Source: a bacterium (GTDB taxonomy: Bacteria; UBA8248). From it: a stretch of 64,000 nucleotides of DNA. Shown here in pieces: positions 1-64,000 of the stretch. Location: NCBI GenBank assembly GCA_965213625.1, contig CBDBZU010000004.1:1632001-1696000 (forward strand). The letters run 5' to 3'. Within the stretch, counting starts at the first letter, position 1. Every line of letters begins with the position of its first letter. Below the pieces are notes generated by a model. The model ran no database searches. It saw only the letters and a list, made by a program, of their open reading frames with translations, and was not told the origin of the DNA. Both the position numbers and the translations under genes were made by a program.

Positions 1-237
1 GCGCGGGTGAACCCCCGGCACAGGAGCTACCGTCTCTCCCAACTCGCTATCGGCGCGGTGCGTCTCGAACGCATCGCGGCGAAATGGGCCGCCGCCCGCC
101 TCCCGAGCGAAAAGGCGCGCTTTAGCTGCTCGGCCCTCGCCACCCCCGATGCGGGCGACACCCGGCCGATCTCGCAAGATTTGCTCAGGAAGCTGCGCGA
201 CGCTGCACCGTATCGCCTGGCGGAGGCGCCTGTATGA
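1..237 (+). CDS. Terminase large subunit, C-terminal end of the ATPase portion (lambda gpA-like; 5'-truncated by window edge)
   Basis: Frame 1 is open from base 1: ARVNPRHRSYRLSQLAIG...KWAAA...RFSCSALATP resembles the gpA-type (G/S)Y-x-L-S-Q-L...W...F-x-N-x-x-L-G-x-P segment. The stop overlaps the next ATG (ATGA 234-237). Lies directly upstream of the nuclease domain and portal. Confidence 0.6.
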   Translation, partial: ARVNPRHRSYRLSQLAIGAVRLERIAAKWAAARLPSEKARFSCSALATPDAGDTRPISQDLLRKLRDAAPYRLAEAPV

Positions 238-881
238 GCGCGGCACCTCGCTTCTGCGGAATCGACACGGGCGATCGCTGCGCGCTTGCCGTGCGCGAAC
301 GGGGGGAGGATCGGCCCGCCCGGTGGATTTATTTTGAAGCGCCTCCTGTTGAACGCCTCATCGAGCGCTGCCGCGCCGTGTTCTCGGCCCTGGGTGTCGA
401 GGCCTTCGTGGTCGACGGCGGACCCCATACCCTGGCCGCGCGCGCGGTGTACGACTTGAACCCCGAGGGCGGCTTCATCTGGCGGCACACCGAGGGCGAG
501 ATGCAGACCAAGGGCGTCTCGTTTCTGGGTGTTGAGCGCCGCCATGTGCGGATGAACCGAGAGGACTTGCTGGATCACCTCGTGGAGGAGTTTCACGAGG
601 GGGCCGGGCGGGTCTTGCTGCCGCAGCCCGGAGATACAGGGGAGGAGGCGCTACTGGCCGAGGTGGAGCGTCACCTGATGAATTTGAGGAAAAAGCCGCG
701 CATCCGCTCCTCCGGGGAGACGGTGCTGGCGTATGAGCGGAACGAGAACCATTTCGGCTTCGCCTGCGCCTATGCGCGGCTGGCCGAATCCCTGGTGCTG
801 AGCGAGGGAATACTGGCCCCACTCGCCGGGGGAACGGTGATGCCGCAGGCTTTTCACAAGCGGATGCTCAAGAGGAGATGA
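234..881 (+). CDS. Terminase large subunit nuclease (RNase H-fold) domain as a separate ORF
   Basis: Motifs FCGIDTG, FVVDGGP, MNREDLLD, ENHFGFACAYA. GGAGG RBS 8 nt upstream. Translationally coupled to the portal gene. Confidence 0.7.
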   Translation: MSAAPRFCGIDTGDRCALAVRERGEDRPARWIYFEAPPVERLIERCRAVFSALGVEAFVVDGGPHTLAARAVYDLNPEGGFIWRHTEGEMQTKGVSFLGVERRHVRMNREDLLDHLVEEFHEGAGRVLLPQPGDTGEEALLAEVERHLMNLRKKPRIRSSGETVLAYERNENHFGFACAYARLAESLVLSEGILAPLAGGTVMPQAFHKRMLKRR

Positions 882-2233
882 AAATGGAGAGTGTAAAAAG
901 GGTGAAGGCAGCCGGGCGGAAATCGGGGGCAGGGAGAAAAGGGGATGCCGCGCAGCGTGCAGGGCGAATGAGCGCAGAGATTGACCCGGATGAGCGAATC
1001 TGGCGGCCTCTGGGGGAGGGGCGCGGCGGAGTTTCGCCCTATGCGCACGCGCGCATGCAGTCGTTGGCGTATGAGTTGTGGCTCACGAACTTGATGGGTC
1101 AGCGCCTCATCGAAATCGTGACGGATCACGTCGTGGGCGAGGGAATAAGCTGGCACGGGGAGGATGAGCGCGCATTAAACGTCGTAAAGGCGTTCTGGAA
1201 CGATCCCGTGAACCAGATGGATATCCGCTTCGAGCGGCTGGTCTCTGAACTCGGCATCTTTGGGGAGCTCCTCCTGCCCGCCGCCGTCTCGCGCTTCGAG
1301 GGGCGCGTCCGGCTGGGCTACGTCAGTCCCCGGCTTATAGAAGAGGTGGTGACGGACCCGGACAACTGCGCTCTGCCCATCGGGGTCGTCCTGCGCGCAC
1401 AGGGGCCGGGCGGTGTGGCTCGTAATGGCAAGCGTATCCGGACGGTGCTGGGTGGCGATCCGCGCGGCTATCTGAGCGCCTCCGCCCAAAAGGAACGCGC
1501 GCGCTTCACGGACGGGGAGGCGTTCCTGTTCCAGATCAACAAGGCGAGCGACGCCGCGCGCGGCGCTTCGGACCTGCTCGCCGCCATCGATTGGATAGAC
1601 ACCTATGAGCGCTTCATCTTCGACACCGTGGAGCGCGCGCGCCTGCAGAACAGCTTCATCTACGACGTCACCCTGAAGGGCGCAGGCCCCGAGAAGATAG
1701 CCGAGTGGCTCGCCGAGAACGGCGTCGCGCCCAAACCCTCGAGCGTGCGCGTGCACAACGAAAAAGAGGAGTGGCAGGCCGTCTCGCCCGACTTGAAAGG
1801 AGGCGAGTCTGGTGCGCAAGGCATCGCAAAGATGATGCGGGGCCTGCTTCTGGGCGGCGTGGGCGTTCCCTCCCATTGGTTCGCCCAGGGAGAGGACGTG
1901 AACCGCGCCTCGGCCGAGTCGATGGATCAGCCCACGCTCAAGAAGATGACGCGCCGCCAGCGCACCGTGCGCCACATATTACAGGCCATGGCCGACAAGC
2001 AGTTGGAAGAAGCCCACCGCGCAGGCGCGCTGCCCGAAGAAGCGCTGCGCTCGGGCGTCTCTCCCGTTCTGCCGGATATCTCCGTCCGCGACACGGAAAA
2101 GATGTCCGAGGCGCTCCTGCGCGTCAGCACGGCGCTGGAAACGGCGACCTCACGCGGCTGGATGAGCGACGATGCCGCCGGCAAGCTCATCACCCACCTC
2201 GCGGGCCAGTTCGGTATGAATCTGGAGGGGTAG
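878..2233 (+). CDS. Phage portal protein
   Basis: 451 aa with NLMGQRLIEIVTDHVVGEGI, ELGIFGELLL, FLFQINKASDAARGASDL, GVPSHWF...NRASAESMDQPTLKKMTRRQ. Follows terminase in canonical order. Confidence 0.85.
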   Translation: MKMESVKRVKAAGRKSGAGRKGDAAQRAGRMSAEIDPDERIWRPLGEGRGGVSPYAHARMQSLAYELWLTNLMGQRLIEIVTDHVVGEGISWHGEDERALNVVKAFWNDPVNQMDIRFERLVSELGIFGELLLPAAVSRFEGRVRLGYVSPRLIEEVVTDPDNCALPIGVVLRAQGPGGVARNGKRIRTVLGGDPRGYLSASAQKERARFTDGEAFLFQINKASDAARGASDLLAAIDWIDTYERFIFDTVERARLQNSFIYDVTLKGAGPEKIAEWLAENGVAPKPSSVRVHNEKEEWQAVSPDLKGGESGAQGIAKMMRGLLLGGVGVPSHWFAQGEDVNRASAESMDQPTLKKMTRRQRTVRHILQAMADKQLEEAHRAGALPEEALRSGVSPVLPDISVRDTEKMSEALLRVSTALETATSRGWMSDDAAGKLITHLAGQFGMNLEG

Positions 2234-2240
2234 GGGTTCT

Positions 2241-3341
2241 CTAGTCCAAGAACTCCCGCGCAGATTTGATCGGCGTTCCGTCTTTTCTGGTGATGGCTCT
2301 GGTGACGCTCAGGTTGTAGCTCGCCGTCAGGACGGCCTGCATGTGGCGGCCGTGGCCGCCTGCTATGACGATGAGGATGTCTTCGGGCCTCGGGACGATG
2401 GGGGCCATGTCCTCATCCTCATCGAGATTCACGAAAGGAGCGAGCGGCGTCATGTCGAAGCCGCCGCGGTCGCGCATCAGGCGAATCGGCTGGCGCGCGT
2501 TCTCGAAGATGAACTGGGAAACATCGGCCTTCGTCCACCCCTGATCCGAGAGCCATGTGGCGGCTTCCGCGGTCAGGACGAGCATCTGCTCGCTCGGCAG
2601 CCCGCTCCGGTAGACGCCGTTCGCGCCGAGGTGGCTCATGGCCGAAGCCGCCGTGCCCAGGTACTTGTGGGCCGTCTTGCTCACCAGGTCGTTCACGTTG
2701 TGGGGCGACTCCGCGCAGAGCATGGTGACGGCGGAAGTATCGGGCGCAAGGCCTCTATCCACATGAAAGGAGGGCCAGGGGCTTCCCTCCTCGTCCTCGC
2801 CGATGGTGTAGGAGTATTTGCCCGGATGCCCGTGGGTGGCCATGTCCGTCACGCCGGGGATGCCGCCGCCGGCGTTCATCATCAGGAGCCTCACCGCGCG
2901 GCCGAGCGTCGCGTTCGCGCGCCGGCCCTGGCCGAACACGTTCTGGCGGCAGTTGACCTCCAGTTCGTTTCGGATAGGCCCGTGGACGATCATCAGGTGC
3001 GCGCCCGGATGGGTGGTCGTCTGGCGGCCGTAGAGGTTGTAGGCGGGTTCCGTCATGGCCTGCATGGCGGCGATGAGTACGGGCAGGTATTCAGGTTTGC
3101 AGCCCGCCATCACGGCGTTGATGGCGATGACTTCCGCCGTGGCGGGTGCGTTCCGTGGCGGAACATGGGCGATGACGTCGCCCGGCGCGTAGTCCGTGAA
3201 GCGCAATGTTTCTGCGACGCGCTCCTCGGTCGGCGGGATGATGGGCAGCCCGTCCGTCCAGCCCTCCTCGTAGAAGTGCTCGTATATCGCGCCTGCGTCT
3301 TCATCGAGTGCTATCTGGCGGGCGGGTTCTGGCGCGTCCAT
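2241..3341 (-). CDS. Conserved protein usually encoded next to or fused with UGSC (seleno)proteins
   Basis: GWTDGLPIIPPTEERV, IAINAVMAGCKPEYLPV, RANATLGRAVRL, GHPGKY motifs. ATG at 3341 lies just after the UGSC stop. Confidence 0.8.
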   Translation of the reverse strand: MDAPEPARQIALDEDAGAIYEHFYEEGWTDGLPIIPPTEERVAETLRFTDYAPGDVIAHVPPRNAPATAEVIAINAVMAGCKPEYLPVLIAAMQAMTEPAYNLYGRQTTTHPGAHLMIVHGPIRNELEVNCRQNVFGQGRRANATLGRAVRLLMMNAGGGIPGVTDMATHGHPGKYSYTIGEDEEGSPWPSFHVDRGLAPDTSAVTMLCAESPHNVNDLVSKTAHKYLGTAASAMSHLGANGVYRSGLPSEQMLVLTAEAATWLSDQGWTKADVSQFIFENARQPIRLMRDRGGFDMTPLAPFVNLDEDEDMAPIVPRPEDILIVIAGGHGRHMQAVLTASYNLSVTRAITRKDGTPIKSAREFLD

Positions 3342-3348
3342 GCCGATA

Positions 3349-3903
3349 TCAAGCGCTCGCCTGCGTGAGGGCCGCCGCGAGATGCGCGCTTGCTCTCGCC
3401 GACATCTCATCCACCTCCTCGCGCTTTCTGCCCGCAATGGGGTGGGGAAGTGCGACGAGGGGAAGATCGCTCATCTTGTGCAGCTTGGTGAGTTGCTTCG
3501 CGTATGTCTCAAACGCGTCGGTGACGATGGTGACCGTGGCCAGCCCTCTTTTCTCTAAAGCGACGCTGTCGTGGATACTCCACGATGTGCACGAGCCTCA
3601 GTCGCCGAGTGCGGAAACAACGGCGTCGCACTCTCCTTCCACCTGCTCCATGAGGGCGGGCGATGCGCCGCTCACGGATTCCTTCCGGTAGCGCACAACG
3701 CGCACGCCCGGGAACTGTTTTTCAAGCGCGGCGCCCATGACGCTTAAAATCTTATCGGTGAAATCCTTCGTGTTGTTGATGAGGCCGACGCTCATGCCGT
3801 TCAGGCTTTCTGGCCGCGCCGCCATGACGGCGCTCGCGCCCGGAGCCTCCGCCACGGGTTCGTAGACGAGAATTTTTTCCTTTTCCTTCGTCATTTCACT
3901 CAT
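3349..3903 (-). CDS. UGSC-family selenoprotein (Sec at TGA 3598-3600)
   Basis: Reads ...VVSALGD-TGA-GSCTSWSIHDSVALEKRGLATVTIVTDAF...LPHPI...QASA-stop(3349-3351). GGAGG RBS before ATG 3903. Hairpin downstream of the TGA. Confidence 0.9.
3569..3585 (-). promoter_or_regulatory. Putative bacterial SECIS element
   Basis: TCGTGGA-GTA-TCCACGA, a perfect 7-bp stem with the loop G 20 nt after the TGA. Confidence 0.75.
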
Positions 3904-4053
3904 GTCCACCCTCCAGTGAATGATTGTCGGGGAGGTCGAAATCTCCTGTCTCGGTCATTTCCAGCCATTCTAACCGAAGCGGCGGCCCGAGGGAAAACCA
4001 TGGTTTTTACCCGGTTAGGCTTCGGGGCGTCACTCACGCTGAATCTAGGTTCT

Positions 4054-5055
4054 TTACCCGATCCCCCGAACATCCTTCGCCCAGGCGTTCATGAAGACCG
4101 TCCTGTCGGGCAGGTTGTTGTTGATGCGGAGCCCCCTGACGCCCAGGTTTTCCAGGTCTTCCAGCCTTTTCCGGCATTCGGCGGGTGTGCCGACGATGGC
4201 GAATCGCTCCGCCAGGTAGTCCCTCAGGCCGTACTCGTCGACTAGGCCTGCGTTGTTCGACTTGTCCATGAAGCCGTGCTCCGAGGTCTGGTATCCGTCT
4301 CTGAGTGCGCGGATGCCGGATTCGAGTTCGGTGGGGATTCGCTTGTTCTCCAGCGTGAAGGCGAACGAGTGGTGCGCGCTCGCGGCGAGGGCGGTGCGGA
4401 TGTCTTCGCGGGCGTGCTCCCCGTCCGCGTCCACGTGGGCGTCCACCAGCCACCATAGGTCAAGTTCTTCCACCCTCCGGCCTGATTTCTTGGCGCCCTC
4501 GTCGATGAAGGAGAGCGTGTCCGCGATGACTTCTGGAATCAGGCCCGTTCCGATGATGACGCCGTCGGCCACCTCGCCCGCGAGGCGCAGCGTCTTGGGG
4601 CCTTCTGCGGCGATGTGAATAGGCACGTGGGCTTTGTGCCAGCTCAGCCGGGCGTTATTCCCTTTGTACTGCGCGCTTCCATCTTCGAGCATGCCTCGCA
4701 CGGCGAGAATGTATTCGCGCATCTCGGCGAGCTTCGCGGGCCTTAATCCCAGATTTAGTACGGCGCTGTCGCCCGTGGCGATCCCCCAGAAGGCGCGCCC
4801 GCCGGAGAGTTCGCTGATGGTGCCGATGGCGCTTGCTGCCACCGCCGGGTGGCGCGTGACGGGGTTCGTGACGCACGGCCCGAAGATAATCTCGCTCGTC
4901 TCCATCGCGCATATCGCACAGGAGACGTAGACTTCTCTGTAAAGGGACTGGGTGTCGGGGATGAATACCGCGTCGAAGCCGAGTTCTTCCGCGCACTTAC
5001 ACCAGCGGGCGAATGAATCCGTGTCGGGCGGTCTGAATGAAATGCCGTGTCTCAT
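4054..5055 (-). CDS. LLM-class (Mer-like, probably F420-dependent) oxidoreductase
   Basis: AEELGFDAVFIPDTQSLYRE, GPCVTNPVTRHP, AAEGPKTLRLAGEVADG. Confidence 0.85.
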   Translation of the reverse strand: MRHGISFRPPDTDSFARWCKCAEELGFDAVFIPDTQSLYREVYVSCAICAMETSEIIFGPCVTNPVTRHPAVAASAIGTISELSGGRAFWGIATGDSAVLNLGLRPAKLAEMREYILAVRGMLEDGSAQYKGNNARLSWHKAHVPIHIAAEGPKTLRLAGEVADGVIIGTGLIPEVIADTLSFIDEGAKKSGRRVEELDLWWLVDAHVDADGEHAREDIRTALAASAHHSFAFTLENKRIPTELESGIRALRDGYQTSEHGFMDKSNNAGLVDEYGLRDYLAERFAIVGTPAECRKRLEDLENLGVRGLRINNNLPDRTVFMNAWAKDVRGIG

Positions 5056-5072
5056 GAAGGTGTCCTCTCAGG

Positions 5073-6077
5073 TTACTTGCTCCGGCTGATTATCTCGCGG
5101 CCCCACGCCCGGATGAAGGCGGGCTTGTCGTGCACGTGGGCGGCGATCCTCAAGTTCTCGACGCCGAATGAATTCATGTCCGCTATCTTCTGCCTGCACT
5201 CTTCGGGCGAGCCTGCGATGGCGAAGCGATCGAGCAGGTATTCGCGTAGGCCGAGCCTGTCCACGAGTTCGGCGTTCGTCTGCTTGTCCACCATCTCGTG
5301 CTCGTGGAACGCATATCCTTTTTTGAGTGATTCAACGGCGGAGAGGAGTTCTTTGGGAATCCGCTTGCCCTCGAGCGTGAAGCGAAAGGCGTGGTGCGCG
5401 CTCGCGGCCAGCGCCATGCGGATTTCTTCGCGTGCCTGTTCGCCGTCATCGCGCACGTTCACCTTCGCGAGCCACCAGATGTCCAGATCGCTCAGCTTGC
5501 GGCCCGATTTCCTGGCGCCCTCTTCCAACCAGGTGAGGGAATCGGCCGCGACTTCGGGCGTGAGGCCGGTACCGATAGTGACGCCGTCCGCAATCTCGCC
5601 CGCAAGCCGGATGGTGCGCGGTCCTTCGGCGGCGATGTAGAGGGGGATGCGCTTTTTGTGCCAGTTCAGGGTACAGGGCTTTCCCCGGTAGTGGGCCGTA
5701 CCCTCCTCCAACATCCCGCGCATGGCGAGCACGTAGTCTCTCATGTCGTCCACGCGGCCGGGGCGCAGGCCCAGGTTCAATACGGCGCTGTCACCCGTGG
5801 CGATTCCGAACAGCGCGCGGCCGCCCGAGAACTCATCCACCGTGGCGATGGCGCTCGCCGCCGTCGCGGGATGCCGCGTGAGGGGATTGGTGACGTTGGG
5901 GCCGAGCAGGACGCGCTTTGTGTTCGCCGCGCAAATGGCGCACGAGACGTAAAGCTCCCGATAGAGCGATTGTGAGTCCGGCACCCAGACGACGTCGAAG
6001 CCCGCTTCTTCCGAGAGTCGGCACCAGTGCGCGTAAGTCTCGGGCGCAGGGGGCAGCATGGCGATTCCGTGTTTCAT
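5073..6077 (-). CDS. LLM-class (Mer-like) oxidoreductase, tandem paralogue
   Basis: SEEAGFDVVWVPDSQSLYRE, GPNVTNPLTRHP, AAEGPRTIRLAGEIADG. Start MKHGIAML after AGGAG. Confidence 0.85.
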   Translation of the reverse strand: MKHGIAMLPPAPETYAHWCRLSEEAGFDVVWVPDSQSLYRELYVSCAICAANTKRVLLGPNVTNPLTRHPATAASAIATVDEFSGGRALFGIATGDSAVLNLGLRPGRVDDMRDYVLAMRGMLEEGTAHYRGKPCTLNWHKKRIPLYIAAEGPRTIRLAGEIADGVTIGTGLTPEVAADSLTWLEEGARKSGRKLSDLDIWWLAKVNVRDDGEQAREEIRMALAASAHHAFRFTLEGKRIPKELLSAVESLKKGYAFHEHEMVDKQTNAELVDRLGLREYLLDRFAIAGSPEECRQKIADMNSFGVENLRIAAHVHDKPAFIRAWGREIISRSK

Positions 6078-6091
6078 TTCGAAAATATCTC

Positions 6092-6997
6092 CTATTCTGG
6101 AACTCTCATCTGCACGCCGCCCGCGCGCTCTTCCTGGAGCGTCATGGCGCGTCTCGCATCTTCCTCCCCCCATCCCCGGTTCAGGCCCGTGATAAGCTCC
6201 CCGTAAGCGATGTTGCCAATCGCCATGGGTACGTCGTGCTCGCGGGCGAGTTGGAGTGCGAGGCCGACGTCCTTCACCGAGCCCTTCATGGGAAAATGCG
6301 GCTCGTCGAATTTCCCCTTGAAGAAAGTCTCGGGGAAGATGAAGTGAAAGTGCACGCCCCGGCCTACCGCGCCGTTACGAATCGTCTCGGCCAGGACATC
6401 GGGCGCTGCGCCCGCCTTGACGCCCAGGGTGTAGCATTCCGCCGCGAGGGCCTGAATGCCGTAGCTCATGCAATTATGGGCGAGCTTGCACACGGTGCCG
6501 GTTCCGATGGGGCCGGTGTAGGTGGGGCGGTCTCCCATGGCGTCGAAAAGGGGCTTGCAGCGCTCATACATCTCCTCCTCACCCCCCACCATCACGGCAA
6601 GGCGGCCCGTGTTCGCGCCGATGGTGGAGCCGCTCACGGGAGCGTCGAGCATGTGCGCGCCCGCTTCTGAGAATTTCTCGTGTATGCGGCGGACGATGGC
6701 GGGGTATCCCGTGCTCAAGTCGACGAAGACTTTCCCCGCGCTGATGCCTGCAAGAATGCCGTTCGGCCCCGTGGCGACGCTCTCGACTTCCTTGGGTCCG
6801 GGCAGCGAGGTGAAGATGATCTCGCTCGCGCGGGCCACTTCTTCGGGGGAATCCGCCCAGAGCGCGCCTCTTTCTAAGTGGTCAGCCGCCGCTTCCGGGG
6901 CGATGTCGTGAACGACGAGCTCATAGCCCGCCTTCTGGAGGTTGGCAGCCATGCCGGCCCCCATGTTTCCCAGTCCGATAAATCCGATTTTCATCAT
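6092..6997 (-). CDS. NAD(P)-dependent beta-hydroxyacid dehydrogenase (MmsB/GarR family)
   Basis: KIGFIGLGNMG, DAPVSG, KLAHN motifs. Confidence 0.9.
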   Translation of the reverse strand: MMKIGFIGLGNMGAGMAANLQKAGYELVVHDIAPEAAADHLERGALWADSPEEVARASEIIFTSLPGPKEVESVATGPNGILAGISAGKVFVDLSTGYPAIVRRIHEKFSEAGAHMLDAPVSGSTIGANTGRLAVMVGGEEEMYERCKPLFDAMGDRPTYTGPIGTGTVCKLAHNCMSYGIQALAAECYTLGVKAGAAPDVLAETIRNGAVGRGVHFHFIFPETFFKGKFDEPHFPMKGSVKDVGLALQLAREHDVPMAIGNIAYGELITGLNRGWGEEDARRAMTLQEERAGGVQMRVPE

Positions 6998-7199
6998 CGA
7001 TTCCTTTTTGGGTTGCGAATTTCGCAAAGTGGCGTCTCTTTCGTTCCAGGCTCCGCATGTTGGAGACGAAAAAGGAGAATCTGTAAAATGAATGCAATCC
7101 ATTCCAAAAACAAGTTAAGATGAGGGGAATCAGGGAAAATATAGACGCAGAGAAGAGAAAACATCGGCGGAAAGGTGGAACTCAACGGGAGATGCGGAA

Positions 7200-7673
7200 A
7201 TGGGGACACGGGAAGCTTTTATGAGAAAGGCGATATCGCTCGCTTCTCAAAACGTGAGGGAAGGACTCGGCGGGCCTTTCGGGTCCGTCGTCGTGAAGGA
7301 TGGCGAAATCATCGGCGAGGGTACGAACCGGGTGACGTCATCTTGCGATCCCACAGCCCATGCCGAGATGATCGCCATACGGGCGGCCTGCGCGAAACTG
7401 AAGAATTTCGATTTGTCAGGCTGTGAGATATATACGAGCTGTGAACCCTGCCCGATGTGTTTGAGCGCAATTTACTGGTCGAGACTCGACCGTATGTATT
7501 TTGGAAACTCCATCGTCGAGGCTGACGCCATCGGGTTTTCCGATGAATTTCTCTACAAGGAAATCGCCCTGCCGGTCGCTGACAGAAAGCTCGAAGCAAC
7601 GCGGCTCCTGGAAGATGAAGCCCTCGAATCCTTCAATCTATGGGCGCAGATGGAGGACAAGATTTCCTACTGA
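7200..7673 (+). CDS. guaD: Guanine deaminase (cytidine-deaminase fold)
   Basis: GGPFG, DPTAHAE, YTSCEPCPMCLSAIYW, IGFSDEFLY. Confidence 0.85.
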   Translation: MGTREAFMRKAISLASQNVREGLGGPFGSVVVKDGEIIGEGTNRVTSSCDPTAHAEMIAIRAACAKLKNFDLSGCEIYTSCEPCPMCLSAIYWSRLDRMYFGNSIVEADAIGFSDEFLYKEIALPVADRKLEATRLLEDEALESFNLWAQMEDKISY

Positions 7674-7783
7674 ACGCAATTTTAATGCGTTGCCTATCTC
7701 CCTGCCGGTATCAAACTACCCGGAAAGTTGTATATCTCCCGTGCGAGGCTCCATTGATTGAGGAGAACTCGCTATCTCCGCTA

Positions 7784-8281
7784 TTATGAAATTTCCTTTG
7801 GCGCGGTTTCATCTTCCCTTAATACGACGATTCGCTCCTCGAGTTTTGGCGGCGTCATCAGCGTGTTGTGGATGGGGCAGTTCTCAAGTTCATCGAGAAG
7901 TTCCGCCTTTTGTTCTTCCGTTACGTCGCCGTGTATGTAATAGCTCGTGCGGATTATGCCGATGGCGAGTTTTCTCCGCTCCGGGTCCGCGTGGTAATCC
8001 GAGTGAAATTTAGGCGTTATGTTCCGTTTGAACTCCGCGTGGACTTCGACGTCGTCTATCTGGATGCCCTTGGCCTTCGCTGCTCCCAGCAGCGTGTATA
8101 GGCCTCAGCCCGCGTGCCCTGCGATGAAGAACTCGAACGGCGTGGCGGCCAGGTCCGTGCCACCTCTGGTTTCGGGTTCATCGAGCACGTAGGAGTGCTT
8201 GCCCGTGGTGGTGAGCATCTGAAGCTGCGTGCCCTGAATGTGGCGGAGGATGACTTGCGGCGTGTTCGGTCTTTCCGGCAT
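7784..8281 (-). CDS. OsmC-like selenoprotein (Sec at TGA 8105-8107)
   Basis: DEPETRGGTDLAATPFEFFIAGHAG-TGA-GLYTLLGAAKAKGIQIDDVEV...ELENCPIHNTL...EIS-TAA. The TGA sits at the first catalytic Cys position of OsmC. GAGGAG RBS. Confidence 0.85.
8072..8104 (-). promoter_or_regulatory. Putative bacterial SECIS element
   Basis: GGCCT-ATACA-CGCTGCT-GGG-AGCAGCG-A-AGGCC immediately after the TGA, with the first loop G at +18. Confidence 0.75.
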
Positions 8282-8416
8282 GAAGATGACTCCTCGGTTA
8301 CGTTGTGGTTTATTTGTCGGTGCGATGGATTCTAGCAAAGTTAGGAGCGGGATTCTTCCCGCAAAATATTTATGGCTTCGTAGTTTGTGTTCTCATTCAA
8401 AAAGGGGGAAGGCGTT

Positions 8417-8611
8417 TTGAGTTTTCATCATGCCAGAGAGGTTTTCACCGACATGCTCGATTCGGTGAACGCGGAGGAAGAGCCGGAAAAACACCAGCTC
8501 TACAATGGGCTCACCCTGCTCGCTGAGGGGTTCGAGTATGACTTCAACATGATCAAGAACAGGCTCCAGCAACTCGAAATCGAGATGCGAAAACTCGAGG
8601 GAAAGAGCTAG
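8417..8611 (+). CDS. Small hypothetical protein (64 aa, C-terminal coiled coil)
   Basis: TTG start after GGGGG. Protein-like helical sequence followed by a terminator. Confidence 0.6.
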   Translation: MSFHHAREVFTDMLDSVNAEEEPEKHQLYNGLTLLAEGFEYDFNMIKNRLQQLEIEMRKLEGKS

Positions 8612-8654
8612 AAAAAAAAGAAGAGCGGGGCATTGCACCCCGCTCTCTTTTTTT
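8612..8654. terminator. Bidirectional rho-independent terminator
   Basis: A-tract, AGAGCGGGG / CCCCGCTCT stem, T-tract. Confidence 0.8.
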
Positions 8655-8843
8655 GCTTTTCTCAGGTGAGAACTCATCTCACCTCAAAAAGGCGTTTTGT
8701 CGCCTTTTATTTGGTCATCAGCCTTTGTCTTCCTCCCCGCCCGGCTGATGCGATGGGGCCGGGGAGGGTGGCGTTTCCGCACGGCTGAAGCGATTTATCG
8801 TAGATGTCATCGCATCCTCCTTCTGTAGAAGGGTTTCCTTGTG

Positions 8844-8970
8844 CCGGGCCGGAGCCGCTTTCTTTGACGACTCCTTGCCGCCTCACTTGGGCCAGCCAAG
8901 TACCATCAATGATGGTTCGCCCGCCTCGCTCGTCAAAGCGCTTGGACGTCTCAGCGACGGTAGCCCGGTT
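8844..8970 (-). ncRNA. Unassigned structured RNA or leader candidate
   Basis: Nested stems CCGGGC/GCCCGG and CTTTGACGA/TCGTCAAAG enclose two adjacent hairpins (ACCATC/GATGGT and ACTTGG/CCAAGT). A sigma70-like promoter lies directly upstream. Confidence 0.45.
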
Positions 8971-8975
8971 CCTTC

Positions 8976-9004
8976 AATATCGGTATTTTTATCGAAAAAA
9001 GCAA
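8976..9004 (-). promoter_or_regulatory. Sigma70-like promoter
   Basis: TTGCTT-17 nt-GATATT in an AT-rich tract. Confidence 0.45.
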
Positions 9005-9047
9005 ATTTTTTTTGCAGGAAAAATTCAAGTATCTGAAAAGAAGGGCC

Positions 9048-10358
9048 TTAAAAGTTCGAGGACTCCGGCGCCTCGGTGGAGGCGCTCGATTTCGTCATTT
9101 TCTCAGGCGTCGGCGCCTTGGCGAGGTTCAATTCCAGGGCCTTGGGTTCCGCGCTCAGGAATTCAAGACCGTTCGGCAGGTCGATGTTGCGGCCCGAAAG
9201 TGTGCGCGAATGCGCGCCGGGCGTCATTTTGGCGAGGTTCACGTTCACACGCAGGCGGGTGGCGTCGATGTAATTGAGCAGATCGCGCCTGCCCCTGATG
9301 CGGATTTTGACTTCTTTCGCCGCATCGGCGGGCAGGACGACGCCGTTTGGAACGTTGTAATAATGGACACGGACGCTGAATTCCTCCTCCACCTTGCTTT
9401 CGAGCTGCGGGAAGAAATTCTGCGGGTTCTGGTTCTCCTGCCCGCCGAGCGACCAGAGGAAAAAGACGGCGGCCAGCGCGGCGAGCTTGGGCCGCCAGTT
9501 CGTGAAAACGTGGCGGAGCGAGATGCGCCCCATCGACTGGCCCGACTCGCGGGCAGCGCGCAGACGCGTGGTAAGCCAGGAGGCGAGTTCTTCCTCATTT
9601 TCTATCGTCTTTGTTTGGCTGCCTTCCACGCAGGTAATCTCTCCGCGTTCCTCGGAGATGACGATCGCCAGGGCGTCACAGCGCTCGGTGATGCCCACCG
9701 CCGCCCTGTGGCGCGTGCCGAACTCGGGCGGCAGGGCGCGGTTATCCGAAAGGGGCAGAACGCATCCCACGCGCGAGATCTTGTTCTCGCGAACCACGGC
9801 GGCGCCGTCGTGGTAGGGCGCACCCTTGATAAAAATGGTTTCCAGCAGCGCCGGCTGGATGTCCGCCTCGATCTCCTCGCCCGGGCTTCTCAGGAGGGAG
9901 TCGGTCAAATCCCGGTGTTCCACGACGATGATGGCGCCCATATGCTTCGCAGCGAGCGAAAAGGCGGCACTGGCGATGGTGGCGACGCTCTCGTCCGGCA
10001 GGCGGATGCGCATTGCCCGGCGCAGCAGGGTGGAGAATCTGCGCACCGGGTTGAGCTGGAAGAATATCTTCTGGATTTCGCCGTGGAAATTGATGAGAAA
10101 CAGGATGAGCACGGCGATCCAGATGGCCCACAGCAGGAACGAGGTCAGGTGGAGTCCGGCTGCCTGGGAGGCGAGATAGATGAGCCACACCGCGAACACG
10201 CGAACGAGGAGGCGCATCGCCTGAGTGCCCTTGAAGCGAATATAGACCTGGTAGAGCAGGAACCACATAATCCCGATGTCGAGCATATGGTTCCAGGAGA
10301 GTTTTTGGAAGAAATTCAAGGCCGGTTGAGCGACGCCCCACATGAGATCAAACCTCAT
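9048..10358 (-). CDS. cdaA: Diadenylate cyclase CdaA fused to a C-terminal TM + YbbR (CdaR-like) domain
   Basis: Three N-terminal TM segments, YHDGA and GTRHRAAVGITE DAC motifs, then NWRPKLAALAAVFFLW and a YbbR-like VKIRIRG...VNLAKMTPGAH...LPNGLEFLSAEP domain. Confidence 0.9.
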   Translation of the reverse strand: MRFDLMWGVAQPALNFFQKLSWNHMLDIGIMWFLLYQVYIRFKGTQAMRLLVRVFAVWLIYLASQAAGLHLTSFLLWAIWIAVLILFLINFHGEIQKIFFQLNPVRRFSTLLRRAMRIRLPDESVATIASAAFSLAAKHMGAIIVVEHRDLTDSLLRSPGEEIEADIQPALLETIFIKGAPYHDGAAVVRENKISRVGCVLPLSDNRALPPEFGTRHRAAVGITERCDALAIVISEERGEITCVEGSQTKTIENEEELASWLTTRLRAARESGQSMGRISLRHVFTNWRPKLAALAAVFFLWSLGGQENQNPQNFFPQLESKVEEEFSVRVHYYNVPNGVVLPADAAKEVKIRIRGRRDLLNYIDATRLRVNVNLAKMTPGAHSRTLSGRNIDLPNGLEFLSAEPKALELNLAKAPTPEKMTKSSASTEAPESSNF

Positions 10359-10703
10359 CCGTCTTGTTCAGGGGGCGGTCTTTTTTGCTCGGCGAATCCA
10401 GAAAATTCCTGAGTGGCGGGCGAAGTATCCAGAATTGGTAGACGCCGGGACCACCCGCATCGTCCGCAACTCCAGAATTTTCCGTATGTTACCGCATTTA
10501 CTTAAAATTTACAATTAGCAAAATCAAAATTCCGCAAAAAAAGACGCCATATGCGCATTTCCCCGCATTTGCGCGGCCCGCATTCGAGACTCCTTGCCCT
10601 AGATTATCGCCGTTACACCCGCTCCCAGTTTCACCGGGGCGGCGGCCTCCGGCGGACCGCCGGGAATCGAAACCCTGAAAGACCAGCGAAAAAGGAGTTT
10701 CCC

Positions 10704-12782
10704 TTGAAAAAATGGATGAACCGCATTTGGGCGCGGGCCGAGGCGCAGAAGGATTCTCACCCATTGAGGTTGCATGGCCACCTCATCCGCGCGGTTGCGA
10801 AAGATGCCCAACCGTCGGGCGAAGCCTGGGATTTCGAAGTGCTGATCGCCAGGGCCGGTTACTCGAGGGACGGAGAGTGGTTCCTGCCCCGCGAGGTTCT
10901 GCGCGAGGCCGCTCCCCTGTTCGAGGGCGCGCAGGCGTTCGCGAATCACACGGGATCGGGTGGCCCCGACATCAAGAACCTGGTCGGCTGGCACCGCGAA
11001 GTCCGCATGGGCGAGGAAGGGCTGTTGAGTACGTTTGCGGTTTCGCGCTCAGCACCCTGGTTTCAGGCGCTGGCGCACGATGCGCTGGCCCGGAGCCTCG
11101 ATGAGCCCTTTGGCTTTTCCTTCGACGTGCTCGCGCAGGCGGAGTTCCGTGAGGAGGCCGATGGGCTCGTTTTGCATTTCGAAAAGATTCTGGCGGTCCA
11201 CTCCGTCGACGTTGTGCACAAAGGCAAGCTCGGGGGCGGGATTCTGGGTCTCGCCGCCAATCATTCCACTAAAACGGAGGTGAAGATGTTCGAAAAGCTC
11301 GGAAAAAAACTGAAAAGCGTGGCGCCCGAATCGGGCAAGAGGCTCGGCGATGCATGGACGCCGCAGCAGTTCCTCGCGGCCTGTGAAGACGCAGGTCTCG
11401 AACTGGACTTGAAGGAAAAAGGAGGAAACCCCATGGAAGATGGAACCGAAACCGGGACTGCGGCTCGCAAGGTGCTTGCCCAGAAACTCGCAGCCTCCAC
11501 GCTGCCCGAAGCCGTTCAGGAGAAGATGCGCGCCCAGTTCGGGGAAGGGAGCTTCTCGGAGGAGGAAATCGAAGAGGCGATCCGCATCGAGGCGGCCACG
11601 CTGGAAAAACTCACGGCAAGCGGCGCGCTTCGTGGTTTCGGCGCTCGCGCGGAGGTGATGCGTGATGAGGCGGACCGTAAGAAAGCGGCGCTAGACGGGA
11701 TATGGAATTCGCGCGAAGAGGCGGTCGAGGGTGAGCGTCCCTATCGTTTCATGAGCGAGGCGTTTCAGGATTTTACGGGACATCGCCTCACCCCGCGCCA
11801 ATTTTTTGCCGAGACGTTCCACTACCACCGCGCCGCCGAGGACTGGAACGGGGTGCGCCGACTCTCCGCCTCCTTGCAGACGAGCACGTGGGGCGAGGCG
11901 TTCGGCGATTCCATCCGCCGCGCCATGTTGCGCGACTTCCGGGACGAGCGGTTCCACCAGTGGAAGAAGATCGTCTCCTCGGTTACGCCCGTGAAGGATT
12001 TCCGCACGAACCGCCGGGTGCGCGTCGGCGGTTACGGCGATCTACAGAAAGTCGCCGAACAGGCCGCTTATCCGGCGCTCACCTCCCCGACGGATGAGGA
12101 GGTGACGTACGCCGTGGCCAAGCGCGGCGGCGTGGAGGATCTCACCTGGGAGATGATCCAGAACGACGACATGGGCGCGATTCGCATGATCCCCCAGCGA
12201 CTCGCCCGCGCGGCCCAGCGCACCCTGAACGGCTTCGTGTTCGATTTCCTCACCTCCAACGCGGATATCTACGACGGCGACGCGCTATTCCACGCCAACC
12301 ACAACAACACTTCCGCGAACGCGCTCACGTACGACAACGTCATCGCCGGGGTGAAGACGATGGGCCAGCAGACGTTCTACGGAGAAGACGGCGTCGAGGT
12401 GGCGGCGCAGGCGCGGCCCCAATACCTCGTCCACCCGACTGAACTGCTCGAAGAGGCGTTCGACGTCACCCAGTCTCCCGTCAAGGTCGTTGCGGGCGGA
12501 AACTCCAACCAGCCGAGCTTCATCAACCGCCTGGGCATGGAGCCCTTGTGGGTGCCCGAACTCACCGACGCGAACGATTGGTACATGGTCGCCGACCCGA
12601 GCCTCATGGACACCGTCGAGATCGGTTTCATGGACGATATGCGCGAACCCGAGCTGTTCATCGAGGACAACCCATCCGCTGGCAGTGGATTCAGCGCGGA
12701 CAAGATTCGCTACAAGATCAGGCACGTCTATGGCGGAGCCGTCCTGGACTTTCGCAGTTTCTATCGTGGTGCGCCCGCCTAG
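10704..12782 (+). CDS. Prohead protease-scaffold-major capsid protein fusion (HK97 fold)
   Basis: N-terminal protease motifs LREAAPLFEGAQAFANH, FGFSFD, HSVDVVH...GG. C-terminal capsid motifs VKDFR, TWEMIQNDDMGAI..IP..LARAA, YDGDALFHANHNN, WYMVADP, IRYKIRHVYGGAVLDFRSFY. TTG start after AGGAG. Confidence 0.9.
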   Translation: MKKWMNRIWARAEAQKDSHPLRLHGHLIRAVAKDAQPSGEAWDFEVLIARAGYSRDGEWFLPREVLREAAPLFEGAQAFANHTGSGGPDIKNLVGWHREVRMGEEGLLSTFAVSRSAPWFQALAHDALARSLDEPFGFSFDVLAQAEFREEADGLVLHFEKILAVHSVDVVHKGKLGGGILGLAANHSTKTEVKMFEKLGKKLKSVAPESGKRLGDAWTPQQFLAACEDAGLELDLKEKGGNPMEDGTETGTAARKVLAQKLAASTLPEAVQEKMRAQFGEGSFSEEEIEEAIRIEAATLEKLTASGALRGFGARAEVMRDEADRKKAALDGIWNSREEAVEGERPYRFMSEAFQDFTGHRLTPRQFFAETFHYHRAAEDWNGVRRLSASLQTSTWGEAFGDSIRRAMLRDFRDERFHQWKKIVSSVTPVKDFRTNRRVRVGGYGDLQKVAEQAAYPALTSPTDEEVTYAVAKRGGVEDLTWEMIQNDDMGAIRMIPQRLARAAQRTLNGFVFDFLTSNADIYDGDALFHANHNNTSANALTYDNVIAGVKTMGQQTFYGEDGVEVAAQARPQYLVHPTELLEEAFDVTQSPVKVVAGGNSNQPSFINRLGMEPLWVPELTDANDWYMVADPSLMDTVEIGFMDDMREPELFIEDNPSAGSGFSADKIRYKIRHVYGGAVLDFRSFYRGAPA

Positions 12783-12815
12783 TCGCGTGGCGATTGCCCT
12801 TCTTAAGGAGAAGCC

Positions 12816-13157
12816 ATGTCCGACAGGCGAACCCACACGATAGTCCTCGCTCCTCCCGCGACCAGAGTCGCCGCGGGAGGCAGCACGGCGTTCGAAGTGA
12901 GCCGCTTCACCGAGGCGCTCTTGTTCATCGACGTAACGGCAGTTTCTGGCGATTCGCCCAAGCTCGATTTCGAGGTGCGAACCGGGCCGGAGGATGATGA
13001 AGTCGCTTTCGAGCATACCAAATCTGCGCAAATCACCTCGGCGGGTAAAACCCTCGTCAAGCTCACGAACATTGGCCCCTGGATCAGGCTCGCGTGGTCC
13101 GTCGGCGGGGAGGAGGCTTCGTTCACGTTCGAGGCCAAGCTCGCGCTGAAAACATGA
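12816..13157 (+). CDS. Putative capsid decoration/cement protein (small beta-rich)
   Basis: 113 aa, all-beta pattern (DVTAVSGDSPKLDFEV...NIGPWIRLAWSVGG..FTF). Directly after the capsid gene with a TAAGGAG RBS. Confidence 0.55.
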   Translation: MSDRRTHTIVLAPPATRVAAGGSTAFEVSRFTEALLFIDVTAVSGDSPKLDFEVRTGPEDDEVAFEHTKSAQITSAGKTLVKLTNIGPWIRLAWSVGGEEASFTFEAKLALKT

Positions 13158-13200
13158 GACCACCTGCATCTGGTGAGCGAGACGAGAGGAGAAAACAGGA

Positions 13201-13911
13201 ATGGCAAGCAGGCAGACGATCATCAAGGAGGTGAAGGTGTTGTTGAAGACGGGCGCGCTGCCCCGGGAGTTCGGGGCTGAGGAGGCGGACTTCGCCGATT
13301 TGGTGAACGCGGCGCTCACACGCTACAGCAAGGACAGGCCGCTCGTTTCGTTCGCCGATTACGCAGGCGATAGCGAGTCGTTCGATTTTCCCCTGCCCGA
13401 GGACTGGGATGACTCCCTCTCCTTCATCCGTGAGGTGGAATATCCACAGGGGGAGAGAAAACCCTCCTACCTGCGGAGGAGCGCCTGGATCATCTATGCC
13501 AAAGGAACCCCGGCGGCGAGGTTCAGGCTCATGTACTTCGCTCCTCAAATGGGCCACACGCTTCGCCTGTTCTACACGATCAAACACACGGCAGATGACG
13601 AACACACCAGTGTTCCCGAAAACGATTTGACCGCCGTGGCCTGGCTGGCCGCCGCGGAGGGCTGTCACCTTCTGGCCCGCCGCTTCGCCCAGTCCTCGAA
13701 CCCGACCCTCGCAGCGGATTCGGTGGACTACCAGAGCAAGTCTTCGGAATACACGCGCCTGGGCCGGGAGCTCGAGCGCAAATACCAGAACCATCTCGGC
13801 CGCAAGGAAGGCGAAGTGGCGGGCGCTGCAGGCGCGTCTCTCGATTGGGACATTCTTCTTTCATTGGCGCGCGGTGAGTACTTCACGCACGGCGCCTCCG
13901 GGGATCGCTAG
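13201..13911 (+). CDS. Putative head-tail adaptor/connector protein
   Basis: Position in the cluster. Helical N-terminus, beta middle, C-terminal DSVDYQSKSSEYTRLGRELERKY typical of adaptors. Confidence 0.6.
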   Translation: MASRQTIIKEVKVLLKTGALPREFGAEEADFADLVNAALTRYSKDRPLVSFADYAGDSESFDFPLPEDWDDSLSFIREVEYPQGERKPSYLRRSAWIIYAKGTPAARFRLMYFAPQMGHTLRLFYTIKHTADDEHTSVPENDLTAVAWLAAAEGCHLLARRFAQSSNPTLAADSVDYQSKSSEYTRLGRELERKYQNHLGRKEGEVAGAAGASLDWDILLSLARGEYFTHGASGDR

Positions 13912-14433
13912 GTGGGGAGGAGGGGCGGAGTGTTCCGTCGATATGTGGCGCTTGGAGAATTGCCGGAGGTGCCGGCAATCGCATGGGAAGAGGTTTTTCT
14001 CCTCGCGCACGAGGCGATGCGCGAGATCATCGGAATGCTCAGGCGCGAGGTAATGGCGCGAACGCCCATCGGCGCGAGCGGAAACCTCAGGGGCAATATC
14101 TACACCGGAATAAAAGGAATAAGCCCTCAAGTGTTGCGCGGCGTGGTCGCCTCGCGCACCCCATACGCCAGGTACGTGGAATTCGGGCGCCGGGCGGGCG
14201 GCAGAATGCCGCCTTGGAGGGAGGGTACGTCCCTGTATCGCTGGGTGGCCCACAAACTGGATCCGCCCGATGGGCAAATCGAGAGCGTGTCCTTCCTCGT
14301 TGCCCGAGCGATCGCACGGCGCGGGATACCGGCAAGCCGTATGTTCGCGCGCGCCTTCGAGCAAAATCAAAGCCGAATCGATCGGCGTATTCGTGAACTG
14401 CTCGATGAGATTGCGAGGTTAATAGGTGGCTAA
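13912..14433 (+). CDS. HK97 gp10-like neck/tail-completion protein
   Basis: TPIGASGNLRGNI, TPYARYVEFG, GIPASRMFARAFEQ. Confidence 0.8.
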   Translation: MGRRGGVFRRYVALGELPEVPAIAWEEVFLLAHEAMREIIGMLRREVMARTPIGASGNLRGNIYTGIKGISPQVLRGVVASRTPYARYVEFGRRAGGRMPPWREGTSLYRWVAHKLDPPDGQIESVSFLVARAIARRGIPASRMFARAFEQNQSRIDRRIRELLDEIARLIGG

Positions 14434-14959
14434 ATCACGATACAGAGAAATTGGCGACACCATTTTGGCGGAAATATCGAGCGTACCGGAGGCAGGGCGG
14501 GTGCACGCCTATCAGCGCTGGTCGGCCGATTTGGGGAAATACCTGGACCATTTCCGTTGGGAGGCGGGCGGCGGCCTCGCCCAGATCAGGGGTTGGGTGC
14601 TGACGCGCGAGAGAGCAGGGGAGGAGGCTGCATCGGTCGGCTCTAGCGCGTCCGGCGGCTTCACGCCCTCAGGCCTCAGCAGGCGAACCCACACGTTCTT
14701 GCTGTTCGGCATCATGAGCGCCGAGGACGCGGTGGGCAGCGAGGTGGCCTTTCAGGATCTGATCGAGGAGATTTGCGACCGCTTCAGGGACGACAGGGCG
14801 CTACGCCTCCTCGATGATTCAGGCGCCCCGCGCGTCCGCTCCCTGGAGCGTCTTCAGCCTCCGCAGGTGGATCTGATTGAACTGAGAACATTTGGAAACG
14901 TGCTTTGCCACTACGTCGAAATCAGGCTTCGGGCAATAGAGCGGATTCGGCGGGATTGA
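14426..14959 (+). CDS. Putative tail terminator protein
   Basis: Position between the gp10-like and tube genes, size, and the pattern FQDLIEEICDRFR...LCHYVEIRL. Confidence 0.6.
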   Translation: MAKSRYREIGDTILAEISSVPEAGRVHAYQRWSADLGKYLDHFRWEAGGGLAQIRGWVLTRERAGEEAASVGSSASGGFTPSGLSRRTHTFLLFGIMSAEDAVGSEVAFQDLIEEICDRFRDDRALRLLDDSGAPRVRSLERLQPPQVDLIELRTFGNVLCHYVEIRLRAIERIRRD

Positions 14960-15032
14960 GTGAAGCAAATGAAATGAAACCGGCGGAGGATGTTTCTTCG
15001 CCTTAAAAAAATTCAAAGGAGGAGAACAGCGA

Positions 15033-16172
15033 ATGGGCGATACGATATTGATGGATCGGCAAACTATCGGCGCGACGGAAGAGAAGGAACTTGTGGCGGA
15101 TTCCGCCGACGCCTCCACCCTGGTGGACGCCGCGCTCGCAGAGGATGATGACTTCTGGAACGGCTCGGTGCTGCGCACGATTCGGGGGATGGGTGTTGGC
15201 CAAAAAAGAAAGGTGAGCGATTACGACGCGGCCTTGGACACGCTCACGGTGGACACCGCCTGGGACGCCATGCCGGCGGCGGGCACGGCCTACCTACTGG
15301 ATAGGCCCGCTGTTTCTTCGGAACTGTTCCGGGCGGGCAACTTCACCCATGAGGTCAGCGTTGAGCAGCTGGAACGCGCGGTGAAGGATGCGAGCCTCTC
15401 GCCTTTTCCCTCGATTCCAGGAAAACGCTCCGCGCAGATTTCCTTTTCCACCGAGTTGCGCGGTTCGGGAGTTCCCGGAGTTGCGCCCGATTACGGACTG
15501 TTGTTCAAGGCGTGCGCGATGAGCGAGGCCATCGTGGAGGGCGCTTCCGTCACCTATGCGCCCGTGTCCGATAAATCGGACTATACGAGAGTCTGCCTGA
15601 CGACGTTCATCGACGGACTGCGGGTGATGTATCTGGGCTGCATGGGGAGTTTTTCCATCAACTGTCCCCTGGACGGCGTTCCCACGGTGGATTGGGAGTT
15701 CGAGGCGGCTGATTTCGAAGTGAGCGATGCGCCGCTCCCGGGCGGCGCGTCCTACGACGAGCAGACGCCCGAATCCATCCTCATGAGCGGCTTTTCGTTC
15801 GGCGGATTCCATTTAGACGCGGCGAACATCCGCTTTGCCATGAACAACGAAGTGGTGCTGCGTCAGAGCGCCAACGCATCGGGCGGGCACGTGAACGCGA
15901 TGGTGACGGGCCGTGCGCCCTCCGGCTCCTTCGACCCAGAAGCAGTGCTCCAGGCCACAGACGACGTGTTCGCCGATTGGGAGAGCGGCGCACAGCTCCC
16001 CCTGCGCGTACAGATCGGTCACAGGGCCGGGAACATCTGCACCATCACCGCGCCCAAGTGCCAGTATTCGGATATGGGATTTTCCGACCGCGACGGCCTG
16101 CTGACTTATGATGCGCCCTTCCGCCTGGCCCGCGACGCGGGTGATGACGAGATTTCCATCGTTTTCACCTAG
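15033..16172 (+). CDS. Non-contractile tail tube protein with inserted N-terminal accessory domain
   Basis: ISFSTELRGSG...PDYGLLFKAC, VTYAPVS, GCMGSFSI, VTGRAPSGSF, GDDEISIVFT C-terminus. AGGAGG RBS. Confidence 0.8.
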   Translation: MGDTILMDRQTIGATEEKELVADSADASTLVDAALAEDDDFWNGSVLRTIRGMGVGQKRKVSDYDAALDTLTVDTAWDAMPAAGTAYLLDRPAVSSELFRAGNFTHEVSVEQLERAVKDASLSPFPSIPGKRSAQISFSTELRGSGVPGVAPDYGLLFKACAMSEAIVEGASVTYAPVSDKSDYTRVCLTTFIDGLRVMYLGCMGSFSINCPLDGVPTVDWEFEAADFEVSDAPLPGGASYDEQTPESILMSGFSFGGFHLDAANIRFAMNNEVVLRQSANASGGHVNAMVTGRAPSGSFDPEAVLQATDDVFADWESGAQLPLRVQIGHRAGNICTITAPKCQYSDMGFSDRDGLLTYDAPFRLARDAGDDEISIVFT

Positions 16173-16244
16173 CCGTTATTCGACAGGCGGCTTCTTCTTC
16201 ATTTTGGCCAAGTATTGGTTCAGGGAAAACGAACGGGAGGAATC

Positions 16245-16637
16245 GTGGAATTATCAGAATACAGAAACCATGGCCGCAAGCCCATCACGCTGCCTTCGGG
16301 GCTCAAGGGCTTCGTGCGCGCGCCGAATCTCCTGGACATGGCGGCGTATCCAAAGTTATTAGCCGGCGCTTCAAACGGTGCTGCGGGCGAGGAGGAGCAA
16401 TACGCGCTTACCGGGGAGTGGGTGCACTGCATCCTGAGGCGCTGCTTTGTTCCCGAGCGCGGCTCGATGACGGAAAAAGAACCGGGGCGTTGTATGCCCG
16501 ATGAACTCAGCATCCACGAACTCGCCCCGGCGGATGCGGATGCGATTTTCACAGCCGTTACGGCCCTGCAGAACGAGACGGCGGCTCCTGTCCCTGAGGA
16601 GGGCGCGCCGGGCGGCGATACGTTTCCGGCGGCGTAG
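16245..16637 (+). CDS. Tail assembly chaperone (gpG-like)
   Basis: GGAGG plus GTG start, ITLPSGLKGFVRAPNLLDM. Follows the tail tube gene. Confidence 0.7.
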   Translation: MELSEYRNHGRKPITLPSGLKGFVRAPNLLDMAAYPKLLAGASNGAAGEEEQYALTGEWVHCILRRCFVPERGSMTEKEPGRCMPDELSIHELAPADADAIFTAVTALQNETAAPVPEEGAPGGDTFPAA

Positions 16638-16824
16638 GAAAGAGCTTCTCGGGGTCATTCACTTTCAGGCGAAGACCTATGGCCTCCCCCCGCACCTGTT
16701 GGCTCGATGCTCCTGGGAGGAGTTCCGCTTCAACCAGGAGGTGCTCGAAGCCGGTCTGGCGCTGGAGCGGATGAGTCGGCGGGAGCCGGGGAAAAACACG
16801 AACCTCAGACGATTCAAGAGCTAA
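16627..16824 (+). CDS. Tail chaperone extension (gpT-like), probably expressed by programmed frameshift
   Basis: The +1 frame overlapping the gpG stop reads RRRRKELLGVIHFQAKTYGLPPHLL...EFRFNQEVLEAG. No own RBS or start. TTT-C site at 16623-16626. Confidence 0.55.
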   Translation, partial: RRRRKELLGVIHFQAKTYGLPPHLLARCSWEEFRFNQEVLEAGLALERMSRREPGKNTNLRRFKS

Positions 16825-16866
16825 AGAACCGGCTCTCCCGATACGGGGAGGGCCGGTTCTTATTTG
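16824..16866 (+). terminator. Rho-independent terminator ending the head-tail operon
   Basis: 16-bp stem AAGAACCGGCTCTCCC / GGGAGGGCCGGTTCTT followed by ATTT. Confidence 0.8.
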
Positions 16867-16911
16867 GTGCTTGATGTTTTTCCGGTTAAGAGAGCTATTT
16901 TATTCTGGGAA

Positions 16912-17244
16912 TTATTTGTCCCACTGAAAATCAGGATTCGGCGGTGAGAACATGTCGATGTACTCCGCTTCTTCGAGAACTTCGCCTCCGTGCGGGGTTC
17001 CCGCCGGAAACACCATGACGTCACCTGCCTGAACGACCTGGTAATCCTCGTCTCCCGAGTGGAACTTCAGCTTTCCCCGGATCATGTGCGTTATCTGGTC
17101 GAATTCGTGCGTGTGCGTCTTGATGGGACTTCCGGTCTTTGCCGTGATCCGGCACGCCATCACGTTGTCCGTTTTGACGATTCTACCCCGGATGATGTCG
17201 TTCAGTTGTCTTTCCTCGACGTCGTTCCAATGAAGTATAGCCAT
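16912..17244 (-). CDS. Cupin-domain protein
   Basis: HTHEFDQ...GDVMVFPAGTPHG cupin motifs. Confidence 0.85.
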   Translation of the reverse strand: MAILHWNDVEERQLNDIIRGRIVKTDNVMACRITAKTGSPIKTHTHEFDQITHMIRGKLKFHSGDEDYQVVQAGDVMVFPAGTPHGGEVLEEAEYIDMFSPPNPDFQWDK

Positions 17245-17274
17245 GAGCGCATCCTCATATTGAGAGTTGTGGAT

Positions 17275-18036
17275 TCATGGTCGAAACAAATCTTCTTCTT
17301 TCGTGCGGTAGAGTGTCTGCGCGGGGCGGTGTCCCGCATGGTATTCGAGGCCGCGAATCAAGACGGCGGGAACCCCCTGCTTGTCCTGTCCCATCACCAT
17401 GCTCGCCGCCGCCGCGATTTCATCCGCATGCGCGAGTATGGTGATCTCGAGGGCGCGGCCTGTTCTGTCTTTCTCTCCTCTCAAATCCACCAGAGGCTCC
17501 AGACCGGCGCATCCTATCGCAACGCCGACGACGCCTCGCCGAAAGGCACGCCCCTGGGTGTCGGCGATGAGGACGGGAACGAAGGCGTCCGTCGCGTGTT
17601 TGATTTCTTCATGGAGTTTCCGGGCGGAGATGTCGGCGTCGCGGGGCAGCAACAGCACCTCATCTTCATCCCCTCCGACGTTTGAGCGATCGATGCCTGC
17701 ATGGGCGCATACCGCGCCTGTTCGGTGCTCCACGATGAGCGCACGCTCCGAGGCGACGACTATCTCGTTCGATTCCCTGAGTACCGCCTCCACCAACCTG
17801 GGGTCACGCCCGTCGCGGTTTGCGATATTGAGCGCTTCACGCGATGGCTCGACGCTTTTCAGGTCCAAAAGCCTGCCTTCGGCCTTGCTGACGATCTTCT
17901 GCGCGAGGACCAAGACGTCCCGATCCCGTATTGTCACCCCGCTTGCCTCAATTGCTTCCAGAATCAGGGGCGTGAGTGCGTCGCCCTCTTTGAATTCCGG
18001 CAAACCGATGACGGGGATGATTTCGACGTTTTTCAT
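17275..18036 (-). CDS. cofE: Coenzyme F420-0:L-glutamate ligase
   Basis: AQKIVSKAEGR, AGIDRSNV, DTQGRAFRRG, ADEIAAAA. ATGA overlap with cofC. Confidence 0.92.
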   Translation of the reverse strand: MKNVEIIPVIGLPEFKEGDALTPLILEAIEASGVTIRDRDVLVLAQKIVSKAEGRLLDLKSVEPSREALNIANRDGRDPRLVEAVLRESNEIVVASERALIVEHRTGAVCAHAGIDRSNVGGDEDEVLLLPRDADISARKLHEEIKHATDAFVPVLIADTQGRAFRRGVVGVAIGCAGLEPLVDLRGEKDRTGRALEITILAHADEIAAAASMVMGQDKQGVPAVLIRGLEYHAGHRPAQTLYRTKEEDLFRP

Positions 18037-18689
18037 CTCATGGGAGCAGAAGCGAGCCACTCCGGTGCTTCTTTCTCGTGGGAGAGCAGGAATTCGAGGT
18101 CTTCGGGAGAATCGATGTCGTGCGCAAAGCCGAACGATTTAAAGGATAGCGGGTCGCTGTGACCATCCCTCGCGGCATCGCTGTGTTTTTCGAAACTCCG
18201 CTCCCCGAACAGAAAGGGAACCGCGTCAATCGGCTGTGTGAAAAGCGCGGTCGTGCCGCCATCCTTGGATTTGGCGATGCGTATGTCGCGCCCGGAGTTC
18301 TCCGGTCGTGCGCGCTCTTCGATAAAAGCGTTCACCTCTTCGCTCGTTAAAAACGGCAAATCTCCGTGGACGATCAACAAGGAGAGGGTGTTTCTCTCTC
18401 TTGCCCAGGTGCGGCCGATTTCGAGGTCATGGTTGAGACCGCCTGATTTCTGGAACAAGCCGACCGCTCCGTATTCTCCCGCCAGAGTCAAAACTTCCGC
18501 GGAATCGCTCACCACCGCTATTTCATCGATGCGCTCCGCATTCCCGACCGCTTTGAGGACGCGCTCGATCATCCAGCGGCCCAGGAGGTTTCTCGTGTTC
18601 TCGTCCAGGGTCTGCGCGAGCCTCGAATTACCGGTTCTGAAATCACGAACGGGTATCAAGGCGACGCAATGGCTTGAAAGACTCATCAT
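18033..18689 (-). CDS. cofC: 2-phospho-L-lactate/PEP guanylyltransferase
   Basis: LIPVR...SRL, GGLN, HGDLPFL, DGGTTAL, FGERSFEKH, DIDSPEDL. Confidence 0.88.
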   Translation of the reverse strand: MMSLSSHCVALIPVRDFRTGNSRLAQTLDENTRNLLGRWMIERVLKAVGNAERIDEIAVVSDSAEVLTLAGEYGAVGLFQKSGGLNHDLEIGRTWARERNTLSLLIVHGDLPFLTSEEVNAFIEERARPENSGRDIRIAKSKDGGTTALFTQPIDAVPFLFGERSFEKHSDAARDGHSDPLSFKSFGFAHDIDSPEDLEFLLSHEKEAPEWLASAPMR

Positions 18690-18739
18690 CCATCCCGGAG
18701 GTGTAAGAGAAAACGTGTTTTGAGTATACCTGAAACCTC

Positions 18740-19696
18740 TTATGCCATCTTTTGCACCGATGAGGCGAACGCCAAAACGCCCTGCGCCAGTTTTTTCTTC
18801 GAATTAACGTCGGACATGATGCTGGGCAGCGCAATGCTCCGAAGACCCATCTCTTCGATGGATGGAACCAGGGCCTCATCTTCGGTGTCTACGACGAACC
18901 CGTCGAGCACATCTTTGAGAATCCGGGCGACGCCCAGAGCCGACACCTCATGTCCTAGGCTTTTTAGCATCTCGGCGGCGGGGCCTCTCAAGGCGGCGCC
19001 CCCGATGATGGGGCTTACGCCCACGCGCGGCGCGGACGCGCTGCGGAGACGCTCGTGTATGTCCGATATCGCGAGGATAGGGCCGATGCTCACAATCGGG
19101 TTCGAAGGGCAGAAAACGATTACGCTCGCCTCATCGAACGCGCGCATTACCTCGGGCGTGGCGCGCGCCTCATCCGCCCCCTGGAAGCGCACACCGCATA
19201 CGCTCGGCCGCGTTCCTCTGGCGACGAAGTAATCCTGAAACTCGAGCTCTCCCTCGGGCGTCTTCACGCGCGTGGCGATGGAAGAATCCGTCATCGGCAG
19301 TATGTTCGACTTGACCCCTAAGGATGCGGAGAGTTCGCGCGTCACTTCTGTTAAGCGAGCGCCCTCGGCCAGGCGCTGGGTTCTGCGAATGTGGGTTGCT
19401 AGGTCCTTGTCGCCGAGCCGGAACCAGGTCGGCCCCCCGTAGCGACCCAGGAGGTCGAGCGCGCTCGTCCCGTCGCCGTCGATGCCCCAGCCCGTCTCGG
19501 GGTTCGACATGCCCGCGAGGTTATACATCACGGTGTCGATGTCCGGGCTGATGTGCAGGCCGTGAAGCACCAGGTCGTCCGCGGTGTTTACGACGACAGT
19601 GAGCGCCCCCTCGGGCAGTGCATGGGCCAGGCCGACGGCGAGCTTGGCGCCTCCCACCCCTCCTGCGAGCGCAACGACAGGGCCGGAAATGCTCAT
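18740..19696 (-). CDS. cofD: 2-phospho-L-lactate transferase
   Basis: LAGGVGGAKL, GLHISPDIDT, WFRLGDKDLATH, FQDYFV, PSNPIVSIGPIL. Confidence 0.93.
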   Translation of the reverse strand: MSISGPVVALAGGVGGAKLAVGLAHALPEGALTVVVNTADDLVLHGLHISPDIDTVMYNLAGMSNPETGWGIDGDGTSALDLLGRYGGPTWFRLGDKDLATHIRRTQRLAEGARLTEVTRELSASLGVKSNILPMTDSSIATRVKTPEGELEFQDYFVARGTRPSVCGVRFQGADEARATPEVMRAFDEASVIVFCPSNPIVSIGPILAISDIHERLRSASAPRVGVSPIIGGAALRGPAAEMLKSLGHEVSALGVARILKDVLDGFVVDTEDEALVPSIEEMGLRSIALPSIMSDVNSKKKLAQGVLAFASSVQKMA

Positions 19697-20328
19697 CGGA
19701 CGATCAGCACCGGCTTGGGCGTTTCTTTGGGAGCGGGCAGCTGCGCGGGGTAGCCTGCCACGATGAGCGCCCTGGGTACCCACTCTGCGGGCAGGTCCAG
19801 AGCCTTTCTGGCCGTTTCAGGACAGAACAAGGGCGCGCAGCGCCACACGGAGCCTACCCCATGTGCCGCGAGGGCGAGCATCAAGCTTTGAAGTGCACCG
19901 CCCAGGCTGTGTTCGGCCATCATCCATTCGTTTGCCTGTTTTTCTGGTTCCTCGTAATTGTCCAGGTCCGCGAAGGAAAGAGACGCCATGATGAGCGCGG
20001 GCGCGCCGGTCAGCAGGCGGATGCTCCCCCGGTGCCTGCGCGTTCGTTCCTCTTCAGAAACCCCCTCCGCTTCCATGTCGCGGAGAAAATCCTCGCCCAT
20101 CTCGGCGGCGAGAGTCTCCTTCGCCTCATTGGAATCTAAGATGCAAAACCGCCAGGGGGTCGTCCCGTGCGGGCTGGGGGCCAGACACGCGGCGGAGAGG
20201 GCTGTTTTCAGTATCTCCATCGGGACGGGCTCGGCCGTGAAATGCCGGATGGATCGCCTTTTGCGCAAGGCTTCATCCAGCGAAATGGAGAGTGTCGGTT
20301 TTTTGTCTTTGGTAGAGGGAGTGTCCAA
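19693..20328 (-). CDS. Stand-alone nitroreductase (FbiB C-terminal/FbiE-like dehydro-F420 reductase candidate)
   Basis: RRSIRHF, APSPHGTTPWRF, GVGSVWRCAPLFCP. Embedded in the cof operon. Start uncertain (TTG 20328). Confidence 0.8.
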   Translation of the reverse strand: MDTPSTKDKKPTLSISLDEALRKRRSIRHFTAEPVPMEILKTALSAACLAPSPHGTTPWRFCILDSNEAKETLAAEMGEDFLRDMEAEGVSEEERTRRHRGSIRLLTGAPALIMASLSFADLDNYEEPEKQANEWMMAEHSLGGALQSLMLALAAHGVGSVWRCAPLFCPETARKALDLPAEWVPRALIVAGYPAQLPAPKETPKPVLIVR

Positions 20329-20329
20329 C

Positions 20330-21772
20330 TTATGACTCTTGTGGCTCCCAGCCCGGCGGCGCGCCGCCCTGGGCCGGGCTCGGGGGAGGTGGAAGTTTGC
20401 GCTTCTCCCCGGGTGGTGGGTCTGCCGGGGTGTCCGGAATCGGCTGGCCCGCGAGGAACCCGCGCACGCCGTCGGGGCGCGCCTCATCCCCGTAGGCCGT
20501 GTCGAGGCATTCTTCCAGTTCCTCGGGCGTCTTGGGGCTGTCGACCATGTTTTGAGCGGCGAAACCGGCGCCATCGAATGGGTCGTATTGTGGGAGGCCT
20601 TCCGGCGTGCCGCTCCTGGGTCCCAAGGTCGGCACGCGGTTGCGCTGCCTTCGCGCCAGAATGTGCAGGATGTTCCAGGCCCGCCGGTTCTCCTGCATCG
20701 GCTGAATCTCCACGAGTCCCTCTTTTTCGAATTCGCTCCAGATCTCCTTGCCCTTCTCGGTCCGCAGGACGACGATGGTCCAGCCCCGTGTACCCACGCC
20801 CCCGCAGGCGATGTCCGCGAGTTCGGCGGAGAAATCCGCGCAGTGCTGGCACTCGGGGCGCTGGTAGTTCTCCATCGCCTCCTGGAGCGAGAAGGTGACG
20901 AGTTCACCGTCTTTCTTGTGCACGAGCACCTCGCCCTTCACGTTGAATTTCGCCACGTCCGTGAGGGGGATGCCGAGGTCTTTTTCGATTTTCTCCGTCA
21001 TCAGGTCGAAGGTGAAGACCTCGGTGCAGAAAAGCCCGATTTGGAACGCCACGCGATTAGAAAAGCCCCTCAGGAAGCCGCGTTGCTTCTCGATGTGCTG
21101 GGGCCTTTTCTTGTGCGAGACCAGAAAGGCGGGGTCGATGAGCTCCATCTTGCGAATTGGCGTGACCTGACAGGGAACGCCCACGAAGCCGACCTTTTTC
21201 AGGTCTCTTTCTTTCACTTCCTCAAGCGCGAGGTTGTTCGGACAATAGGTGTACCAGCTGCCCGCGCTCGCTCGAATCTCCTCGTACGTCGTGGCGACCT
21301 TGGGACTCGGGTCGCAGGGCGGGTCGTCCTCCCCGACGGCGGAGACCACCGCCCCGTCGATCACGCCCGCCTCGAGCGCCCATGCGAGCAGCGCCGTGAC
21401 GATGCCGCCGTCCTGGGCGCGCTCCATCACGTCGTCGCGCTTGGTCCTCGCCATGAAGATGTGCTGATAGGCGCCGAAAATGCCTTCGTAAGTCTTGCTC
21501 CTCGTTTCACCGAAGGTGGCGTCTTTCAGGTGGTTCTCCCTCGGCCAGAGCCTCGGGCACACAGACGCGCAGACGTCGCAGCCCACCCCCTCACTGATGC
21601 CGCAGTAATCGAAATCGGCTTTTGCCTTAGCCGTCTGCTTGGGCTTGGCGTCGATGTATTCGATGACGTTGTGCGGGCAGACGAGGACGCAGCATCCGCA
21701 CTCGCAGCAGCTGCCCGCGTCCACCACGTCGTTCATCATGTCTTTGAAGGAATGATGGTGAAGTTCGTTCAA
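20330..21772 (-). CDS. F420-interacting FrhB/FdhB/FpoF-family flavoprotein with N-terminal ferredoxin domain
   Basis: CCECGCCVLVCP, CDVCASVCP, AQDGGIVTALL, VGVPCQ, IGLFC, CQHCADFSAELADI. TTG start after GGAG. Confidence 0.88.
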   Translation of the reverse strand: MNELHHHSFKDMMNDVVDAGSCCECGCCVLVCPHNVIEYIDAKPKQTAKAKADFDYCGISEGVGCDVCASVCPRLWPRENHLKDATFGETRSKTYEGIFGAYQHIFMARTKRDDVMERAQDGGIVTALLAWALEAGVIDGAVVSAVGEDDPPCDPSPKVATTYEEIRASAGSWYTYCPNNLALEEVKERDLKKVGFVGVPCQVTPIRKMELIDPAFLVSHKKRPQHIEKQRGFLRGFSNRVAFQIGLFCTEVFTFDLMTEKIEKDLGIPLTDVAKFNVKGEVLVHKKDGELVTFSLQEAMENYQRPECQHCADFSAELADIACGGVGTRGWTIVVLRTEKGKEIWSEFEKEGLVEIQPMQENRRAWNILHILARRQRNRVPTLGPRSGTPEGLPQYDPFDGAGFAAQNMVDSPKTPEELEECLDTAYGDEARPDGVRGFLAGQPIPDTPADPPPGEKRKLPPPPSPAQGGAPPGWEPQES

Positions 21773-21791
21773 GGATTCTTTCTCCGGCCGG

Positions 21792-23045
21792 TTAGCGGGG
21801 GAGTTCGGGATTCGAGACGCCCAGGTGGGTATCCGGGATGAAGTCGCCCGCCTTTTGCCCGCCCGAGAAGCCGGCGCCGAGCAGCGATTCGTCATCCGCG
21901 CGGGGGTGGCGGTACCGCGGGTCGTCTTCGCGGATGATGTCATAGGTAGTGGTGCGCTGGACGGGAGTGCGTCCCGCCCCCAGGATGGCGTCGTTGAATT
22001 GTTTGGGGCTCAGGCTTTGCCCGTATTCGGAACCCGATTCGCGTGAGATGTTCTCCTCGATGAGCGTTCCGCCCAGGTCGTTCACCCCGAGGGAGAGCGC
22101 CTTCTTGGCGGCGTCGATCCCGATCTTGGGCCACGCCACCTGAATGTTGGCGATCATCCCCCGGAAGAAGAGCCGGGCCACGGCGTGAAGTCTGAAGATG
22201 GTTTCCAGGTCCGCCATTTTCTCGATGCCGAACTCCTCGCCCATCTTGTTGTCGTACGGGATGAAGGGCAGGGGAACGAACTCCGTGAACCGGCCCTCTC
22301 CGTCTGTTTTAAGCGAGTCTTTTTGCATTTTTCTCAGAATATCCATGTGCTCGGCCAGATCGGCGCTGCTCTCGATGTGGCCGTACATGACGGTGGAGGT
22401 CGTCGGGATGCCCACGGCGTGAGCGGTCCGGATGATCTCGCACCATCTCTCGACCGGGATTCTTCCCGGGCTGATGAGCTTCTTCACCCTCTCCACGAGT
22501 ATCTCTGCCGCCGTCCCGGGTACGGAGCCGAGCCCCGCTTCCTTGAGCCGGGTGAGCACCACTTCGAGGGGCAGCCTGGTTTTTCGCTGGATGTGGTCGA
22601 CTTCCGCTGGCGAATAGGCATGCATGTGGACTCCGGGGATGATTTCGCGCGCGAGCCTGAGCACTTCCTCGTAGCGGTCGATCGATATCAGGGGGTTCAG
22701 CCCCCCCTGCATGCAGATTTCGCGCACGCCGAAGTCCCTTGCGCGCGCGAATTTTTCGCGCAGTACGTCGTCGTCGTGCGTATAGGCGTCCGGGGCGTTC
22801 GGGCGCCGCCAGAAGCCGCAGTATTTACAATCCGTGTAGCACACGTTCGTGAAATTCACGTTCGCGTTGATGACGTAGCTCACCTCATCGCCGATGGTCT
22901 TCTTCCTTTCCGCGTCCGCCGTTTCATAGAGGCGCTCGGTGAGTTCCTCATCCCGCTCAGTGAGCAATGCGGTAGCGCCCTCGCGCGAGATTTCCTCTCC
23001 CGCCTCGAATGCGTCGAGTATTTCATGGGCGAAAAGGGCGTTCAT
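21792..23045 (-). CDS. cofH: FO synthase subunit CofH (radical SAM)
   Basis: NVNFTNVCYTDCKYCGF, PGTAAEIL, MYGHIE, EFVPLPF, NDLGGTLIEENISRESG. Confidence 0.9.
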   Translation of the reverse strand: MNALFAHEILDAFEAGEEISREGATALLTERDEELTERLYETADAERKKTIGDEVSYVINANVNFTNVCYTDCKYCGFWRRPNAPDAYTHDDDVLREKFARARDFGVREICMQGGLNPLISIDRYEEVLRLAREIIPGVHMHAYSPAEVDHIQRKTRLPLEVVLTRLKEAGLGSVPGTAAEILVERVKKLISPGRIPVERWCEIIRTAHAVGIPTTSTVMYGHIESSADLAEHMDILRKMQKDSLKTDGEGRFTEFVPLPFIPYDNKMGEEFGIEKMADLETIFRLHAVARLFFRGMIANIQVAWPKIGIDAAKKALSLGVNDLGGTLIEENISRESGSEYGQSLSPKQFNDAILGAGRTPVQRTTTYDIIREDDPRYRHPRADDESLLGAGFSGGQKAGDFIPDTHLGVSNPELPR

Positions 23046-24043
23046 GCGATCTCCAGTGGCAGGGTTTCCTGTGCTTCGCGCCTATCCAGCATCCGGCGGA
23101 GCGCAGGAAGAGTTTCGGGCGGACACCAGCCCGTCTCGATGAATTCATCGTATACCGGCATTCGCAGGCGCAGCGCAATGTCTTCCTGATGAAGGGATTG
23201 GTCCAGGTTACCGAGTTTGGGCCAGTGGCGGTTCGGGTTGATGTGATCCGGCTCCGGCGCGATGCCTCCGATGTCGTCCGCACCCGCCATGATGAGGCCG
23301 AGCAGATCGTCGACCAGATTCGGCGGGACCTGGATGTGCACACCCGGCATGAGCCTTTTGACTTCCGGGATCAGCGCCGCGACCTCCTCATCCGGCGGCC
23401 GGGTCCACCTGGCCATGGGCGTCAGGGGCTGGGGATTCAGGGGTTGCAGGATAATCTCCTGAATATGTCCGTAGCGGCTGTGCACCTCGGCGATGGCTTC
23501 CAGCGTCTCGACGCGCTCTTCGGGTGATTCCCCGATGCCGATGAGAATTCCCGTCGTGAACGCGACCCCCAGCTTGCCCGCCGCTTCCAGGGAGGCGAGC
23601 CTGACCTCGGGGGTTTTCGTCGGCGCCGCGCGGTGGGCGGCCCGCGTGGCCTCGGGGCTCACGGTCTCCATCATCATGCCCATCGAGACGTTGTAGGGTT
23701 TTAGTATCTCGTATTCCCACTCTTCCAACGTGCCGATGTTGGCGTGGGGCAGCAGGCCGATTTCGAGGCACATCTTGCACACTGCGGCGGTGTAGGCGGC
23801 GTAGGAGTCATATCCCCATTCTTTGAGTTGATTCTTGAGTCCCTTGTGTCTGTCGATACCTTCGCCCGTCATGACGAGCGCCTCGACCACGCCCTGCGTG
23901 TAGGCCTGCCTCGCGAGACGTTCGCACTCTTCCATCGAGAGCAGGAGGGGAACGCTGCTGCGGAAGCTGCAATAGCCGCAATGGTTCACGCACCAGTTCG
24001 TGATGGGCAATGTGAAGTTGAATGAATACGTGACTGTTCTCAG
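23042..24043 (-). CDS. cofG: FO synthase subunit CofG (radical SAM), probable CTG start
   Basis: TVTYSFNFTLPITNWCVNHCGYCSF, LLPHANIG, FTTGILIGIGE, QVPPNL, DHINPNRHWP. Confidence 0.9.
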   Translation of the reverse strand: MRTVTYSFNFTLPITNWCVNHCGYCSFRSSVPLLLSMEECERLARQAYTQGVVEALVMTGEGIDRHKGLKNQLKEWGYDSYAAYTAAVCKMCLEIGLLPHANIGTLEEWEYEILKPYNVSMGMMMETVSPEATRAAHRAAPTKTPEVRLASLEAAGKLGVAFTTGILIGIGESPEERVETLEAIAEVHSRYGHIQEIILQPLNPQPLTPMARWTRPPDEEVAALIPEVKRLMPGVHIQVPPNLVDDLLGLIMAGADDIGGIAPEPDHINPNRHWPKLGNLDQSLHQEDIALRLRMPVYDEFIETGWCPPETLPALRRMLDRREAQETLPLEIA

Positions 24044-24137
24044 GGCGTTTCTCCGTGTTTTTCGAATAAAGTCAGCGAATTCTCCCGCATCCTATCGGCG
24101 AGGGCCGCGTCTGACAAGGCTTGGCTCCCCATGAACG

Positions 24138-25328
24138 CTAGGCGACGCCCTTTTCTTTCAGCGCGGCGATTTCCTCACCCGATTTTCCGAGCAGGCCGGT
24201 GAGAACTTCTTCAGTATGCTCGCCCAGCAGGGGAGGGGGCATTCGGATTTCACCAGGGGTATCCGAGAGCTTCATGGGGTTGCCCATCACCTTCAGGACG
24301 CCGGTTCTCGCGTGCTCCATCTCGACCACCATCTCCCGGTGATGGATTTGCGGGTCCGCGCACAACTCCTCGATCGTTCGCACCGGTCCGCAGGGAACGC
24401 CGGCATCCGATACGATTTCGGCCCACTCCGCGCGGGTCCTGGCCCGCATGGTGTTTTCGATCTCGGCTTCGAGTTCATCGCGTCCCGAGACGCGCGCCGC
24501 ATTCGTATCCCATTTGGAGTCGTCCGCCAAATCCGCCCTGCCGATGGCGCGGGCGAACCGCTGCCACAAGGAGTCGTTGGCCGCCGCGACGATGAGTTCT
24601 CCGTCCGAACAGGGAAAATCGCGGTACGGCGCGATGCTCGGGTGGCGGTTCCCCAACCGTCCGGGCGGGGCGCCCGTGGCGAAGAAGTTCCCCGCGGCGT
24701 GGCTCATCAGAGCGGCCTGTCCGTCCTGGATCGCCGTGTCGACGTATTGGCCCTTGCCCGTCTTCTCCCGTGCGATGATGGCCAGTAATATCCCCTGGGT
24801 CGCGAACATGGCGGTGGTGAGGTCGGCGATGGCGATGCCAGTCTTGAAGCCACCGCCGCCTTCTGCTCCCGTGATGCTCATGAGTCCGCCTTCGCCTTGC
24901 AGGAGAATGTCGTAGGCGGGTCTCTCTTTGGAGGGCCCACTCTGGCCGTAGCCCGAGACGCTGGCGTAGATGATCCTGGGGTTGAGCGCGTGGCAGGTAT
25001 CCCAGTCGAACCCGAGCCGCTCGATGGCGCCGGGCCGGAAGTTCTGGATGAGGATGTCCGATTTCTCGACGAGTCCCCTTAAAACCTCTTTTCCTTCCTC
25101 GGCTTTCAAGTTCAGCGTGAGGCTTTTCTTGTTGCGGTTCACGGACTGGAAATAGCTGCTCTCGCCTCCGTCATAAAAAGGCGGCCAGCCACGCGTGTCG
25201 TCTCCGCCGACGGGGTTTTCGACCTTGATGACTTCGGCTCCCATGTCGCCGAGCATCATAGTGCAGAATGGACCCGCCAGAATTCTGGAAAGATCGAGGA
25301 CGCGAATCCCCTCAAGCGGCATACTCAT
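24138..25328 (-). CDS. CaiB/BaiF family III CoA-transferase
   Basis: LEGIRVLDLSRILAGP, NRNKKSLTLNLK, NFRPG, PPLLGEHT. Confidence 0.92.
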   Translation of the reverse strand: MSMPLEGIRVLDLSRILAGPFCTMMLGDMGAEVIKVENPVGGDDTRGWPPFYDGGESSYFQSVNRNKKSLTLNLKAEEGKEVLRGLVEKSDILIQNFRPGAIERLGFDWDTCHALNPRIIYASVSGYGQSGPSKERPAYDILLQGEGGLMSITGAEGGGGFKTGIAIADLTTAMFATQGILLAIIAREKTGKGQYVDTAIQDGQAALMSHAAGNFFATGAPPGRLGNRHPSIAPYRDFPCSDGELIVAAANDSLWQRFARAIGRADLADDSKWDTNAARVSGRDELEAEIENTMRARTRAEWAEIVSDAGVPCGPVRTIEELCADPQIHHREMVVEMEHARTGVLKVMGNPMKLSDTPGEIRMPPPLLGEHTEEVLTGLLGKSGEEIAALKEKGVA

Positions 25329-25362
25329 GGAATCTCTCAGGCTCCTTTTTTCTTTGGTTGAT

Positions 25363-26226
25363 TTATCGGTTCTGAAGCGCTTCGAGCATTTTCTCGCGCA
25401 CATGCTCGACCGGCATCTGCGTGCCGGTCCAAAGCTCCCAGCCCAGGGCCCCCTGGTGTAAGAGCCAGCCGATGCCCGAGACGGCGCGCGCGCCTTTTCT
25501 TCGGGCGGCCTTCAGGTACGGGGTGTCGAGCGGACTATAGACCGCATCGGCGCAGATGCTATCCGGCGGAATGAACTCCTCGGGAAGACAGCAGGCCGCC
25601 TCCCGCGCCTTGTCCCCGCTCATCCCCAGGCTCGTCGTGTTGACGATAATATCCCGCCCCCGGGCGGCGGATTCAAGCGCATCCAGGCCGCCACCGTGAA
25701 TTTCCGTATTCGGGAAGTGGGATTTTACTTCGCCCGCCAAAGACTGTGCTTTCTCCGCCGTACGGTTTCGAATCTCGATGTGCGCGGCCCCAGTTTGCGC
25801 GAGCTTGATGGCGATGGCCCGCGCTGCCCCGCCCGCGCCCAGAAGCAGGCATCTTTTTTCTTCAGGCGACACGCCCGTTTCCTCTTCCAGGGAGCGGAGC
25901 CAGCCCGCGCCGTCGGTGTTGTGGCCCTTGAGTTTGCCATCGCTCTCGAACGTCACCATGTTCACCGCGCCCATGAGCCTCGCATCCTCGCTCACTTCGT
26001 CCACGAGCCGGAATGTGGCGACCTTGTGGGGGATGGTTACGCAAAAGCCCGCAAAACCCATAGCGCCTGCACCGCGCACCGCTTCTTCGTACTGGTCCGG
26101 ATGCACCTCGTAGGCCGTGAAGCGGTAGGGCAGCCCCAACGCCTGCGCCGCCGCGTTGTGCATGACGGGCGAGAGTGTATGCCCCAGTGGATAGCCGAAG
26201 ATGGCGAGCGTTTTTTCGAGCTGCAT
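25363..26226 (-). CDS. aroE: Shikimate dehydrogenase family protein
   Basis: GYPLGHTLSPVMHN, VTIPHK, GHNTDG, GAGGAARA, NTTSLGM. Confidence 0.88.
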   Translation of the reverse strand: MQLEKTLAIFGYPLGHTLSPVMHNAAAQALGLPYRFTAYEVHPDQYEEAVRGAGAMGFAGFCVTIPHKVATFRLVDEVSEDARLMGAVNMVTFESDGKLKGHNTDGAGWLRSLEEETGVSPEEKRCLLLGAGGAARAIAIKLAQTGAAHIEIRNRTAEKAQSLAGEVKSHFPNTEIHGGGLDALESAARGRDIIVNTTSLGMSGDKAREAACCLPEEFIPPDSICADAVYSPLDTPYLKAARRKGARAVSGIGWLLHQGALGWELWTGTQMPVEHVREKMLEALQNR

Positions 26227-26379
26227 GAACGTTCCTCAAGTGATTCGGCGTTCGCTTCTACTGCGTTCGTTGTGGCGGGAATTAGAGATACGCTAAAGTA
26301 GCGCTCATAACAACTTCCAGAGACGCTCCGCGCTGATTTTTCCGGCGCTCCATGCCATCGCTTCGAGGAGACGGATTCG

Positions 26380-27504
26380 ATGTCCACCGTTCAGGCCGCC
26401 ACGATTCTACAGCCGGGCGAAATCGCCTTGCGTGAATACCCCATGCCCGAGATTGAGGACGACGCCCTTTTGATGAAGGTGTCCGCTGTCGGCGTCTGCG
26501 GTTCGGACAAGCACATGTACGGAGGCAACCTGAACCTGGCGTGGCCGGTAATTCCGGGCCATGAGTTCAGCGGTATCGTCGAGAAGATGGGGCCTTTGGC
26601 GAATGCGAACATGAAGATCGTGGGCGGCCCCATCGAGGAGGGCGACGCCATCACCGTGGCGCCGGGAAGCCAGGCCTGCGGAAAATGCTGGTTCTGCATC
26701 CACACGCCGCACCGGCCCCAGTTGTGCCCGAACCGCACGGTTTTCGGCTTCCGCACCTCCGCCGAGGCGCCGCACCTTTTCGGGGCGTTTTCGGAATATA
26801 TGTACATCCCCGGAAGTTCCTTCGTCCTGAAGCTGCCCGAGGGTCTCTCTCTTGAGCGAGCCACGCTTTGCGAACCGCTGGCCGTGGCCCAGAGAGCGGC
26901 GGGGCGTTCGCTCTCCCCGGGCATCCCCTACGCGGGGGAGGGGTTTGGCGTGGGTGCACGGTGCGCCGTCATGGGCGTGGGACCCATCGGTCTGCTCGTG
27001 GTGGCCGCTCTCAAGACGATGGGGGCGGGCGAGATCATCGCGGTGGACATGACCGAAGAAAGACTCGCGTTCTCCAGAAAATTCGGCGCCACGAAGACGG
27101 TGAGCCTGGCTACGCTAACGAAAGAAGAAAGAAAAGAGCAGATCCTCTCCTGGACGGACGGGGTGGGGCCCGACGTGGTTATCGAGGCGGCAGGCGTTCC
27201 CGCTGCCTTCGCCGAGGGGCTGGACATCGTCCGCCGGGGCGGGAAGCTCGTGGAAGTCGGGCATTACGGCGATCCGGGCGGGGTGGAGATCAGGCCCCAC
27301 CAGGTGTGCAACAAGGACGTGGATATCTGCGGCTCATGGGCCTATCCCCAGGTGCAGTTCGAACCGGCGATGGACATGCTGCTCAGAACGGACCTGCCGA
27401 TTGACGACATCTTCACGCACCGCCTGCCGCTTTCCCAAGTGCAGGCGGGCATCGAGGTCACTGGAACGGGAGAGTGCCTGAAAGTCCTGCTCAAGCCGGA
27501 TTAG
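26380..27504 (+). CDS. Zinc-dependent medium-chain dehydrogenase
   Basis: GVCGSD, PGHEFSG, CGKCWFC..C, GVGPIG. Confidence 0.9.
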   Translation: MSTVQAATILQPGEIALREYPMPEIEDDALLMKVSAVGVCGSDKHMYGGNLNLAWPVIPGHEFSGIVEKMGPLANANMKIVGGPIEEGDAITVAPGSQACGKCWFCIHTPHRPQLCPNRTVFGFRTSAEAPHLFGAFSEYMYIPGSSFVLKLPEGLSLERATLCEPLAVAQRAAGRSLSPGIPYAGEGFGVGARCAVMGVGPIGLLVVAALKTMGAGEIIAVDMTEERLAFSRKFGATKTVSLATLTKEERKEQILSWTDGVGPDVVIEAAGVPAAFAEGLDIVRRGGKLVEVGHYGDPGGVEIRPHQVCNKDVDICGSWAYPQVQFEPAMDMLLRTDLPIDDIFTHRLPLSQVQAGIEVTGTGECLKVLLKPD

Positions 27505-27511
27505 GCCTTCA

Positions 27512-29185
27512 TCACGGAGACGGGATGGTGTCGAAATCCATTTCGAGCAAGTTCAGCGTCTCTGCGCGCTCGCAGTCATCAATGTCGAGGTCGTCGAGTT
27601 TTTCCAGTCCCGCGAGCATGTTCGTAACGCCCTGTGCGAGTCCATCCGGTGAGATTTTATCCTCATCAATCCGGTAGCCCATGGTTTTCGCCATGGCGAG
27701 AACGTGGGCGGCGGTTTCTGATTCCGTCATTTCTTGCAGCGGTGAGGCGGAGGGTTCTGGATATTCTTGGGGAGGTGGTTGCTCGTCGACCTCGGGCGGC
27801 TTCAACTGCCAGAGTGGATTGTCGTCTTCCAATGCCTTGCCGATGCGGAACAGGCGCGCCTCATCCCCCCATCTCCCTGCAATCTGGAGGCCGACGGGCA
27901 GGCGCGCTTTCGTGAACCCGCAAGGGACCTGAAGCACGGGGTTGCCGATGGTGCTGAAGGCGGCCGTGTTGTCGCTCACTATCGGCCACATCTTCATGCC
28001 GTCGAGGCAATCCGCAATGGTGGGCGGGGCGATAGCGACGGTGGGCGTGAGCACGGCGTCCACATATCTAAACACCTCCGCCGCCTGGCGGATGAAGTAT
28101 GTGCGGGCCTTTTGCGCCTGCACGTAGCGCCAGCCCGGAATGAAGAGGCTGTACTCGAAGAAATCCGCTCCGGGGGAGACATACCCGTCCCGGTGGTTTT
28201 CGAGAAACTTCCGGTGGTATTCCGCACCCTCGGGCCCCACGGTTGCGGCATAGGCGACCTGGCCGAGCCGCGCCCAGGGTATTTCCACTTCCACGATGCT
28301 GGCTCCCAGCTTCTCGAATCGCGCAATAGCCTCGCGCACGAGTGCCTCCGCTTCCGGGTCTTCACCCGGCCAGAAATGGTTCGTCGCGACGCCGAGCGTC
28401 ATGCCTCCTACGCCCTCGTTCACGGTTTCGAGGAAATCGGGCGCGGGTCTCGTTCCCGTGGTGGGGTCTTTGGGGTCGGGACCTGCGATGGCTTGCAAGA
28501 TGAGGGCGGCGTCTTCCACCGTGCGCGTGAGGGGACCCACGTTGTCGAAACTCAAGCCCAAGGGCACGGCCCCCGCCCTGCTCACCCGCCCGTAGGTGGA
28601 GCGGATGCCCACCAGATTGCAAAACGAAGCGGGCAGGCGCACCGAGCCGCCCGTGTCGGAGCCGAGAGCGGCCGCCGCCATCCCCGCCGCCACGCAGGCG
28701 GCGGAGCCGCTGCTGCTTCCTCCGGGTGTGTGGTCGAGGCTCCAGGGGTTTCGCGCCGGACCGAACGCGCTGTTCGCCCCGGTGCCGCCGCGCGCGAATT
28801 CCTGCAAGTTTGTCTTACCGACGATGACCGCTCCCGCCTCAACTAACCTGCGCACGCACTCCGCCGTTTCGTTCGCCGCGTTTTTGCCCAAAATCCGGCT
28901 GCCCGCCGTGGTCGGGTGGCCTTCCAGGTCGAACAGGTCCTTGAGCGCGACGGGAATCCCGTGGAGCGGCCCCCGGTTTTTTCCACCGGCGAGTTCGGAA
29001 TCGAGCCGCTCCGCCTGTTTCCTCGCGAGTTCGAAAGTGGTTCTCGTGAAGGCGTTGATGGTTGTGTCGTGCGCCTCGACCCTGGCGATGTGGGCTTCAA
29101 GCACCTCGCTCGGCTTCGTTTCGCCTGCCTGGATGAGGGCGGACAACTCCGTGATGGGGCGATGAAGCAGTTCTTCGGGATTCAT
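27512..29185 (-). CDS. Amidase-signature enzyme (GatA/AtzE-like) with C-terminal GatC-like extension
   Basis: GPLHGIPVALKD, GGSSSGSA, GSDTGGSVRLPA, plus an extra C-terminal helical domain of about 70 aa. Confidence 0.88.
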   Translation of the reverse strand: MNPEELLHRPITELSALIQAGETKPSEVLEAHIARVEAHDTTINAFTRTTFELARKQAERLDSELAGGKNRGPLHGIPVALKDLFDLEGHPTTAGSRILGKNAANETAECVRRLVEAGAVIVGKTNLQEFARGGTGANSAFGPARNPWSLDHTPGGSSSGSAACVAAGMAAAALGSDTGGSVRLPASFCNLVGIRSTYGRVSRAGAVPLGLSFDNVGPLTRTVEDAALILQAIAGPDPKDPTTGTRPAPDFLETVNEGVGGMTLGVATNHFWPGEDPEAEALVREAIARFEKLGASIVEVEIPWARLGQVAYAATVGPEGAEYHRKFLENHRDGYVSPGADFFEYSLFIPGWRYVQAQKARTYFIRQAAEVFRYVDAVLTPTVAIAPPTIADCLDGMKMWPIVSDNTAAFSTIGNPVLQVPCGFTKARLPVGLQIAGRWGDEARLFRIGKALEDDNPLWQLKPPEVDEQPPPQEYPEPSASPLQEMTESETAAHVLAMAKTMGYRIDEDKISPDGLAQGVTNMLAGLEKLDDLDIDDCERAETLNLLEMDFDTIPSP

Positions 29186-29392
29186 GTGGTGACTCCGGGA
29201 ATAGGGTTATTTTGGCGCGATTATATTCCATCCGACGACGAGTCGAAACGAAAGCGGGCGTTCACTCCAAAATGCGATGACACGCCTAATGCGCCGGGCT
29301 AGTTTCCACGAAAGGCTCCCCGGCTTGGCAAGCGCCGCCATCAAGGGTAAAAACACATCACTTTAGATAATGAGAGAAAAGGAGAACCATCC

Positions 29393-30298
29393 ATGAAACT
29401 CTACCGGACGATTCTCTTCGCCCCCGGAAACAGGGAGAGAATGCTCGCCAAAGTGGGCAAGGCCGGGGCCGACGCCGTCGTTCTGGACCTCGAAGACGCG
29501 GTGCCCGCCGATGAGAAGACATCCACGCGTAATGCGCTCGGTGCGGCGGTCAAGACGATTGCCGAAGAAGACGGTGCGGACGTCTTCGTGCGCGTGAATC
29601 CGCTGGATGACGTGACGGGCTTTTCCATCGCCTGCGGTCCTGAGGACATCCCTGCCGTCGTGGGACCTGCGCTCCGGGGGATCGTGCTGCCCAAGGCGGA
29701 GAATCCCGGCCAGATATTGGCGGCAGACCGGCTGCTTCGCGATGCGGAAAGAGATGCGGGCTGTGAAGCGGGGAGCGTGCACCTGCTCGCCATCATCGAG
29801 AACGCCCGGGGCGTGGAGGACGCTTTCGCCATCGCTTCCGCCGACACGGGGGAGCGGCGCTTCCAGCTCGCTTTCGGGGCAGGGGATTACACCAACGATC
29901 TCGATATCGAGTGGCCGCGCGACGAGTTTACCTTCGACTACCCGCGTTCTCGAATCGCTGTGGCCTCGCGAAGCGCAGGCCGGGAGAAACCGCTCGATAC
30001 GGTATGGATTGCGTTGGATGACCAGGAGGGTCTGGCGGCGAGCGCCGTGCGGTGCCGGGTGCTCGGCATGTTCGGCAAGTTCTGCATTCACCCCAAGCAG
30101 GTGGAAATCGTGAACCATGCCTTCACGCCGACAAAAGATGAAGTCGAAAAGGCGCGTGAGGTTATCGTGGCCTTCGAGGAAGCGACGGCGCGTGGGGAGG
30201 CGAGCGTCTCCGTCGGCGGGCGCATGATCGATTATCCGGTGGTCGAGGCGGCGGAAAAAGTCATCGCCCTGGCCGATGATTTTGGAACCAATGACTAA
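29393..30298 (+). CDS. CitE-like CoA-ester lyase (HpcH/HpaI family)
   Basis: LFAPGN, ADAVVLDLEDAV, GKFCIHPKQV, GRMIDYP. Confidence 0.9.
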   Translation: MKLYRTILFAPGNRERMLAKVGKAGADAVVLDLEDAVPADEKTSTRNALGAAVKTIAEEDGADVFVRVNPLDDVTGFSIACGPEDIPAVVGPALRGIVLPKAENPGQILAADRLLRDAERDAGCEAGSVHLLAIIENARGVEDAFAIASADTGERRFQLAFGAGDYTNDLDIEWPRDEFTFDYPRSRIAVASRSAGREKPLDTVWIALDDQEGLAASAVRCRVLGMFGKFCIHPKQVEIVNHAFTPTKDEVEKAREVIVAFEEATARGEASVSVGGRMIDYPVVEAAEKVIALADDFGTND

Positions 30299-30320
30299 CA
30301 AGTCAAAACGAGAGGGTGAT

Positions 30321-31325
30321 ATGAAATTCGGCATGTTCGTCATGAATCAGCACGCCTTGGGGGATGACCCCGCAGAACGCTGGGAGGAGCATCTCGAACA
30401 GGTGCGACTCATCCGGGATTTGGGCTTTCACAGCGTTTGGTGCGGCCAGCACTACCTCACCGAGGGGGTGTGGATGATGCAGACCTGGCCGAGCGTCGCC
30501 CAGGTGGCGGCGCACGCGGGCGATATGACGGTCGGCACGGGCATCCTGCTGCTCGCGCTTCACAACCCGGTGGACGTGGCCGAGCAGGTCGCCACGCTCG
30601 ACGCCATGACGAAGGGCCGCTTCGTGCTCGGCGTGGGGCTGGGTTACCGCGAGCCCGAATACCGCGCGTTCGGCCTCACGAAACCCTATCGCATCAAGGC
30701 TTTCGAGGAGAAACTGGAAGCTCTCACACGCCTGCTGGAGGAGGGGACGCTCGATTATGAGGGCGAAGTCGTAAAGCTCCAGGACGTAAACCTCACCATG
30801 CGGCCCATCCAGAAGCCGAGACCGCCCATCTGGATAGCGGCGAACGGCGACGGCGCCGTGAGGCGCGCGGCGCGGATGGGTGAGGCGTGGTTCCTGAATC
30901 CCCATGCGCGTTTCGACACCTTGAAGCGCCAGATGGAGATGTTCCACGAAGAGCGCGAAGCCGCAGGCAAGGGTGCTCCCGATGCGACGCCCGTCATCAA
31001 GGAGATGTTCATCGGTGAAGACAGGGAGAGCGCCTTTCGAGAATGCGCGAATTATCTGGCGGTCAAGTACAACGTCTACGTGAAGTGGGGCCAGAGCGAG
31101 GCGCTGCCCGAGAGCGACACGCTCCGGATGCCGCTAGACGAGTTGCGCTCCGACAGGTTCCTCATCGGTTCGGCGGAAGACGTGGCTGAGGACATCAGGC
31201 GCCACCGCGACGAGCTGGGCGTGGACCACATGGCGTTCCGGGTCCAGTGGCCGGGGATGCCGCAGGAACTCGTGCTGAGGACGCTCGAGCGCTTCGCAAA
31301 AGAGGTGATGCCCGAGTTCGTCTAG
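30321..31325 (+). CDS. LLM-class oxidoreductase
   Basis: LGFHSVWCGQHY, HNPVDVAEQVATLD, GRFVLGVGLGYR, PRPPIWIA. Confidence 0.88.
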   Translation: MKFGMFVMNQHALGDDPAERWEEHLEQVRLIRDLGFHSVWCGQHYLTEGVWMMQTWPSVAQVAAHAGDMTVGTGILLLALHNPVDVAEQVATLDAMTKGRFVLGVGLGYREPEYRAFGLTKPYRIKAFEEKLEALTRLLEEGTLDYEGEVVKLQDVNLTMRPIQKPRPPIWIAANGDGAVRRAARMGEAWFLNPHARFDTLKRQMEMFHEEREAAGKGAPDATPVIKEMFIGEDRESAFRECANYLAVKYNVYVKWGQSEALPESDTLRMPLDELRSDRFLIGSAEDVAEDIRRHRDELGVDHMAFRVQWPGMPQELVLRTLERFAKEVMPEFV

Positions 31326-32737
31326 GTTGCGGTGCGATTTCCTGCAGGCGCTTGTCCGCAAGAGGAGGACGCCATGTCGAAAGAGGAATCCGCATCCTCC
31401 GAGGCCCGGGATATACACGAATTCTTCGCCGCGGACCCGGTGGCGGCGGATAGCGCCTTTTTCGGACGAGAAACCTGTTTCGATAGGCGTGGCTTTCTGC
31501 GGGGCGCCGGGCTTGCCGCCATGACGGCGATGGTTGGCGCGGCGATTCCGTTTCACCGGAACATGCCGGCGGGCCTCATCCCGGCGGCTTTCGCCAACGA
31601 GAAGGCGCTTGTCGGCAAAGATGGCCTGACGCTTCTGAACGAGCGACCGCTCAACGCCGAAACACCGCCCCATCTGCTCGACGACCCTGTCACCCCGACA
31701 TCCCGGCACTTCATTCGCAACAACGGCGTCCCGCCCGCTGAAGCGTCGGCGGCATCCTGGACTCTCACCGTCGATGGTCTCGTAGAACGCCCGATGACCT
31801 TGTCAATCGACGAGCTTCGCTCGAGGTTCGAAGTCGTCACGATGGCCCTCGTCATCGAATGTGGGGGCAACGGGCGGGCCTTTTTCAAGCCGCCGGTAAA
31901 AGGCTCCCAGTGGACGCACGGGGCGGTCGCCTGCTCAACCTGGACGGGGGTAAGGCTCAAGGACGTTCTGAGGGCGGCCGGCGTACGGCCCGATGTCGTC
32001 TACACCGCCCACGTCGGCGCAGATGGGGACATCTCCGGTAAGCCCGGCAAGCTGCCCATCTCGCGCGGCGTGCCGATCGCCAAGGCGATGGCGGATGGCG
32101 TGCTCATCGCCTTTGGCCAGAATGGCGGCCCGATTCATCCGATGAACGGGGCGCCGCTGCGGCTCGTTGTCCCCGGCTGGCCGGGGTCTTGCTCGCAGAA
32201 ATGGCTCCGGCGCATCTATCTACGAGATGTCGTGCACGATGGCCCCAAGATGACGGGGACTTCCTACCGCGTGCCGCGATACAGGATCGAGCCGGGCGAG
32301 AAAGTGGAGGAGAAAGATTTCGTCATCATCGAGCGGATGCCCGTCAAATCGCTGATCACCCACCCCGCGAACGGGGCGGCGTCGGGGCGCGCCGTGGAAG
32401 TGCGCGGTCACGCCTGGTCGGGAGACCGGACGGTCGCCGCTGTCGACCTCTCCTATGACTTCGGCGCGACATGGATGCCGGCCGCGCTGAACGCTCCCGT
32501 GAACGACGGCGCCTGGCAGAACTTTCGCGCAAATATAAGATTCCCCGAAGCCGGGTACTACGAGATATGGGCGCGGGCGACCGACAGCGGGGGGGTGATG
32601 CAGCCCCACGCCATCGACTGGAACCCGAAGGGATACCTCAACAACACGATGCACCGGGTAGCACTTCGGGTGTCGTGAGGCGGCGCGGAGTAGAAGCTGA
32701 GCGCTTCGCCGAAGAGGTGATGCTTAAGTTCGTCTAA
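31287..32737 (+). repeat. 39-bp imperfect direct repeat (31287-31325 and 32699-32737) bracketing the sulfite oxidase gene
   Basis: GAGCGCTTCGCaaAAGAGGTGATGCccgAGTTCGTCTAg vs GAGCGCTTCGCcgAAGAGGTGATGCttaAGTTCGTCTAa, 33/39 identical. Confidence 0.8.
31374..32678 (+). CDS. Tat-exported sulfite oxidase-family molybdoenzyme (SorA/SorT-like)
   Basis: DRRGFL Tat motif, RPLNAETP, HFIRNNG, ECGGNGR (Mo-Cys), GAPLRLVVPGW, WNPKGYLNN. Confidence 0.9.
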   Translation: MSKEESASSEARDIHEFFAADPVAADSAFFGRETCFDRRGFLRGAGLAAMTAMVGAAIPFHRNMPAGLIPAAFANEKALVGKDGLTLLNERPLNAETPPHLLDDPVTPTSRHFIRNNGVPPAEASAASWTLTVDGLVERPMTLSIDELRSRFEVVTMALVIECGGNGRAFFKPPVKGSQWTHGAVACSTWTGVRLKDVLRAAGVRPDVVYTAHVGADGDISGKPGKLPISRGVPIAKAMADGVLIAFGQNGGPIHPMNGAPLRLVVPGWPGSCSQKWLRRIYLRDVVHDGPKMTGTSYRVPRYRIEPGEKVEEKDFVIIERMPVKSLITHPANGAASGRAVEVRGHAWSGDRTVAAVDLSYDFGATWMPAALNAPVNDGAWQNFRANIRFPEAGYYEIWARATDSGGVMQPHAIDWNPKGYLNNTMHRVALRVS

Positions 32738-33903
32738 ATTTCAGACAGCTCCCTCAGCACGTCCTTGAGCGCCGCCTTGTCCTCCATGCCGAGTCCCGGC
32801 AGGTCGGGGAAGCCGACGTAGCCGTCTTCCACCGCCACGCCGTCGGCGAAACCGTTGAAGGGCTTGAACACGTCGGGGTAGGACTCGCTGCCCCCCAGGC
32901 CAAGACCCCCCGCGATGTTGAGCGATAGCTGGTGTCCGCCGTGGGGGATGAACGAGCGGGCCGACCAGCCGTGGGCCTCCGCCATTTCCAGCGTTCTCAG
33001 GTATTCCACCAGGCCGTAGCTGAGCGCGCAGTCGAACTGGAGGATATCCACGCCCGGCCGCATCCCCCCGTAGCGAATCAGGTTTCTCGCATCCTGGGTG
33101 GAGAAGAGGTTCTCCCCCGTCGCCATGGGATTGTCGTAGTGCTCGGCGAGTTCGGCCTGGAGCGCGTAATCGAGCGGGTCGCCCGCCTCCTCGTACCAGT
33201 GCAGTTTGTAGGGCGCCAGCGCTTCCGCGTAGGCGATGGCGGTTTTAAGGTCGAATTTCCCGTTGGCGTCCACCGCGAGATTCCGGCCCTCGCCCACGAC
33301 ATCGAGCACCGCCTCGATTCTCCTGACGTCGTCTTCGAGCGCCTCACCGCCTATCTTCATCTTGACGGTGGTGTAGCCGCGATCGAGATAGCTCCTCATC
33401 TCGTTCTGTAGCGCTTTCAAGTCTTTGCCCGGATAGTAATAGCCCCCGGCGGCGTAGACGGATACCTTTTCATCGCACTCCCCTCCGCGATAGGTATCCG
33501 CGAGGTGGCGGTAGAGCGGTTTTCCCTCGATTTTGGCCACCATGTCCCACACGGCCATGTCGATAATGCCCACGGCGACGGAGCGGTCGCCGTGCCCGCC
33601 GGGCTTTTCGTTCTTCATCATGCAGTCCCAGATTTTGGAAGGGTCGAAGTTTGATTCCGCCTCGTTGAGCAGCGACTCGGGTTCCGCTTCCTCGAGCCTG
33701 GGAATGATGCGCTCGCGCAAAAGCCCTTGCTGGGCGTAGCGTCCATTCGAGTTGAAACCGAAGCCGACGACGCGCTTTCCGTCACGCACAACATCCGTGA
33801 TGAGGGCGGCGACGCTCACCGTCATCAGGGAGAAATCGATGAACGCGTTTCTGAGGTCGGATTGGATAGGAACCACCGTCTCGCGGATGTCGATGATTTT
33901 CAA
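32734..33903 (-). CDS. tarD: Mandelate racemase/enolase-superfamily enzyme, D-tartrate dehydratase-like
   Basis: RNAFIDFS, GFNSNGRY, NEKPGGHGDRS, YAAGGYY, KMKIG, PHGGHQ. Start at TTG 33903 or ATG 33915. Confidence 0.75.
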   Translation of the reverse strand: MKIIDIRETVVPIQSDLRNAFIDFSLMTVSVAALITDVVRDGKRVVGFGFNSNGRYAQQGLLRERIIPRLEEAEPESLLNEAESNFDPSKIWDCMMKNEKPGGHGDRSVAVGIIDMAVWDMVAKIEGKPLYRHLADTYRGGECDEKVSVYAAGGYYYPGKDLKALQNEMRSYLDRGYTTVKMKIGGEALEDDVRRIEAVLDVVGEGRNLAVDANGKFDLKTAIAYAEALAPYKLHWYEEAGDPLDYALQAELAEHYDNPMATGENLFSTQDARNLIRYGGMRPGVDILQFDCALSYGLVEYLRTLEMAEAHGWSARSFIPHGGHQLSLNIAGGLGLGGSESYPDVFKPFNGFADGVAVEDGYVGFPDLPGLGMEDKAALKDVLRELSEI

Positions 33904-34170
33904 GACGCTCTCCATTTTGGGGTGAATTCGATGTTTCGACCTTGCGATGGACGCGGCGATTCTACAGCTTATCCGGGGAAAAGGTGAAGCCGAACCGATG
34001 TCGCGGAAAGCTTTGAAACAAGCGGAGGGGAGATACAAGATCGGTTTTCCAGGGTCCGTGTAACAAATTCACAACAAAAATCGGGTATGATGGTTGCTGC
34101 ATCGTGACAACTTTTGATGGCTTGTGATTTTCTTCGTCGGAGGGGACGTGATTTTTCAGGCGGGAGAAAG

Positions 34171-36309
34171 ATGAATCAGCTGGAAGGGCGCCTGGGCGCC
34201 GAATGGATAGAGGGGGGCGTGCGTTTTTCCCTTTTCTCCGAGAACGCGGAGGGGGTCGAGCTTTGTCTGTTCGACGCGGATGACCACGGCAGGGAGACGG
34301 GGCGGGTTCCTTTTGCCCGGGAAGGCGACATCTGGCGCGCGGAGGTGGATGGCCTGGGGGCGGGACAGCCCTACGGATTCCGCGTCCACGGGCCCTATGC
34401 GCCCGCACAGGGGCATCGCTTCAACGGTTACAAGGTGCTGCTGGACCCGTATGCGAGAGCGATAGCGGGCGACGTCCGCTGGTGCGAGGAGATGTACGGT
34501 TACCGGGATGGCGACATCCACCATTTCGATGCAAGGGACAACGCACACGCGATGCCCAAGAGCGTGCTCGTGAATTCTTCCTTCGATTGGGAGGATGTCT
34601 CCCCGCCCGAAACGCCCTGGTCCGAGACCATCGTGTACGAGCTGCACGTAAAAGGCTTCACCATGCGGCATCCCGACGTGCCCGAAGAGCTGCGGGGCAC
34701 GTATTCTGGTCTGGCCCATCCTGCCGTGGTCGAATACCTGAAAGATTTGGGCGTAACGGCCATCGAACTTTTGCCCGTTCATCACCGGGTCTCGGAGCAG
34801 CGTCTCCAGACGTTGGGACTTTCCAATTATTGGGGATACGCGACGATCGGCTTTTTCGCGCCCGATGCGCGCTTTTCCAGCCGTGGAGACAGGGGCGGGC
34901 AGGTCGATGAGTTCAAGGAGATGGTGAAGACGTATCACCGCGCGGGAATCGAGGTGATTCTCGACGTGGTCTACAACCACACCGGTGAGGGGGATTTCAG
35001 GGGGCCGCATCTGGCGTTTCGCGGCTTGGACAACCGGGTCTATTACCGCGTGGACCCGAAGGATGAGAGCCGCTACATCGACACCACCGGCTGCGGCCAT
35101 TCAATGAACGCCTCACATCCGTCGGTCCTGCGTCTCATCATGGACAGCCTGCGCTACTGGGCGGAGGAATTTCACGTCGACGGCTTCCGGTTCGACCTCG
35201 CTCCCTCCCTCGCGCGCACCGGGAGGGGTTTCGACCCCGAATCGGCGTTTTTCAAGGCGATTGCGGACGATCCGGTCCTCTCGAAGCGCAAGCTCATCGC
35301 CGAACCCTGGGATTTGGGCGATGGAGGCTACCAGCTGGGGAATTTCCCAAAGGGCTGGACGGAGTGGAACGGTGAATTCCGGGACGCGGCGCGGAGTTTC
35401 TGGCGTGCGGATTTCAACCTGGCGGCGGAGTTCGCCACGCGCATGACCGGGAGCAGCGACATTTTCGAGACTAGCGGGCGAACCCCTCAGGCATGCCTCA
35501 ATTTCATCGCCTGTCATGACGGGTTCACGCTCGAAGATCTGGTGAGCTTTCAGCAAAAGCACAACGATGCGAATGGCGAGGGCAACAAGGATGGCGCGGA
35601 AGAGGAGCATAGCTGGAACGGCGGGGTGGAGGGCTCGACGGACGACCCCTTCGTATCTACCATGCGCGTGCGGCGAAAGAAGAATCTGCTTGCGAGCATG
35701 TTTCTCGCCCAGGGCGTGCCGATGATCCAGGCGGGAGACGAATTCGGCCGCACGCAGTCGGGAAACAACAACGCCTATTGCCAGGACAACGAGACCTCCT
35801 GGGTGGATTGGGCACTGGCGGAAAAGAACGAAAGCCTGCTTTCTTTCGTCAAATCCCTCATCCGCTGGACCAAAACCCGGCCGGCCTTCCGGCGTACGGA
35901 GTTTTTCCCGCAACAAAGCCCGGTCGGGGCGGACAAAGCCGAGGTTATATGGCTTCACCATCTGGGGCATGCACTACAGGCGGAAGAGTGGGATGTGCAC
36001 TACATGAAGTGTTACGGCTTCAGGCTGAGAGAAGAGGCAAGAGGTGATCTTTTTTCTCGGCATGTGGGCAGGAATCGTGATACTTTCCTGGTGCTCATGA
36101 ACGCGCATCATGAAGCCATACCCTTTGTTTTCCTCGAAGAAGACAGAAAGAAGAGATGGACAGTGGTGATGGATACATCCCAGGTCGATGAAAAAGGCTG
36201 GACCTGGCGAATTCACTCGGGCGATTCCTACCTTCTCGCCGGAGAGTCCCTGGCCTTGCTGAAAGCTCGCAACGAACCACCCGTGGCGCGGGGGGAAACT
36301 GTCACATGA
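34171..36309 (+). CDS. glgX: Glycogen debranching enzyme
   Basis: [50 protein letters not shown]. Confidence 0.95.
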
Positions 36310-38222
36310 GCGTTGCCCACTACCCCGCGCTTTCCTACATAACGGATTACGACATTTACCTGTTCAACCAGGGCTCCCACTTCACCTTGTACGACAAGAT
36401 GGGCGCGCACCCGATGACGGTTGACGGAGAAGAGGGCGTCCACTTCGCCGTATGGGCGCCGAACGCGGATTCTGTGAGCGTTATCGGTGATTTCAACGGC
36501 TGGGACGAAAACGCCCACCCGCTGGCTCCGGTGGAAAGCTCAGGAATCTGGGCGGGATTCATTCCGGGCTTGGGGACGGGAGAGGTCTACAAATACCGGA
36601 TTCACTCGCAGTTCGGCGATTATCGCGTAGAGAAGACGGACCCTTTCGGGTTCTACAGCGAGGTTCCTCCCAAGAGCGGATCGGTCGTCTGGAATCTCGA
36701 TTACGAATGGGGGGATGAAAACTGGATGGAGTGCCGGGGCGCGTGCAACGGCCGCGAAGCGCCCATTTCCATCTATGAGCTGCACATCGGCTCCTGGCGG
36801 CGGTCGCCGCATGGGGGGAATCGCCCTCTCACCTATAGGGAACTCGCCCCCCAACTCGCCGAGCACATGCATCACATGGGTTTCACGCACGCCGAGTTCA
36901 TGCCGGTGATGGAGCATCCCTTCAACGGCTCCTGGGGGTATCAGATAACGGGCTATTTCTCTCCGACGAGCCGATTCGGAACGCCGCAGGACTTGATGTA
37001 TCTCATCGATTATCTCCACCAGCGCGGCCTGGGCGTGATACTCGACTGGGTGCCCTCGCACTTCCCCACGGACGGACACGGGCTGGGCTACTTCGACGGA
37101 ACGCATCTCTACGAGCACGCCGACCCCCGGCGGGGGTTTCATCCCGACTGGCAAAGCCACATTTTCAACTATGGGCGAAACGAAGTCGCCGCCTTCCTGA
37201 TAAGCAGCGCCTTGTACTGGCTGGAGTATTTCCACGCCGACGGGCTGCGCGTAGACGGCGTAGCCTCGATGCTCTATCTCGATTATTCGAGAAAAGAAGG
37301 CGAGTGGATTCCCAACGAAGAGGGAGGCCGCGAGAATCGGGAAGCCATCTCTTTCCTCAGGCGGCTAAACACCGAGGTCTATCGCCGGTTCCCCGACGTG
37401 CAGACCATCGCGGAAGAATCCACCTCCTGGCCGATGGTATCGAGACCCGTCGATGCGGGAGGGCTTGGATTCGGTATGAAGTGGGACATGGGCTGGATGC
37501 ACGACTCGCTCGAATACATGAAAAAAGATCCTGTTCACCGGAAATTTCACCACAACCTGCTCACGTTCCGGATGCTATATACCTACAACGAGAATTTCGT
37601 GCTGCCGCTTTCCCACGACGAGGTGGTGCACGGCAAAAGCTCCCTGCTCGGGAAGATGCCGGGAGACAACGGACGGAAATTCTCGAACCTTCGCGCGCTC
37701 TACGGGCTGATGTTCGCCCAGCCCGGAAAGAAGCTCCTCTTCATGGGCGGGGAGTTCGGCCAATGGCGAGAATGGAACCATGACGGCGCGCTCGACTGGG
37801 ACTTGACCCAGGAGCCCTTGAGGGCGGGGCTGATGAAATGGTTGCGTGACCTGAACGCCTTGTATCACCAGGAGCGCGCCCTGTTCCGGAGGGATTACGA
37901 CCCGCGCGGCTTCAAGTGGGTGGCTGCGGATGCGGCTGATGACAGCGTTTTGGGGTTCGTGCGGATCGCCACCGAGGATGAACCCATGCTGCTCGTGGCG
38001 GCCAATCTGACGCCCGTGCCCAGGACGGACTACCGGATGGGCGTTCCTGCCGACGGCGATTGGGTCGAGGTGCTGAACAGCGATTCTGAGATTTACGGAG
38101 GCAGCGGTATGGGGAACCCCGAGGGCTGCCACGCGGCGGCGGCGCCGCTTAACGACCAGCCCTACTCGATAGAGGTCACGCTGCCACCGCTCGCGGTCGT
38201 TTATTTAAGAGAGACGCATTAG
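36306..38222 (+). CDS. glgB: 1,4-alpha-glucan branching enzyme
   Basis: [43 protein letters not shown]. Confidence 0.95.
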
Positions 38223-38264
38223 GCATTAGGCGGGGGTGGACACGTGTGTCCACTCCGGTTGTCT

Positions 38265-38900
38265 TTAATACAGTCCCGTCTTGTATCTCTCCTGGATTCC
38301 TTTGTTGAGTTCCTCTCCGTCGTCGTAACCGTCTTCGTCTATCTGATCGGAGAGCATCTGCCCCATCGAGGGAAACGACTTTCTCTCGATGTGTTTTTCC
38401 GCGTTCCAAAGGTCCGCGCGGATGAGGGCCTTGGCGCAGTGGAGATACACGTCTTCAATGTCGACGATCATCGCCGACAAGGGGAGTTTCCCCTTCACCG
38501 AGAGCGGTTCGAGGACTTCGGGGTCCGTGGTGATGCGCGCGCGTCCGTTCACGCGCAGCGTCTCGCACATGCCGGGCACCAGGAACAGGAGGCCGATGTG
38601 GTTGTTCCCCACGATGTTGCTCATGGTGTCGACGCGGTTGTTGCCCGGCCTGTCGGGTATGATCAGGGTGTTGTCGTCGATTACCTTCACGAATCCGGGC
38701 GGGTCCCCCTTGGGGGATGCGTCAGCACCTTCTGCCGTGGAGGAGGAAATGACCATGAAGGGAGAGAGCGCAATGAATTTCTTCGCGTGCTCGTCGAGTT
38801 TCGCCATCTGCTTCTTGACGCTGCGCTCGTTGGCCGGGCCGTAGTATTCGCGAAGCTCTTCTTTGTTTTCAATCTTCGATTCTGCCGTCGATTGCTCCAT
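38265..38900 (-). CDS. Pyridoxamine 5'-phosphate oxidase-like (split beta-barrel) flavin/deazaflavin-binding protein
   Basis: DASPKGDPPGFV, PDRPGNNRVD, ETLRVNG, HCAKALIRADLW. Confidence 0.88.
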   Translation of the reverse strand: MEQSTAESKIENKEELREYYGPANERSVKKQMAKLDEHAKKFIALSPFMVISSSTAEGADASPKGDPPGFVKVIDDNTLIIPDRPGNNRVDTMSNIVGNNHIGLLFLVPGMCETLRVNGRARITTDPEVLEPLSVKGKLPLSAMIVDIEDVYLHCAKALIRADLWNAEKHIERKSFPSMGQMLSDQIDEDGYDDGEELNKGIQERYKTGLY

Positions 38901-38925
38901 CGAATCGTCTCCCTCCGAGGGGTTT

Positions 38926-39000
38926 TGGAGGCGCCACCCGGATTCGAACCGGGGAATAAAGGATTTGCAGTCCTCTGCCTTACCACTTGGCTATGGCGCC
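38926..39000 (-). tRNA. tRNA-Cys(GCA)
   Basis: GGCGCCATAGCCAAGTGGTAAGGCAGAGGACT-GCA-AATCCTTTATTCCCCGGTTCGAATCCGGGTGGCGCCTCCA; cloverleaf with encoded CCA. Confidence 0.97.
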
Positions 39001-39197
39001 GGGGTGTCGGGGTATGATGCCCGAAATCAAGAACCTTTATTATCCTATCTGAATCGGCGTTGTCCAGCGAGCGGCGGTTTTCTTGCTTTGTATAGGAACG
39101 GCTCGCCTGATAGTCGCGCGCGCGCGTTTTGGATTAGACTGGTTCCGGAAGCACCGTCCGGGAGGACGGGTTCTCACACGTTTTGAAGGAGGGGTTC

Positions 39198-40265
39198 ATG
39201 TCGGCGCATCCAGCAGAGCAAAAAGCGCCCGCGTATGCGGATTCCGCCTTCATGCGCGCCTGCCGGGGACTGGAGAACAACAGGACGCCCGTATGGCTCA
39301 TGCGCCAGGCGGGCAGGTATATGCGCGTGTACCGCGCCGTCCGCGAGAAGGTCTCCTTTATCGAACTTTGCCGCACGCCCGATCTGGCCGCCGAGGTGGC
39401 CATCACTGCGCTCGACGCCATCGGTGCTGACGCGGCCATCCTGTTCTCCGACATTCTGCTCATTCTCCAACCGATGGGTATGGACCTGGAATACGTGAAA
39501 GGAGACGGCCCCGTTCTCCACAACCCGGTCCGCTCCGCGGTGGACGTGGAGCGCTTGAAGGAAGCGGAGCCGCGCGGGAGCCTCGCCTTCGTGTACGAAG
39601 CGGTCCGGAAAACGAGGGAGCAGATGAACCCTGCGCTACCGCTAATCGGCTTCTGCGGCGCGCCCTTCACGCTGGCGTCCTACATGATCGAAGGCGGCGG
39701 CTCGCGGAATTTCGAGAACACGAAAAAGTTCATGTACGCCGATTCGGGCGCGTGGCACGCGCTGATGGAAAAGCTGGTGCGGGGGCTGACTATCTATCTG
39801 AACGAACAGATTCACGCAGGCGTGCAGGCGGTGCAGATTTTCGACAGCTGGGTGGGTTGCCTCTCGCCCGGGGATTTCAGGGAGTTCGTCCTGCCGCATA
39901 GCCGCGCGCTGATTGCGGGGATCGAAAAAGGCGCGCCAGTCATCCACTTCGGCACGGGAACCGCTCCCTATCTGGAAGCGTTCGCAGGAGCGGGAGGCGA
40001 CGTGGTGGGGGTGGACTTCCGGGTGGAGCTGGCCGACGCCAGGGAGCGTCTGGGCGATATGGCGGTTCAGGGAAACCTCGACCCGTGCGTCCTGTTCGCG
40101 GCACCTGAATATATCTTCGCGCGAGCGGAGGACATCCTGCGCCAGGGGGCCGTGCGTCCGGGCCACATCTTCAACCTGGGACACGGCATTCTGCCGGGCA
40201 CGCCGGTCGACAACGTCAAGAGACTCATCGAGTTCGTTCATGAATGGGAAGCGGAGGCCGAATGA
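39198..40265 (+). CDS. hemE: Uroporphyrinogen decarboxylase
   Basis: PVWLMRQAGRY, LFSDIL, IGFCGAPFTLASY, QGNLDP, IFNLGHGI. Confidence 0.95.
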   Translation: MSAHPAEQKAPAYADSAFMRACRGLENNRTPVWLMRQAGRYMRVYRAVREKVSFIELCRTPDLAAEVAITALDAIGADAAILFSDILLILQPMGMDLEYVKGDGPVLHNPVRSAVDVERLKEAEPRGSLAFVYEAVRKTREQMNPALPLIGFCGAPFTLASYMIEGGGSRNFENTKKFMYADSGAWHALMEKLVRGLTIYLNEQIHAGVQAVQIFDSWVGCLSPGDFREFVLPHSRALIAGIEKGAPVIHFGTGTAPYLEAFAGAGGDVVGVDFRVELADARERLGDMAVQGNLDPCVLFAAPEYIFARAEDILRQGAVRPGHIFNLGHGILPGTPVDNVKRLIEFVHEWEAEAE

Positions 40266-41224
40266 AGGGCAAGTTCGATTCCATCATCATGATCGGCTTC
40301 GGCGGCCCCACACGGGGTTGCTGCCGCCGTTATGAGGAATGCCCCGGCGAGGCGTATTGCTACGTGGAGGGAATTGTCGGCCAGAGGTCGGGCGGCCCCG
40401 AACGCATCAGAGAGGTGGCGGCGCACTATGAATACTTCGGCGGCGTTTCCCCTTTCACGTTTTTCTCCCAGAAACAGGCGGGCGCGCTCGAGATGGCGCT
40501 TGAACATGCGGGCGCGGGCGTTCCCGTCTACACGGGCTACCGGTTCTGGACGCCCTATGTGGAAGAGACTCTGGTCGAGATGGGCAGACGCGGGCTCAGG
40601 CGCGCCCTGGGCGTCATACTGGCGCCGCATCGCACGAAAATAAGCTGGGAGGCCTACCGGGGCGCCGTGGCGTCGGCGCGAGATGAGCTGGGCGGCGATG
40701 CGCCCGAGGTCGAATTCCTGGAAACGCCCTGGCACGAGCATCCGGGCTTCATCGACGCCATCGCCGACAGGATAGGGCAAGCCGCCCCGGAAGAGGGTGA
40801 TGTGGACGATGCCAGGGTTATTTTTACGGCCCATTCCATCCCGGTTTCCATGGCCAAGGCCTCTTCTTATGAGGTGGAATTCCGCGAAACGGCGGCTCTC
40901 GCGGCGCAAATACTGGGTTTGAGCGGCTACGAGGTCGGCTTTCAGAGCAGCCCGGACGTTCCTCCCGGAACCTGGCTCGGCCCGGACGTGACGGAGGTAA
41001 TCGGAAGCGTCGCCACAGGCGGCGTAAAGGCCGTCCTGCTGGTCCCGATCGGTTTCATATGCGACCACGTGGAGGTGCTCTTCGACCTGGACATCGAGGC
41101 GCGGGTAGCCGCCGAGTCGGCGGGGCTTCGCTTTTATCGCGCGCCCACGGTGGGTACGCACCCCGCCTTTATCGAGATGCTCTCTGCGTTGGTGCGCGCG
41201 AAGATGGCGGAGAGCGGAAGTTGA
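40262..41224 (+). CDS. hemH: Ferrochelatase (coproporphyrin ferrochelatase-like)
   Basis: HYEYFGGVSP, IFTAHSIP, WLGPD, PIGFICDHVEVLFDLD. Confidence 0.9.
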   Translation: MKGKFDSIIMIGFGGPTRGCCRRYEECPGEAYCYVEGIVGQRSGGPERIREVAAHYEYFGGVSPFTFFSQKQAGALEMALEHAGAGVPVYTGYRFWTPYVEETLVEMGRRGLRRALGVILAPHRTKISWEAYRGAVASARDELGGDAPEVEFLETPWHEHPGFIDAIADRIGQAAPEEGDVDDARVIFTAHSIPVSMAKASSYEVEFRETAALAAQILGLSGYEVGFQSSPDVPPGTWLGPDVTEVIGSVATGGVKAVLLVPIGFICDHVEVLFDLDIEARVAAESAGLRFYRAPTVGTHPAFIEMLSALVRAKMAESGS

Positions 41225-42657
41225 CCCGGAGCGCCCGGCGGGTGGTCGTGCTTGGCGGGGGGGTGACGGGGCTCACCGCCTGCTACCGGCTCCTCCAGGC
41301 CTCCGGGAAGCAGAATCTCTCCCTGGAAATTCATCTCATCGAGGCGTCTCACAGGCTCGGCGGCATCATAGAGACCGAGTTCTCAGACGGCGTCCTGATG
41401 GAAAAAGGCCCCGATTGTTTTCTCACCTCCAAGCCCGAGGGCGTCGAACTCTGCGAAGAGTTGGGACTCGGTGATCAGCTCATCGGCACGAACGAGCGCT
41501 ACAGGCGCAGCTTTGTTCTGCGGGGCGAGGAACTGCTCCCCGTACCCCAGGGGTACTATCTTCTGGCGCCTTACCGCATCGGCCCGTTCATGACGACGCC
41601 CATATTCAGTCCGCTCGGCAAGCTCAGGATGGCGCTGGACGTTCTTCTTCCGCGCAAGAGGGATGATGCGGATGAATCCCTGGCGGATTTCGTGCGCAGG
41701 CGATTCGGGCGCGAGGCGCTAGAGAGAATGGCCCAGCCCATGGTGGCGGGCATCTATTCGGCAGACCCGGAAAAGCTGAGCTTGAAAGCCACGATGCCGC
41801 AGTTCCACGAGATAGAGCGCGAGCACGGGAGCATCATCACGGGACTCAGGAAGCGGATGCAAAAGCGGAGTTCGGGCGAGGGTGTCTCTGCGAGCGGGCC
41901 GAGGTACGGCCTGTTCGTGAGTTTCGAGCGCGGCATGGGCGTGTTGACTGACGCTCTGGCGGAGAAGATTTCAGGCGCATCGGTCCGGACGGGCTGCCGA
42001 GCGGAGGCGCTCGAAAGATTCGAGCGGGGCTGGCGCGTTCATCTTCAAGACGGAGAGGTGATGGACGCCGATGCGGTATGCGTCACCCTGCCGCCTAACG
42101 CTTCGGCGCGGATGCTGGAGAAAGCCGCGCCTGAAATCTCGGAAGATTTGATGAGCATACCCAGTGGCTCTCTAGCGACGCTCAACCTGGTATTCCGCGC
42201 CGAGCAGGTGGCGAATCCACTCCACGCCATGGGTTTCGTCGTCCCTGCGATAGAGAACAAGACGCTCCTTGCGTGTTCGTTCTCCAGCACCAAGTTCCAG
42301 GGCAGAGCGCCCGAGGGACGAGTGCTCATCCGCGCCTTCGCCGGAGGCGAGGCCGCCTCCCGTGCGGGACTCACGGATGATGAACTCGCGCGCAAGCTCA
42401 TCGATGAGCTTCGGCCGATTCTGGGTATCGCCGGGGAGCCTCAAGGAAAAGTCTTTTACCGCTATGAGGAATCCCTGCCGCATTATCTGGTGGGCCACAT
42501 GGATAAGGTGCGAAGAATCGAGAACGAACTCGAAGCGACGCCGGGTCTTGCCCTCGCGGGCAACGCCTACCGCGGCGTGGGGATTCCCGATTGCGTGAAA
42601 TCGGCGGGCGAGGCGGCGGATAAGATTTTGGGCGATTTGCGGGCTATCAATCCGTAA
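41221..42657 (+). CDS. hemY: Protoporphyrinogen/coproporphyrinogen oxidase
   Basis: GGGVTGL, RLGGII, EKGPDCF, RRFG, GIYSAD, GVGIPDCV. TTG start overlaps the hemH stop. Confidence 0.92.
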   Translation: MTRSARRVVVLGGGVTGLTACYRLLQASGKQNLSLEIHLIEASHRLGGIIETEFSDGVLMEKGPDCFLTSKPEGVELCEELGLGDQLIGTNERYRRSFVLRGEELLPVPQGYYLLAPYRIGPFMTTPIFSPLGKLRMALDVLLPRKRDDADESLADFVRRRFGREALERMAQPMVAGIYSADPEKLSLKATMPQFHEIEREHGSIITGLRKRMQKRSSGEGVSASGPRYGLFVSFERGMGVLTDALAEKISGASVRTGCRAEALERFERGWRVHLQDGEVMDADAVCVTLPPNASARMLEKAAPEISEDLMSIPSGSLATLNLVFRAEQVANPLHAMGFVVPAIENKTLLACSFSSTKFQGRAPEGRVLIRAFAGGEAASRAGLTDDELARKLIDELRPILGIAGEPQGKVFYRYEESLPHYLVGHMDKVRRIENELEATPGLALAGNAYRGVGIPDCVKSAGEAADKILGDLRAINP

Positions 42658-42780
42658 GAAAAAAGAGGACAATAGTGGAAATGCGCTCAGGGTACTGGAT
42701 TGTTTGACCGGGCGCAGCCGCATTTGGTATCAACGGCTGCCTGTATTTTTTGAATTTTTATTCCCCGCGGAGACGTTTCG

Positions 42781-43281
42781 ATGTTCGACGATGAGATGCA
42801 ACGCGATTTTCATAGGCAGGTGAGCGAGGAGATCCGCATCATCCAGAGGCCTTACGTGGGCATCGTGTCGGGCTATCATGAACTCGGCTACCGGGTACTG
42901 GGACCGGAGATGGAAGAGCAGGCGGGCTCGGTTCAGATATCCGGTAAGCTCCTGGTGTCTCCCAAACTGGTATGGACGCCGGCCGAGGCGCAGAAGACGT
43001 TCGGCGAGATTTTCGAGGATTCCGAAATGATGGATTCCGATCTCATCGGGCGCGTGTTCGCGTTCCCCGCCATGGCGGCGGGCAATTTCAACATCGAGAA
43101 CGAGCACCTGAAAATTACCCACCACGAGTGGAGCCCGGAAGTTCTAGCGGAAAAGGTGCTGAACGAACTCGCGCGCCTGGAGACCACGGACACCGCCGTA
43201 GTCCGCACGCCGGACATCCGGTTCTACCCCCTCGCCGTCCAGCGATTCATCCACGAGATCCTGAAAGAGGAATTTTCCTGA
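42781..43281 (+). CDS. Hypothetical protein
   Basis: 166-aa ORF with GGAG RBS and host-like codon use. No motif recognised. Confidence 0.7.
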   Translation: MFDDEMQRDFHRQVSEEIRIIQRPYVGIVSGYHELGYRVLGPEMEEQAGSVQISGKLLVSPKLVWTPAEAQKTFGEIFEDSEMMDSDLIGRVFAFPAMAAGNFNIENEHLKITHHEWSPEVLAEKVLNELARLETTDTAVVRTPDIRFYPLAVQRFIHEILKEEFS

Positions 43282-43355
43282 TCCGTGCGGCGCAACTACG
43301 GCGGAAACCGCTCTCGCCTCCAGAGCAGGAACAATAGGTTCAGGGATTTTCCGTT

Positions 43356-43961
43356 TTAGGCAGGTTTGATTGGAAAGACGCGAACGGCGCCCGGGTATTC
43401 GGGGCAGTGCTGCTCGCAGGTGCCGCAGCCCACGCAGGCCTCGCCGATGACAGGGCCTTTTCCGTCCTCTTTCTCCTCGACCCGTATCGCGCTCTCGCCG
43501 ATGGGGCAGCGCGTCACGCAGTAGTTGCACTCCTCATCCGTCCCGTTCCAGGCGAAGCACGTCTCGGGGTTCACCTCCGCGAGACCCACGCGGATCTCCT
43601 CCCTGGGCACGAGGGTGAGCGCTCCCGTGGGGCAGACCTTCATGCAGGAAAGGTCGTCGCAGACCACGCAGGCGCCGTCCACGGGGATGATGCGGGGCGC
43701 CTCGAGGCCGGAGCCGTCCTCGCGGGGGAGCATGAGGATGGCGTCCGCCGGACACGCGAGCGCGCATTGCGCACTGCCCGTGCAGAGTTCCAGGAAATCG
43801 GCTTCCGCCGCCGCGCCCGGCGGGCGCAGAACAGGCCCTTCGAGATCCGAGCGCTGCAACTGGGTTTCTCCCTGGTGCATTCCCTGCATGAAGGAGCGCA
43901 TGAAGGAGAGTGGGCCTTCGGTGAAGAACGCCTTGCGATCGATCTGCTTGTCTTCGGCCAT
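43356..43961 (-). CDS. NapG/MauM/NapF-type 4Fe-4S polyferredoxin
   Basis: LRPPGA..E..FLELC, CVVCDDLSCMKVCPTGAL, CNYCVTRCP, CVGCGTCEQHCP. Confidence 0.85.
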   Translation of the reverse strand: MAEDKQIDRKAFFTEGPLSFMRSFMQGMHQGETQLQRSDLEGPVLRPPGAAAEADFLELCTGSAQCALACPADAILMLPREDGSGLEAPRIIPVDGACVVCDDLSCMKVCPTGALTLVPREEIRVGLAEVNPETCFAWNGTDEECNYCVTRCPIGESAIRVEEKEDGKGPVIGEACVGCGTCEQHCPEYPGAVRVFPIKPA

Positions 43962-44063
43962 TTTACTTGCATCCTCAAATCTTGTTTTTCGTTTGATAGT
44001 GTGCGACAAGTCGAGTATACAAGACTATCGTTTTTCCGCACCCCCATATTGAAGGAGAACCTC

Positions 44064-45326
44064 TTGTCCGGGGATACCGCCACACAGAAAATCCTGGCCC
44101 GCGCCAGCGGGCGTGAGCGCGTGGACGTGGGCGACATCGTCTGGGCCAAGGTCGACGCCCACGTCATGCACGACAACCAGGGGCCGTTCCGCATGGGGAA
44201 GGATTTCGCCGAACTGGGCCTTCCCATCTGGGACAAGAACCGCTTCATGCTCACGGCCGACCACCACAACCCGCCCACCGGCGATTCACAGTCGAGGGTG
44301 CTGAACGTCACCAGAGCCTGGGCGGCCGAGCAGGAGCTCTCCCATTTCTATGACGCTGAGGGCATCTGCCACATCCTCATGGCGGAGAAGGGCTTCGTGC
44401 GTCCGGGCGTTCTCGTGACCGGCACGGACAGCCACACCACCAACACGGGCGCGCTGGGGGCGCTGGGCGTGGCCATCGGCCCGACGGAGAGCATCGGCGT
44501 GCTCGCCAAGGGAGAGGTCTGGCTCCGCGTGCCCGAGACGATACGCGTACACTTCAAGGGCCGGGTTCCGGCCGGGATTTACGGGAAGGACATGGCGCTG
44601 CTCGCGCTTAAAGACCTCAAGGTCGACGGGGCGGAATACAAGGTGCTCCAGTTCGAGGGCGAGGCGCTCATGGCGTTGCCCGTCGAGGACCGCATGACGC
44701 TCTCCAACATGGCGGCGGAGTTCAGCGCCAAGAGTTCCATCATCGACGTGGATGAGGCGACGGCGGAATATCTCAAAAACGCAGGGGTGGAGGACGGCTG
44801 GGAGGCCGTGCGCTCAGACTCCGATGCGACCTATGCCGAATCCTACGAATACGACGTGACCGACTTATCGCCCCAGGTGGCGTGCCCCCACAGGATGGAC
44901 AACGTCTACCCGGTGGAGGAGGTGGACTCGCCTCCGCTCAATCGTGCGCACATCGGCTCGTGCACGGGGGCGAAGCTTCTCGATCTGCAGGCGGCGGCGG
45001 CGGTGCTCAAGGGCAGGCGGGTCGCCCACGGGGTTCAGCTTCTCATCGCGCCCGCCAGCAAGGACATCATGAGCAAGGCCATGGCGGACGGGACGCTCGG
45101 CGCGCTCATCGACGCGGGCGGCGTGCTCCTGCCCACCACCTGCGGCGTCTGCGCGGGCAGGGGACCGGGACAACTCGGAGACGGGGAGGTGTGTATCTCC
45201 TCGGCCAACCGCAACTACAAAGGACGCATGGGAAGCCTCGAGGCGTCGATATACCTGGCCTCGGCCGCCACGGTGGCGGCGAGCGCAATCAAGGGCCACG
45301 TGGCCGACCCGAGGGAGTTCATCTGA
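44064..45326 (+). CDS. leuC: Isopropylmalate isomerase/homoaconitase-family large subunit
   Basis: DHH, EGICH, GTDSHT, RMTLSNM, IGSCT, CGVCAG, NRNYKGRMG. Substrate specificity not resolvable. Confidence 0.85.
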   Translation: MSGDTATQKILARASGRERVDVGDIVWAKVDAHVMHDNQGPFRMGKDFAELGLPIWDKNRFMLTADHHNPPTGDSQSRVLNVTRAWAAEQELSHFYDAEGICHILMAEKGFVRPGVLVTGTDSHTTNTGALGALGVAIGPTESIGVLAKGEVWLRVPETIRVHFKGRVPAGIYGKDMALLALKDLKVDGAEYKVLQFEGEALMALPVEDRMTLSNMAAEFSAKSSIIDVDEATAEYLKNAGVEDGWEAVRSDSDATYAESYEYDVTDLSPQVACPHRMDNVYPVEEVDSPPLNRAHIGSCTGAKLLDLQAAAAVLKGRRVAHGVQLLIAPASKDIMSKAMADGTLGALIDAGGVLLPTTCGVCAGRGPGQLGDGEVCISSANRNYKGRMGSLEASIYLASAATVAASAIKGHVADPREFI

Positions 45327-45826
45327 TGAGCAACGAGACGCAAACGATTGAGGGCGGCGCCTGGGTGTTCGGCGACAACGTGGATACGGGCTATATCATG
45401 CCGTCCAAATACGCGAGCCTGCCGGATGAGGAACTGGCCGCTCACGCGATGGAGGGCATCGACCCCGATTTCCCCAAAAACGTGCAAGCGGGCGACGTGA
45501 TAATCGGTGGAGGGAATTTCGGCTGCGGTTCGAGCCGCGAGACGGCTCCCCGAGGCATCAAGCAAGCGGGGGTGGGCGCCGTAATCGCGCGGACGTTCGC
45601 CAGGAATTTTTTCAGGAATTCGCTGTGCATCGGGCTGCCCGTGCTCATCTGCGCCGATGCGGAATCGATAGAACAGGGCGACCGCGTTCGCGTCGACCCG
45701 ATTGCGGGAAGGGTCGAGAACCTCACCAAGGGCCAGACCCTGCAAGCCGAGCCCCTGCCAGACCACATCATGGACATGGTGAAGGCGGGCGGCCTCGTAC
45801 CCTACCTCAAACAAACGCTGACGTAA
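45326..45826 (+). CDS. leuD: Isopropylmalate isomerase/homoaconitase-family small subunit
   Basis: FGDNVDT, NFGCGSSRE, FARNFFRN, AGGLV. Confidence 0.85.
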   Translation: MSNETQTIEGGAWVFGDNVDTGYIMPSKYASLPDEELAAHAMEGIDPDFPKNVQAGDVIIGGGNFGCGSSRETAPRGIKQAGVGAVIARTFARNFFRNSLCIGLPVLICADAESIEQGDRVRVDPIAGRVENLTKGQTLQAEPLPDHIMDMVKAGGLVPYLKQTLT

Positions 45827-45840
45827 GGCCCCATCCGCCG

Positions 45841-46327
45841 GGGGCTGTTGAAAATCGCTTCAAGGAAAAGCGCCTGCGGAGCATTCACCGTCCTTGCGCT
45901 TAATATCTCCCTACCGGAGCAACCCGCCGCGCCGCTTCACCCTGAGTAGCGGCGAAGCCGCGTATCGAAGGGCGAAGTTCAGGCTTGCGAGAGAGAAGCG
46001 CCTCCCATCCTTCGATACGGCGCTTGAGCGCCTACTCAGGATGAGGGCTTGGGGCGTCGGCTCGGGATGAGGGGGAGCCCGTAGGGACAGGTCGCGATCT
46101 CTCCGATGCCGCTTGCGCCGGAATGACGAACAAAACCGCACCATCTCTTTGGGGCATATCGCGACTTCGGACAGGCCCGGTCAGGGCGCCCCCTGCGCCC
46201 GCCCTAACTATCCCTACGTCCCTACCTCTCCGGTCAGCACTATTCGCCGAATCACGAAATCAGGATTTTAAATAACCCATCCCCGGTCGGGTTCGACCTC
46301 ACTTATCGGGATTTTTCCAACAATCCC
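45841..46327. mobile_element. MITE-like relic containing a REP-type palindromic doublet
   Basis: Ends GGGGCTGTTGAAAA ... TTTTCCAACAATCCC (degenerate inverted repeat). Internal TCACCCTGAGTAG...TATCGAAGG / CCTTCGATA...CTACTCAGGATGA hairpin at 45937-46044. Confidence 0.55.
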
Positions 46328-47170
46328 TTACGGTGCGACGACGGTGCTCCTGAGCACGCCGATGTTCTCGACCTCGCACTCCACCACGTCGCCCACGCTC
46401 AGAAGTCCCGGCGGGTCCATCGCGAAGCCCACGCCCTCGGGCGTGCCGGTGGCTATCATGTCGCCGGGCACGAGCGTCATGCTCTCAGACAGCACCGAGA
46501 CGACGGTGGCGATATCGAAAATCATGTCGTTCGTGTTCGAGCTCTGCCGCGTCTGGCCGTTCACGCGAGAGATGACGGCCAGGTTGTTCCCGTCGCCTGC
46601 CTCGTCCTTGGTGACGATCCAGGGGCCCAGCGGACCGAAGCTGTCGAGCGCCTTGCCCTTGAACCACTGGTTATGGGCGCGCTGCACGTCGCGGGCCGAG
46701 ACCTCGTTCATGACGGTGTAGCCGTATACGTGATCCATCGCCTCATCGAGCGGGATGTTGATACCCTCCTTGCCGATCACGATGACGAGTTCGCATTCAT
46801 AATCGAGTTCGTTCACGTTATCGTGGAGGATGATTTCCCCGTCCGGCCCGTTGTGCGAACCCGACCACTTGCAGAAGAACACCGGAATCTCGGGGTAGAC
46901 GCCCACCGGGCGCCCATATTTGCGCGCGCCCTCATCGGCGTGTTTCTTGTAGTTGAGACCCACGGCGAGGACGGGCCGCGCGAGTTTCGCAATCGGCGCG
47001 AGCATTGTAATGGACTCGAGCGCCACCGGCTGCCCGTTGGTTACGGGCGTTCCGCCCCGGGCGATGACTTCCGCCGCGTCGCCCGTATGGGGGACGACGT
47101 CTTCTACGCCGTTTTCCGTCAATACGGCCACGCGGGGGCCAGTGTCTGATTCATAGGTCAGCAGTTTCAT
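46328..47170 (-). CDS. Fumarylacetoacetate hydrolase family protein
   Basis: VGLNYKKH, DYECEL, SARDVQ, QWFKGK, GDMIATGTPEGVG. Confidence 0.92.
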   Translation of the reverse strand: MKLLTYESDTGPRVAVLTENGVEDVVPHTGDAAEVIARGGTPVTNGQPVALESITMLAPIAKLARPVLAVGLNYKKHADEGARKYGRPVGVYPEIPVFFCKWSGSHNGPDGEIILHDNVNELDYECELVIVIGKEGINIPLDEAMDHVYGYTVMNEVSARDVQRAHNQWFKGKALDSFGPLGPWIVTKDEAGDGNNLAVISRVNGQTRQSSNTNDMIFDIATVVSVLSESMTLVPGDMIATGTPEGVGFAMDPPGLLSVGDVVECEVENIGVLRSTVVAP

Positions 47171-47233
47171 TTTCTCTCCTAAGTTTCACGTAAGCATAGA
47201 TGGAAAATTGAATCCGGTTTTTAGAGAAAAACC

Positions 47234-48034
47234 TCAGCCTGCGAGTTCGCGAATCATACTCGCCTGTGTTTTGGCGCCGGCGATCATGAAGTTGAGGTCG
47301 CTGCCCGAGAGGATGAAGCGCATCCCCTCCTGGATTCTGCGCTCTATCATCTGGGGATCGTAGGACCCGCCCATGCCGGCTATCTTGCCGTGCTTCTTAC
47401 AGGCGGCGTTCACCTGGTCATACACCTTGTTGACGCGGGGGTGGTCGTGCTGGCCGACGATGCCCATCCCCGTGCTCAAATCGTTCGTGCCGATCAGCAG
47501 CACGTCGATGCCATCCACAGCGGCGATGGCGTCCGCCTCATCGCCTGCTTCGGGCGTCTCGATCATGGCGACAAGGAGCGTCTCGTCGTTGATGCCGCTC
47601 AGCATCTCGGCTGCGCCGATGGCCTCGAAGCGGCCGTGGGCCAGCCCCCCGCCCGCGCTGCGTCCGCCCTCGGGCGGAAATTTGCAGATTTTCACGAACT
47701 CCTCGGCCTCTTGCGCATTGTTCACGTGGGGCAGGACGATGCCCTGCGCCCCTGAGTCCAGAATCCGCGTGCTCAGGTGTCCGTCGAGCGAGGCCACGCG
47801 CACGAGCGGCGTGATCCCTTGAGTCAGGGCGGCGATGGATATCTGCTGCGCGGTTTCGAGGTCGAAGGGTCCGTGTTCGAGGTCGATGAAGAGCCAGTCG
47901 AAGCCGGCCGCCTTCATGGCGAGGCCGACCTCCACCGATCGCGCCATTCGCACGCCCGCGCCCAGGGTGACCTCTCCGGCGTAGGATTTTCTTTTCGTCT
48001 CGTTCGTGATGATGCCCAAGGCGAAGACCTCCAT
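47234..48034 (-). CDS. HpcH/HpaI class II aldolase
   Basis: GFDWLFIDLEHG, LDSGAQG, MIET, IGTNDL. Start may be TTG 48019. Confidence 0.9.
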   Translation of the reverse strand: MEVFALGIITNETKRKSYAGEVTLGAGVRMARSVEVGLAMKAAGFDWLFIDLEHGPFDLETAQQISIAALTQGITPLVRVASLDGHLSTRILDSGAQGIVLPHVNNAQEAEEFVKICKFPPEGGRSAGGGLAHGRFEAIGAAEMLSGINDETLLVAMIETPEAGDEADAIAAVDGIDVLLIGTNDLSTGMGIVGQHDHPRVNKVYDQVNAACKKHGKIAGMGGSYDPQMIERRIQEGMRFILSGSDLNFMIAGAKTQASMIRELAG

Positions 48035-48148
48035 TCAAGGAAAAACAACTGAAACAGTGGAATCAAGCAGTATGGATTCTTACGCCCATGAAATACTCCA
48101 CTTGCGCGCTGTCGGCAAGAGCGGCGGGGGATCGGGCGTGGAGATGGC

Positions 48149-49474
48149 CGCCAAAAGCCATGACTTTCAGGGGCGAACGGCGTATTCTCGTTTGGGCGAC
48201 GCGGTCTTGCCGGGAGTTTGACGCCGATTAATTTATTCTGTTTTCTTTTTCTTGCGCTGCCGTCTTATGCGCCTGTTTCCGCGAAACGGGGCATGACTTC
48301 ACGGGCCAGGGTTTCGATAATTTCGTAGCGTTCTTCCAGCCGGAAAGGCATGGCAACGATGACCTTCTCCACTCCTATCTCTTGTAGAGTTTCGAAGCGG
48401 GCGACGATGTCGTTCGGCGTGCCTACGACGGCGAAGCGGTCCACCATGTAATCGGTGATGAGGCTTGCGTTCTTTGTCTTGTGGCCTACGTCGCTCTCGT
48501 CACACTTCTCACGAAAGGCCTGCACGTCCGGCAGGTGCTCTTCCGGCACCGCATGGAAGCCCATGCGAAAATTATGGTTGGCACGGTTGCACAGGCGCGC
48601 CCGAATTGCCCGGCGAACCGCGTCGCGGTCTTCACCGACGCTGACGATGAAATCGAACCAGATTGGCACATGGCCGGGTTCGCGGCCGGCGCGCGCCTCA
48701 CCCTCTGCGATGCAGCCCCGTGCCCACTCGATTACCTCAGGCGTCGCGCCCGCGCCAAGAATGACCGCATCGGCCAGTTCTCCGGCGATGGACAGCATTT
48801 TCGGACCGTCGGCTGCGAGGCAAATCGGTATGTGCGGCTTCCGCCAGTTGGACCGCATTCGCGCACCCTCGTAGGTTACGGGCTCGCCGTCCAGCAATCC
48901 ACGAATTACGGACAGATATTCCCGCATTTCCGCCAGACGAGCGGCGCGCTTGCCGAGCAGGTATACCGCCGTATCGCCGGAGCCGACACCGAGGAAAGTG
49001 CGCCGCGGGGTGATCGCGTAATCGATCGACCCGAACGCATTGGCGACGACCGCCGGATGCCGGATGAAGGGGACGGTCACACCGGTACCGATCCCGGCGC
49101 GTTCGGTTGCTCCGGCGGCAAGCGCCATGACGACGAAGGGATCGCGCAGGTGGAAGTGCGACAGGGAAACCGTGTCGGAGAACAGCAGCGGATCGAAGCC
49201 GAGCTCTTCTGCGCGCTGCACGAATTTCAGATATTCCGGGATCGGCGTGAATTCGTTCTGGGGTCCGATGCGGAGGCCGATCTGCATCTAATATATCTCC
49301 TCATGGCTTGAGTCCGGTAATCGGGTGAGGTTGGCGCCTTGATGTTCTCGAGCCTTATCCTGCCTTGTCATGCCCCGTCAAGTCGATGGCGGGTGTTGAA
49401 GCGCTCCGGTGACGAACCTGCCCTGCACGACGCGCCAAAAGCCATGACTTTCAGGGGCAAACGGCGTATTCTCG
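48149..49474 (+). repeat. 42-bp direct repeat (48149-48190 and 49433-49474) bracketing an LLM gene
   Basis: CGCCAAAAGCCATGACTTTCAGGGGC(G/A)AACGGCGTATTCTCG, 41/42 identical. Contains ATGACT-17-TATTCT. Confidence 0.88.
48265..49287 (-). CDS. LLM-class (Mer-like) oxidoreductase
   Basis: AEELGFD, GTGVTVPFIRHP, AADGPKMLSIAGELADAV. Confidence 0.85.
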   Translation of the reverse strand: MQIGLRIGPQNEFTPIPEYLKFVQRAEELGFDPLLFSDTVSLSHFHLRDPFVVMALAAGATERAGIGTGVTVPFIRHPAVVANAFGSIDYAITPRRTFLGVGSGDTAVYLLGKRAARLAEMREYLSVIRGLLDGEPVTYEGARMRSNWRKPHIPICLAADGPKMLSIAGELADAVILGAGATPEVIEWARGCIAEGEARAGREPGHVPIWFDFIVSVGEDRDAVRRAIRARLCNRANHNFRMGFHAVPEEHLPDVQAFREKCDESDVGHKTKNASLITDYMVDRFAVVGTPNDIVARFETLQEIGVEKVIVAMPFRLEERYEIIETLAREVMPRFAETGA

Positions 49475-49528
49475 AACCGAATTCTGCGCTGCTATCGTTT
49501 ATCGGGTCATTCTCTCGGGAGGCTTTTG

Positions 49529-50032
49529 ATGATTCGCTCCATCCGTCTGCAGCACATGGGGATAAAGGTGCGCGACCTGGAGCGCTCCGTAAAATTCTAC
49601 TCCGAAGTCCTGGGCTTCAAGCTGCGATCGCGCCACGAGGCGGGCAGCCACCCGGCGGCCCCGTTCGGCTCCGCGTTCATGTATCTGGACGACTACCACC
49701 ACCAACTGGCGATATTCAGCGTGCCCGAGGACTGGGTGGATGAGGGGGGTGAGGACACCGTGCCGCGCCGCGACACAGGATTGCACCACCTGGCGTTCGA
49801 GGTGGCCGACCAGGCGGCGTTCGACGACGCGGTGGCCTACATCCGCTCGCGTACCGACATCGAGGTCGTCTGGGGACCCTTGCGCTTGGATGAGAGCAAC
49901 GGCCTCTGGGGCGGGCACGAGGGCATCTACTTCCTGGATCCGGACGGCAACCGCATCGAGGTGTTTCACGATTCGGACATGTTCCCCGGCAGCCGACCCG
50001 CCTGGCGTGATGCGCAGGGGGATGAATGCTGA
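49529..50032 (+). CDS. VOC/glyoxalase family protein
   Basis: LQHMGIKVRDLERS..FY, GLHHLAF, YFLDPDGNRIEVF. Confidence 0.9.
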   Translation: MIRSIRLQHMGIKVRDLERSVKFYSEVLGFKLRSRHEAGSHPAAPFGSAFMYLDDYHHQLAIFSVPEDWVDEGGEDTVPRRDTGLHHLAFEVADQAAFDDAVAYIRSRTDIEVVWGPLRLDESNGLWGGHEGIYFLDPDGNRIEVFHDSDMFPGSRPAWRDAQGDEC

Positions 50033-50634
50033 TCGACGGCGTGAGCCTGCTCGCCCTGGCGGTGGTTCTCGGCGTGGTCGTCTACTGCGTTTTCTTCCGC
50101 GACGTCTGGCTGACCCGCCGGATGAAGCCGCTGATCGAAATTCTGGATGCGGGGAGCCGCCTCGAAAGAGGTCGCCTGAGCGGTGGATATTCGGGCAAGC
50201 GCGCCTGGTTCGAGTATCGCGCGCAAAGCGGCGGGAACCCCGCCATAATGCGGGTCGGGATCGCCTGCACGGCTTCCCATTCGTTCAGAATTCACAAGAA
50301 AGAAGAGAGCCTGCAGCCTGCCGAGCGCGCTTGTCTCGAGAATGAAATCGCCAGTCCGAATCATCAGACCTTCTACTCGGGCGATCCGCTTTGGGATTCG
50401 GAACTCACTCTGGCGGCGGACTCAGAAGCCTCGTTCAGGCGCTGGATCAACCGGCCCGACGTGCACGAAACTGTTGGCTCGATTGTTTTGCGGCCTCTCA
50501 GCACCATCATTCTCTGCGAGCGGGGCGCGTTGTGCGCCGTCTATCTGGGACCGGGTGCTGAGGCCGTCTTCCAGAGCCGCTTCGCGAGGGACGCGCTGGA
50601 TGAACTCGTATCGCTCAGCGAAACCCTGGTTTGA
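50026..50634 (+). CDS. Hypothetical membrane-anchored protein
   Basis: N-terminal hydrophobic helix. Overlaps the VOC gene stop, with a GGGGG RBS. Confidence 0.6.
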   Translation: MLIDGVSLLALAVVLGVVVYCVFFRDVWLTRRMKPLIEILDAGSRLERGRLSGGYSGKRAWFEYRAQSGGNPAIMRVGIACTASHSFRIHKKEESLQPAERACLENEIASPNHQTFYSGDPLWDSELTLAADSEASFRRWINRPDVHETVGSIVLRPLSTIILCERGALCAVYLGPGAEAVFQSRFARDALDELVSLSETLV

Positions 50635-50702
50635 GGAAGAGCTAATAAACTCGAAGGTAAGCGCACATTAGTCTTACGTGCTCATTGGTCGAATCCTGAA
50701 AA

Positions 50703-51185
50703 CTATTTTTTCAGCGGTGGAAGCCTCAGCAGAATGAGTTCGAATTTCTTGTCCATTTTTTCATCCAGGCGGCTTATTTTCTGATCCAACTGGTCGAATT
50801 TCTTCTCGATTTTATGGTCCAGCAGTTCTATTTGCTTGTCTATCTTCTGATTCAGCAGGGTGATTTTCCTGTCGAGTTTCTCGTCCAGACGACCTACTTT
50901 CTCGTCCAGGCGACTTATTCTTTCTCCGTTGCGCCGTATGTCTTTCTTGATACCATCGAAACGCACATCCATGTACTTCTCGAAGCGAATGATGGAGACG
51001 TTCGTGTTCCCGTCCGCCGCATCGAGCCTCTCGACTTCCGCGTCGACGCGCTCCTTGACGGGCGTGACCTGGGCGCTGACCATGAATACCGTGAATTGAT
51101 AGATACCGCCCGCTATCGCGGCCATGAACAGCCCGAACGTCCATACGCCGGCGTTGGTTTTGAAATGGTCGAAGAGTTTTTGCAT
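50703..51185 (-). CDS. Membrane-anchored coiled-coil repeat protein (Bdr/DUF1640-like)
   Basis: One TM helix followed by RLDEK / LDxKI repeats. GGAGG RBS and a TTGACT-17-TAGTCT promoter at 51236-51264. Confidence 0.75.
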   Translation of the reverse strand: MQKLFDHFKTNAGVWTFGLFMAAIAGGIYQFTVFMVSAQVTPVKERVDAEVERLDAADGNTNVSIIRFEKYMDVRFDGIKKDIRRNGERISRLDEKVGRLDEKLDRKITLLNQKIDKQIELLDHKIEKKFDQLDQKISRLDEKMDKKFELILLRLPPLKK

Positions 51186-51321
51186 GGATCCCCCCGCCTC
51201 CGGTGAGTAAGAAAGAGTACGGGTCCTCTACACAGAGACTAGTAATTTTGGACCGAAAAGTCAAAAATGCATCAAAAGCAGTCTTTCCTCATTCCCCGTT
51301 CTTTATGGATATCCCCCTTTG

Positions 51322-51348
51322 GTAGGGGCGGTTCGCGAACCACCCTAC
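51322..51348. repeat. GTAG-class REP palindrome
   Basis: GTAGGGGCGGTTCGCGAACCACCCTAC. Confidence 0.65.
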
Positions 51349-51471
51349 TGTGTGAAGGAATTGCAGGTTCGGAAGCGATTGGAACTGCGGAGCACCCCCG
51401 CCTTTCCGCCTCCCCCGCATCTGTACTAGAATCGCCGGAACTTCAACCCGAACGTGAGGGGAGTTTTCCGC

Positions 51472-52590
51472 ATGGTGAACAATCACGAACGCCCGGAGCC
51501 GCGCTTCGACTGGTTCATCCCGATCGACGGCGACGGCGAGCACATCGGCACGACGCGGGCCGAGCGTCCGCCCACGTATGAATACCTGAGCGAGGTGGTC
51601 AAGGCGGCGGCGGAGAACGATTTCTACTCCATGCTCATCCCCACGCGCTTCGCCAACGGGCTATTCGACCAGAGAGCGCCGCTGGCGGAAACATGGACGA
51701 TGGTGACGGCCTTGGCAGCGCAAAGCCGGAAAATACGCTTCCTGATAGCCGTGCGTCCGGGGTTCGTGAACCCGGGCCTCTTCGCGCAGATGGCGGCCAC
51801 GCTCAGCCAGATAACGGGCGGGCGCGTGGATTTGAACGTCGTGCCCGGCGGCATCAAGGGAGAGTTCGAAAAGATGGGGGAGCGCATCGACCACGATACG
51901 CGCTACGAGCGCGCAGAAGAATTTATCGCCGCTATCCGAAAACTCTGGGAGCGGCCTGAGCCTGTCAGCTTCGACGGGGATTTCGTGAAGCTGAATGACG
52001 TGCACTGCTCGCCCGGTCCGGCGGGAGAGACGCCAAAGTTCTATCTCGGCGGCGCATCGCCCGCCGCGCTCAAGCTTGCGGGAACGCAGTCGGACGTATA
52101 TCTCGGCTGGATAGGGCCGGTGGAGGAGACCCGAAAGCACCTGGAGCGCGCGCGTGCTTCTTTCGCCGAGTCGGGGCGAACGCCCGTATTCGGGGTGCGC
52201 TCCCATCTCGTGATGCGCGACACCGAGGACGAAGCCTGGGAGGAGACGCAAGAACTCCTCAGTAGAGCGGAGGATTCCGTGAAAGCGCAGCGCGGCGCGC
52301 TGGTGGCCGGCACGAGCATGGTGGGCGCCGCCGCCCAGGCGCGCGCGTTCGATGATTTCCGGGTCGGGCCTCATCTTTGGAACGGCATCTCCCAGGTGCG
52401 GGTGAACTGCGGCTCGGCGCTCGTGGGAACGCCCGGGCAGATCGCAGAGGAGCTTCTCGGCTACTGGCGGCTGGGCATCGACGAGTTCATCCTCTCGGGC
52501 TACCCCCACGTGGAGGAATGCCACCGCACCGCGCGCGACCTGATCCCCCGAATCAAGGAGATGATAGAGCGCGAACGGGCGGCGGCGTAG
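51472..52590 (+). CDS. LLM-class flavin monooxygenase (SsuD/SfnG-like)
   Basis: WFIPIDGDG, FLIAVRPG, GGRVDLNVV, YLGGASPA, GSALVGTP, GIDEFILSGYPH. Confidence 0.88.
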   Translation: MVNNHERPEPRFDWFIPIDGDGEHIGTTRAERPPTYEYLSEVVKAAAENDFYSMLIPTRFANGLFDQRAPLAETWTMVTALAAQSRKIRFLIAVRPGFVNPGLFAQMAATLSQITGGRVDLNVVPGGIKGEFEKMGERIDHDTRYERAEEFIAAIRKLWERPEPVSFDGDFVKLNDVHCSPGPAGETPKFYLGGASPAALKLAGTQSDVYLGWIGPVEETRKHLERARASFAESGRTPVFGVRSHLVMRDTEDEAWEETQELLSRAEDSVKAQRGALVAGTSMVGAAAQARAFDDFRVGPHLWNGISQVRVNCGSALVGTPGQIAEELLGYWRLGIDEFILSGYPHVEECHRTARDLIPRIKEMIERERAAA

Positions 52591-52715
52591 GGTCTTTCAT
52601 GGCGGCGGATTCGTTTCGTGTGAAATGAAAATACGTTCACTGCAAGAGGAATATTTGAATGGTTTTGTAGAGGACGCAGACCTGCGTCCCTTTCAGGCGC
52701 CGAACACCTGTGATC

Positions 52716-52989
52716 GGGGCGCATATCTGGGTGTGTTGAAAAACCCCTCTCCGCCTCATCCTGAGTAGCGGCGAAGCCGCATATCGAAGGATGCCCTCTC
52801 GCACCGGCTCGAGGCGTTCTACTCCCCTCGCCCTTCGATACGCCGCCTTCGGCGGCTACTCAGGGTGAGGAAAGAGGCGTTGGCGGTTTGCGGGGGATCG
52901 CAAACGGGGGTGTCGCTTTTACCCCCTGACAAGGGGTGGGTACTCTCTTGACAAAGGATTTTTCAACAGCCCCATATGTGTCCCCTACA
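52716..52989. mobile_element. Second MITE/REP composite
   Basis: GGGTGTGTTGAAAA ... TTTTCAACAGCCCC ends. Internal CCTCATCCTGAGTAG...TATCGAAGG / CCTTCGATA...CTACTCAGGGTGAGG at 52754-52870. Flanked by GGGGCGCATAT / ATATGTGTCCCCTAC. Confidence 0.6.
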
Positions 52990-53058
52990 GCAACTATCAA
53001 TCGTAGGGGAAAATGAAGATTGTAATTACTAACGATAGAGCCACTTAAAGGAGAGATC

Positions 53059-54042
53059 ATGAAAGCCGTCTGGTATGAAGCGTATGGCCCGGCCAGGGAA
53101 GTGCTGAAATTCGGTGAACTCGAAATGCCGGAGCCAGGGGCCGGCGAGGTGCGGGTGCGGCTCCACGCCTCGGGCGCGAATCCCTCCGACTACAAGGCGC
53201 GCCTGGGTTCCCGCGGCGAGATGGGCTGGCCGAGAGTCATCCCGCATTCAGACGGCGCAGGCGTCATCGAGAGCGTGGGCGATGGGGTGGACGCCTCCCG
53301 CGTGGGCGAGCGCGTCTGGATTTTTAACGGCCAGTGGCAAAGGGCATACGGCACGGCGGCGGAGTACATCGTCCTGCCCGAGCGGCAGGCGGCGCCGCTG
53401 GCGGATTCGGTGGATTTCGCCCAGGGGGCCTGTCTGGCGATTCCGGCGATGACGGCCCACAGGGCGCTGTTTTTAGATGGGCCGATTGCGGGGCAGACCG
53501 CGCTCGTCACCGGTGGAGCGGGCGCCGTGGGACGCTACGGCGTGCAGCTCGCCAAGTGGGGGGGCGCCGAGGTCATCGCCACGGTCAGCAACGATGAAAA
53601 AGCGGAGATCGCGCGTGACGCGGGCGCGGACCACGTGGTGAACTACCGTGATGAAGACGCGGCGGAGCGCATCATGGAAATTACCGGTGGGGCGGGTGTG
53701 GACAGGATTTGCGAGGTGGATTTCGGCGAGAACCTGGACGTCACCCGCAAGGTGCTCAAGGGAAACGGAACCGTCGCGGCCTACGGCTCCACGCGCGCTC
53801 CCGAGCCGGTGCTGCCTTGGTACCAGATGATGCCCGAGAACACGGCCATCCGCATGGTATTCGTCTACACTATGCCGGATTCCGCCATTGCCCAGGCGTG
53901 CAGCGATATTAACTCCGCGTGCGGGGCGGGCGCGCTCACCCACCACATCGGCGCGCGCTTTTCCCTGGAAGACACCGCCGCCGCGCATGAGATCATGGAG
54001 AATTTCGCGAACGTCGGGAACGTGGTGGTGGAAATCGATTAA
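53059..54042 (+). CDS. NADPH:quinone reductase (MDR family)
   Basis: GANPSDYK, PHSDGAG, TGGAGAVG. Confidence 0.9.
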   Translation: MKAVWYEAYGPAREVLKFGELEMPEPGAGEVRVRLHASGANPSDYKARLGSRGEMGWPRVIPHSDGAGVIESVGDGVDASRVGERVWIFNGQWQRAYGTAAEYIVLPERQAAPLADSVDFAQGACLAIPAMTAHRALFLDGPIAGQTALVTGGAGAVGRYGVQLAKWGGAEVIATVSNDEKAEIARDAGADHVVNYRDEDAAERIMEITGGAGVDRICEVDFGENLDVTRKVLKGNGTVAAYGSTRAPEPVLPWYQMMPENTAIRMVFVYTMPDSAIAQACSDINSACGAGALTHHIGARFSLEDTAAAHEIMENFANVGNVVVEID

Positions 54043-54274
54043 AGCAAGCGGGGCTGCCCGGACGCTGAATTTTCCCTTGAAAGATGGCCCGTGAGGGCCT
54101 ATATTTGAAGTAGATCATAGGGGGTTGATGGCGTGATGAAGTCTAGTCCCCTGAAGCAGCGCGCCGGCCTCTCGGGGGATGACAACAGATAGCCGGCGCA
54201 GATCCTCCAGAGGTTCCGCTTTTTGTTGGTTGTGCATGCAACATCGTGCATTTTTCATATCGGAGGGAAACGCC

Positions 54275-54787
54275 ATGCGAATATACGATCCCAAGAAAGT
54301 ACTGGCAGCCGTCGATTTCTCGGACCTTAGCAGGGGCGTCCTGAAAGTCGCTGCGGAGATCGGGGAGAATCGAAACGCGGAAGTCATGGCCATCCACGTG
54401 GCCAGAAACCCCGACTACGCGGCCAAATACGGCGGCTATGGCGCGGAACTCATGGGCACTATCTCTCCGAGTAAATTGCTCGAGGATACGCGCGTCGAGC
54501 TGCAGAGCAATCTCGATGTGATGACGAAACAGATTGAATCGGCCGTGCCCATCGAGACCCTCGTCGTCTTCGGCGAACCGGTGAAGGAGATCGTCCAATT
54601 CGCCGACACGGGGGATTTCGACCTCCTCGTCATGGGCACGCACGGCCACAACATGGTGAGCCGCTTCCTGATCGGCAGCGTCTCCGAGCAGGTTCTCCGG
54701 CGCGCACCCTGCCCGGTGTTCCTGTTGAGGGACAAGGTGGCCCTGAAGAAACTGGAGGAAATGGAAGCGGAATCGGTTGAAAGCTAG
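54275..54787 (+). CDS. Universal stress protein
   Basis: VLAAVDFS, DLLVMGTHG, LIGSVSEQVLRRAPCPV. Confidence 0.93.
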   Translation: MRIYDPKKVLAAVDFSDLSRGVLKVAAEIGENRNAEVMAIHVARNPDYAAKYGGYGAELMGTISPSKLLEDTRVELQSNLDVMTKQIESAVPIETLVVFGEPVKEIVQFADTGDFDLLVMGTHGHNMVSRFLIGSVSEQVLRRAPCPVFLLRDKVALKKLEEMEAESVES

Positions 54788-54802
54788 AATCAAGCCGCAT
54801 CG

Positions 54803-54845
54803 CATCGCCCTCTCCGGAACCGTGCCGGGGAGGGCGATTTTTTTG
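54803..54845 (+). terminator. Rho-independent terminator
   Basis: ATCGCCCTCTCCGG / CCGGGGAGGGCGAT stem plus T-tract. Confidence 0.8.
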
Positions 54846-54925
54846 TTTTCTCCCCGTTTCCACCCTCTCTTGAACCCCCTGCCGTTTGCGGACCTGAAAT
54901 AACGGAAGATGCTTCTTCTCGCCTG

Positions 54926-54953
54926 TTGACAAATATCACCGCTTTAATAGAAT
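54926..54953 (+). promoter_or_regulatory. Sigma70-like promoter of the ABC operon
   Basis: TTGACA-16 nt-TAGAAT. Confidence 0.6.
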
Positions 54954-55106
54954 GCGTTGTTACCTAGGCATTATGAGTTGCATATACGGACCGAGGGGCG
55001 GATTTTCTCTTTCCGCTGACCGGCGCTTCATCATGTTGATGAGCGTACGACGCGGATTTTATTTTGCGCTCTCGGTCAACACCCATGAAATAAGGAGGAG
55101 CACCAG

Positions 55107-56558
55107 ATGAGCGAGAAGCAAATCAAAAGAAGAAGCCTCCTGAAGGCCGGTCTGGCAACCGCCGTTGCGGGTCCCGCCGTTCTCGGCGGCGCAGGCAAAG
55201 CCTATGCCGGGCCCGAGGAGGACGCCGTCATCAAGGCGGGGAAGAAGCTGGGCGGCGCCAAGCTGAACGGAATGATGTGGGGCCTCTACTGGCGCAACTA
55301 CCCCGACCTGAACCGCGAATTCAACAAAGCCACCGGCATCTCCATGGACAAGGTCAGTGACGTTCCCAACCTGCAGATTCCGCAGCGGGCCATGGCCGAG
55401 GCCATCACGCGCTCGGGCAAGTTCGACATCTTTCACGTCGAGTCCATGATGATTCCCTCCCTCGCTGCGGCGGGCATGCTCGAACCTCTCGACGGCTATA
55501 TGAAGTCTGCCGGCTTCGACCTCAAGATGGTGGGGAACTTCGAGACCTTCATGCAGTATCAGGGCAAGACCTACGCCATGCCCACGGACGGAAACGTCTG
55601 CCCGCAGTTCATCCGCAAGGATCTCTTTGACAATCCAGACGAGCGCAAGGCCTTCGCCGACAAGCACGGCAAGCCCTTGAAGTGGCCGGTCACGTGGGAA
55701 GACGAACTCGAGGTGATGAAGTTCTTCCACAGGCCCGACAAGGAACTCTACGGCTTCGGCGGGCTGCGCGACAAGGCGAACAGCAGCTTCTGGTACTGGA
55801 TGTACCTCTACAGCGCGGGCGGTTTCCCGTTCGACGATGACGCCAACCCCACGCTGAACACGCCTGCGGCCGAGTACGCCTTTGACACCTGGCTCGCTCG
55901 CAAGCAGGTTTCTCACCCCGAGGCGAGCGCTTGGGGTTCGCCGCAGATGATCCCCCGGATCCGCAACGGAAAGATTTTCTCGTGCCAGTACTGGGACGGG
56001 ATTATCGCGCTCATCGAAAGCCCGACGGCGAAGACCAAGACCAGGGGCATGTGGCATTACGGACTCGTGCCGGGCTCGAAGTTCTCCGGCAAGCTCATCC
56101 ACCGCGCCTTCTCCGCTCCGGTGATGGCCATGGTCGTGAACAAGCACAGCCCGCGCAAGAAACAGGCCGTCGCATGGGCGATGTACATGAGCACCTACAA
56201 GAACAGCGCAGAGGTTGTGGGTCATCCGAAGTTCACCTTCCACGACCCCTGGCATCCCAAGCACATGACCGACCCGCAGGTGACCAAGGTCTACACCAAG
56301 CCGGGAATCAAATCCGTGGAGGACAACCTCCTCGTCACATGCCCGCCGCCGTACGTGACCGGCTACCAGGAGTTCAAGGAAGTCGTCGACCGGAACCTCT
56401 CCGAGGCCTACGCGGGCCGCAAGAAGGGCGCCAAAAAGGTGATGGGCGACATCCAGAACGAGTGGGCCAAGATTATCCGAAAGGTCGGCAAGCGCAAACT
56501 CAAGAGGGAGATTCCCTTCTACAAGGCTATGATGCCGAAAGTGAACGTTCCTTCGTAG
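55107..56558 (+). CDS. Tat-exported CUT1-type ABC substrate-binding protein
   Basis: KRRSLLK signal, LEPLDGY, YAMPTDG, RKDLF, PVTWE. TAAGGAGG RBS. Confidence 0.88.
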   Translation: MSEKQIKRRSLLKAGLATAVAGPAVLGGAGKAYAGPEEDAVIKAGKKLGGAKLNGMMWGLYWRNYPDLNREFNKATGISMDKVSDVPNLQIPQRAMAEAITRSGKFDIFHVESMMIPSLAAAGMLEPLDGYMKSAGFDLKMVGNFETFMQYQGKTYAMPTDGNVCPQFIRKDLFDNPDERKAFADKHGKPLKWPVTWEDELEVMKFFHRPDKELYGFGGLRDKANSSFWYWMYLYSAGGFPFDDDANPTLNTPAAEYAFDTWLARKQVSHPEASAWGSPQMIPRIRNGKIFSCQYWDGIIALIESPTAKTKTRGMWHYGLVPGSKFSGKLIHRAFSAPVMAMVVNKHSPRKKQAVAWAMYMSTYKNSAEVVGHPKFTFHDPWHPKHMTDPQVTKVYTKPGIKSVEDNLLVTCPPPYVTGYQEFKEVVDRNLSEAYAGRKKGAKKVMGDIQNEWAKIIRKVGKRKLKREIPFYKAMMPKVNVPS

Positions 56559-56722
56559 AATGTAAACTCCTCTCCCCGGGGCGCGGCTCCGGGGAGGGGT
56601 TTCATGTTTCGACCGCCGGGGCCGGCGGGGAATCGCCGGCCCCGGTCGCCGACGCGATGACCGCTTCCGAATGGTTCCCGGCGTACGCTCCGATTCATTC
56701 GATACCGCAGGAGTATTTTTGA

Positions 56723-57685
56723 ATGGCAACAGCCACAATTGCGCAGCCCAAGGGTAGACGCTCCACCCGCGCCCGGGGCGTGCGCATATTCAAATGGAGC
56801 GCGCTCTCACCGCTGATTCTTCTGTTCCTGTTCCTGATGCCCGTTTTTCTCCTGCAGATATACTTTTCGCTCCATTCCTGGACGGTCTATCTCTCCACCT
56901 GGTTCGACGCGGAGTTCGTGGGGCTGGAGTTGTTCCAGGAGGTGTTGACCGAAGGGCGTTTCTGGAGGGCCATGGGGCGTTCGCTCCTGTTCGCGGGCCT
57001 CTCGACGCTGGGTTGCTTCATATGCGGCTTCATTCTGGCGCTGTTGATGTACAAGCCCTTCCGGGGGCAGGCGTTCTTCTACATTCTCTTCATCCTCCCG
57101 ATGCTGACGGTGCCCGTGGTGATCGCCTATACCGCCGACATGCTCCTGTACGAGAAAGGGCCCATCAACGGGTTCCTGAGCTATTTCCTGCCGGGAGACC
57201 TCTCGAAGTTCACCTGGCTGGCGAACCCCGATATCGCCATCTTTACGATCATACTGTTGGAAGTATGGAACTGGACGCCATTCGTCTTCATCATCATGCT
57301 GGCGGGCCTCTCCTCGCTGCCGAGCGAACCGGTGGAAGCCGCCCGCATTTTGGGGGCGAGCCGCCTGCAGATTTTCCGCGAGATCCAGCTCCCTCTCCTG
57401 CGACCCGTCATATTCCTGGCGCTCATCCTGCGTTTCCTCGAAGCCATGGCGGAGTTTCCAAAAACGTGGGGTCTCATCCAGGGAGGGCCGGGCACCGCCA
57501 CAGAAACCATACCCATCTATCTTTATTTCACGACCTGGGTGTCGTTCGACATATCGAAGGGCGCGGCGATGTCCTACGTCGTCATGGTCATCATGATATT
57601 CATTGTTCTCACGGCCATCTATGTGCTGCGCCGCGAGAAGCGGGCGATCGACGCCCTGCATGAAACGTCGCGCACGGAGGCCTAG
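56723..57685 (+). CDS. Carbohydrate ABC permease (MalF-like)
   Basis: WNWTPF, EAARILGAS, GGPGTATET. Confidence 0.9.
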   Translation: MATATIAQPKGRRSTRARGVRIFKWSALSPLILLFLFLMPVFLLQIYFSLHSWTVYLSTWFDAEFVGLELFQEVLTEGRFWRAMGRSLLFAGLSTLGCFICGFILALLMYKPFRGQAFFYILFILPMLTVPVVIAYTADMLLYEKGPINGFLSYFLPGDLSKFTWLANPDIAIFTIILLEVWNWTPFVFIIMLAGLSSLPSEPVEAARILGASRLQIFREIQLPLLRPVIFLALILRFLEAMAEFPKTWGLIQGGPGTATETIPIYLYFTTWVSFDISKGAAMSYVVMVIMIFIVLTAIYVLRREKRAIDALHETSRTEA

Positions 57686-57687
57686 AC

Positions 57688-58590
57688 ATGAACCGAGTCA
57701 TGAAGGCGCGCTTGTTCAAGATCTTCCGCTACGCCATGCTTGTCGTATGGTCGGTGATCGTGGCGTTCCCGATTTTCTGGATCGTTTCCACATCGTTCAA
57801 GCCCGACTGGGAGTGGCACGCCTGGCCGCCGGTCTACTGGTCGCAAGAGGCCTCCTGGGCCAATTACCGGGCGGTGTGGGGACGTGAGGAGAGCCCCCGA
57901 ACCTCAACAGAGGCGGAAACAAAGACTGCCCGCTACGAGTCGCACTCGGCCAACAAGCCCTGGCAGGCGCTCTGGAACAGCCTCTACATCGCCATTACCG
58001 CCACTGCGCTATCGGTCGCCTTCGGCGCGATACTGGCCTACGGGGTCTCGCGCTACCGGATACTGTCCGAGATACGGATGTTCCAGCTCCTTGTGCTCAG
58101 GATGATTCCGCCCATCGTGGTGGCGGCGCCGCTGACGCTCTACTACTCGGCGATCCATTTGATGGACACGGCGCTGGGGCTGATTATCGTCTATTTCATA
58201 ACTACATTGCCGTATTCCGTCTGGATGACGAAGAGCTTCGTGGATGAGGTGCCCGTCGAGATCGAACAGGCCGCCGAGATTCTGGGCGCGACCAAGTGGC
58301 AGGCGATCCGCGAGGTCATATTCCCGCTCATACGCTCAGGCATCGTGGCGACGTTCCTGTTCATCCTCATCCTGACGTGGAGCGAATATCTGTTATCTCT
58401 CATGCTCTCGAAGGTGGACGTGGTGACGCTGCCCGTTCAACTGGCGAAATACGAAGGCTCCGACGAGGGCCGCGTCTACGGCCATCAGGCCGCTCTGGCG
58501 GTGGGCATCACCCTGCCGCTCATGATCATCGGCATTTTCATTCGAAAACACCTGGTGCGAGGTTTCACTTTCGGAATGGTGAAGAGGTAA
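57688..58590 (+). CDS. Carbohydrate ABC permease (MalG-like)
   Basis: TSFK, NSLYIA, EIEQAAEILGA, HLVRGFTFG. Confidence 0.9.
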   Translation: MNRVMKARLFKIFRYAMLVVWSVIVAFPIFWIVSTSFKPDWEWHAWPPVYWSQEASWANYRAVWGREESPRTSTEAETKTARYESHSANKPWQALWNSLYIAITATALSVAFGAILAYGVSRYRILSEIRMFQLLVLRMIPPIVVAAPLTLYYSAIHLMDTALGLIIVYFITTLPYSVWMTKSFVDEVPVEIEQAAEILGATKWQAIREVIFPLIRSGIVATFLFILILTWSEYLLSLMLSKVDVVTLPVQLAKYEGSDEGRVYGHQAALAVGITLPLMIIGIFIRKHLVRGFTFGMVKR

Positions 58591-58597
58591 AAGGACA

Positions 58598-59671
58598 ATG
58601 GCAAGAATCGAACTCAAGGGTTTACGCAAGGTATTCGGCAGGAACATCGAGGCCGTGAAGAACCTCGACTTCACCATCGAGGAAGGCGAGTTCGTCGTCA
58701 TCGTCGGACCCTCGGGATGCGGGAAGACGACCACGCTGCGCATGGTCGCGGGTTTCGAGGAGCCCACGGCAGGCGAGATTTCCATCGACGGACGCCTCGT
58801 GAACGACGTCGACCCCGGCGACCGCGGCGTCGGCATGGTCTTCCAGACGCACGCCCTGTTCCCGCACAAGACGATAGCCGAGAACATCGAGTTCGGCCCG
58901 CGCATGAAGAAGGTGCCGCCCGAGACGCGCAAGCAGAAGGTGCGCGAGGTGGCCGACATGGTGCGCATCACGCACCTCCTCCACAAGCTGCCTGTCGAAT
59001 GCTCGGGCGGCGAGGCGCAGCGCGCCGCATTGGCCCGCACCCTCATCACCGACCCGGCCGCCTTCCTGCTGGACGAGCCGCTCTCGAGCCTGGACGCGAA
59101 GCTCCGCCGCGAGATGCGCGCCGAGATCGACAGGTTGCACGAGGAACTCAAGAAAACCTTCGTCTACGTCACGCACGATCAGGAAGAGGCCATGACGCTC
59201 GCCGACCGCATCGTGGTGATGCGCCTGGGCGTCATCGAGCAGGTCGGTACGCCGCTCGAAATCTACAACAACCCGGTCAGCTACTTCGTGGCCGATTTCT
59301 TCGGCAGCCCGTCCATGAACCTCATCGCGGGGAAGGTGGAGGGCTCGAACGGGGCTCCCGTCTTCACCGGCGCCGGGATCGATTTCACGCTCCCCGACGC
59401 CTACGCGGGCGTGTCTTCCGGGGACTACACCCTCGGCGTGCGGCCCGAGCACATCGTGGTGGGAAGCCAGGATGCCGCCTTCTCGTGCGACATCCAGCTT
59501 GTCGAACCACTCGGCAAGGACACGCTGCTCTACTTCGAGCACGGCGCCGAGCGCCCGACCATCGCGGTCGTCGAGGCGAGCGATCGCTTCAAGGAGGGCG
59601 AGCAGTTAAACGTCACGTTCGACCCGGCGCACGTCTATCTCTTCGAGCCCGACGGGAAGCGCGTCCGGTAG
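58598..59671 (+). CDS. ABC ATP-binding protein (MalK-like)
   Basis: GPSGCGKTT, LLDEPLS, YVTHDQEEA, GSPSMN, GVRPE. Confidence 0.93.
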   Translation: MARIELKGLRKVFGRNIEAVKNLDFTIEEGEFVVIVGPSGCGKTTTLRMVAGFEEPTAGEISIDGRLVNDVDPGDRGVGMVFQTHALFPHKTIAENIEFGPRMKKVPPETRKQKVREVADMVRITHLLHKLPVECSGGEAQRAALARTLITDPAAFLLDEPLSSLDAKLRREMRAEIDRLHEELKKTFVYVTHDQEEAMTLADRIVVMRLGVIEQVGTPLEIYNNPVSYFVADFFGSPSMNLIAGKVEGSNGAPVFTGAGIDFTLPDAYAGVSSGDYTLGVRPEHIVVGSQDAAFSCDIQLVEPLGKDTLLYFEHGAERPTIAVVEASDRFKEGEQLNVTFDPAHVYLFEPDGKRVR

Positions 59672-59942
59672 CGACGCTCCCTCTGGGAGCAACCTTTAAG
59701 GAAGATAAGAGTCCGGCGTTTCTCTTGCGGGTTGACGACGCGAGAACGCCGGTTCCCCTGCGTTCGACTCTATTTCCGTAAATCTATCCGCGAGACGCTG
59801 TTTTCGGCGGCGGCCCGTAAAAATTTCCCTTGACTCGCTCGAGATGTAGGATATATCTTGCAGGAGTCCGCATCCAAAAAATATAGTACGTGTGAACATT
59901 CTGGAAAGAAAAACCTGACCGAAAGAGGGGGAGACCTTCGGC

Positions 59943-62192
59943 ATGCATCCAGCCCACTCCAGCCACTTCGCCCGACGCGCCGGCGTCGGACGGCCAACGA
60001 ACCGCCTCTCCCACAGGGGCGTTTTCGACTCTATATTGCGCTTGAACCGCTTTGCGGCCTGCGCGCTCGCACTGGTCTTCGCTTTGTGCGCCCCGCCAGC
60101 GATTGCGGAGGATTTCAGGCAGGGTGAACTCGAGGGAAGCCTCGACATCACGGTTTCCCACGGCTTCACCTTCCGTGTCGATGATCGCGACAAAAACCTG
60201 ATCGGCTCCTCCAATGGCGGTTCGGCGACATCGGTCAACACGGACGACGGCAACCTCAACTACGATACGGGCATCGTGAGCAACGCTTCGAAGTTCATCG
60301 GCGAGTTGGACCTCAACTACCGGAACTTCGGCGCCTTCGCCCGCGTGCACGGGCTGTTCGACTTCGAGAACCAAAACGGCGACAGAGCGCGCAACGAGCT
60401 ATCGCCCGAGGCGAAGGACCTGATCGGAAAAGATTTCGAAGTGCTCGACCTCTACCTCACCGGCTCGTTCGACCTGGGCGTCGCGGCGGTGGATCTCAAG
60501 CTAGGCAATCACGTCATCAGCTGGGGCGAGAGCACGTTCATCCAGAATAGCATCAACGTCATCAACCCCTTCGACGTGACCAAGCTGAGAACACCGGGCG
60601 CGGAACTGCGCGACGGGCTGGTGCCGGTTCCGATGGTTTCGGTCTCGGCCTCGCTGAACGAGAACGTCTCCGTGGAGGGTTTTTACCAGGTGAAGTGGGA
60701 GAAGACCGAGATCGACCCGCCGGGCAGCTTCTTCTCGACGAGCGATTTCGCCGGAGCAAGTGGGAGCAGGGTCGTGCTCGGCTGGGGGGCCATCCCCGAC
60801 ACTGGATTCAGCTACGAGGCGCTGGGACGTGGCCTGACCCAGGCGGTGAACGCCGACCTCCAGAGTTTCCAGATTCCCAGCCCTGCGGCGCCGGGCACCC
60901 TGGTGCCCCTGCCCCAGAGAGCGCAGCCGGTCTTCGACCCCCATTTTCTGAATGTATACCGCGGAGGAGACGGCGAACCTGAAGACTCGGGCCAATGGGG
61001 ACTCGCGCTTCGCTACCTTGCCGAGGAGTTGAATAATACCGAGTTCGGGTTTTACTTCGTGAACTATCACAGCCGCCTGCCCCTTCTGAGCGGGCGCACC
61101 GGCACGGTGCAGGGGGTGACTGACGGCCTCTTCGCGGCGGCGGCGGTGGGCTCGCCCACTTCCGTTACCACACGGGCGGTGACGCAGGCTGTCACCCCGC
61201 TGGTTACCCAGGCGGTCACTCAGCAGGTTACAGCTGCGGTCACCGCACAAGTCCCGCCCGGCACCCCGCCAGCGGTGATTCAGGCGACAATCCGGCAGCA
61301 GGTTGCCAGTATCGTCCCCGGCGAGGTCGCCAAACAGGTCACCAGTAACGTGAGCAGGATGGCCGGCCTCCTGGCCATCGATCGCTACACGAAGACGGCG
61401 GGCTACTTCGCTGAATACCCCGAAGATATCAATCTCCTGGGCGTGAGCTTCAACACCACACTCGGCACTTCGGGCTGGGCGCTGCAGGGCGAATATTCCC
61501 GTCGCCTGGACGCGCCCCTGCAGATAGACGACGCCGAACTTTTCTTCGCCGCCCTGACGCCGCTCACCCTCGACCCCGCGACCCAAAGGTTTTGCGCGAA
61601 TTCCTTCAGCTACTGCCGGAACCAGGTAGGCGTTTTCCTCCCGGAATCCTACGTCCAAGGCTACATCGAGCGCGACGTGAGCCAGATTCAGGCCACGGCC
61701 ACCAAGGTGTTCGGTCCCACGCTGGGAGCCAACGCTTTGGCGTTCGTCGCGGAGGCGGCGCTCATGTACGTGCACGACATGCCGGACAAGAGCGTGCTGC
61801 GCCTCGAGGGGCCGGGCACGCAGACCAGCGGGGAGCCTTTCCATGCCACGGCCGCGGGCGCGCATGCCGGTTTGCCGCCGGATCCGCAGGATCGATTCGC
61901 GAGCGCCACCTCCTACGGCTACAGACTGTTGGCGCGTCTGTCGTATCTCAACGCCATCGGCGCGATCAACGTCTCGCCGCGCGTATCGTTCCAGCACGAC
62001 GTAAAGGGCACCAGTCCGGGACCGGGCGGGCCGTTCATCGAGGATCGTTTCGCGGTCACCCTCGGGCTGGGCGCGAGCTATCTCAACCGCTGGCATTTCG
62101 ACATGAGCTTCACCATGTTCGGCGGCGCCGGCAGGCACAACCAGGTGAGTGACCGCGACTTCGTTTCCGCCACAATCAAATACCTGTTCTAA
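59943..62192 (+). CDS. DUF1302 family outer-membrane protein
   Basis: NTDDGNLNY, WGESTFI, YFVNYHSRLP, YPEDI..LGVSFNT, DRDFVS...KYLF terminus. Confidence 0.85.
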   Translation: MHPAHSSHFARRAGVGRPTNRLSHRGVFDSILRLNRFAACALALVFALCAPPAIAEDFRQGELEGSLDITVSHGFTFRVDDRDKNLIGSSNGGSATSVNTDDGNLNYDTGIVSNASKFIGELDLNYRNFGAFARVHGLFDFENQNGDRARNELSPEAKDLIGKDFEVLDLYLTGSFDLGVAAVDLKLGNHVISWGESTFIQNSINVINPFDVTKLRTPGAELRDGLVPVPMVSVSASLNENVSVEGFYQVKWEKTEIDPPGSFFSTSDFAGASGSRVVLGWGAIPDTGFSYEALGRGLTQAVNADLQSFQIPSPAAPGTLVPLPQRAQPVFDPHFLNVYRGGDGEPEDSGQWGLALRYLAEELNNTEFGFYFVNYHSRLPLLSGRTGTVQGVTDGLFAAAAVGSPTSVTTRAVTQAVTPLVTQAVTQQVTAAVTAQVPPGTPPAVIQATIRQQVASIVPGEVAKQVTSNVSRMAGLLAIDRYTKTAGYFAEYPEDINLLGVSFNTTLGTSGWALQGEYSRRLDAPLQIDDAELFFAALTPLTLDPATQRFCANSFSYCRNQVGVFLPESYVQGYIERDVSQIQATATKVFGPTLGANALAFVAEAALMYVHDMPDKSVLRLEGPGTQTSGEPFHATAAGAHAGLPPDPQDRFASATSYGYRLLARLSYLNAIGAINVSPRVSFQHDVKGTSPGPGGPFIEDRFAVTLGLGASYLNRWHFDMSFTMFGGAGRHNQVSDRDFVSATIKYLF

Positions 62193-62221
62193 CCAACAGC
62201 GATGAAAATGGGGTAACCGCC

Positions 62222-63580
62222 ATGAAAACCATCATTTTGAGAGCCATCGTCGCGATAAGCTGCGTCCTCTTGGCAGCCAGCGCCTCCGCCGCGATTTCGG
62301 CTGATGAAATCGCCCGATTGGGCAAGGACCTGACCCCCCTCGGCGCGGTGCGGGCGGGCAACGCCTCGGGAACCATTCCGGAGTGGAAGGGCGGCATCAC
62401 GAGCCCGCCGGCGGGTTACAAGGTCGGCGATCACCACCCCGACCCCTATTCGGGCGACAAGCCGCTCTTCACCATCACCCGCGCGAACCTGGATAAACAT
62501 CGGGGAAAACTCTCCGCCGGCCTGCAGAAAATGCTGGAGACCTACCCGACGCTTAAGCTTCCGGTCTATCCGACCCGGCGCAGCGCCGCCTTCCCGAAGC
62601 GCATCTACGACGCCACGAAGCGCGTCGCTGCCACCGCGAAACTCGTAGCGGGGGGGAGCGGCGTGACAGGCGCGGTGATCGGGGTTCCGTTCCCTGTTCC
62701 GAAACACGGGGCAGAGGTGATCTGGAACCACCTGCTGCGCTTCCGGGGCGAAGCCGCCTCGCGCGTTATCGGCCAGGCCGCCGTCACCCGGAGCGGCGAC
62801 TACACGCTCGTGAGGCTCGAGGACGCATACCTCGCACGCTATTCCCTGCCGGGCATGACGGAGGCGAAACTCAACAACCGGATGATTCTCTTCCGCCAGA
62901 AAGTGGCGGCGCCCGCGCGGCTGGCGGGCCGTATTGTGCTGGCCTACGAGACGCTCAACCAGGTCGCCGAGCCGCGACACGCCTGGGTGTACAATCCCGG
63001 CCAGCGACGGGTGCGGCGCGCGCCGAACATCGCCTACGACAATCCGGGCACCGCCGCGGACGGACTGCGGACGAGCGATCAGTTCGACATGTTCAACGGG
63101 GCGCTCGACCGCTACGACTGGAAGCTCGTGGGCAAACAAGAGATGTACGTGCCCTACAACAGCTACAAGCTCCACAGCGACAAGATTACCTTCGCAGACG
63201 TTTTAAAGCCCTTGCACGTCAACCCGAAGTACCTGCGCTATGAACTGCACCGGGTCTGGGTGGTCGAGGCGACGCTCAAGGAAGGGGCGCGCCACATCTA
63301 CAAGAAACGGCGGTTCTACGTGGATGAGGATTCGTGGATGATTCTGCTGGCCGACATCTACGACAACCAGGATCAGCTCTGGCGCGTGTCGGAAGGGCAC
63401 ACCGTCAACTATTACGAAAAACCCTTGCTGGGCTACACCCTCGAGGTTCACACCGACCTACAGGCGGGGCGCTACCTCGCGCTGGGGCTCAACAACGAGT
63501 ATCCCATGAACGTCTTCGGCACGAACTACTCCTCCAGGGGTTTCACGCCCTCGGCGTTGCGCCGAATGGGCAGGAGATGA
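62222..63580 (+). CDS. DUF1329 family periplasmic protein (LolA-like)
   Basis: LGKDLTPLGA.RAGN, PFPVPK, AWVYNPGQRRVRRAP, RYELHRVWVVEA, YVDEDSW. Confidence 0.88.
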   Translation: MKTIILRAIVAISCVLLAASASAAISADEIARLGKDLTPLGAVRAGNASGTIPEWKGGITSPPAGYKVGDHHPDPYSGDKPLFTITRANLDKHRGKLSAGLQKMLETYPTLKLPVYPTRRSAAFPKRIYDATKRVAATAKLVAGGSGVTGAVIGVPFPVPKHGAEVIWNHLLRFRGEAASRVIGQAAVTRSGDYTLVRLEDAYLARYSLPGMTEAKLNNRMILFRQKVAAPARLAGRIVLAYETLNQVAEPRHAWVYNPGQRRVRRAPNIAYDNPGTAADGLRTSDQFDMFNGALDRYDWKLVGKQEMYVPYNSYKLHSDKITFADVLKPLHVNPKYLRYELHRVWVVEATLKEGARHIYKKRRFYVDEDSWMILLADIYDNQDQLWRVSEGHTVNYYEKPLLGYTLEVHTDLQAGRYLALGLNNEYPMNVFGTNYSSRGFTPSALRRMGRR

Positions 63581-64000
63581 TTGCGTCGACCTCCGGAATC
63601 CCTGGAAGATTGAGTCTGCGCATCCTGCCCGGCCTCATCTTCTGTCTGCTGGCCTTAGGCGCGGCGAATGCCCAACCGGCGGTTCACGCGCGGCTCGCAG
63701 AGAAATCCCTGCTGATCGACGGCGCATTCGCGGGCGCGCGACTGGTGGTGGTCGGCGAGCGCGGCCACGTGCTGGTATCGGACGATGGCGGCTTGAAGTG
63801 GAAACAGGCCCGCGTACCCGTCCGCGCCCTCCTGACGGCGGTGCACATGCACGATGCGCGCATCGGCTGGGCGGTCGGGCACGACGCCGTCATCCTCCGC
63901 ACCGAAGACGGCGGCCTGACCTGGAAGGTGGCCCATTTCGCGCCCAAAGAAGAACGCCCCCTGCTCGACGTCTGGTTCCGCGACGAGCGGGTCGGCTTCG
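63577..64000 (+). CDS. YCF48-related BNR-repeat beta-propeller protein (3'-truncated)
   Basis: VGERGHVLVSDDGG..W, GWAVGHDAVILRTEDGG.TW. ATGA overlap with the DUF1329 gene. Confidence 0.85.
   Translation, partial: MIASTSGIPGRLSLRILPGLIFCLLALGAANAQPAVHARLAEKSLLIDGAFAGARLVVVGERGHVLVSDDGGLKWKQARVPVRALLTAVHMHDARIGWAVGHDAVILRTEDGGLTWKVAHFAPKEERPLLDVWFRDERVGF

Follow-up and report, generated by a model that had tools for sequence, protein, structure and literature searches.

The large terminase is usually regarded as one chain, whose translocating ATPase and nuclease are coupled by a flexible linker. At the very beginning of the DNA analysed here, a stretch of 64,000 nucleotides from a member of an uncultured bacterial family labelled Nitrospinota or Tectomicrobia (G000:C4:1632001-1696000, hereafter the window), these two parts lie in separate, overlapping reading frames. 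Does this locus carry a large terminase of two genes, or one gene that has been broken? And if the former is true, to what kind of element does such a terminase belong?

Two reading frames joined by a short overlap

The ATPase ORF is cut by the first base of the window, and frame 1 stays open to the TGA at 235-237. In its complete form (G000:C4:1631179-1632237) the ORF encodes at most 352 amino acids; the protein collection contains a 340-aa form (P0001). A preliminary description of this locus, made from the sequence of the window, let the ATPase tail end at 237 and the nuclease start at 234, through an ATGA overlap preceded by GGAGG. All of these elements are confirmed in the sequence and are listed in Table 1 together with the other features.

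GGAGG or its near variant is carried by most junctions of relatives. Two circumstances limit the meaning of this finding. The motif is also read as codons for residues that are conserved in the ATPase tail, and ribosome binding alone therefore does not explain why it is kept. Further, it persists in a genus where the nuclease starts hundreds of bases away (g9, see below), and thus it does not provide clean evidence of coupling. Scanning of the cluster of three genes (ATPase, nuclease, portal) for promoters and terminators yielded no promoter-like and seven terminator-like sites, the latter all within coding sequence (2.6 expected).

Another ATGA overlap, at 878-881 between the nuclease and portal genes, was missing from the preliminary description. 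The portal gene has also an alternative start, ATG at 884, which is better spaced from the GGAG at 874-877.

Table 1. Features of the terminase locus and of the phage-derived genes downstream of it (positions in the window)
Feature	Position	Strand	Remarks
Large-terminase ATPase gene, last 78 codons and TGA stop	1..237	+	full ORF begins upstream of the window
C-terminal arm of ATPase chain, predicted to dock on nuclease	100..234	+	residues 296-340 of the 340-aa form; complex model
GGAGG, Shine-Dalgarno-like motif	222..226	+	seven bases 5' of nuclease ATG
ATGA overlap	234..237	+	nuclease ATG 234-236 over ATPase TGA 235-237; nuclease in -1 frame
Stand-alone large-terminase nuclease gene	234..881	+	215 aa; RNase H-like fold; phrog_675 positions 360-550
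Second ATGA overlap, nuclease stop and possible portal start	878..881	+	read from sequence
Portal protein gene	878..2233	+	451 aa; phrog_10963 E 3.1e-47
Fused protease/scaffold/major capsid gene	10551..12782	+	743 aa; Pfam Phage_capsid_4 E 1.6e-44
Four small ORFs after capsid gene	12816..14959	+	113, 236, 173, 177 aa
HK97-gp10-like neck or tail-completion protein	13912..14433	+	173 aa; Pfam HK97-gp10_like E 1.2e-05; phrog_5 E 3.1e-13
Tail tube gene	15033..16172	+	379 aa; Pfam Phage_tube_2 E 5.3e-12; phrog_290 E 1.5e-19

Identity of the two halves

The ATPase ORF matches the Pfam family GpA_ATPase (PF05876) with E 1.8e-18 and 67.5 bits (cut-off 25.6), and it is the sole match of this family in the genome. 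No Pfam family was found in that part of the ORF which lies in the window, nor in the nuclease ORF (at E<=1). Both ORFs match phrog_675, annotated as "terminase large subunit": the ATPase with E 9.3e-48 at profile positions 25-345 of 576, the nuclease with E 3.5e-11 at positions 360-550. They thus represent consecutive parts of one profile, with no loss at the break. Both ORFs also align end to end with fused homologues. In profile searches, the assignment of the two ORFs to a terminase, as given in the preliminary description, hence holds for the ATPase by PF05876 and for both halves by phrog_675.

To these similarities the conservation of individual residues can be added. Over 26 sequences, including two fused phage forms, the ATPase columns K65, G66, Q68, G70, D168, E169 and four Cys are invariant, and they are shared with fused phage homologues. 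We take them to be P-loop/Walker-like, Walker B-like and zinc-ribbon positions. Further invariant residues (F303, C305, L308, P311 and G314) fall in the C-terminal arm of the ATPase. In the nuclease, D11 (264-266) and N172-H173 (747-752) are invariant and D61 (414-416) is nearly so; these columns, which presumably are active-site positions, are likewise shared with fused phage homologues.

The nuclease structure was modelled with mean pLDDT of 86.7 and pTM of 0.83. This model has 15 fold matches at E<=0.001 in the PDB, the best of which is the terminase nuclease domain of G20c (5m1f, E 7e-5, TM 0.51), followed by HSV pUL15 (4iox) and SPP1 (2wc9) and then by RuvC resolvases. Sequence search of the PDB with the nuclease profile gave a chance match alone (E 1.2). 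Judged from alignment and modelled fold, the second ORF appears to encode the RNase H-like nuclease domain which follows the ATPase in large terminases. Its nuclease activity is assumed, since the third catalytic position is N-H rather than acidic.

Conservation of the split in the genus and family

Of the 22 other genomes in the genus, 20 carry the nuclease; in the family as a whole it was detected in 28 of 36. Junctions were compared at 20 loci of the genus, that is, in the window's own genome and in 19 species. At all of them the ATPase and nuclease ORFs lie in different frames and overlap by NTGA (16 ATG, 4 GTG), and the frame relations among ATPase, nuclease and portal are identical throughout. 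The 21st carrier in the genus (G018) has the ATGA junction too, along with a frameshift within its nuclease.

Other genera display both overlaps and spacers. ATGA was found in G027 and TTGA in G028. Representatives of genus g9 have the two ORFs separated by 243 nt (L026) and 323 nt (L025), with stops in all three frames, and in another species the spacer is about 65 nt long. A similar picture emerges from the collection of species representatives, whose loci largely overlap with genomes of the genus and family survey: 24 of 26 junctions are readable, comprising 14 ATGA, 7 GTGA, 1 TTGA and 2 spacers (about 65 and 243 nt). The unreadable ones are L067, where the junction is a run of N, and L069, a short contig lacking the ATPase. 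L067 was reported by the script as an apparent fusion and was left out of the counts.

Whether relatives share the split, a question already raised in the preliminary description, is answered by these junctions. The split is common to every family copy with a readable junction. Each of these copies has a stop and a separate start, and none of them encodes the ATPase and the nuclease in one polypeptide.

Compared pairwise, the 20 genus sequences have a median dN/dS of 0.215 in the ATPase and of 0.204 in the nuclease, each over 190 pairs. In the portal the median is 0.132 over 171 pairs, with the L019 portal, which matches in three frames, omitted. These values are approximate in a genome with strong GC3 bias. 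As estimated from the sequences, both terminase halves are under purifying selection. The portal is 70-95% identical across the family. Decaying copies occur in some lineages, so selection is not universal: the terminases of G029 and G023 are frameshifted, and the tube gene of G029 contains a stop. In many species the terminase is adjoined by yajQ.

Fused relatives and origin of the split

Among 67 ATPase homologues, those of at least 50% identity are 194-408 aa long, and the 14 homologues of 36-45% identity have 525-596 aa. The fused homologues align straight across the break point. Viral contigs from IMG/VR encode both parts in one frame, the ATPase part being 40-43% and the nuclease part 31-34% identical to the proteins studied here. 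The break was placed at the domain linker in the preliminary description; alignment to the fused forms agrees with this placement, and the complex model described below refines it by keeping the linker arm on the ATPase chain.

Exhaustive search with the nuclease in 1.84 billion representatives retrieved 44 matches. The best 10 are stand-alone proteins or fragments of 61-270 aa. Of the 34 distant matches, 23 are at least 500 aa long and match in their C-terminal part. A short-pattern scan of IMG/VR with the nuclease alignment gave three loci; two are the fused large terminases already found, the third is 23% identical, and no close relative of the split clade is among them, which is not proof of absence.

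A quick maximum-likelihood tree was constructed from the ATPases, with split and fused groups set by length and three rows shorter than 300 aa dropped. The 49 split and 14 fused rows are parted by one branch with SH-aLRT of 99. Together, these comparisons fit a single origin of the split, in the ancestor of the family or before it.

Predicted association of the two chains

The complex of ATPase and nuclease was predicted with a score of 0.84 (0.84, 0.85 and 0.84 in individual runs); the best of three controls scored 0.00. The level of 0.84 is reached by 116 of 157 solved complexes and by 2 of 215 mismatched pairs. At least 86% of contacts are common to the runs, and the partner has a pLDDT of 80 or more. 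The confident interface consists of ATPase residues 296-340 packed on nuclease helices 109-121 and 135-149 and on neighbouring strands. Since the interface lies on these residues, the break seems to lie behind the linker arm, which according to the model would remain on the ATPase as a tether.

The two-chain complex suggested in the preliminary description is in this way predicted, with one reservation. The alignments used for the model include fused homologues, and the two parts of a split gene can obtain a high score through contacts which the model has learned from within single-chain terminases. Given this possible influence of fused forms, the score shows likeness, not binding.

Phage-derived genes around the terminase

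Three phage-derived genes are located upstream of the window at G000:C4:1613602-1616268: lysozyme, a GTA_holin_3TM protein (PF11351, E 6e-12) and small terminase (phrog_426). They are followed by about 15 kb of host-type genes, by the ATPase, nuclease and portal genes, by another 8 kb or so of host-type genes and finally by the capsid, neck and tube genes. Counted from small terminase to tube, the set and the host genes interspersed in it extend over about 33 kb.

The capsid gene is a fusion which, besides its Pfam family, matches phrog_29592 (E 3.3e-130) and phrog_4523 "major head and protease protein" (E 9.5e-51). Models of capsids of the HK97 and lambda-E types found no match in the genome. 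Near the window, ORFs of viral contigs match at two more places, and it was through a viral ORF and then through Pfam Phage_capsid_4 that the capsid gene was located. Among the small ORFs after the capsid gene, the one of 113 aa has a weak tail match (E 0.0066), and those of 236 and 177 aa belong to no family in PHROGs or Pfam.

Scanning of further ORFs did not enlarge this set. PHROGs search of 44 further ORFs in the window and upstream of it gave no more structural genes. Among the ORFs scanned over about 98 kb (most by PHROGs alone, E<=1e-4) no genes for replication, integration or lysogeny were recognised. Tape-measure models PF10145 and PF20155 have no match in the genome, and no tape measure, baseplate or fibre gene was recognised in these searches.

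Capsid and small terminase are each present in 33 of 41 family genomes, and the tube is present in 28. Every module is missing from G009, from G010 and from the four genomes sampled in genus g5. Throughout the family, the modules are retained jointly or lost jointly, and complete genomes have the same module order with similar spacing. Portal relatives were found in IMG/VR at two loci only, 32-33% identical and located beside a different terminase type.

Alternative explanations

One explanation of the two frames, an indel introduced by assembly or sequencing at 225-240, has a negligible probability. More than 25 other species have the same frame relation. Moreover, Logan contigs from three runs (three samples of a single study, at depth 52-155) agree with positions 1-2300 of the window, with no other letter and no gap, also at the positions for which the preliminary description proposed a check; these contigs are possibly the source of this assembly and so are not independent. 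Nothing was found in favour of an indel; the assembly is of metagenome type, with contamination estimated at 5.16%. A dead terminase, that is, a frameshift pseudogene in a decaying prophage remnant, would account for a small cluster with host genes all around and for the frameshifted copies in G029, G023 and, within the nuclease, G018. It is nevertheless very improbable, as the break is the same in every copy examined across several genera and both ORFs are intact in nearly all of them. To this may be added dN/dS of about 0.2 for both halves, invariant motif residues, retention of a start codon at the junction by way of ATG, GTG and TTG variants, and the joint retention or loss of modules.

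It is equally hard to believe that one polypeptide is restored by -1 frameshifting, translational bypassing, an intron or an intein. The nuclease does overlap the end of the ATPase ORF, in the -1 frame relative to it, and published terminase genes are described, in the sections of the sources used here, as restored by splicing (PMC12880540) or as candidates for recoding (PMC10732093). But a heptamer of the X XXY YYZ type is absent where the -1 frame is open at 17 of 20 genus loci, and the other three have it only about 400 nt upstream; no conserved slippery heptamer was found in the overlap. In some species the nuclease frame is open for just 34-55 nt upstream. In other genera the two ORFs are separated by 65-323 nt; these spacers are unrelated in sequence and have stops in all frames, and such long spacers rule out a shared frameshift. 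As for splicing, the overlap of 4 nt is too short for any intron. No Rfam intron family was detected in positions 1-2400 of the window or in the spacer of L025 (genus g9), where a long hairpin is present with sub-threshold Rfam matches only, and neither self-splicing RNA nor an intein was found between the pieces. Finally, both genes may have been kept for a cellular or defence role other than packaging, with particle genes not serving DNA transfer. Such co-option would agree with the fact that distal tail genes were not found and with faster divergence of the nuclease than of the ATPase from phage homologues (33% versus 43% identity). We consider it unlikely, if less so than the preceding alternatives. 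The halves are always found together and beside the portal, a protein for which a terminase partner is required. They are accompanied by genes for small terminase, capsid, tube, holin and lysozyme, and the motif columns of both the ATPase and the nuclease are invariant.

An evolved arrangement of two genes, which the preliminary description preferred to a random frameshift, is thus retained as the explanation, and we hold it with high confidence. It accords with the conservation of the split across genera with three kinds of junction, with the dN/dS values, with the separation of split and fused forms by a single branch and with the occurrence of fused forms only at 36-45% identity. The two proteins probably form a working packaging enzyme, composed of a gpA-type ATPase of about 340 aa and a nuclease of 215 aa.

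The following course of events may be proposed. The gene would have been cut just past the linker arm, and the cut would have become fixed in the ancestor of the family. Ribosomes terminating the ATPase at TGA would restart on the overlapping ATG, GTG or TTG; in some genera, the nuclease would be initiated independently after a spacer. The C-terminal arm of the ATPase would then dock non-covalently on the nuclease, and the heteromer, together with small terminase and portal, would act like an ordinary packaging motor. We infer that both proteins are made, bind each other and package DNA, and that particles are released.

Relation to known terminases and gene transfer agents

The closest known counterparts of the split terminase are single-chain large terminases of the lambda-gpA type (P0052-P0066; L034-L036 in IMG/VR). 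They share its ATPase family (PF05876/phrog_675), the order of ATPase, linker arm and nuclease, the invariant columns and the four-Cys zinc ribbon. A small-terminase-like gene is located upstream in both cases, and ORFs next to the large terminase in L034-L036 match G000:C4:1615606-1616256. The split terminase differs from them in being encoded by two genes, and its nearest fused relatives show only 36-45% identity in the ATPase part and 31-34% in the nuclease part. The portal type is also unlike that of the L034-L036 phages, where our portal has no tblastn match.

Terminase genes in several pieces are not unprecedented. In Jug phages and Twort-like Staphylococcus phages, terL is annotated in several pieces, as far as the consulted portions of the two reports go (PMC12880540, PMC13729910). 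In Jug phages, the former report describes splicing which restores one terL coding region, as metatranscriptome reads show (PMC12880540, in part). Unlike these genes with introns or inteins, the locus presented here has an overlap of 4 nt or unrelated spacers, and no match to an intron family. A frame change inside terL is also described for Streptomyces phage Hau3, a candidate for terminase recoding. According to the relevant part of that report, non-coding inserts of 7-10 nt follow rare UUA codons, and a full-length protein made by bypassing is proposed (PMC10732093). In contrast, we found that stop and start overlap, with the start codon retained, and that some genera have long spacers. Gp16 of phi29 likewise departs from the scheme of ATPase and active nuclease in one chain; in the part of the source dealing with it, this protein is one chain whose nuclease function is lost (PMC7672431), whereas here the nuclease is separate and keeps its invariant residues.

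A comparative survey regards, in the excerpt considered, the C-terminal nuclease domain as a universal feature of tailed-phage large terminases (PMC7824862). In the literature searched, with most subscription journals outside the search, no naturally two-protein large terminase was found, only intron-split or candidate-recoded ones. The locus presented here carries a large terminase of two genes that has long been fixed in an uncultured family and lies within what is most likely a scattered element resembling a gene transfer agent (GTA). A natural, long-lived and selected split makes it possible to ask directly whether headful cutting and motor assembly on the portal require a covalent link. 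Such a split also provides stand-alone domains that are already separate and would have evolved to work in trans.

With regard to the element as a whole, it resembles GTAs of the RcGTA type in that genes for phage heads, tails, terminase and lysis are passed on vertically, interspersed with host genes and under purifying selection. The presence of the GTA-type holin family PF11351 is a further similarity. RcGTA has a multilocus genome, as stated in the part of the source consulted (PMC5026251), and roles of terminases in GTAs are described in the available text of another (PMC11841831). Unlike RcGTA, the present element occurs in another bacterial lineage, has a gpA-type terminase which is split, and its head module is itself interrupted by host genes.

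Two properties of GTAs can be compared with the data. Vertical inheritance and clade-wide conservation under purifying selection are apparent from the presence of the genes in 28-33 of 36-41 family genomes and from dN/dS of 0.13-0.22. Of the chromosomal head, tail, packaging and lysis genes expected of a GTA, lysozyme, holin, small terminase, two-gene large terminase, portal, capsid, neck and tube were identified; tape measure, baseplate and fibre were not recognised, which speaks against a GTA, as do the weak or missing family assignments of four ORFs in the tail region. This scattered set of genes for phage particles and lysis, which is passed on vertically and in the ORFs scanned shows no sign of self-propagation, is most likely a GTA-like element that would package cell DNA. 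Such a setting, with its GTA-type holin, makes it more plausible that host DNA may be packaged independently of sequence, as the preliminary description suggested; this plausibility comes from the setting, not from the split itself. That the whole of it works as a GTA is a narrower claim, to which we give slightly less than an even chance. Still more tentatively, and with doubt somewhat prevailing, the family may maintain an undescribed scattered GTA with a heteromeric motor, in which uncoupling of cutter and motor is an adaptation of domesticated particles. If this were true, a separate nuclease could let the cell set the nuclease dose and thereby the frequency of packaging starts and of headful cuts on its own chromosome. 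No paper tying GTAs to Nitrospinota or Tectomicrobia was found in our literature search, which left most subscription journals outside. The locus represents a candidate GTA in a lineage without cultured members or a described GTA, and it bears on gene exchange in environmental bacteria.

In public records, the nuclease half is annotated merely as "hypothetical protein", so elements of this kind are easily scored as carrying a truncated terminase.

Borders and junctions of the terminase genes

In seven loci from related genomes (L004, L005, L007, L012, L015, L018 and L030), the ATPase gene is directly preceded on its 5' side by an N-terminal fragment of yajQ, not by the entire gene. The fragment comprises residues ~1-60 and is 50-72% identical in several species. 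This N-terminal piece, standing alone beside the terminase, suggests that the ATPase-side border was rearranged long ago or carries the remnant of a duplication. On the opposite side, the portal gene is adjoined by a 398-aa ORF, to which neither Pfam nor PHROG assigned a family; the same neighbourhood is found in several species.

Spacers between the ATPase and nuclease genes of genus g9, a member of the same family, contain G/C-rich inverted repeats that form a long hairpin. In Rfam, nothing but sub-threshold miRNA-like matches was found. The junction thus appears to have received an insertion of a small repeat element.

Locations of features in the window's genome and in relatives
Feature	Location	Strand	Content or position
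Lysis and small-terminase module	G000:C4:1613384-1616268 (L042 15384-18268)		upstream of window; DUF1508 protein, phage lysozyme (PF00959), GTA_holin_3TM protein (PF11351)
Small terminase	within G000:C4:1613384-1616268		phrog_426, Phage_Mu_Gp27
398-aa ORF	window 2241-3437	-	immediately past portal, opposite strand
Spacer features, genus g9	L025 5375-5471 (G030); L026 spacer 4014-4256 (G034)		between ATPase and nuclease
Decaying copies of element	G029:C1:3121536-3152862; G023:C132 (L028, L029)
Tail tube gene in two pieces	G013:C2:994499-997423

Other parts and copies of the element

In the genome of the window, the lysis and small-terminase module is separated by ~15 kb from the split terminase downstream. 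Two ORFs of this module matched no family.

Some relatives carry damaged copies. Frameshifts affect the ATPase, nuclease and portal genes of the decaying copies, and the tail tube gene of G029 contains an internal TAG. The tail tube gene of another genome, G013, was matched as two pieces with ~1.8 kb between them, and thus seems to be interrupted by an insertion.

Protein-library search with the nuclease also retrieved five short homologs (P0124, P0130, P0143, P0150 and P0136; 197-278 aa, ~30-33% identity) originating elsewhere in the library. They may be fragments from contig ends, or else terminase nucleases that stand alone independently of the split described here.

Finally, sequencing run X6, labelled "viral metagenome", contains short, low-depth contigs matching window positions 651-2236. 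Most share 90-95% identity with the nuclease-portal region and hence derive from a relative; they may represent particle-packaged DNA or cell contamination.

Follow-up and report, generated by a model that had tools for sequence, protein, structure and literature searches.

Known phage-derived particles and their relation to the gene set

Gene transfer agents (GTAs) evolved on several occasions and are generally spread over more than one locus (PMC11841831), and a multilocus "genome" has been described for RcGTA of Rhodobacter capsulatus (PMC5026251 and PMC11841831). BaGTA of Bartonella, VSH-1 of Brachyspira, Dd1 of Desulfovibrio, and VTA of Methanococcus voltae are separately domesticated phage-derived particles, some of them with divided loci. 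They are defined by particles and packaged DNA, whereas the system considered here is defined by comparative genomics alone and is likened to them by description. To our knowledge, the number of known GTAs is small, and nearly all bioinformatic detection relies on similarity to RcGTA. PBSX-type defective prophages and tailocins, like the present set, are phage-derived and chromosomally fixed. However, tailocins are not known to contain a capsid, portal, or terminase, and the genes of PBSX form a single contiguous cluster, whereas the present set is dispersed and is best conserved in its head and packaging genes.

The gene set comprises about 20 phage-like genes for head, tail, packaging, and lysis at four chromosomal loci on contig C4 of genome G000. 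It resembles RcGTA and the RcGTA-like GTAs of Alphaproteobacteria, including that of Caulobacter, as a siphovirus-like head-tail set devoid of replication and integration genes (here judged from the flanks of the loci), divided among several loci, with the endolysin apart, and vertically inherited under purifying selection. The model of its tail hub has a further match in chain 6tba_8A of the RcGTA virion (E-value 2e-3, from weak AF2 models). At the same time, the two systems have no sequence families in common. Here we find a PF25209 capsid with a long N-terminal region, a split gpA-type large terminase (TerL), and a Mu gp27-type small terminase (TerS); the head module is interrupted by host genes, and the host phylum is different, the metagenome-assembled genomes being labelled Nitrospinota or Tectomicrobia. 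The first-pass annotation had predicted an architecture unlike that of RcGTA, and the searches agree: the PF05065 capsid, the PF04860 portal, and the PF20441 TerL nuclease have no match in the whole genome, where no other capsid, portal, or TerL nuclease of these families was found. Membership in the RcGTA-like family was rejected on this basis, and the best reading is a GTA-like system unrelated to RcGTA.

Another point of comparison is provided by Mu-like siphophages, both those of the Pseudomonas phage JBD30/D3112 type and the Microcystis phage Mae-JY22: the capsid matches Mae-JY22, the TerS belongs to the gp27 family, and the hub matches JBD30. Mae-JY22 encodes Gam and has the order capsid, three small genes, a tube-sized gene, chaperone-sized genes, tape measure, and tail tip. 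The chromosomal order in G000 (endolysin, TerS, TerL, portal, capsid, tail) corresponds to that of the Mu late genes. In contrast to these phages, the genes here occupy four dispersed loci and are strictly vertically inherited. The clusters of relatives also differ in the type of TerL, which in G032 is of the phrog_2 type.

Genomic organization of the four loci

The window, that is, the analyzed stretch of 64,000 nucleotides, belongs to a metagenome-derived assembly (G000) with an estimated contamination of 5.16%. A contig from a public run, probably from the source sample, covers window positions 1-19294 with 0 differences. Locus A lies 15-18 kb upstream of the window and contains a GH24 endolysin gene (C4:1613602-1614015), a 118-aa gene, and the TerS gene (C4:1615696-1616268); about 15 kb of host genes follow before locus B. 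Locus B (C4:1631179-1634233, ending at window position 2233) encodes the split TerL and the portal, and is separated by approximately 8.5 kb of host genes from locus C (C4:1642704-1648866, window 10704-16866), which encodes capsid, neck, tube, and chaperone proteins. Locus D (C4:3893912-3900628) encodes the tail tip, a membrane protein, and a tape-measure-like protein. It is located 2.25 Mb from the head loci, or about 1.9 Mb in the other direction if the contig is circular, a gap that exceeds by far any tailed-phage head known to us. A single particle would therefore probably be too small for the whole set, in which case the system could not spread as a virus.

The host genes between portal and capsid (window 2241-10358) are a 398-aa gene, a UGSC selenoprotein fragment, two F420-type LLM oxidoreductases, a 3-hydroxyacid dehydrogenase, a TadA-like deaminase, an OsmC-like selenoprotein fragment, and CdaA-YbbR, in line with the initial description of ordinary host genes separating two phage-like blocks. 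Their placement is identical in six same-genus genomes, and they are kept in G009 and G010, both of which are without the phage-like blocks. The host-like composition noted earlier by eye is reflected in the GC content of the phage-like blocks (0.58-0.66), which is inside the window range (0.51-0.66).

All four loci are flanked by host genes. Upstream of the terminase we found YajQ, Amt, adenylate cyclase, and ABC transporter genes; no integrase and no complete prophage were seen there, the genes before the terminase being host-type. No integrase or replication gene was observed among the annotated genes adjoining the loci, and no transposase, repressor, Gam, or early gene in the flanks examined. 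A live Mu-like prophage was considered and rejected, given the four loci with host genes between them and no transposase, repressor, or early gene adjoining. The first-pass claim that tape-measure, baseplate, and lysis genes are missing is accurate within the window for tape measure and tail tip, but not genome-wide, as loci A and D carry such genes.

Packaging and lysis genes

The large terminase, previously listed as part of a terminase-portal block at 1-2233, consists of two open reading frames. The ATPase frame, TerL-N (352 aa; PF05876 GpA_ATPase, 1.1e-18; phrog_675), starts at C4:1631179, 821 bases outside the window, with GGAGGA and a 21-bp motif (C4:1631075) upstream, and its 3' end occupies positions 1-237 of the forward strand. 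The nuclease frame, TerL-C (234-881, forward; 215 aa), matches positions 360-550 of phrog_675 (3.5e-11). The two are in different frames with an ATGA stop/start overlap at 234-237, and the frame change is retained in G020, G013, G001, G007, G019, and G015, as well as in G024 and G023. The portal part of the earlier assignment stands: the gene at 878-2233 (forward) encodes a 451-aa protein matching phrog_10963 (3.1e-47). The gpA-family terminases are typically cos-specific, usually recognizing a specific site, and hence fit poorly with random packaging. The TerS of locus A is of the Mu gp27 type (PF11985, 6e-7; phrog_426, 5e-10), and the GH24 endolysin has a phmmer match to T4-type lysozymes (4e-10).

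Head and tail genes

The major capsid gene (10704-12782, forward) starts with TTG at 10704, preceded by AAGGAG, and encodes a 692-aa protein (PF25209, 1.6e-44; phrog_29592, 3.3e-130; phrog_4523, 9.5e-51) with an HK97-type domain at approximately residues 390-690 and a long N-terminal extension. Its best phage match is the Microcystis phage Mae-JY22 (32.6% identity over 88%). The first-pass annotation considered the protein to be a fused protease and capsid; this label is unsupported, as no protease signature was found in residues 1-389, which match only the family phrog_29592. A search of this N-terminal region yielded no prohead protease.

Downstream on the forward strand are four small genes. 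A 113-aa head or neck protein (12816-13157) has a weak match to phrog_9522 (0.0066), 63-86% identity in relatives, and dN/dS of 0.19-0.38. A 236-aa protein (13201-13911), a putative head-tail connector by position, had no match in family and PDB searches; in G032, G027, and Mae-JY22 a homologue lies after the capsid gene, and its dN/dS in the genus is 0.09-0.31. The 173-aa product of 13912-14433 is an HK97 gp10-like neck or tail-completion protein (PF04883, 1.2e-5; phrog_5, 3.1e-13). A 177-aa protein (14426-14959), by its position a putative neck protein or tail terminator, has homologues in the equivalent position in G032, G027, and Mae-JY22, with dN/dS of 0.14-0.23. The names "decoration", "adaptor", and "terminator" given earlier to proteins of this block find no family or PDB match.

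The tail tube protein (15033-16172, forward; 379 aa) belongs to PF18906 Phage_tube_2 (5.3e-12; phrog_290, 1.5e-19). The next gene (16215-16637, forward; 140 aa) yielded no family match in profile searches and was assigned as the G-like part of a tail assembly chaperone by its position after the tube gene; it is 74-91% identical in relatives (dN/dS 0.09-0.19). An overlapping frame (16501-16824) is conserved in G001 and G007 only after the G stop (residues 48-105), and we interpret its distal part (16642-16824, forward), which lacks its own start codon and is shifted to the +1 frame with respect to the G part, as a T-like chaperone extension. The unit ends with a terminator-like hairpin (16825-16866, forward) found by eye, with a 16-bp stem including one G-T pair; an automatic terminator scan missed it because of the short T-run. 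Thus, the capsid, gp10-like, tube, and chaperone genes and the hairpin reported earlier for 10704-16866 are all present.

The remaining tail genes, which the first reading suggested might be elsewhere in the genome, form the tail-tip and tape-measure block of locus D. The top Foldseek matches of the tail hub t403 are siphophage tail-tip hubs, the best being the JBD30 baseplate 8rk3_b (3e-5), followed by DT57C, Chi, T5 pb3, and RcGTA 6tba_8A; these structural matches come from weak AF2 models, with pLDDT values of 56 and 50, and their Foldseek TM-scores do not exceed 0.34. For t403, an Atlas search points to TipJ/Phage-tail_3 with a score of 0.95. The tape-measure-like t564 matches phrog_1535 (5e-8), and its homologue immediately precedes t450 in G024. 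No holin was identified, the 127-aa membrane protein of locus D being only a candidate.

A shared upstream motif

A 21-bp tandem motif, GCGCATTTCCCCGCATTTGCG, is located at 10553-10573 (forward), 131 bases ahead of the capsid start, and is one of four perfect copies in the genome. In G000 it is found upstream of TerL and capsid with 0 mismatches, of t450 with 1, of the 118-aa gene and TerS with 2, and of the endolysin with 3. It occupies equivalent places in G020, G013, G001, G007, and G015, with no further sites in the ~50 kb examined in each, except one beside t564. Genome-wide, the motif has 73 sites versus 1 in the reversed genome and therefore does not mark a private regulon. It was not found near lexA or recA. 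Downstream of one site (C4:487446) are integrase-like frames, judged by eye from their N-termini.

Conservation, loss, and decay among relatives

Conservation was counted in 22 other species genomes of the same genus. Capsid, tail hub t403, and TerS are each present in 20 of the 22, so that the distribution is near-universal and not patchy, the pattern that would have spoken against the first-pass proposal; the endolysin is found in 18/22 and was not found in G015 and G018, both system-positive. The portal is detected in 21 of these genomes: 19 have full-length matches with 81-95% identity, G015 has it in three pieces, and G010 has only a 28-residue remnant. In all 20 carriers, t403 is an open frame of 401-403 aa. 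At the family level, the capsid occurs in eight of nine genera and in 0/4 genomes of the remaining one.

In the six genomes whose head locus was fetched, its gene order and host flanks are constant, including the proposed synteny with cdaA and the operon downstream; the tail locus is likewise constant in five genomes. The locus junctions recur in more than 15 independent assemblies, single-contig chromosomes included, which makes a misassembly across 2233-10704 very improbable.

G009 and G010 have lost all four loci while retaining the flanks, with remnants in G010 of the portal (26-28 residues) and TerS (25 residues). The two do not form a sister pair in the host tree; the loss pattern needs two changes, and the starred branches force two. 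Decay is seen in single genes, too: in G013 about 1.8 kb interrupts the tube gene, and G023, G061, G062, G050, and G054 have truncated or fragmented copies. Relatives from other genera have a contiguous cluster or decayed copies. One of them, G041, has a contiguous portal-to-tail-tip cluster adjoining the same downstream host operon, with TerL in four pieces and, between portal and capsid, a 354-aa gene with no homologue in G000.

Selection and phylogeny

Trees and dN/dS were obtained from the fetched loci only, that is, from five to seven of the 22 same-genus genomes. For 16 system genes compared with five relatives, dN/dS (NG86) is 0.08-0.48, far below the value near 1 that would indicate relaxed constraint, and within the range of the flanking host genes (0.03-0.49); dS of the system genes is 0.2-1.0, equal to that of the flanks. 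The portal, capsid, and TerL genes are among the best conserved (0.08-0.25). The tree of the 16 system genes (5180 columns) and that of 12 host genes (3757 columns) agree in topology over the six taxa that they share, so the incongruence that was to be looked for is not observed. As judged from these sequence comparisons, the system is vertically inherited under purifying selection.

Function and origin of the system

Taken together, these observations are best read as a domesticated, vertically inherited GTA-like particle system, whose probable source is the late-gene region of a Mu-like siphophage. Of the first-pass proposal, the vertical inheritance of the gene set is borne out by conservation, selection, trees, and synteny, the fused protease is not, and the GTA function is what we infer. 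Under the GTA model, a subpopulation of cells would transcribe all units on some host signal, heads and non-contractile tails would be assembled, TerS and the two TerL halves would fill the heads with chromosomal DNA, and the endolysin would free the particles, which might then carry DNA into related cells. Low-depth contigs of a relative occur in a run with the label viral metagenome; they cover host and phage-like genes alike, a pattern indistinguishable from cell contamination.

Selection, co-inheritance, and co-loss fit any selected particle function, and the motif ahead of every unit is host-wide. Thus, the particle may instead be a killer or a lysis-linked structure, release DNA or other cargo, or act as a phage decoy; we consider such non-transfer functions unlikely, though the likeliest of the alternatives. 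A tail-only killer needs no capsid, portal, terminase subunits, or neck, yet the genes for these are among the best conserved, and the genes present correspond to those of a DNA-filled siphovirus-like virion. A functionless Mu-like prophage, fragmented by rearrangements and now decaying, would account for the broken tube, portal, and TerL genes of G013, G015, and G041, the damaged copies in the five other genomes listed above, the two full losses within the genus, and the failure to find a protease in capsid residues 1-389. This seems improbable, as the frames are kept open (that of t403 in all 20 carriers), dN/dS is as low as in the host flanks at a dS of 0.2-1.0, the promoter-side motif is conserved at every unit, and all four loci were lost together twice rather than piecemeal.

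It is more improbable still that the structural genes are kept for another mobile element, a satellite or a virion-less phage, with the particles as selfish vehicles. The usually site-specific gpA-family terminase and the integrase-like frames near C4:487446 would suit such a partner; however, no element of this kind adjoins any locus, PF05065, PF04860, and PF20441 are absent from the genome, and strict vertical inheritance along the host tree is not expected from a mobile partner. Finally, a misassembly or a chimeric genome joining phage contigs to the host, conceivable for a metagenome-derived assembly with its estimated contamination, has a negligible probability in view of the same junctions in the independent assemblies and the identical public-run contig.

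Returning to the GTA-like reading, a fuller version of it has, in our opinion, about an even chance. According to this version, the set represents an independently evolved GTA family, the first in a Nitrospinota/Tectomicrobia-labelled lineage to which sponge-associated bacteria belong. It would have originated, no later than the base of a bacterial family, from a transposable siphophage of the Mu-like kind and then been divided into four loci, all fragments gaining one host motif and TerL becoming a two-polypeptide enzyme.

In other lineages, the distinction between GTAs and prophage remnants is named as an open problem (PMC11841831). Here, five sequence-independent lines of evidence are available: synteny, host-like dN/dS and dS, tree congruence, repeated co-loss, and the upstream motif. 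The system offers a testable regulon motif and prompts one to ask how DNA packaging proceeds with a gpA-type terminase that is split, and the stepwise fragmentation of a prophage late region is visible across genera. Relatives of the lineage occur in runs labelled sponge metagenome. The finding would add an independent GTA origin in an uncultivated lineage.

Packaging and Head Genes

In the window (contig C4:1632001-1696000), the first-pass annotation had described two phage-like blocks separated by host genes. This layout stands, although the terminase does not lie wholly within the window. The large terminase (TerL) is split into two plus-strand ORFs. The gpA-type ATPase ORF (352 aa; PF05876, 1.1e-18) starts 821 bases 5' of the window, with its last 78 codons inside. 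The 215-aa nuclease ORF lies in a different frame, matches the nuclease half (phrog_675 positions 360-550) and is joined to the ATPase ORF by an ATGA stop/start overlap at 234-237. The frame change is present in all six fetched same-genus head loci, which comprise the terminase-portal and capsid-chaperone blocks, as well as in two other genera, and the dN/dS values of both TerL halves (0.11-0.31) indicate purifying selection. The portal gene is located at 878-2233 on the same strand (phrog_10963, 3e-47).

Host-type genes occupy positions 2241-10358 and include two F420-type LLM oxidoreductases, a dehydrogenase, a TadA-like deaminase, CdaA, and two selenoprotein fragments. The minus-strand stretches 3598-3909 and 8105-8338 partially match UGSC-family and OsmC-related (seleno)protein models, respectively; the sequence suggests selenoprotein genes whose ORFs are interrupted by in-frame TGA codons. 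The 398-aa gene at 2241-3437 (minus strand) has no match in Pfam, NCBIfam, or PHROG. Within it, a segment of approximately 150-250 bases (window 2693-2993) is repeated at eight other places in the genome with 68-73% DNA identity, and thus the gene belongs to an uncharacterised multi-copy family. On the 5' side of the terminase we observed genes for YajQ, Amt, adenylate cyclase, and an ABC transporter. None of the genes annotated there encodes an integrase, in agreement with the initial reading. The yajQ gene was dropped as a candidate member of the system; it is partial in G013 and is not seen in the G019 stretch.

The second block (10704-16824, plus strand) encodes the capsid, three small proteins, an HK97 gp10-like protein, the tube protein (PF18906), and a two-part chaperone, and a strong hairpin lies directly 3' of it. 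The capsid gene starts at 10704 (PF25209, 1.6e-44), and its nearest phage relative is the capsid of Microcystis phage Mae-JY22 (32.6% identity across 88%). The protein carries a long N-terminal extension; its N-terminal 389 residues gave nothing in Pfam and a sole family match to phrog_29592, a family of unknown function. Pfam likewise gave nothing for the 113-aa protein encoded at 12816-13157. PDB sequence searches with the capsid and tube proteins, the 236-aa (13201-13911) and 177-aa (14426-14959) proteins, and the t564, t403, and s118 proteins from other loci yielded no meaningful match. Four designations proposed earlier, protease, decoration, adaptor, and terminator, were not retained, as no family or PDB match supports any of them. 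The chaperone extension within 16501-16824 is conserved, has no start codon, and is read in the +1 frame with respect to the G-like ORF; a TTT-C site is found a short way 5' of the stop of the G-part. Chaperone frameshifts more usually lead to the -1 frame.

Tail, Small Terminase, and Lysis Genes

The missing functions were sought elsewhere in the genome, and genes for a tail-tip hub, a tape-measure-like protein, the small terminase (TerS), and an endolysin were found at two further loci. In two distant genomes of the same class (G032 and G027) and in phage Mae-JY22, which also codes for a Gam protein, the capsid, neck, tube, tape measure, and tail tip form a single cluster. A search of the ORFs of these clusters against the whole source genome revealed a tail locus 2.25 Mb away from the window (contig C4:3893912-3900628). 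It contains t450, t177, t403, t435 (313 aa), t231, o160p (a 127-aa membrane protein), and t564 (564 aa). Pfam gave nothing for these proteins except sub-threshold matches for o160p.

The t403 protein is a predicted tail-tip hub. In its AF2 model (pLDDT 56) residues 20-170 are predicted well, and the best Foldseek matches are the JBD30 baseplate (3e-5), DT57C, Chi, T5 pb3, and the RcGTA virion (2e-3). An Atlas search gave TipJ/Phage-tail_3 as its lead. The t564 protein is tape-measure-like: it matches phrog_1535 (5e-8), and its homologue in G024 lies directly 5' of t450, the usual position of a tape measure. The t450 model is poor (pLDDT 50), with Foldseek matches only to CBM32 and F5-F8-type sandwiches (E 0.006-0.05), and a tblastn search against phages found nothing.

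The o160p gene (C4:3898391-3898774; stretch L047:14391-14774) is conserved, sits between the tail genes and t564, and its product has a membrane helix at the N-terminus as well as a coiled coil. It weakly matches a small terminase family (phrog_7344, 0.0012), but was rejected as TerS because of the membrane helix and the location of the real TerS elsewhere. It may be a holin or a protein that assists lysis, and it is gone from G009 and G010 along with the system. The M23 peptidase gene adjoining the tail locus is still present in these two genomes, and therefore it was counted as a host gene and dropped.

The remaining locus was found by searching for the upstream motif described below. Located 15-18 kb 5' of the terminase, it contains a T4-type GH24 endolysin (phmmer, 4e-10 to phage lysozymes), the 118-aa gene s118, and a Mu gp27-type TerS, which matches PF11985 over the cut-off (6e-7) and phrog_426 at full length (5e-10). 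Between the endolysin and TerS lies a 438-aa gene (C4:1613955-1615271; stretch L009:1955-3271, minus strand) with a weak, below cut-off match to DprA_N (0.0014). Because it is fragmentary in G001, G007, G019, G009, and G010, and thus also in carriers of the system, it was excluded.

Vertical Inheritance and Selection

Presence and synteny in relatives bear out the initial proposal of vertical inheritance. The comparison within the genus covered 22 other species genomes. A single-copy capsid gene (77-91% identity) is found in 20 of them, the portal in 21 (one being a 28-residue remnant), t403 in 20, each time as an open frame of 401-403 aa, TerS in 20, and the endolysin in 18. Besides G009 and G010, which lack the system, no endolysin was found in G015 or G018. 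All fetched loci agree in gene order and host flanks: six genomes for the head, five for the tail, and five for TerS.

Phylogenies and substitution rates were computed for the genomes with fetched loci rather than for all 22. Concatenation of 16 system genes (5180 columns) gave a tree in which all inner branches have at least 98% support. For the six common genomes, its topology is identical to that obtained from 12 flanking host genes (3757 columns). Against five relatives, NG86 dN/dS values are 0.08-0.48 for the 16 system genes and 0.03-0.49 for flanking host genes; the respective dS values relative to the closest genome, G020, are 0.22-0.55 and 0.16-0.66. Packaging and head genes are selected as strongly as tail genes. 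In G013 (L043 and L044 joined, 23209-24989) approximately 1.8 kb interrupts the tube gene, and the G015 portal (C31:16116-17434) is broken into three pieces, one TGA among the breaks. Such damage in single carriers points to decay or to errors of assembly.

A Shared Upstream Motif

Comparison of k-mers conserved 5' of the first gene of each unit identified a tandem element of 21 bp, GCGCATTTSCCCGCATTTGCG, in which CGCATTTSC occurs twice at a spacing of 10 bp. Exact copies precede TerL (C4:1631075, 104 bases before the start codon) and the capsid (window 10553-10573, 131 bases). The copy before t450 (C4:3893764, 128 bases) has one mismatch, that before s118 and TerS (about 155 bases) has two, and that of the endolysin, much farther upstream, has three. 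The copies in the genome include one at C4:1615165. The head-locus stretches of G020, G013, G001, G007, and G015 contain exactly two sites each, 5' of TerL and of the capsid; the copies in G019 are weaker. The tail-locus stretches have one site before t450 and another next to t564. An insertion parts t564 from the other tail genes in G001 and G007, and there the latter site is located just 5' of t564. The motif is not present in the G041, G032, or G027 clusters.

The source genome contains 73 sites with at most four mismatches (4, 10, 25, 15, and 19 sites with 0, 1, 2, 3, and 4 mismatches, respectively), compared with one in the reversed genome and two in 2 Mb of Markov-random sequence. The element is therefore host-wide, which suggests that it belongs to a global regulator or to a class of promoters and is no switch of the system's own. 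An SOS box was rejected, as no listed site is near lexA (C4:1215591-1215776) or recA (C4:2098374), and, on comparison by eye with the consensus, the spacing does not fit a sigma-54 promoter. Sites are often paired or clustered, for example around C4:410149-410376 and 418149-418373. A near-perfect site at C4:487446 is followed within approximately 3 kb by two ORFs whose N-termini by eye resemble phage-integrase arm-binding domains.

Joint Loss and Probable Evolutionary History

G009 and G010 lack all four loci and keep the flanks of each. At the head locus the downstream host gene abuts cdaA, at the tail locus the M23 peptidase gene abuts cinA, and TerS and the endolysin are gone from between their retained neighbours. 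G010 preserves remnants: 26-28 portal residues, 25 TerS residues, and one motif copy at the former terminase promoter. Since the host tree places G010 as sister to the clade of the source genome (100/100) and G009 with G001 and G007 (84/88), two independent losses are needed. Joint loss of four dispersed loci on two occasions argues that they work as one unit.

At the family level, 33 of 42 genomes carry the capsid, and eight of nine genera are represented; the gene is truncated in several genomes and absent from all four genomes of a genus of small genomes. G041, from another genus, has the portal, capsid, tube, chaperone, and, beyond a 4-kb gap, the tail tip in one contiguous run. The host operon situated 3' of the chaperone in the window lies a few kb from this run, and the terminase is 11 kb away in four pieces. 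The right-hand side is the same in G043. In G023 and in stretches L071 and L072, capsids are truncated or deleted up to the tail-hub gene. Outside the family, related clusters are patchy even within a genus (present in G027 and not in G028; present in G032 and not in G031). They look like ordinary prophages and have another terminase type.

In the simplest history, the late region of a Mu-like siphophage would have been fixed near the base of the family, and host genes would then have come between its parts. The tail-tip block would have relocated 2.25 Mb away in the genus of the window, and the system would have been lost or degraded in some lineages. The chromosomal order of endolysin, TerS, TerL, portal, capsid, and tail still matches that of the Mu late genes.

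Possible Function of the System

The gene content is that predicted for a DNA-filled virion with a non-contractile tail and its own lysis enzyme. This gene set is probably not packagable as one unit, and genome-wide searches of the source genome for further capsid (PF05065), portal (PF04860), and TerL nuclease (PF20441) families gave no match. Together, these features correspond to the pattern described for gene transfer agents (GTAs) in a review (PMC11841831); the multilocus organization of the Rhodobacter capsulatus GTA (RcGTA) is likewise described (PMC5026251). We consider a GTA-like function the somewhat more probable reading. Broken genes in some carriers, the G013 tube and the G015 portal, speak against it, and most of the remaining probability falls to a selected particle with a role other than gene transfer.

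In run X5, labelled a viral metagenome, short, low-depth contigs of a close relative occur in 30 of 30 bins of window positions 1-20000; they span host and phage-like genes equally, so that particle DNA and cell contamination are indistinguishable. Relatives also occur in public runs labelled sponge metagenome, and no RNA data set was listed among the runs matching the capsid-to-chaperone stretch. A limited literature search found no link of GTAs to Nitrospinota, Tectomicrobia, Nitrospinae, Entotheonella, UBA8248, or Tectimicrobiota; a paper returned for GTAs together with Nitrospinota concerns salt-pan mats, not this lineage.

The architecture had been proposed to be unlike that of RcGTA, and the comparison bears this out: because its capsid, portal, and terminase families all differ, the system lies outside the RcGTA family.
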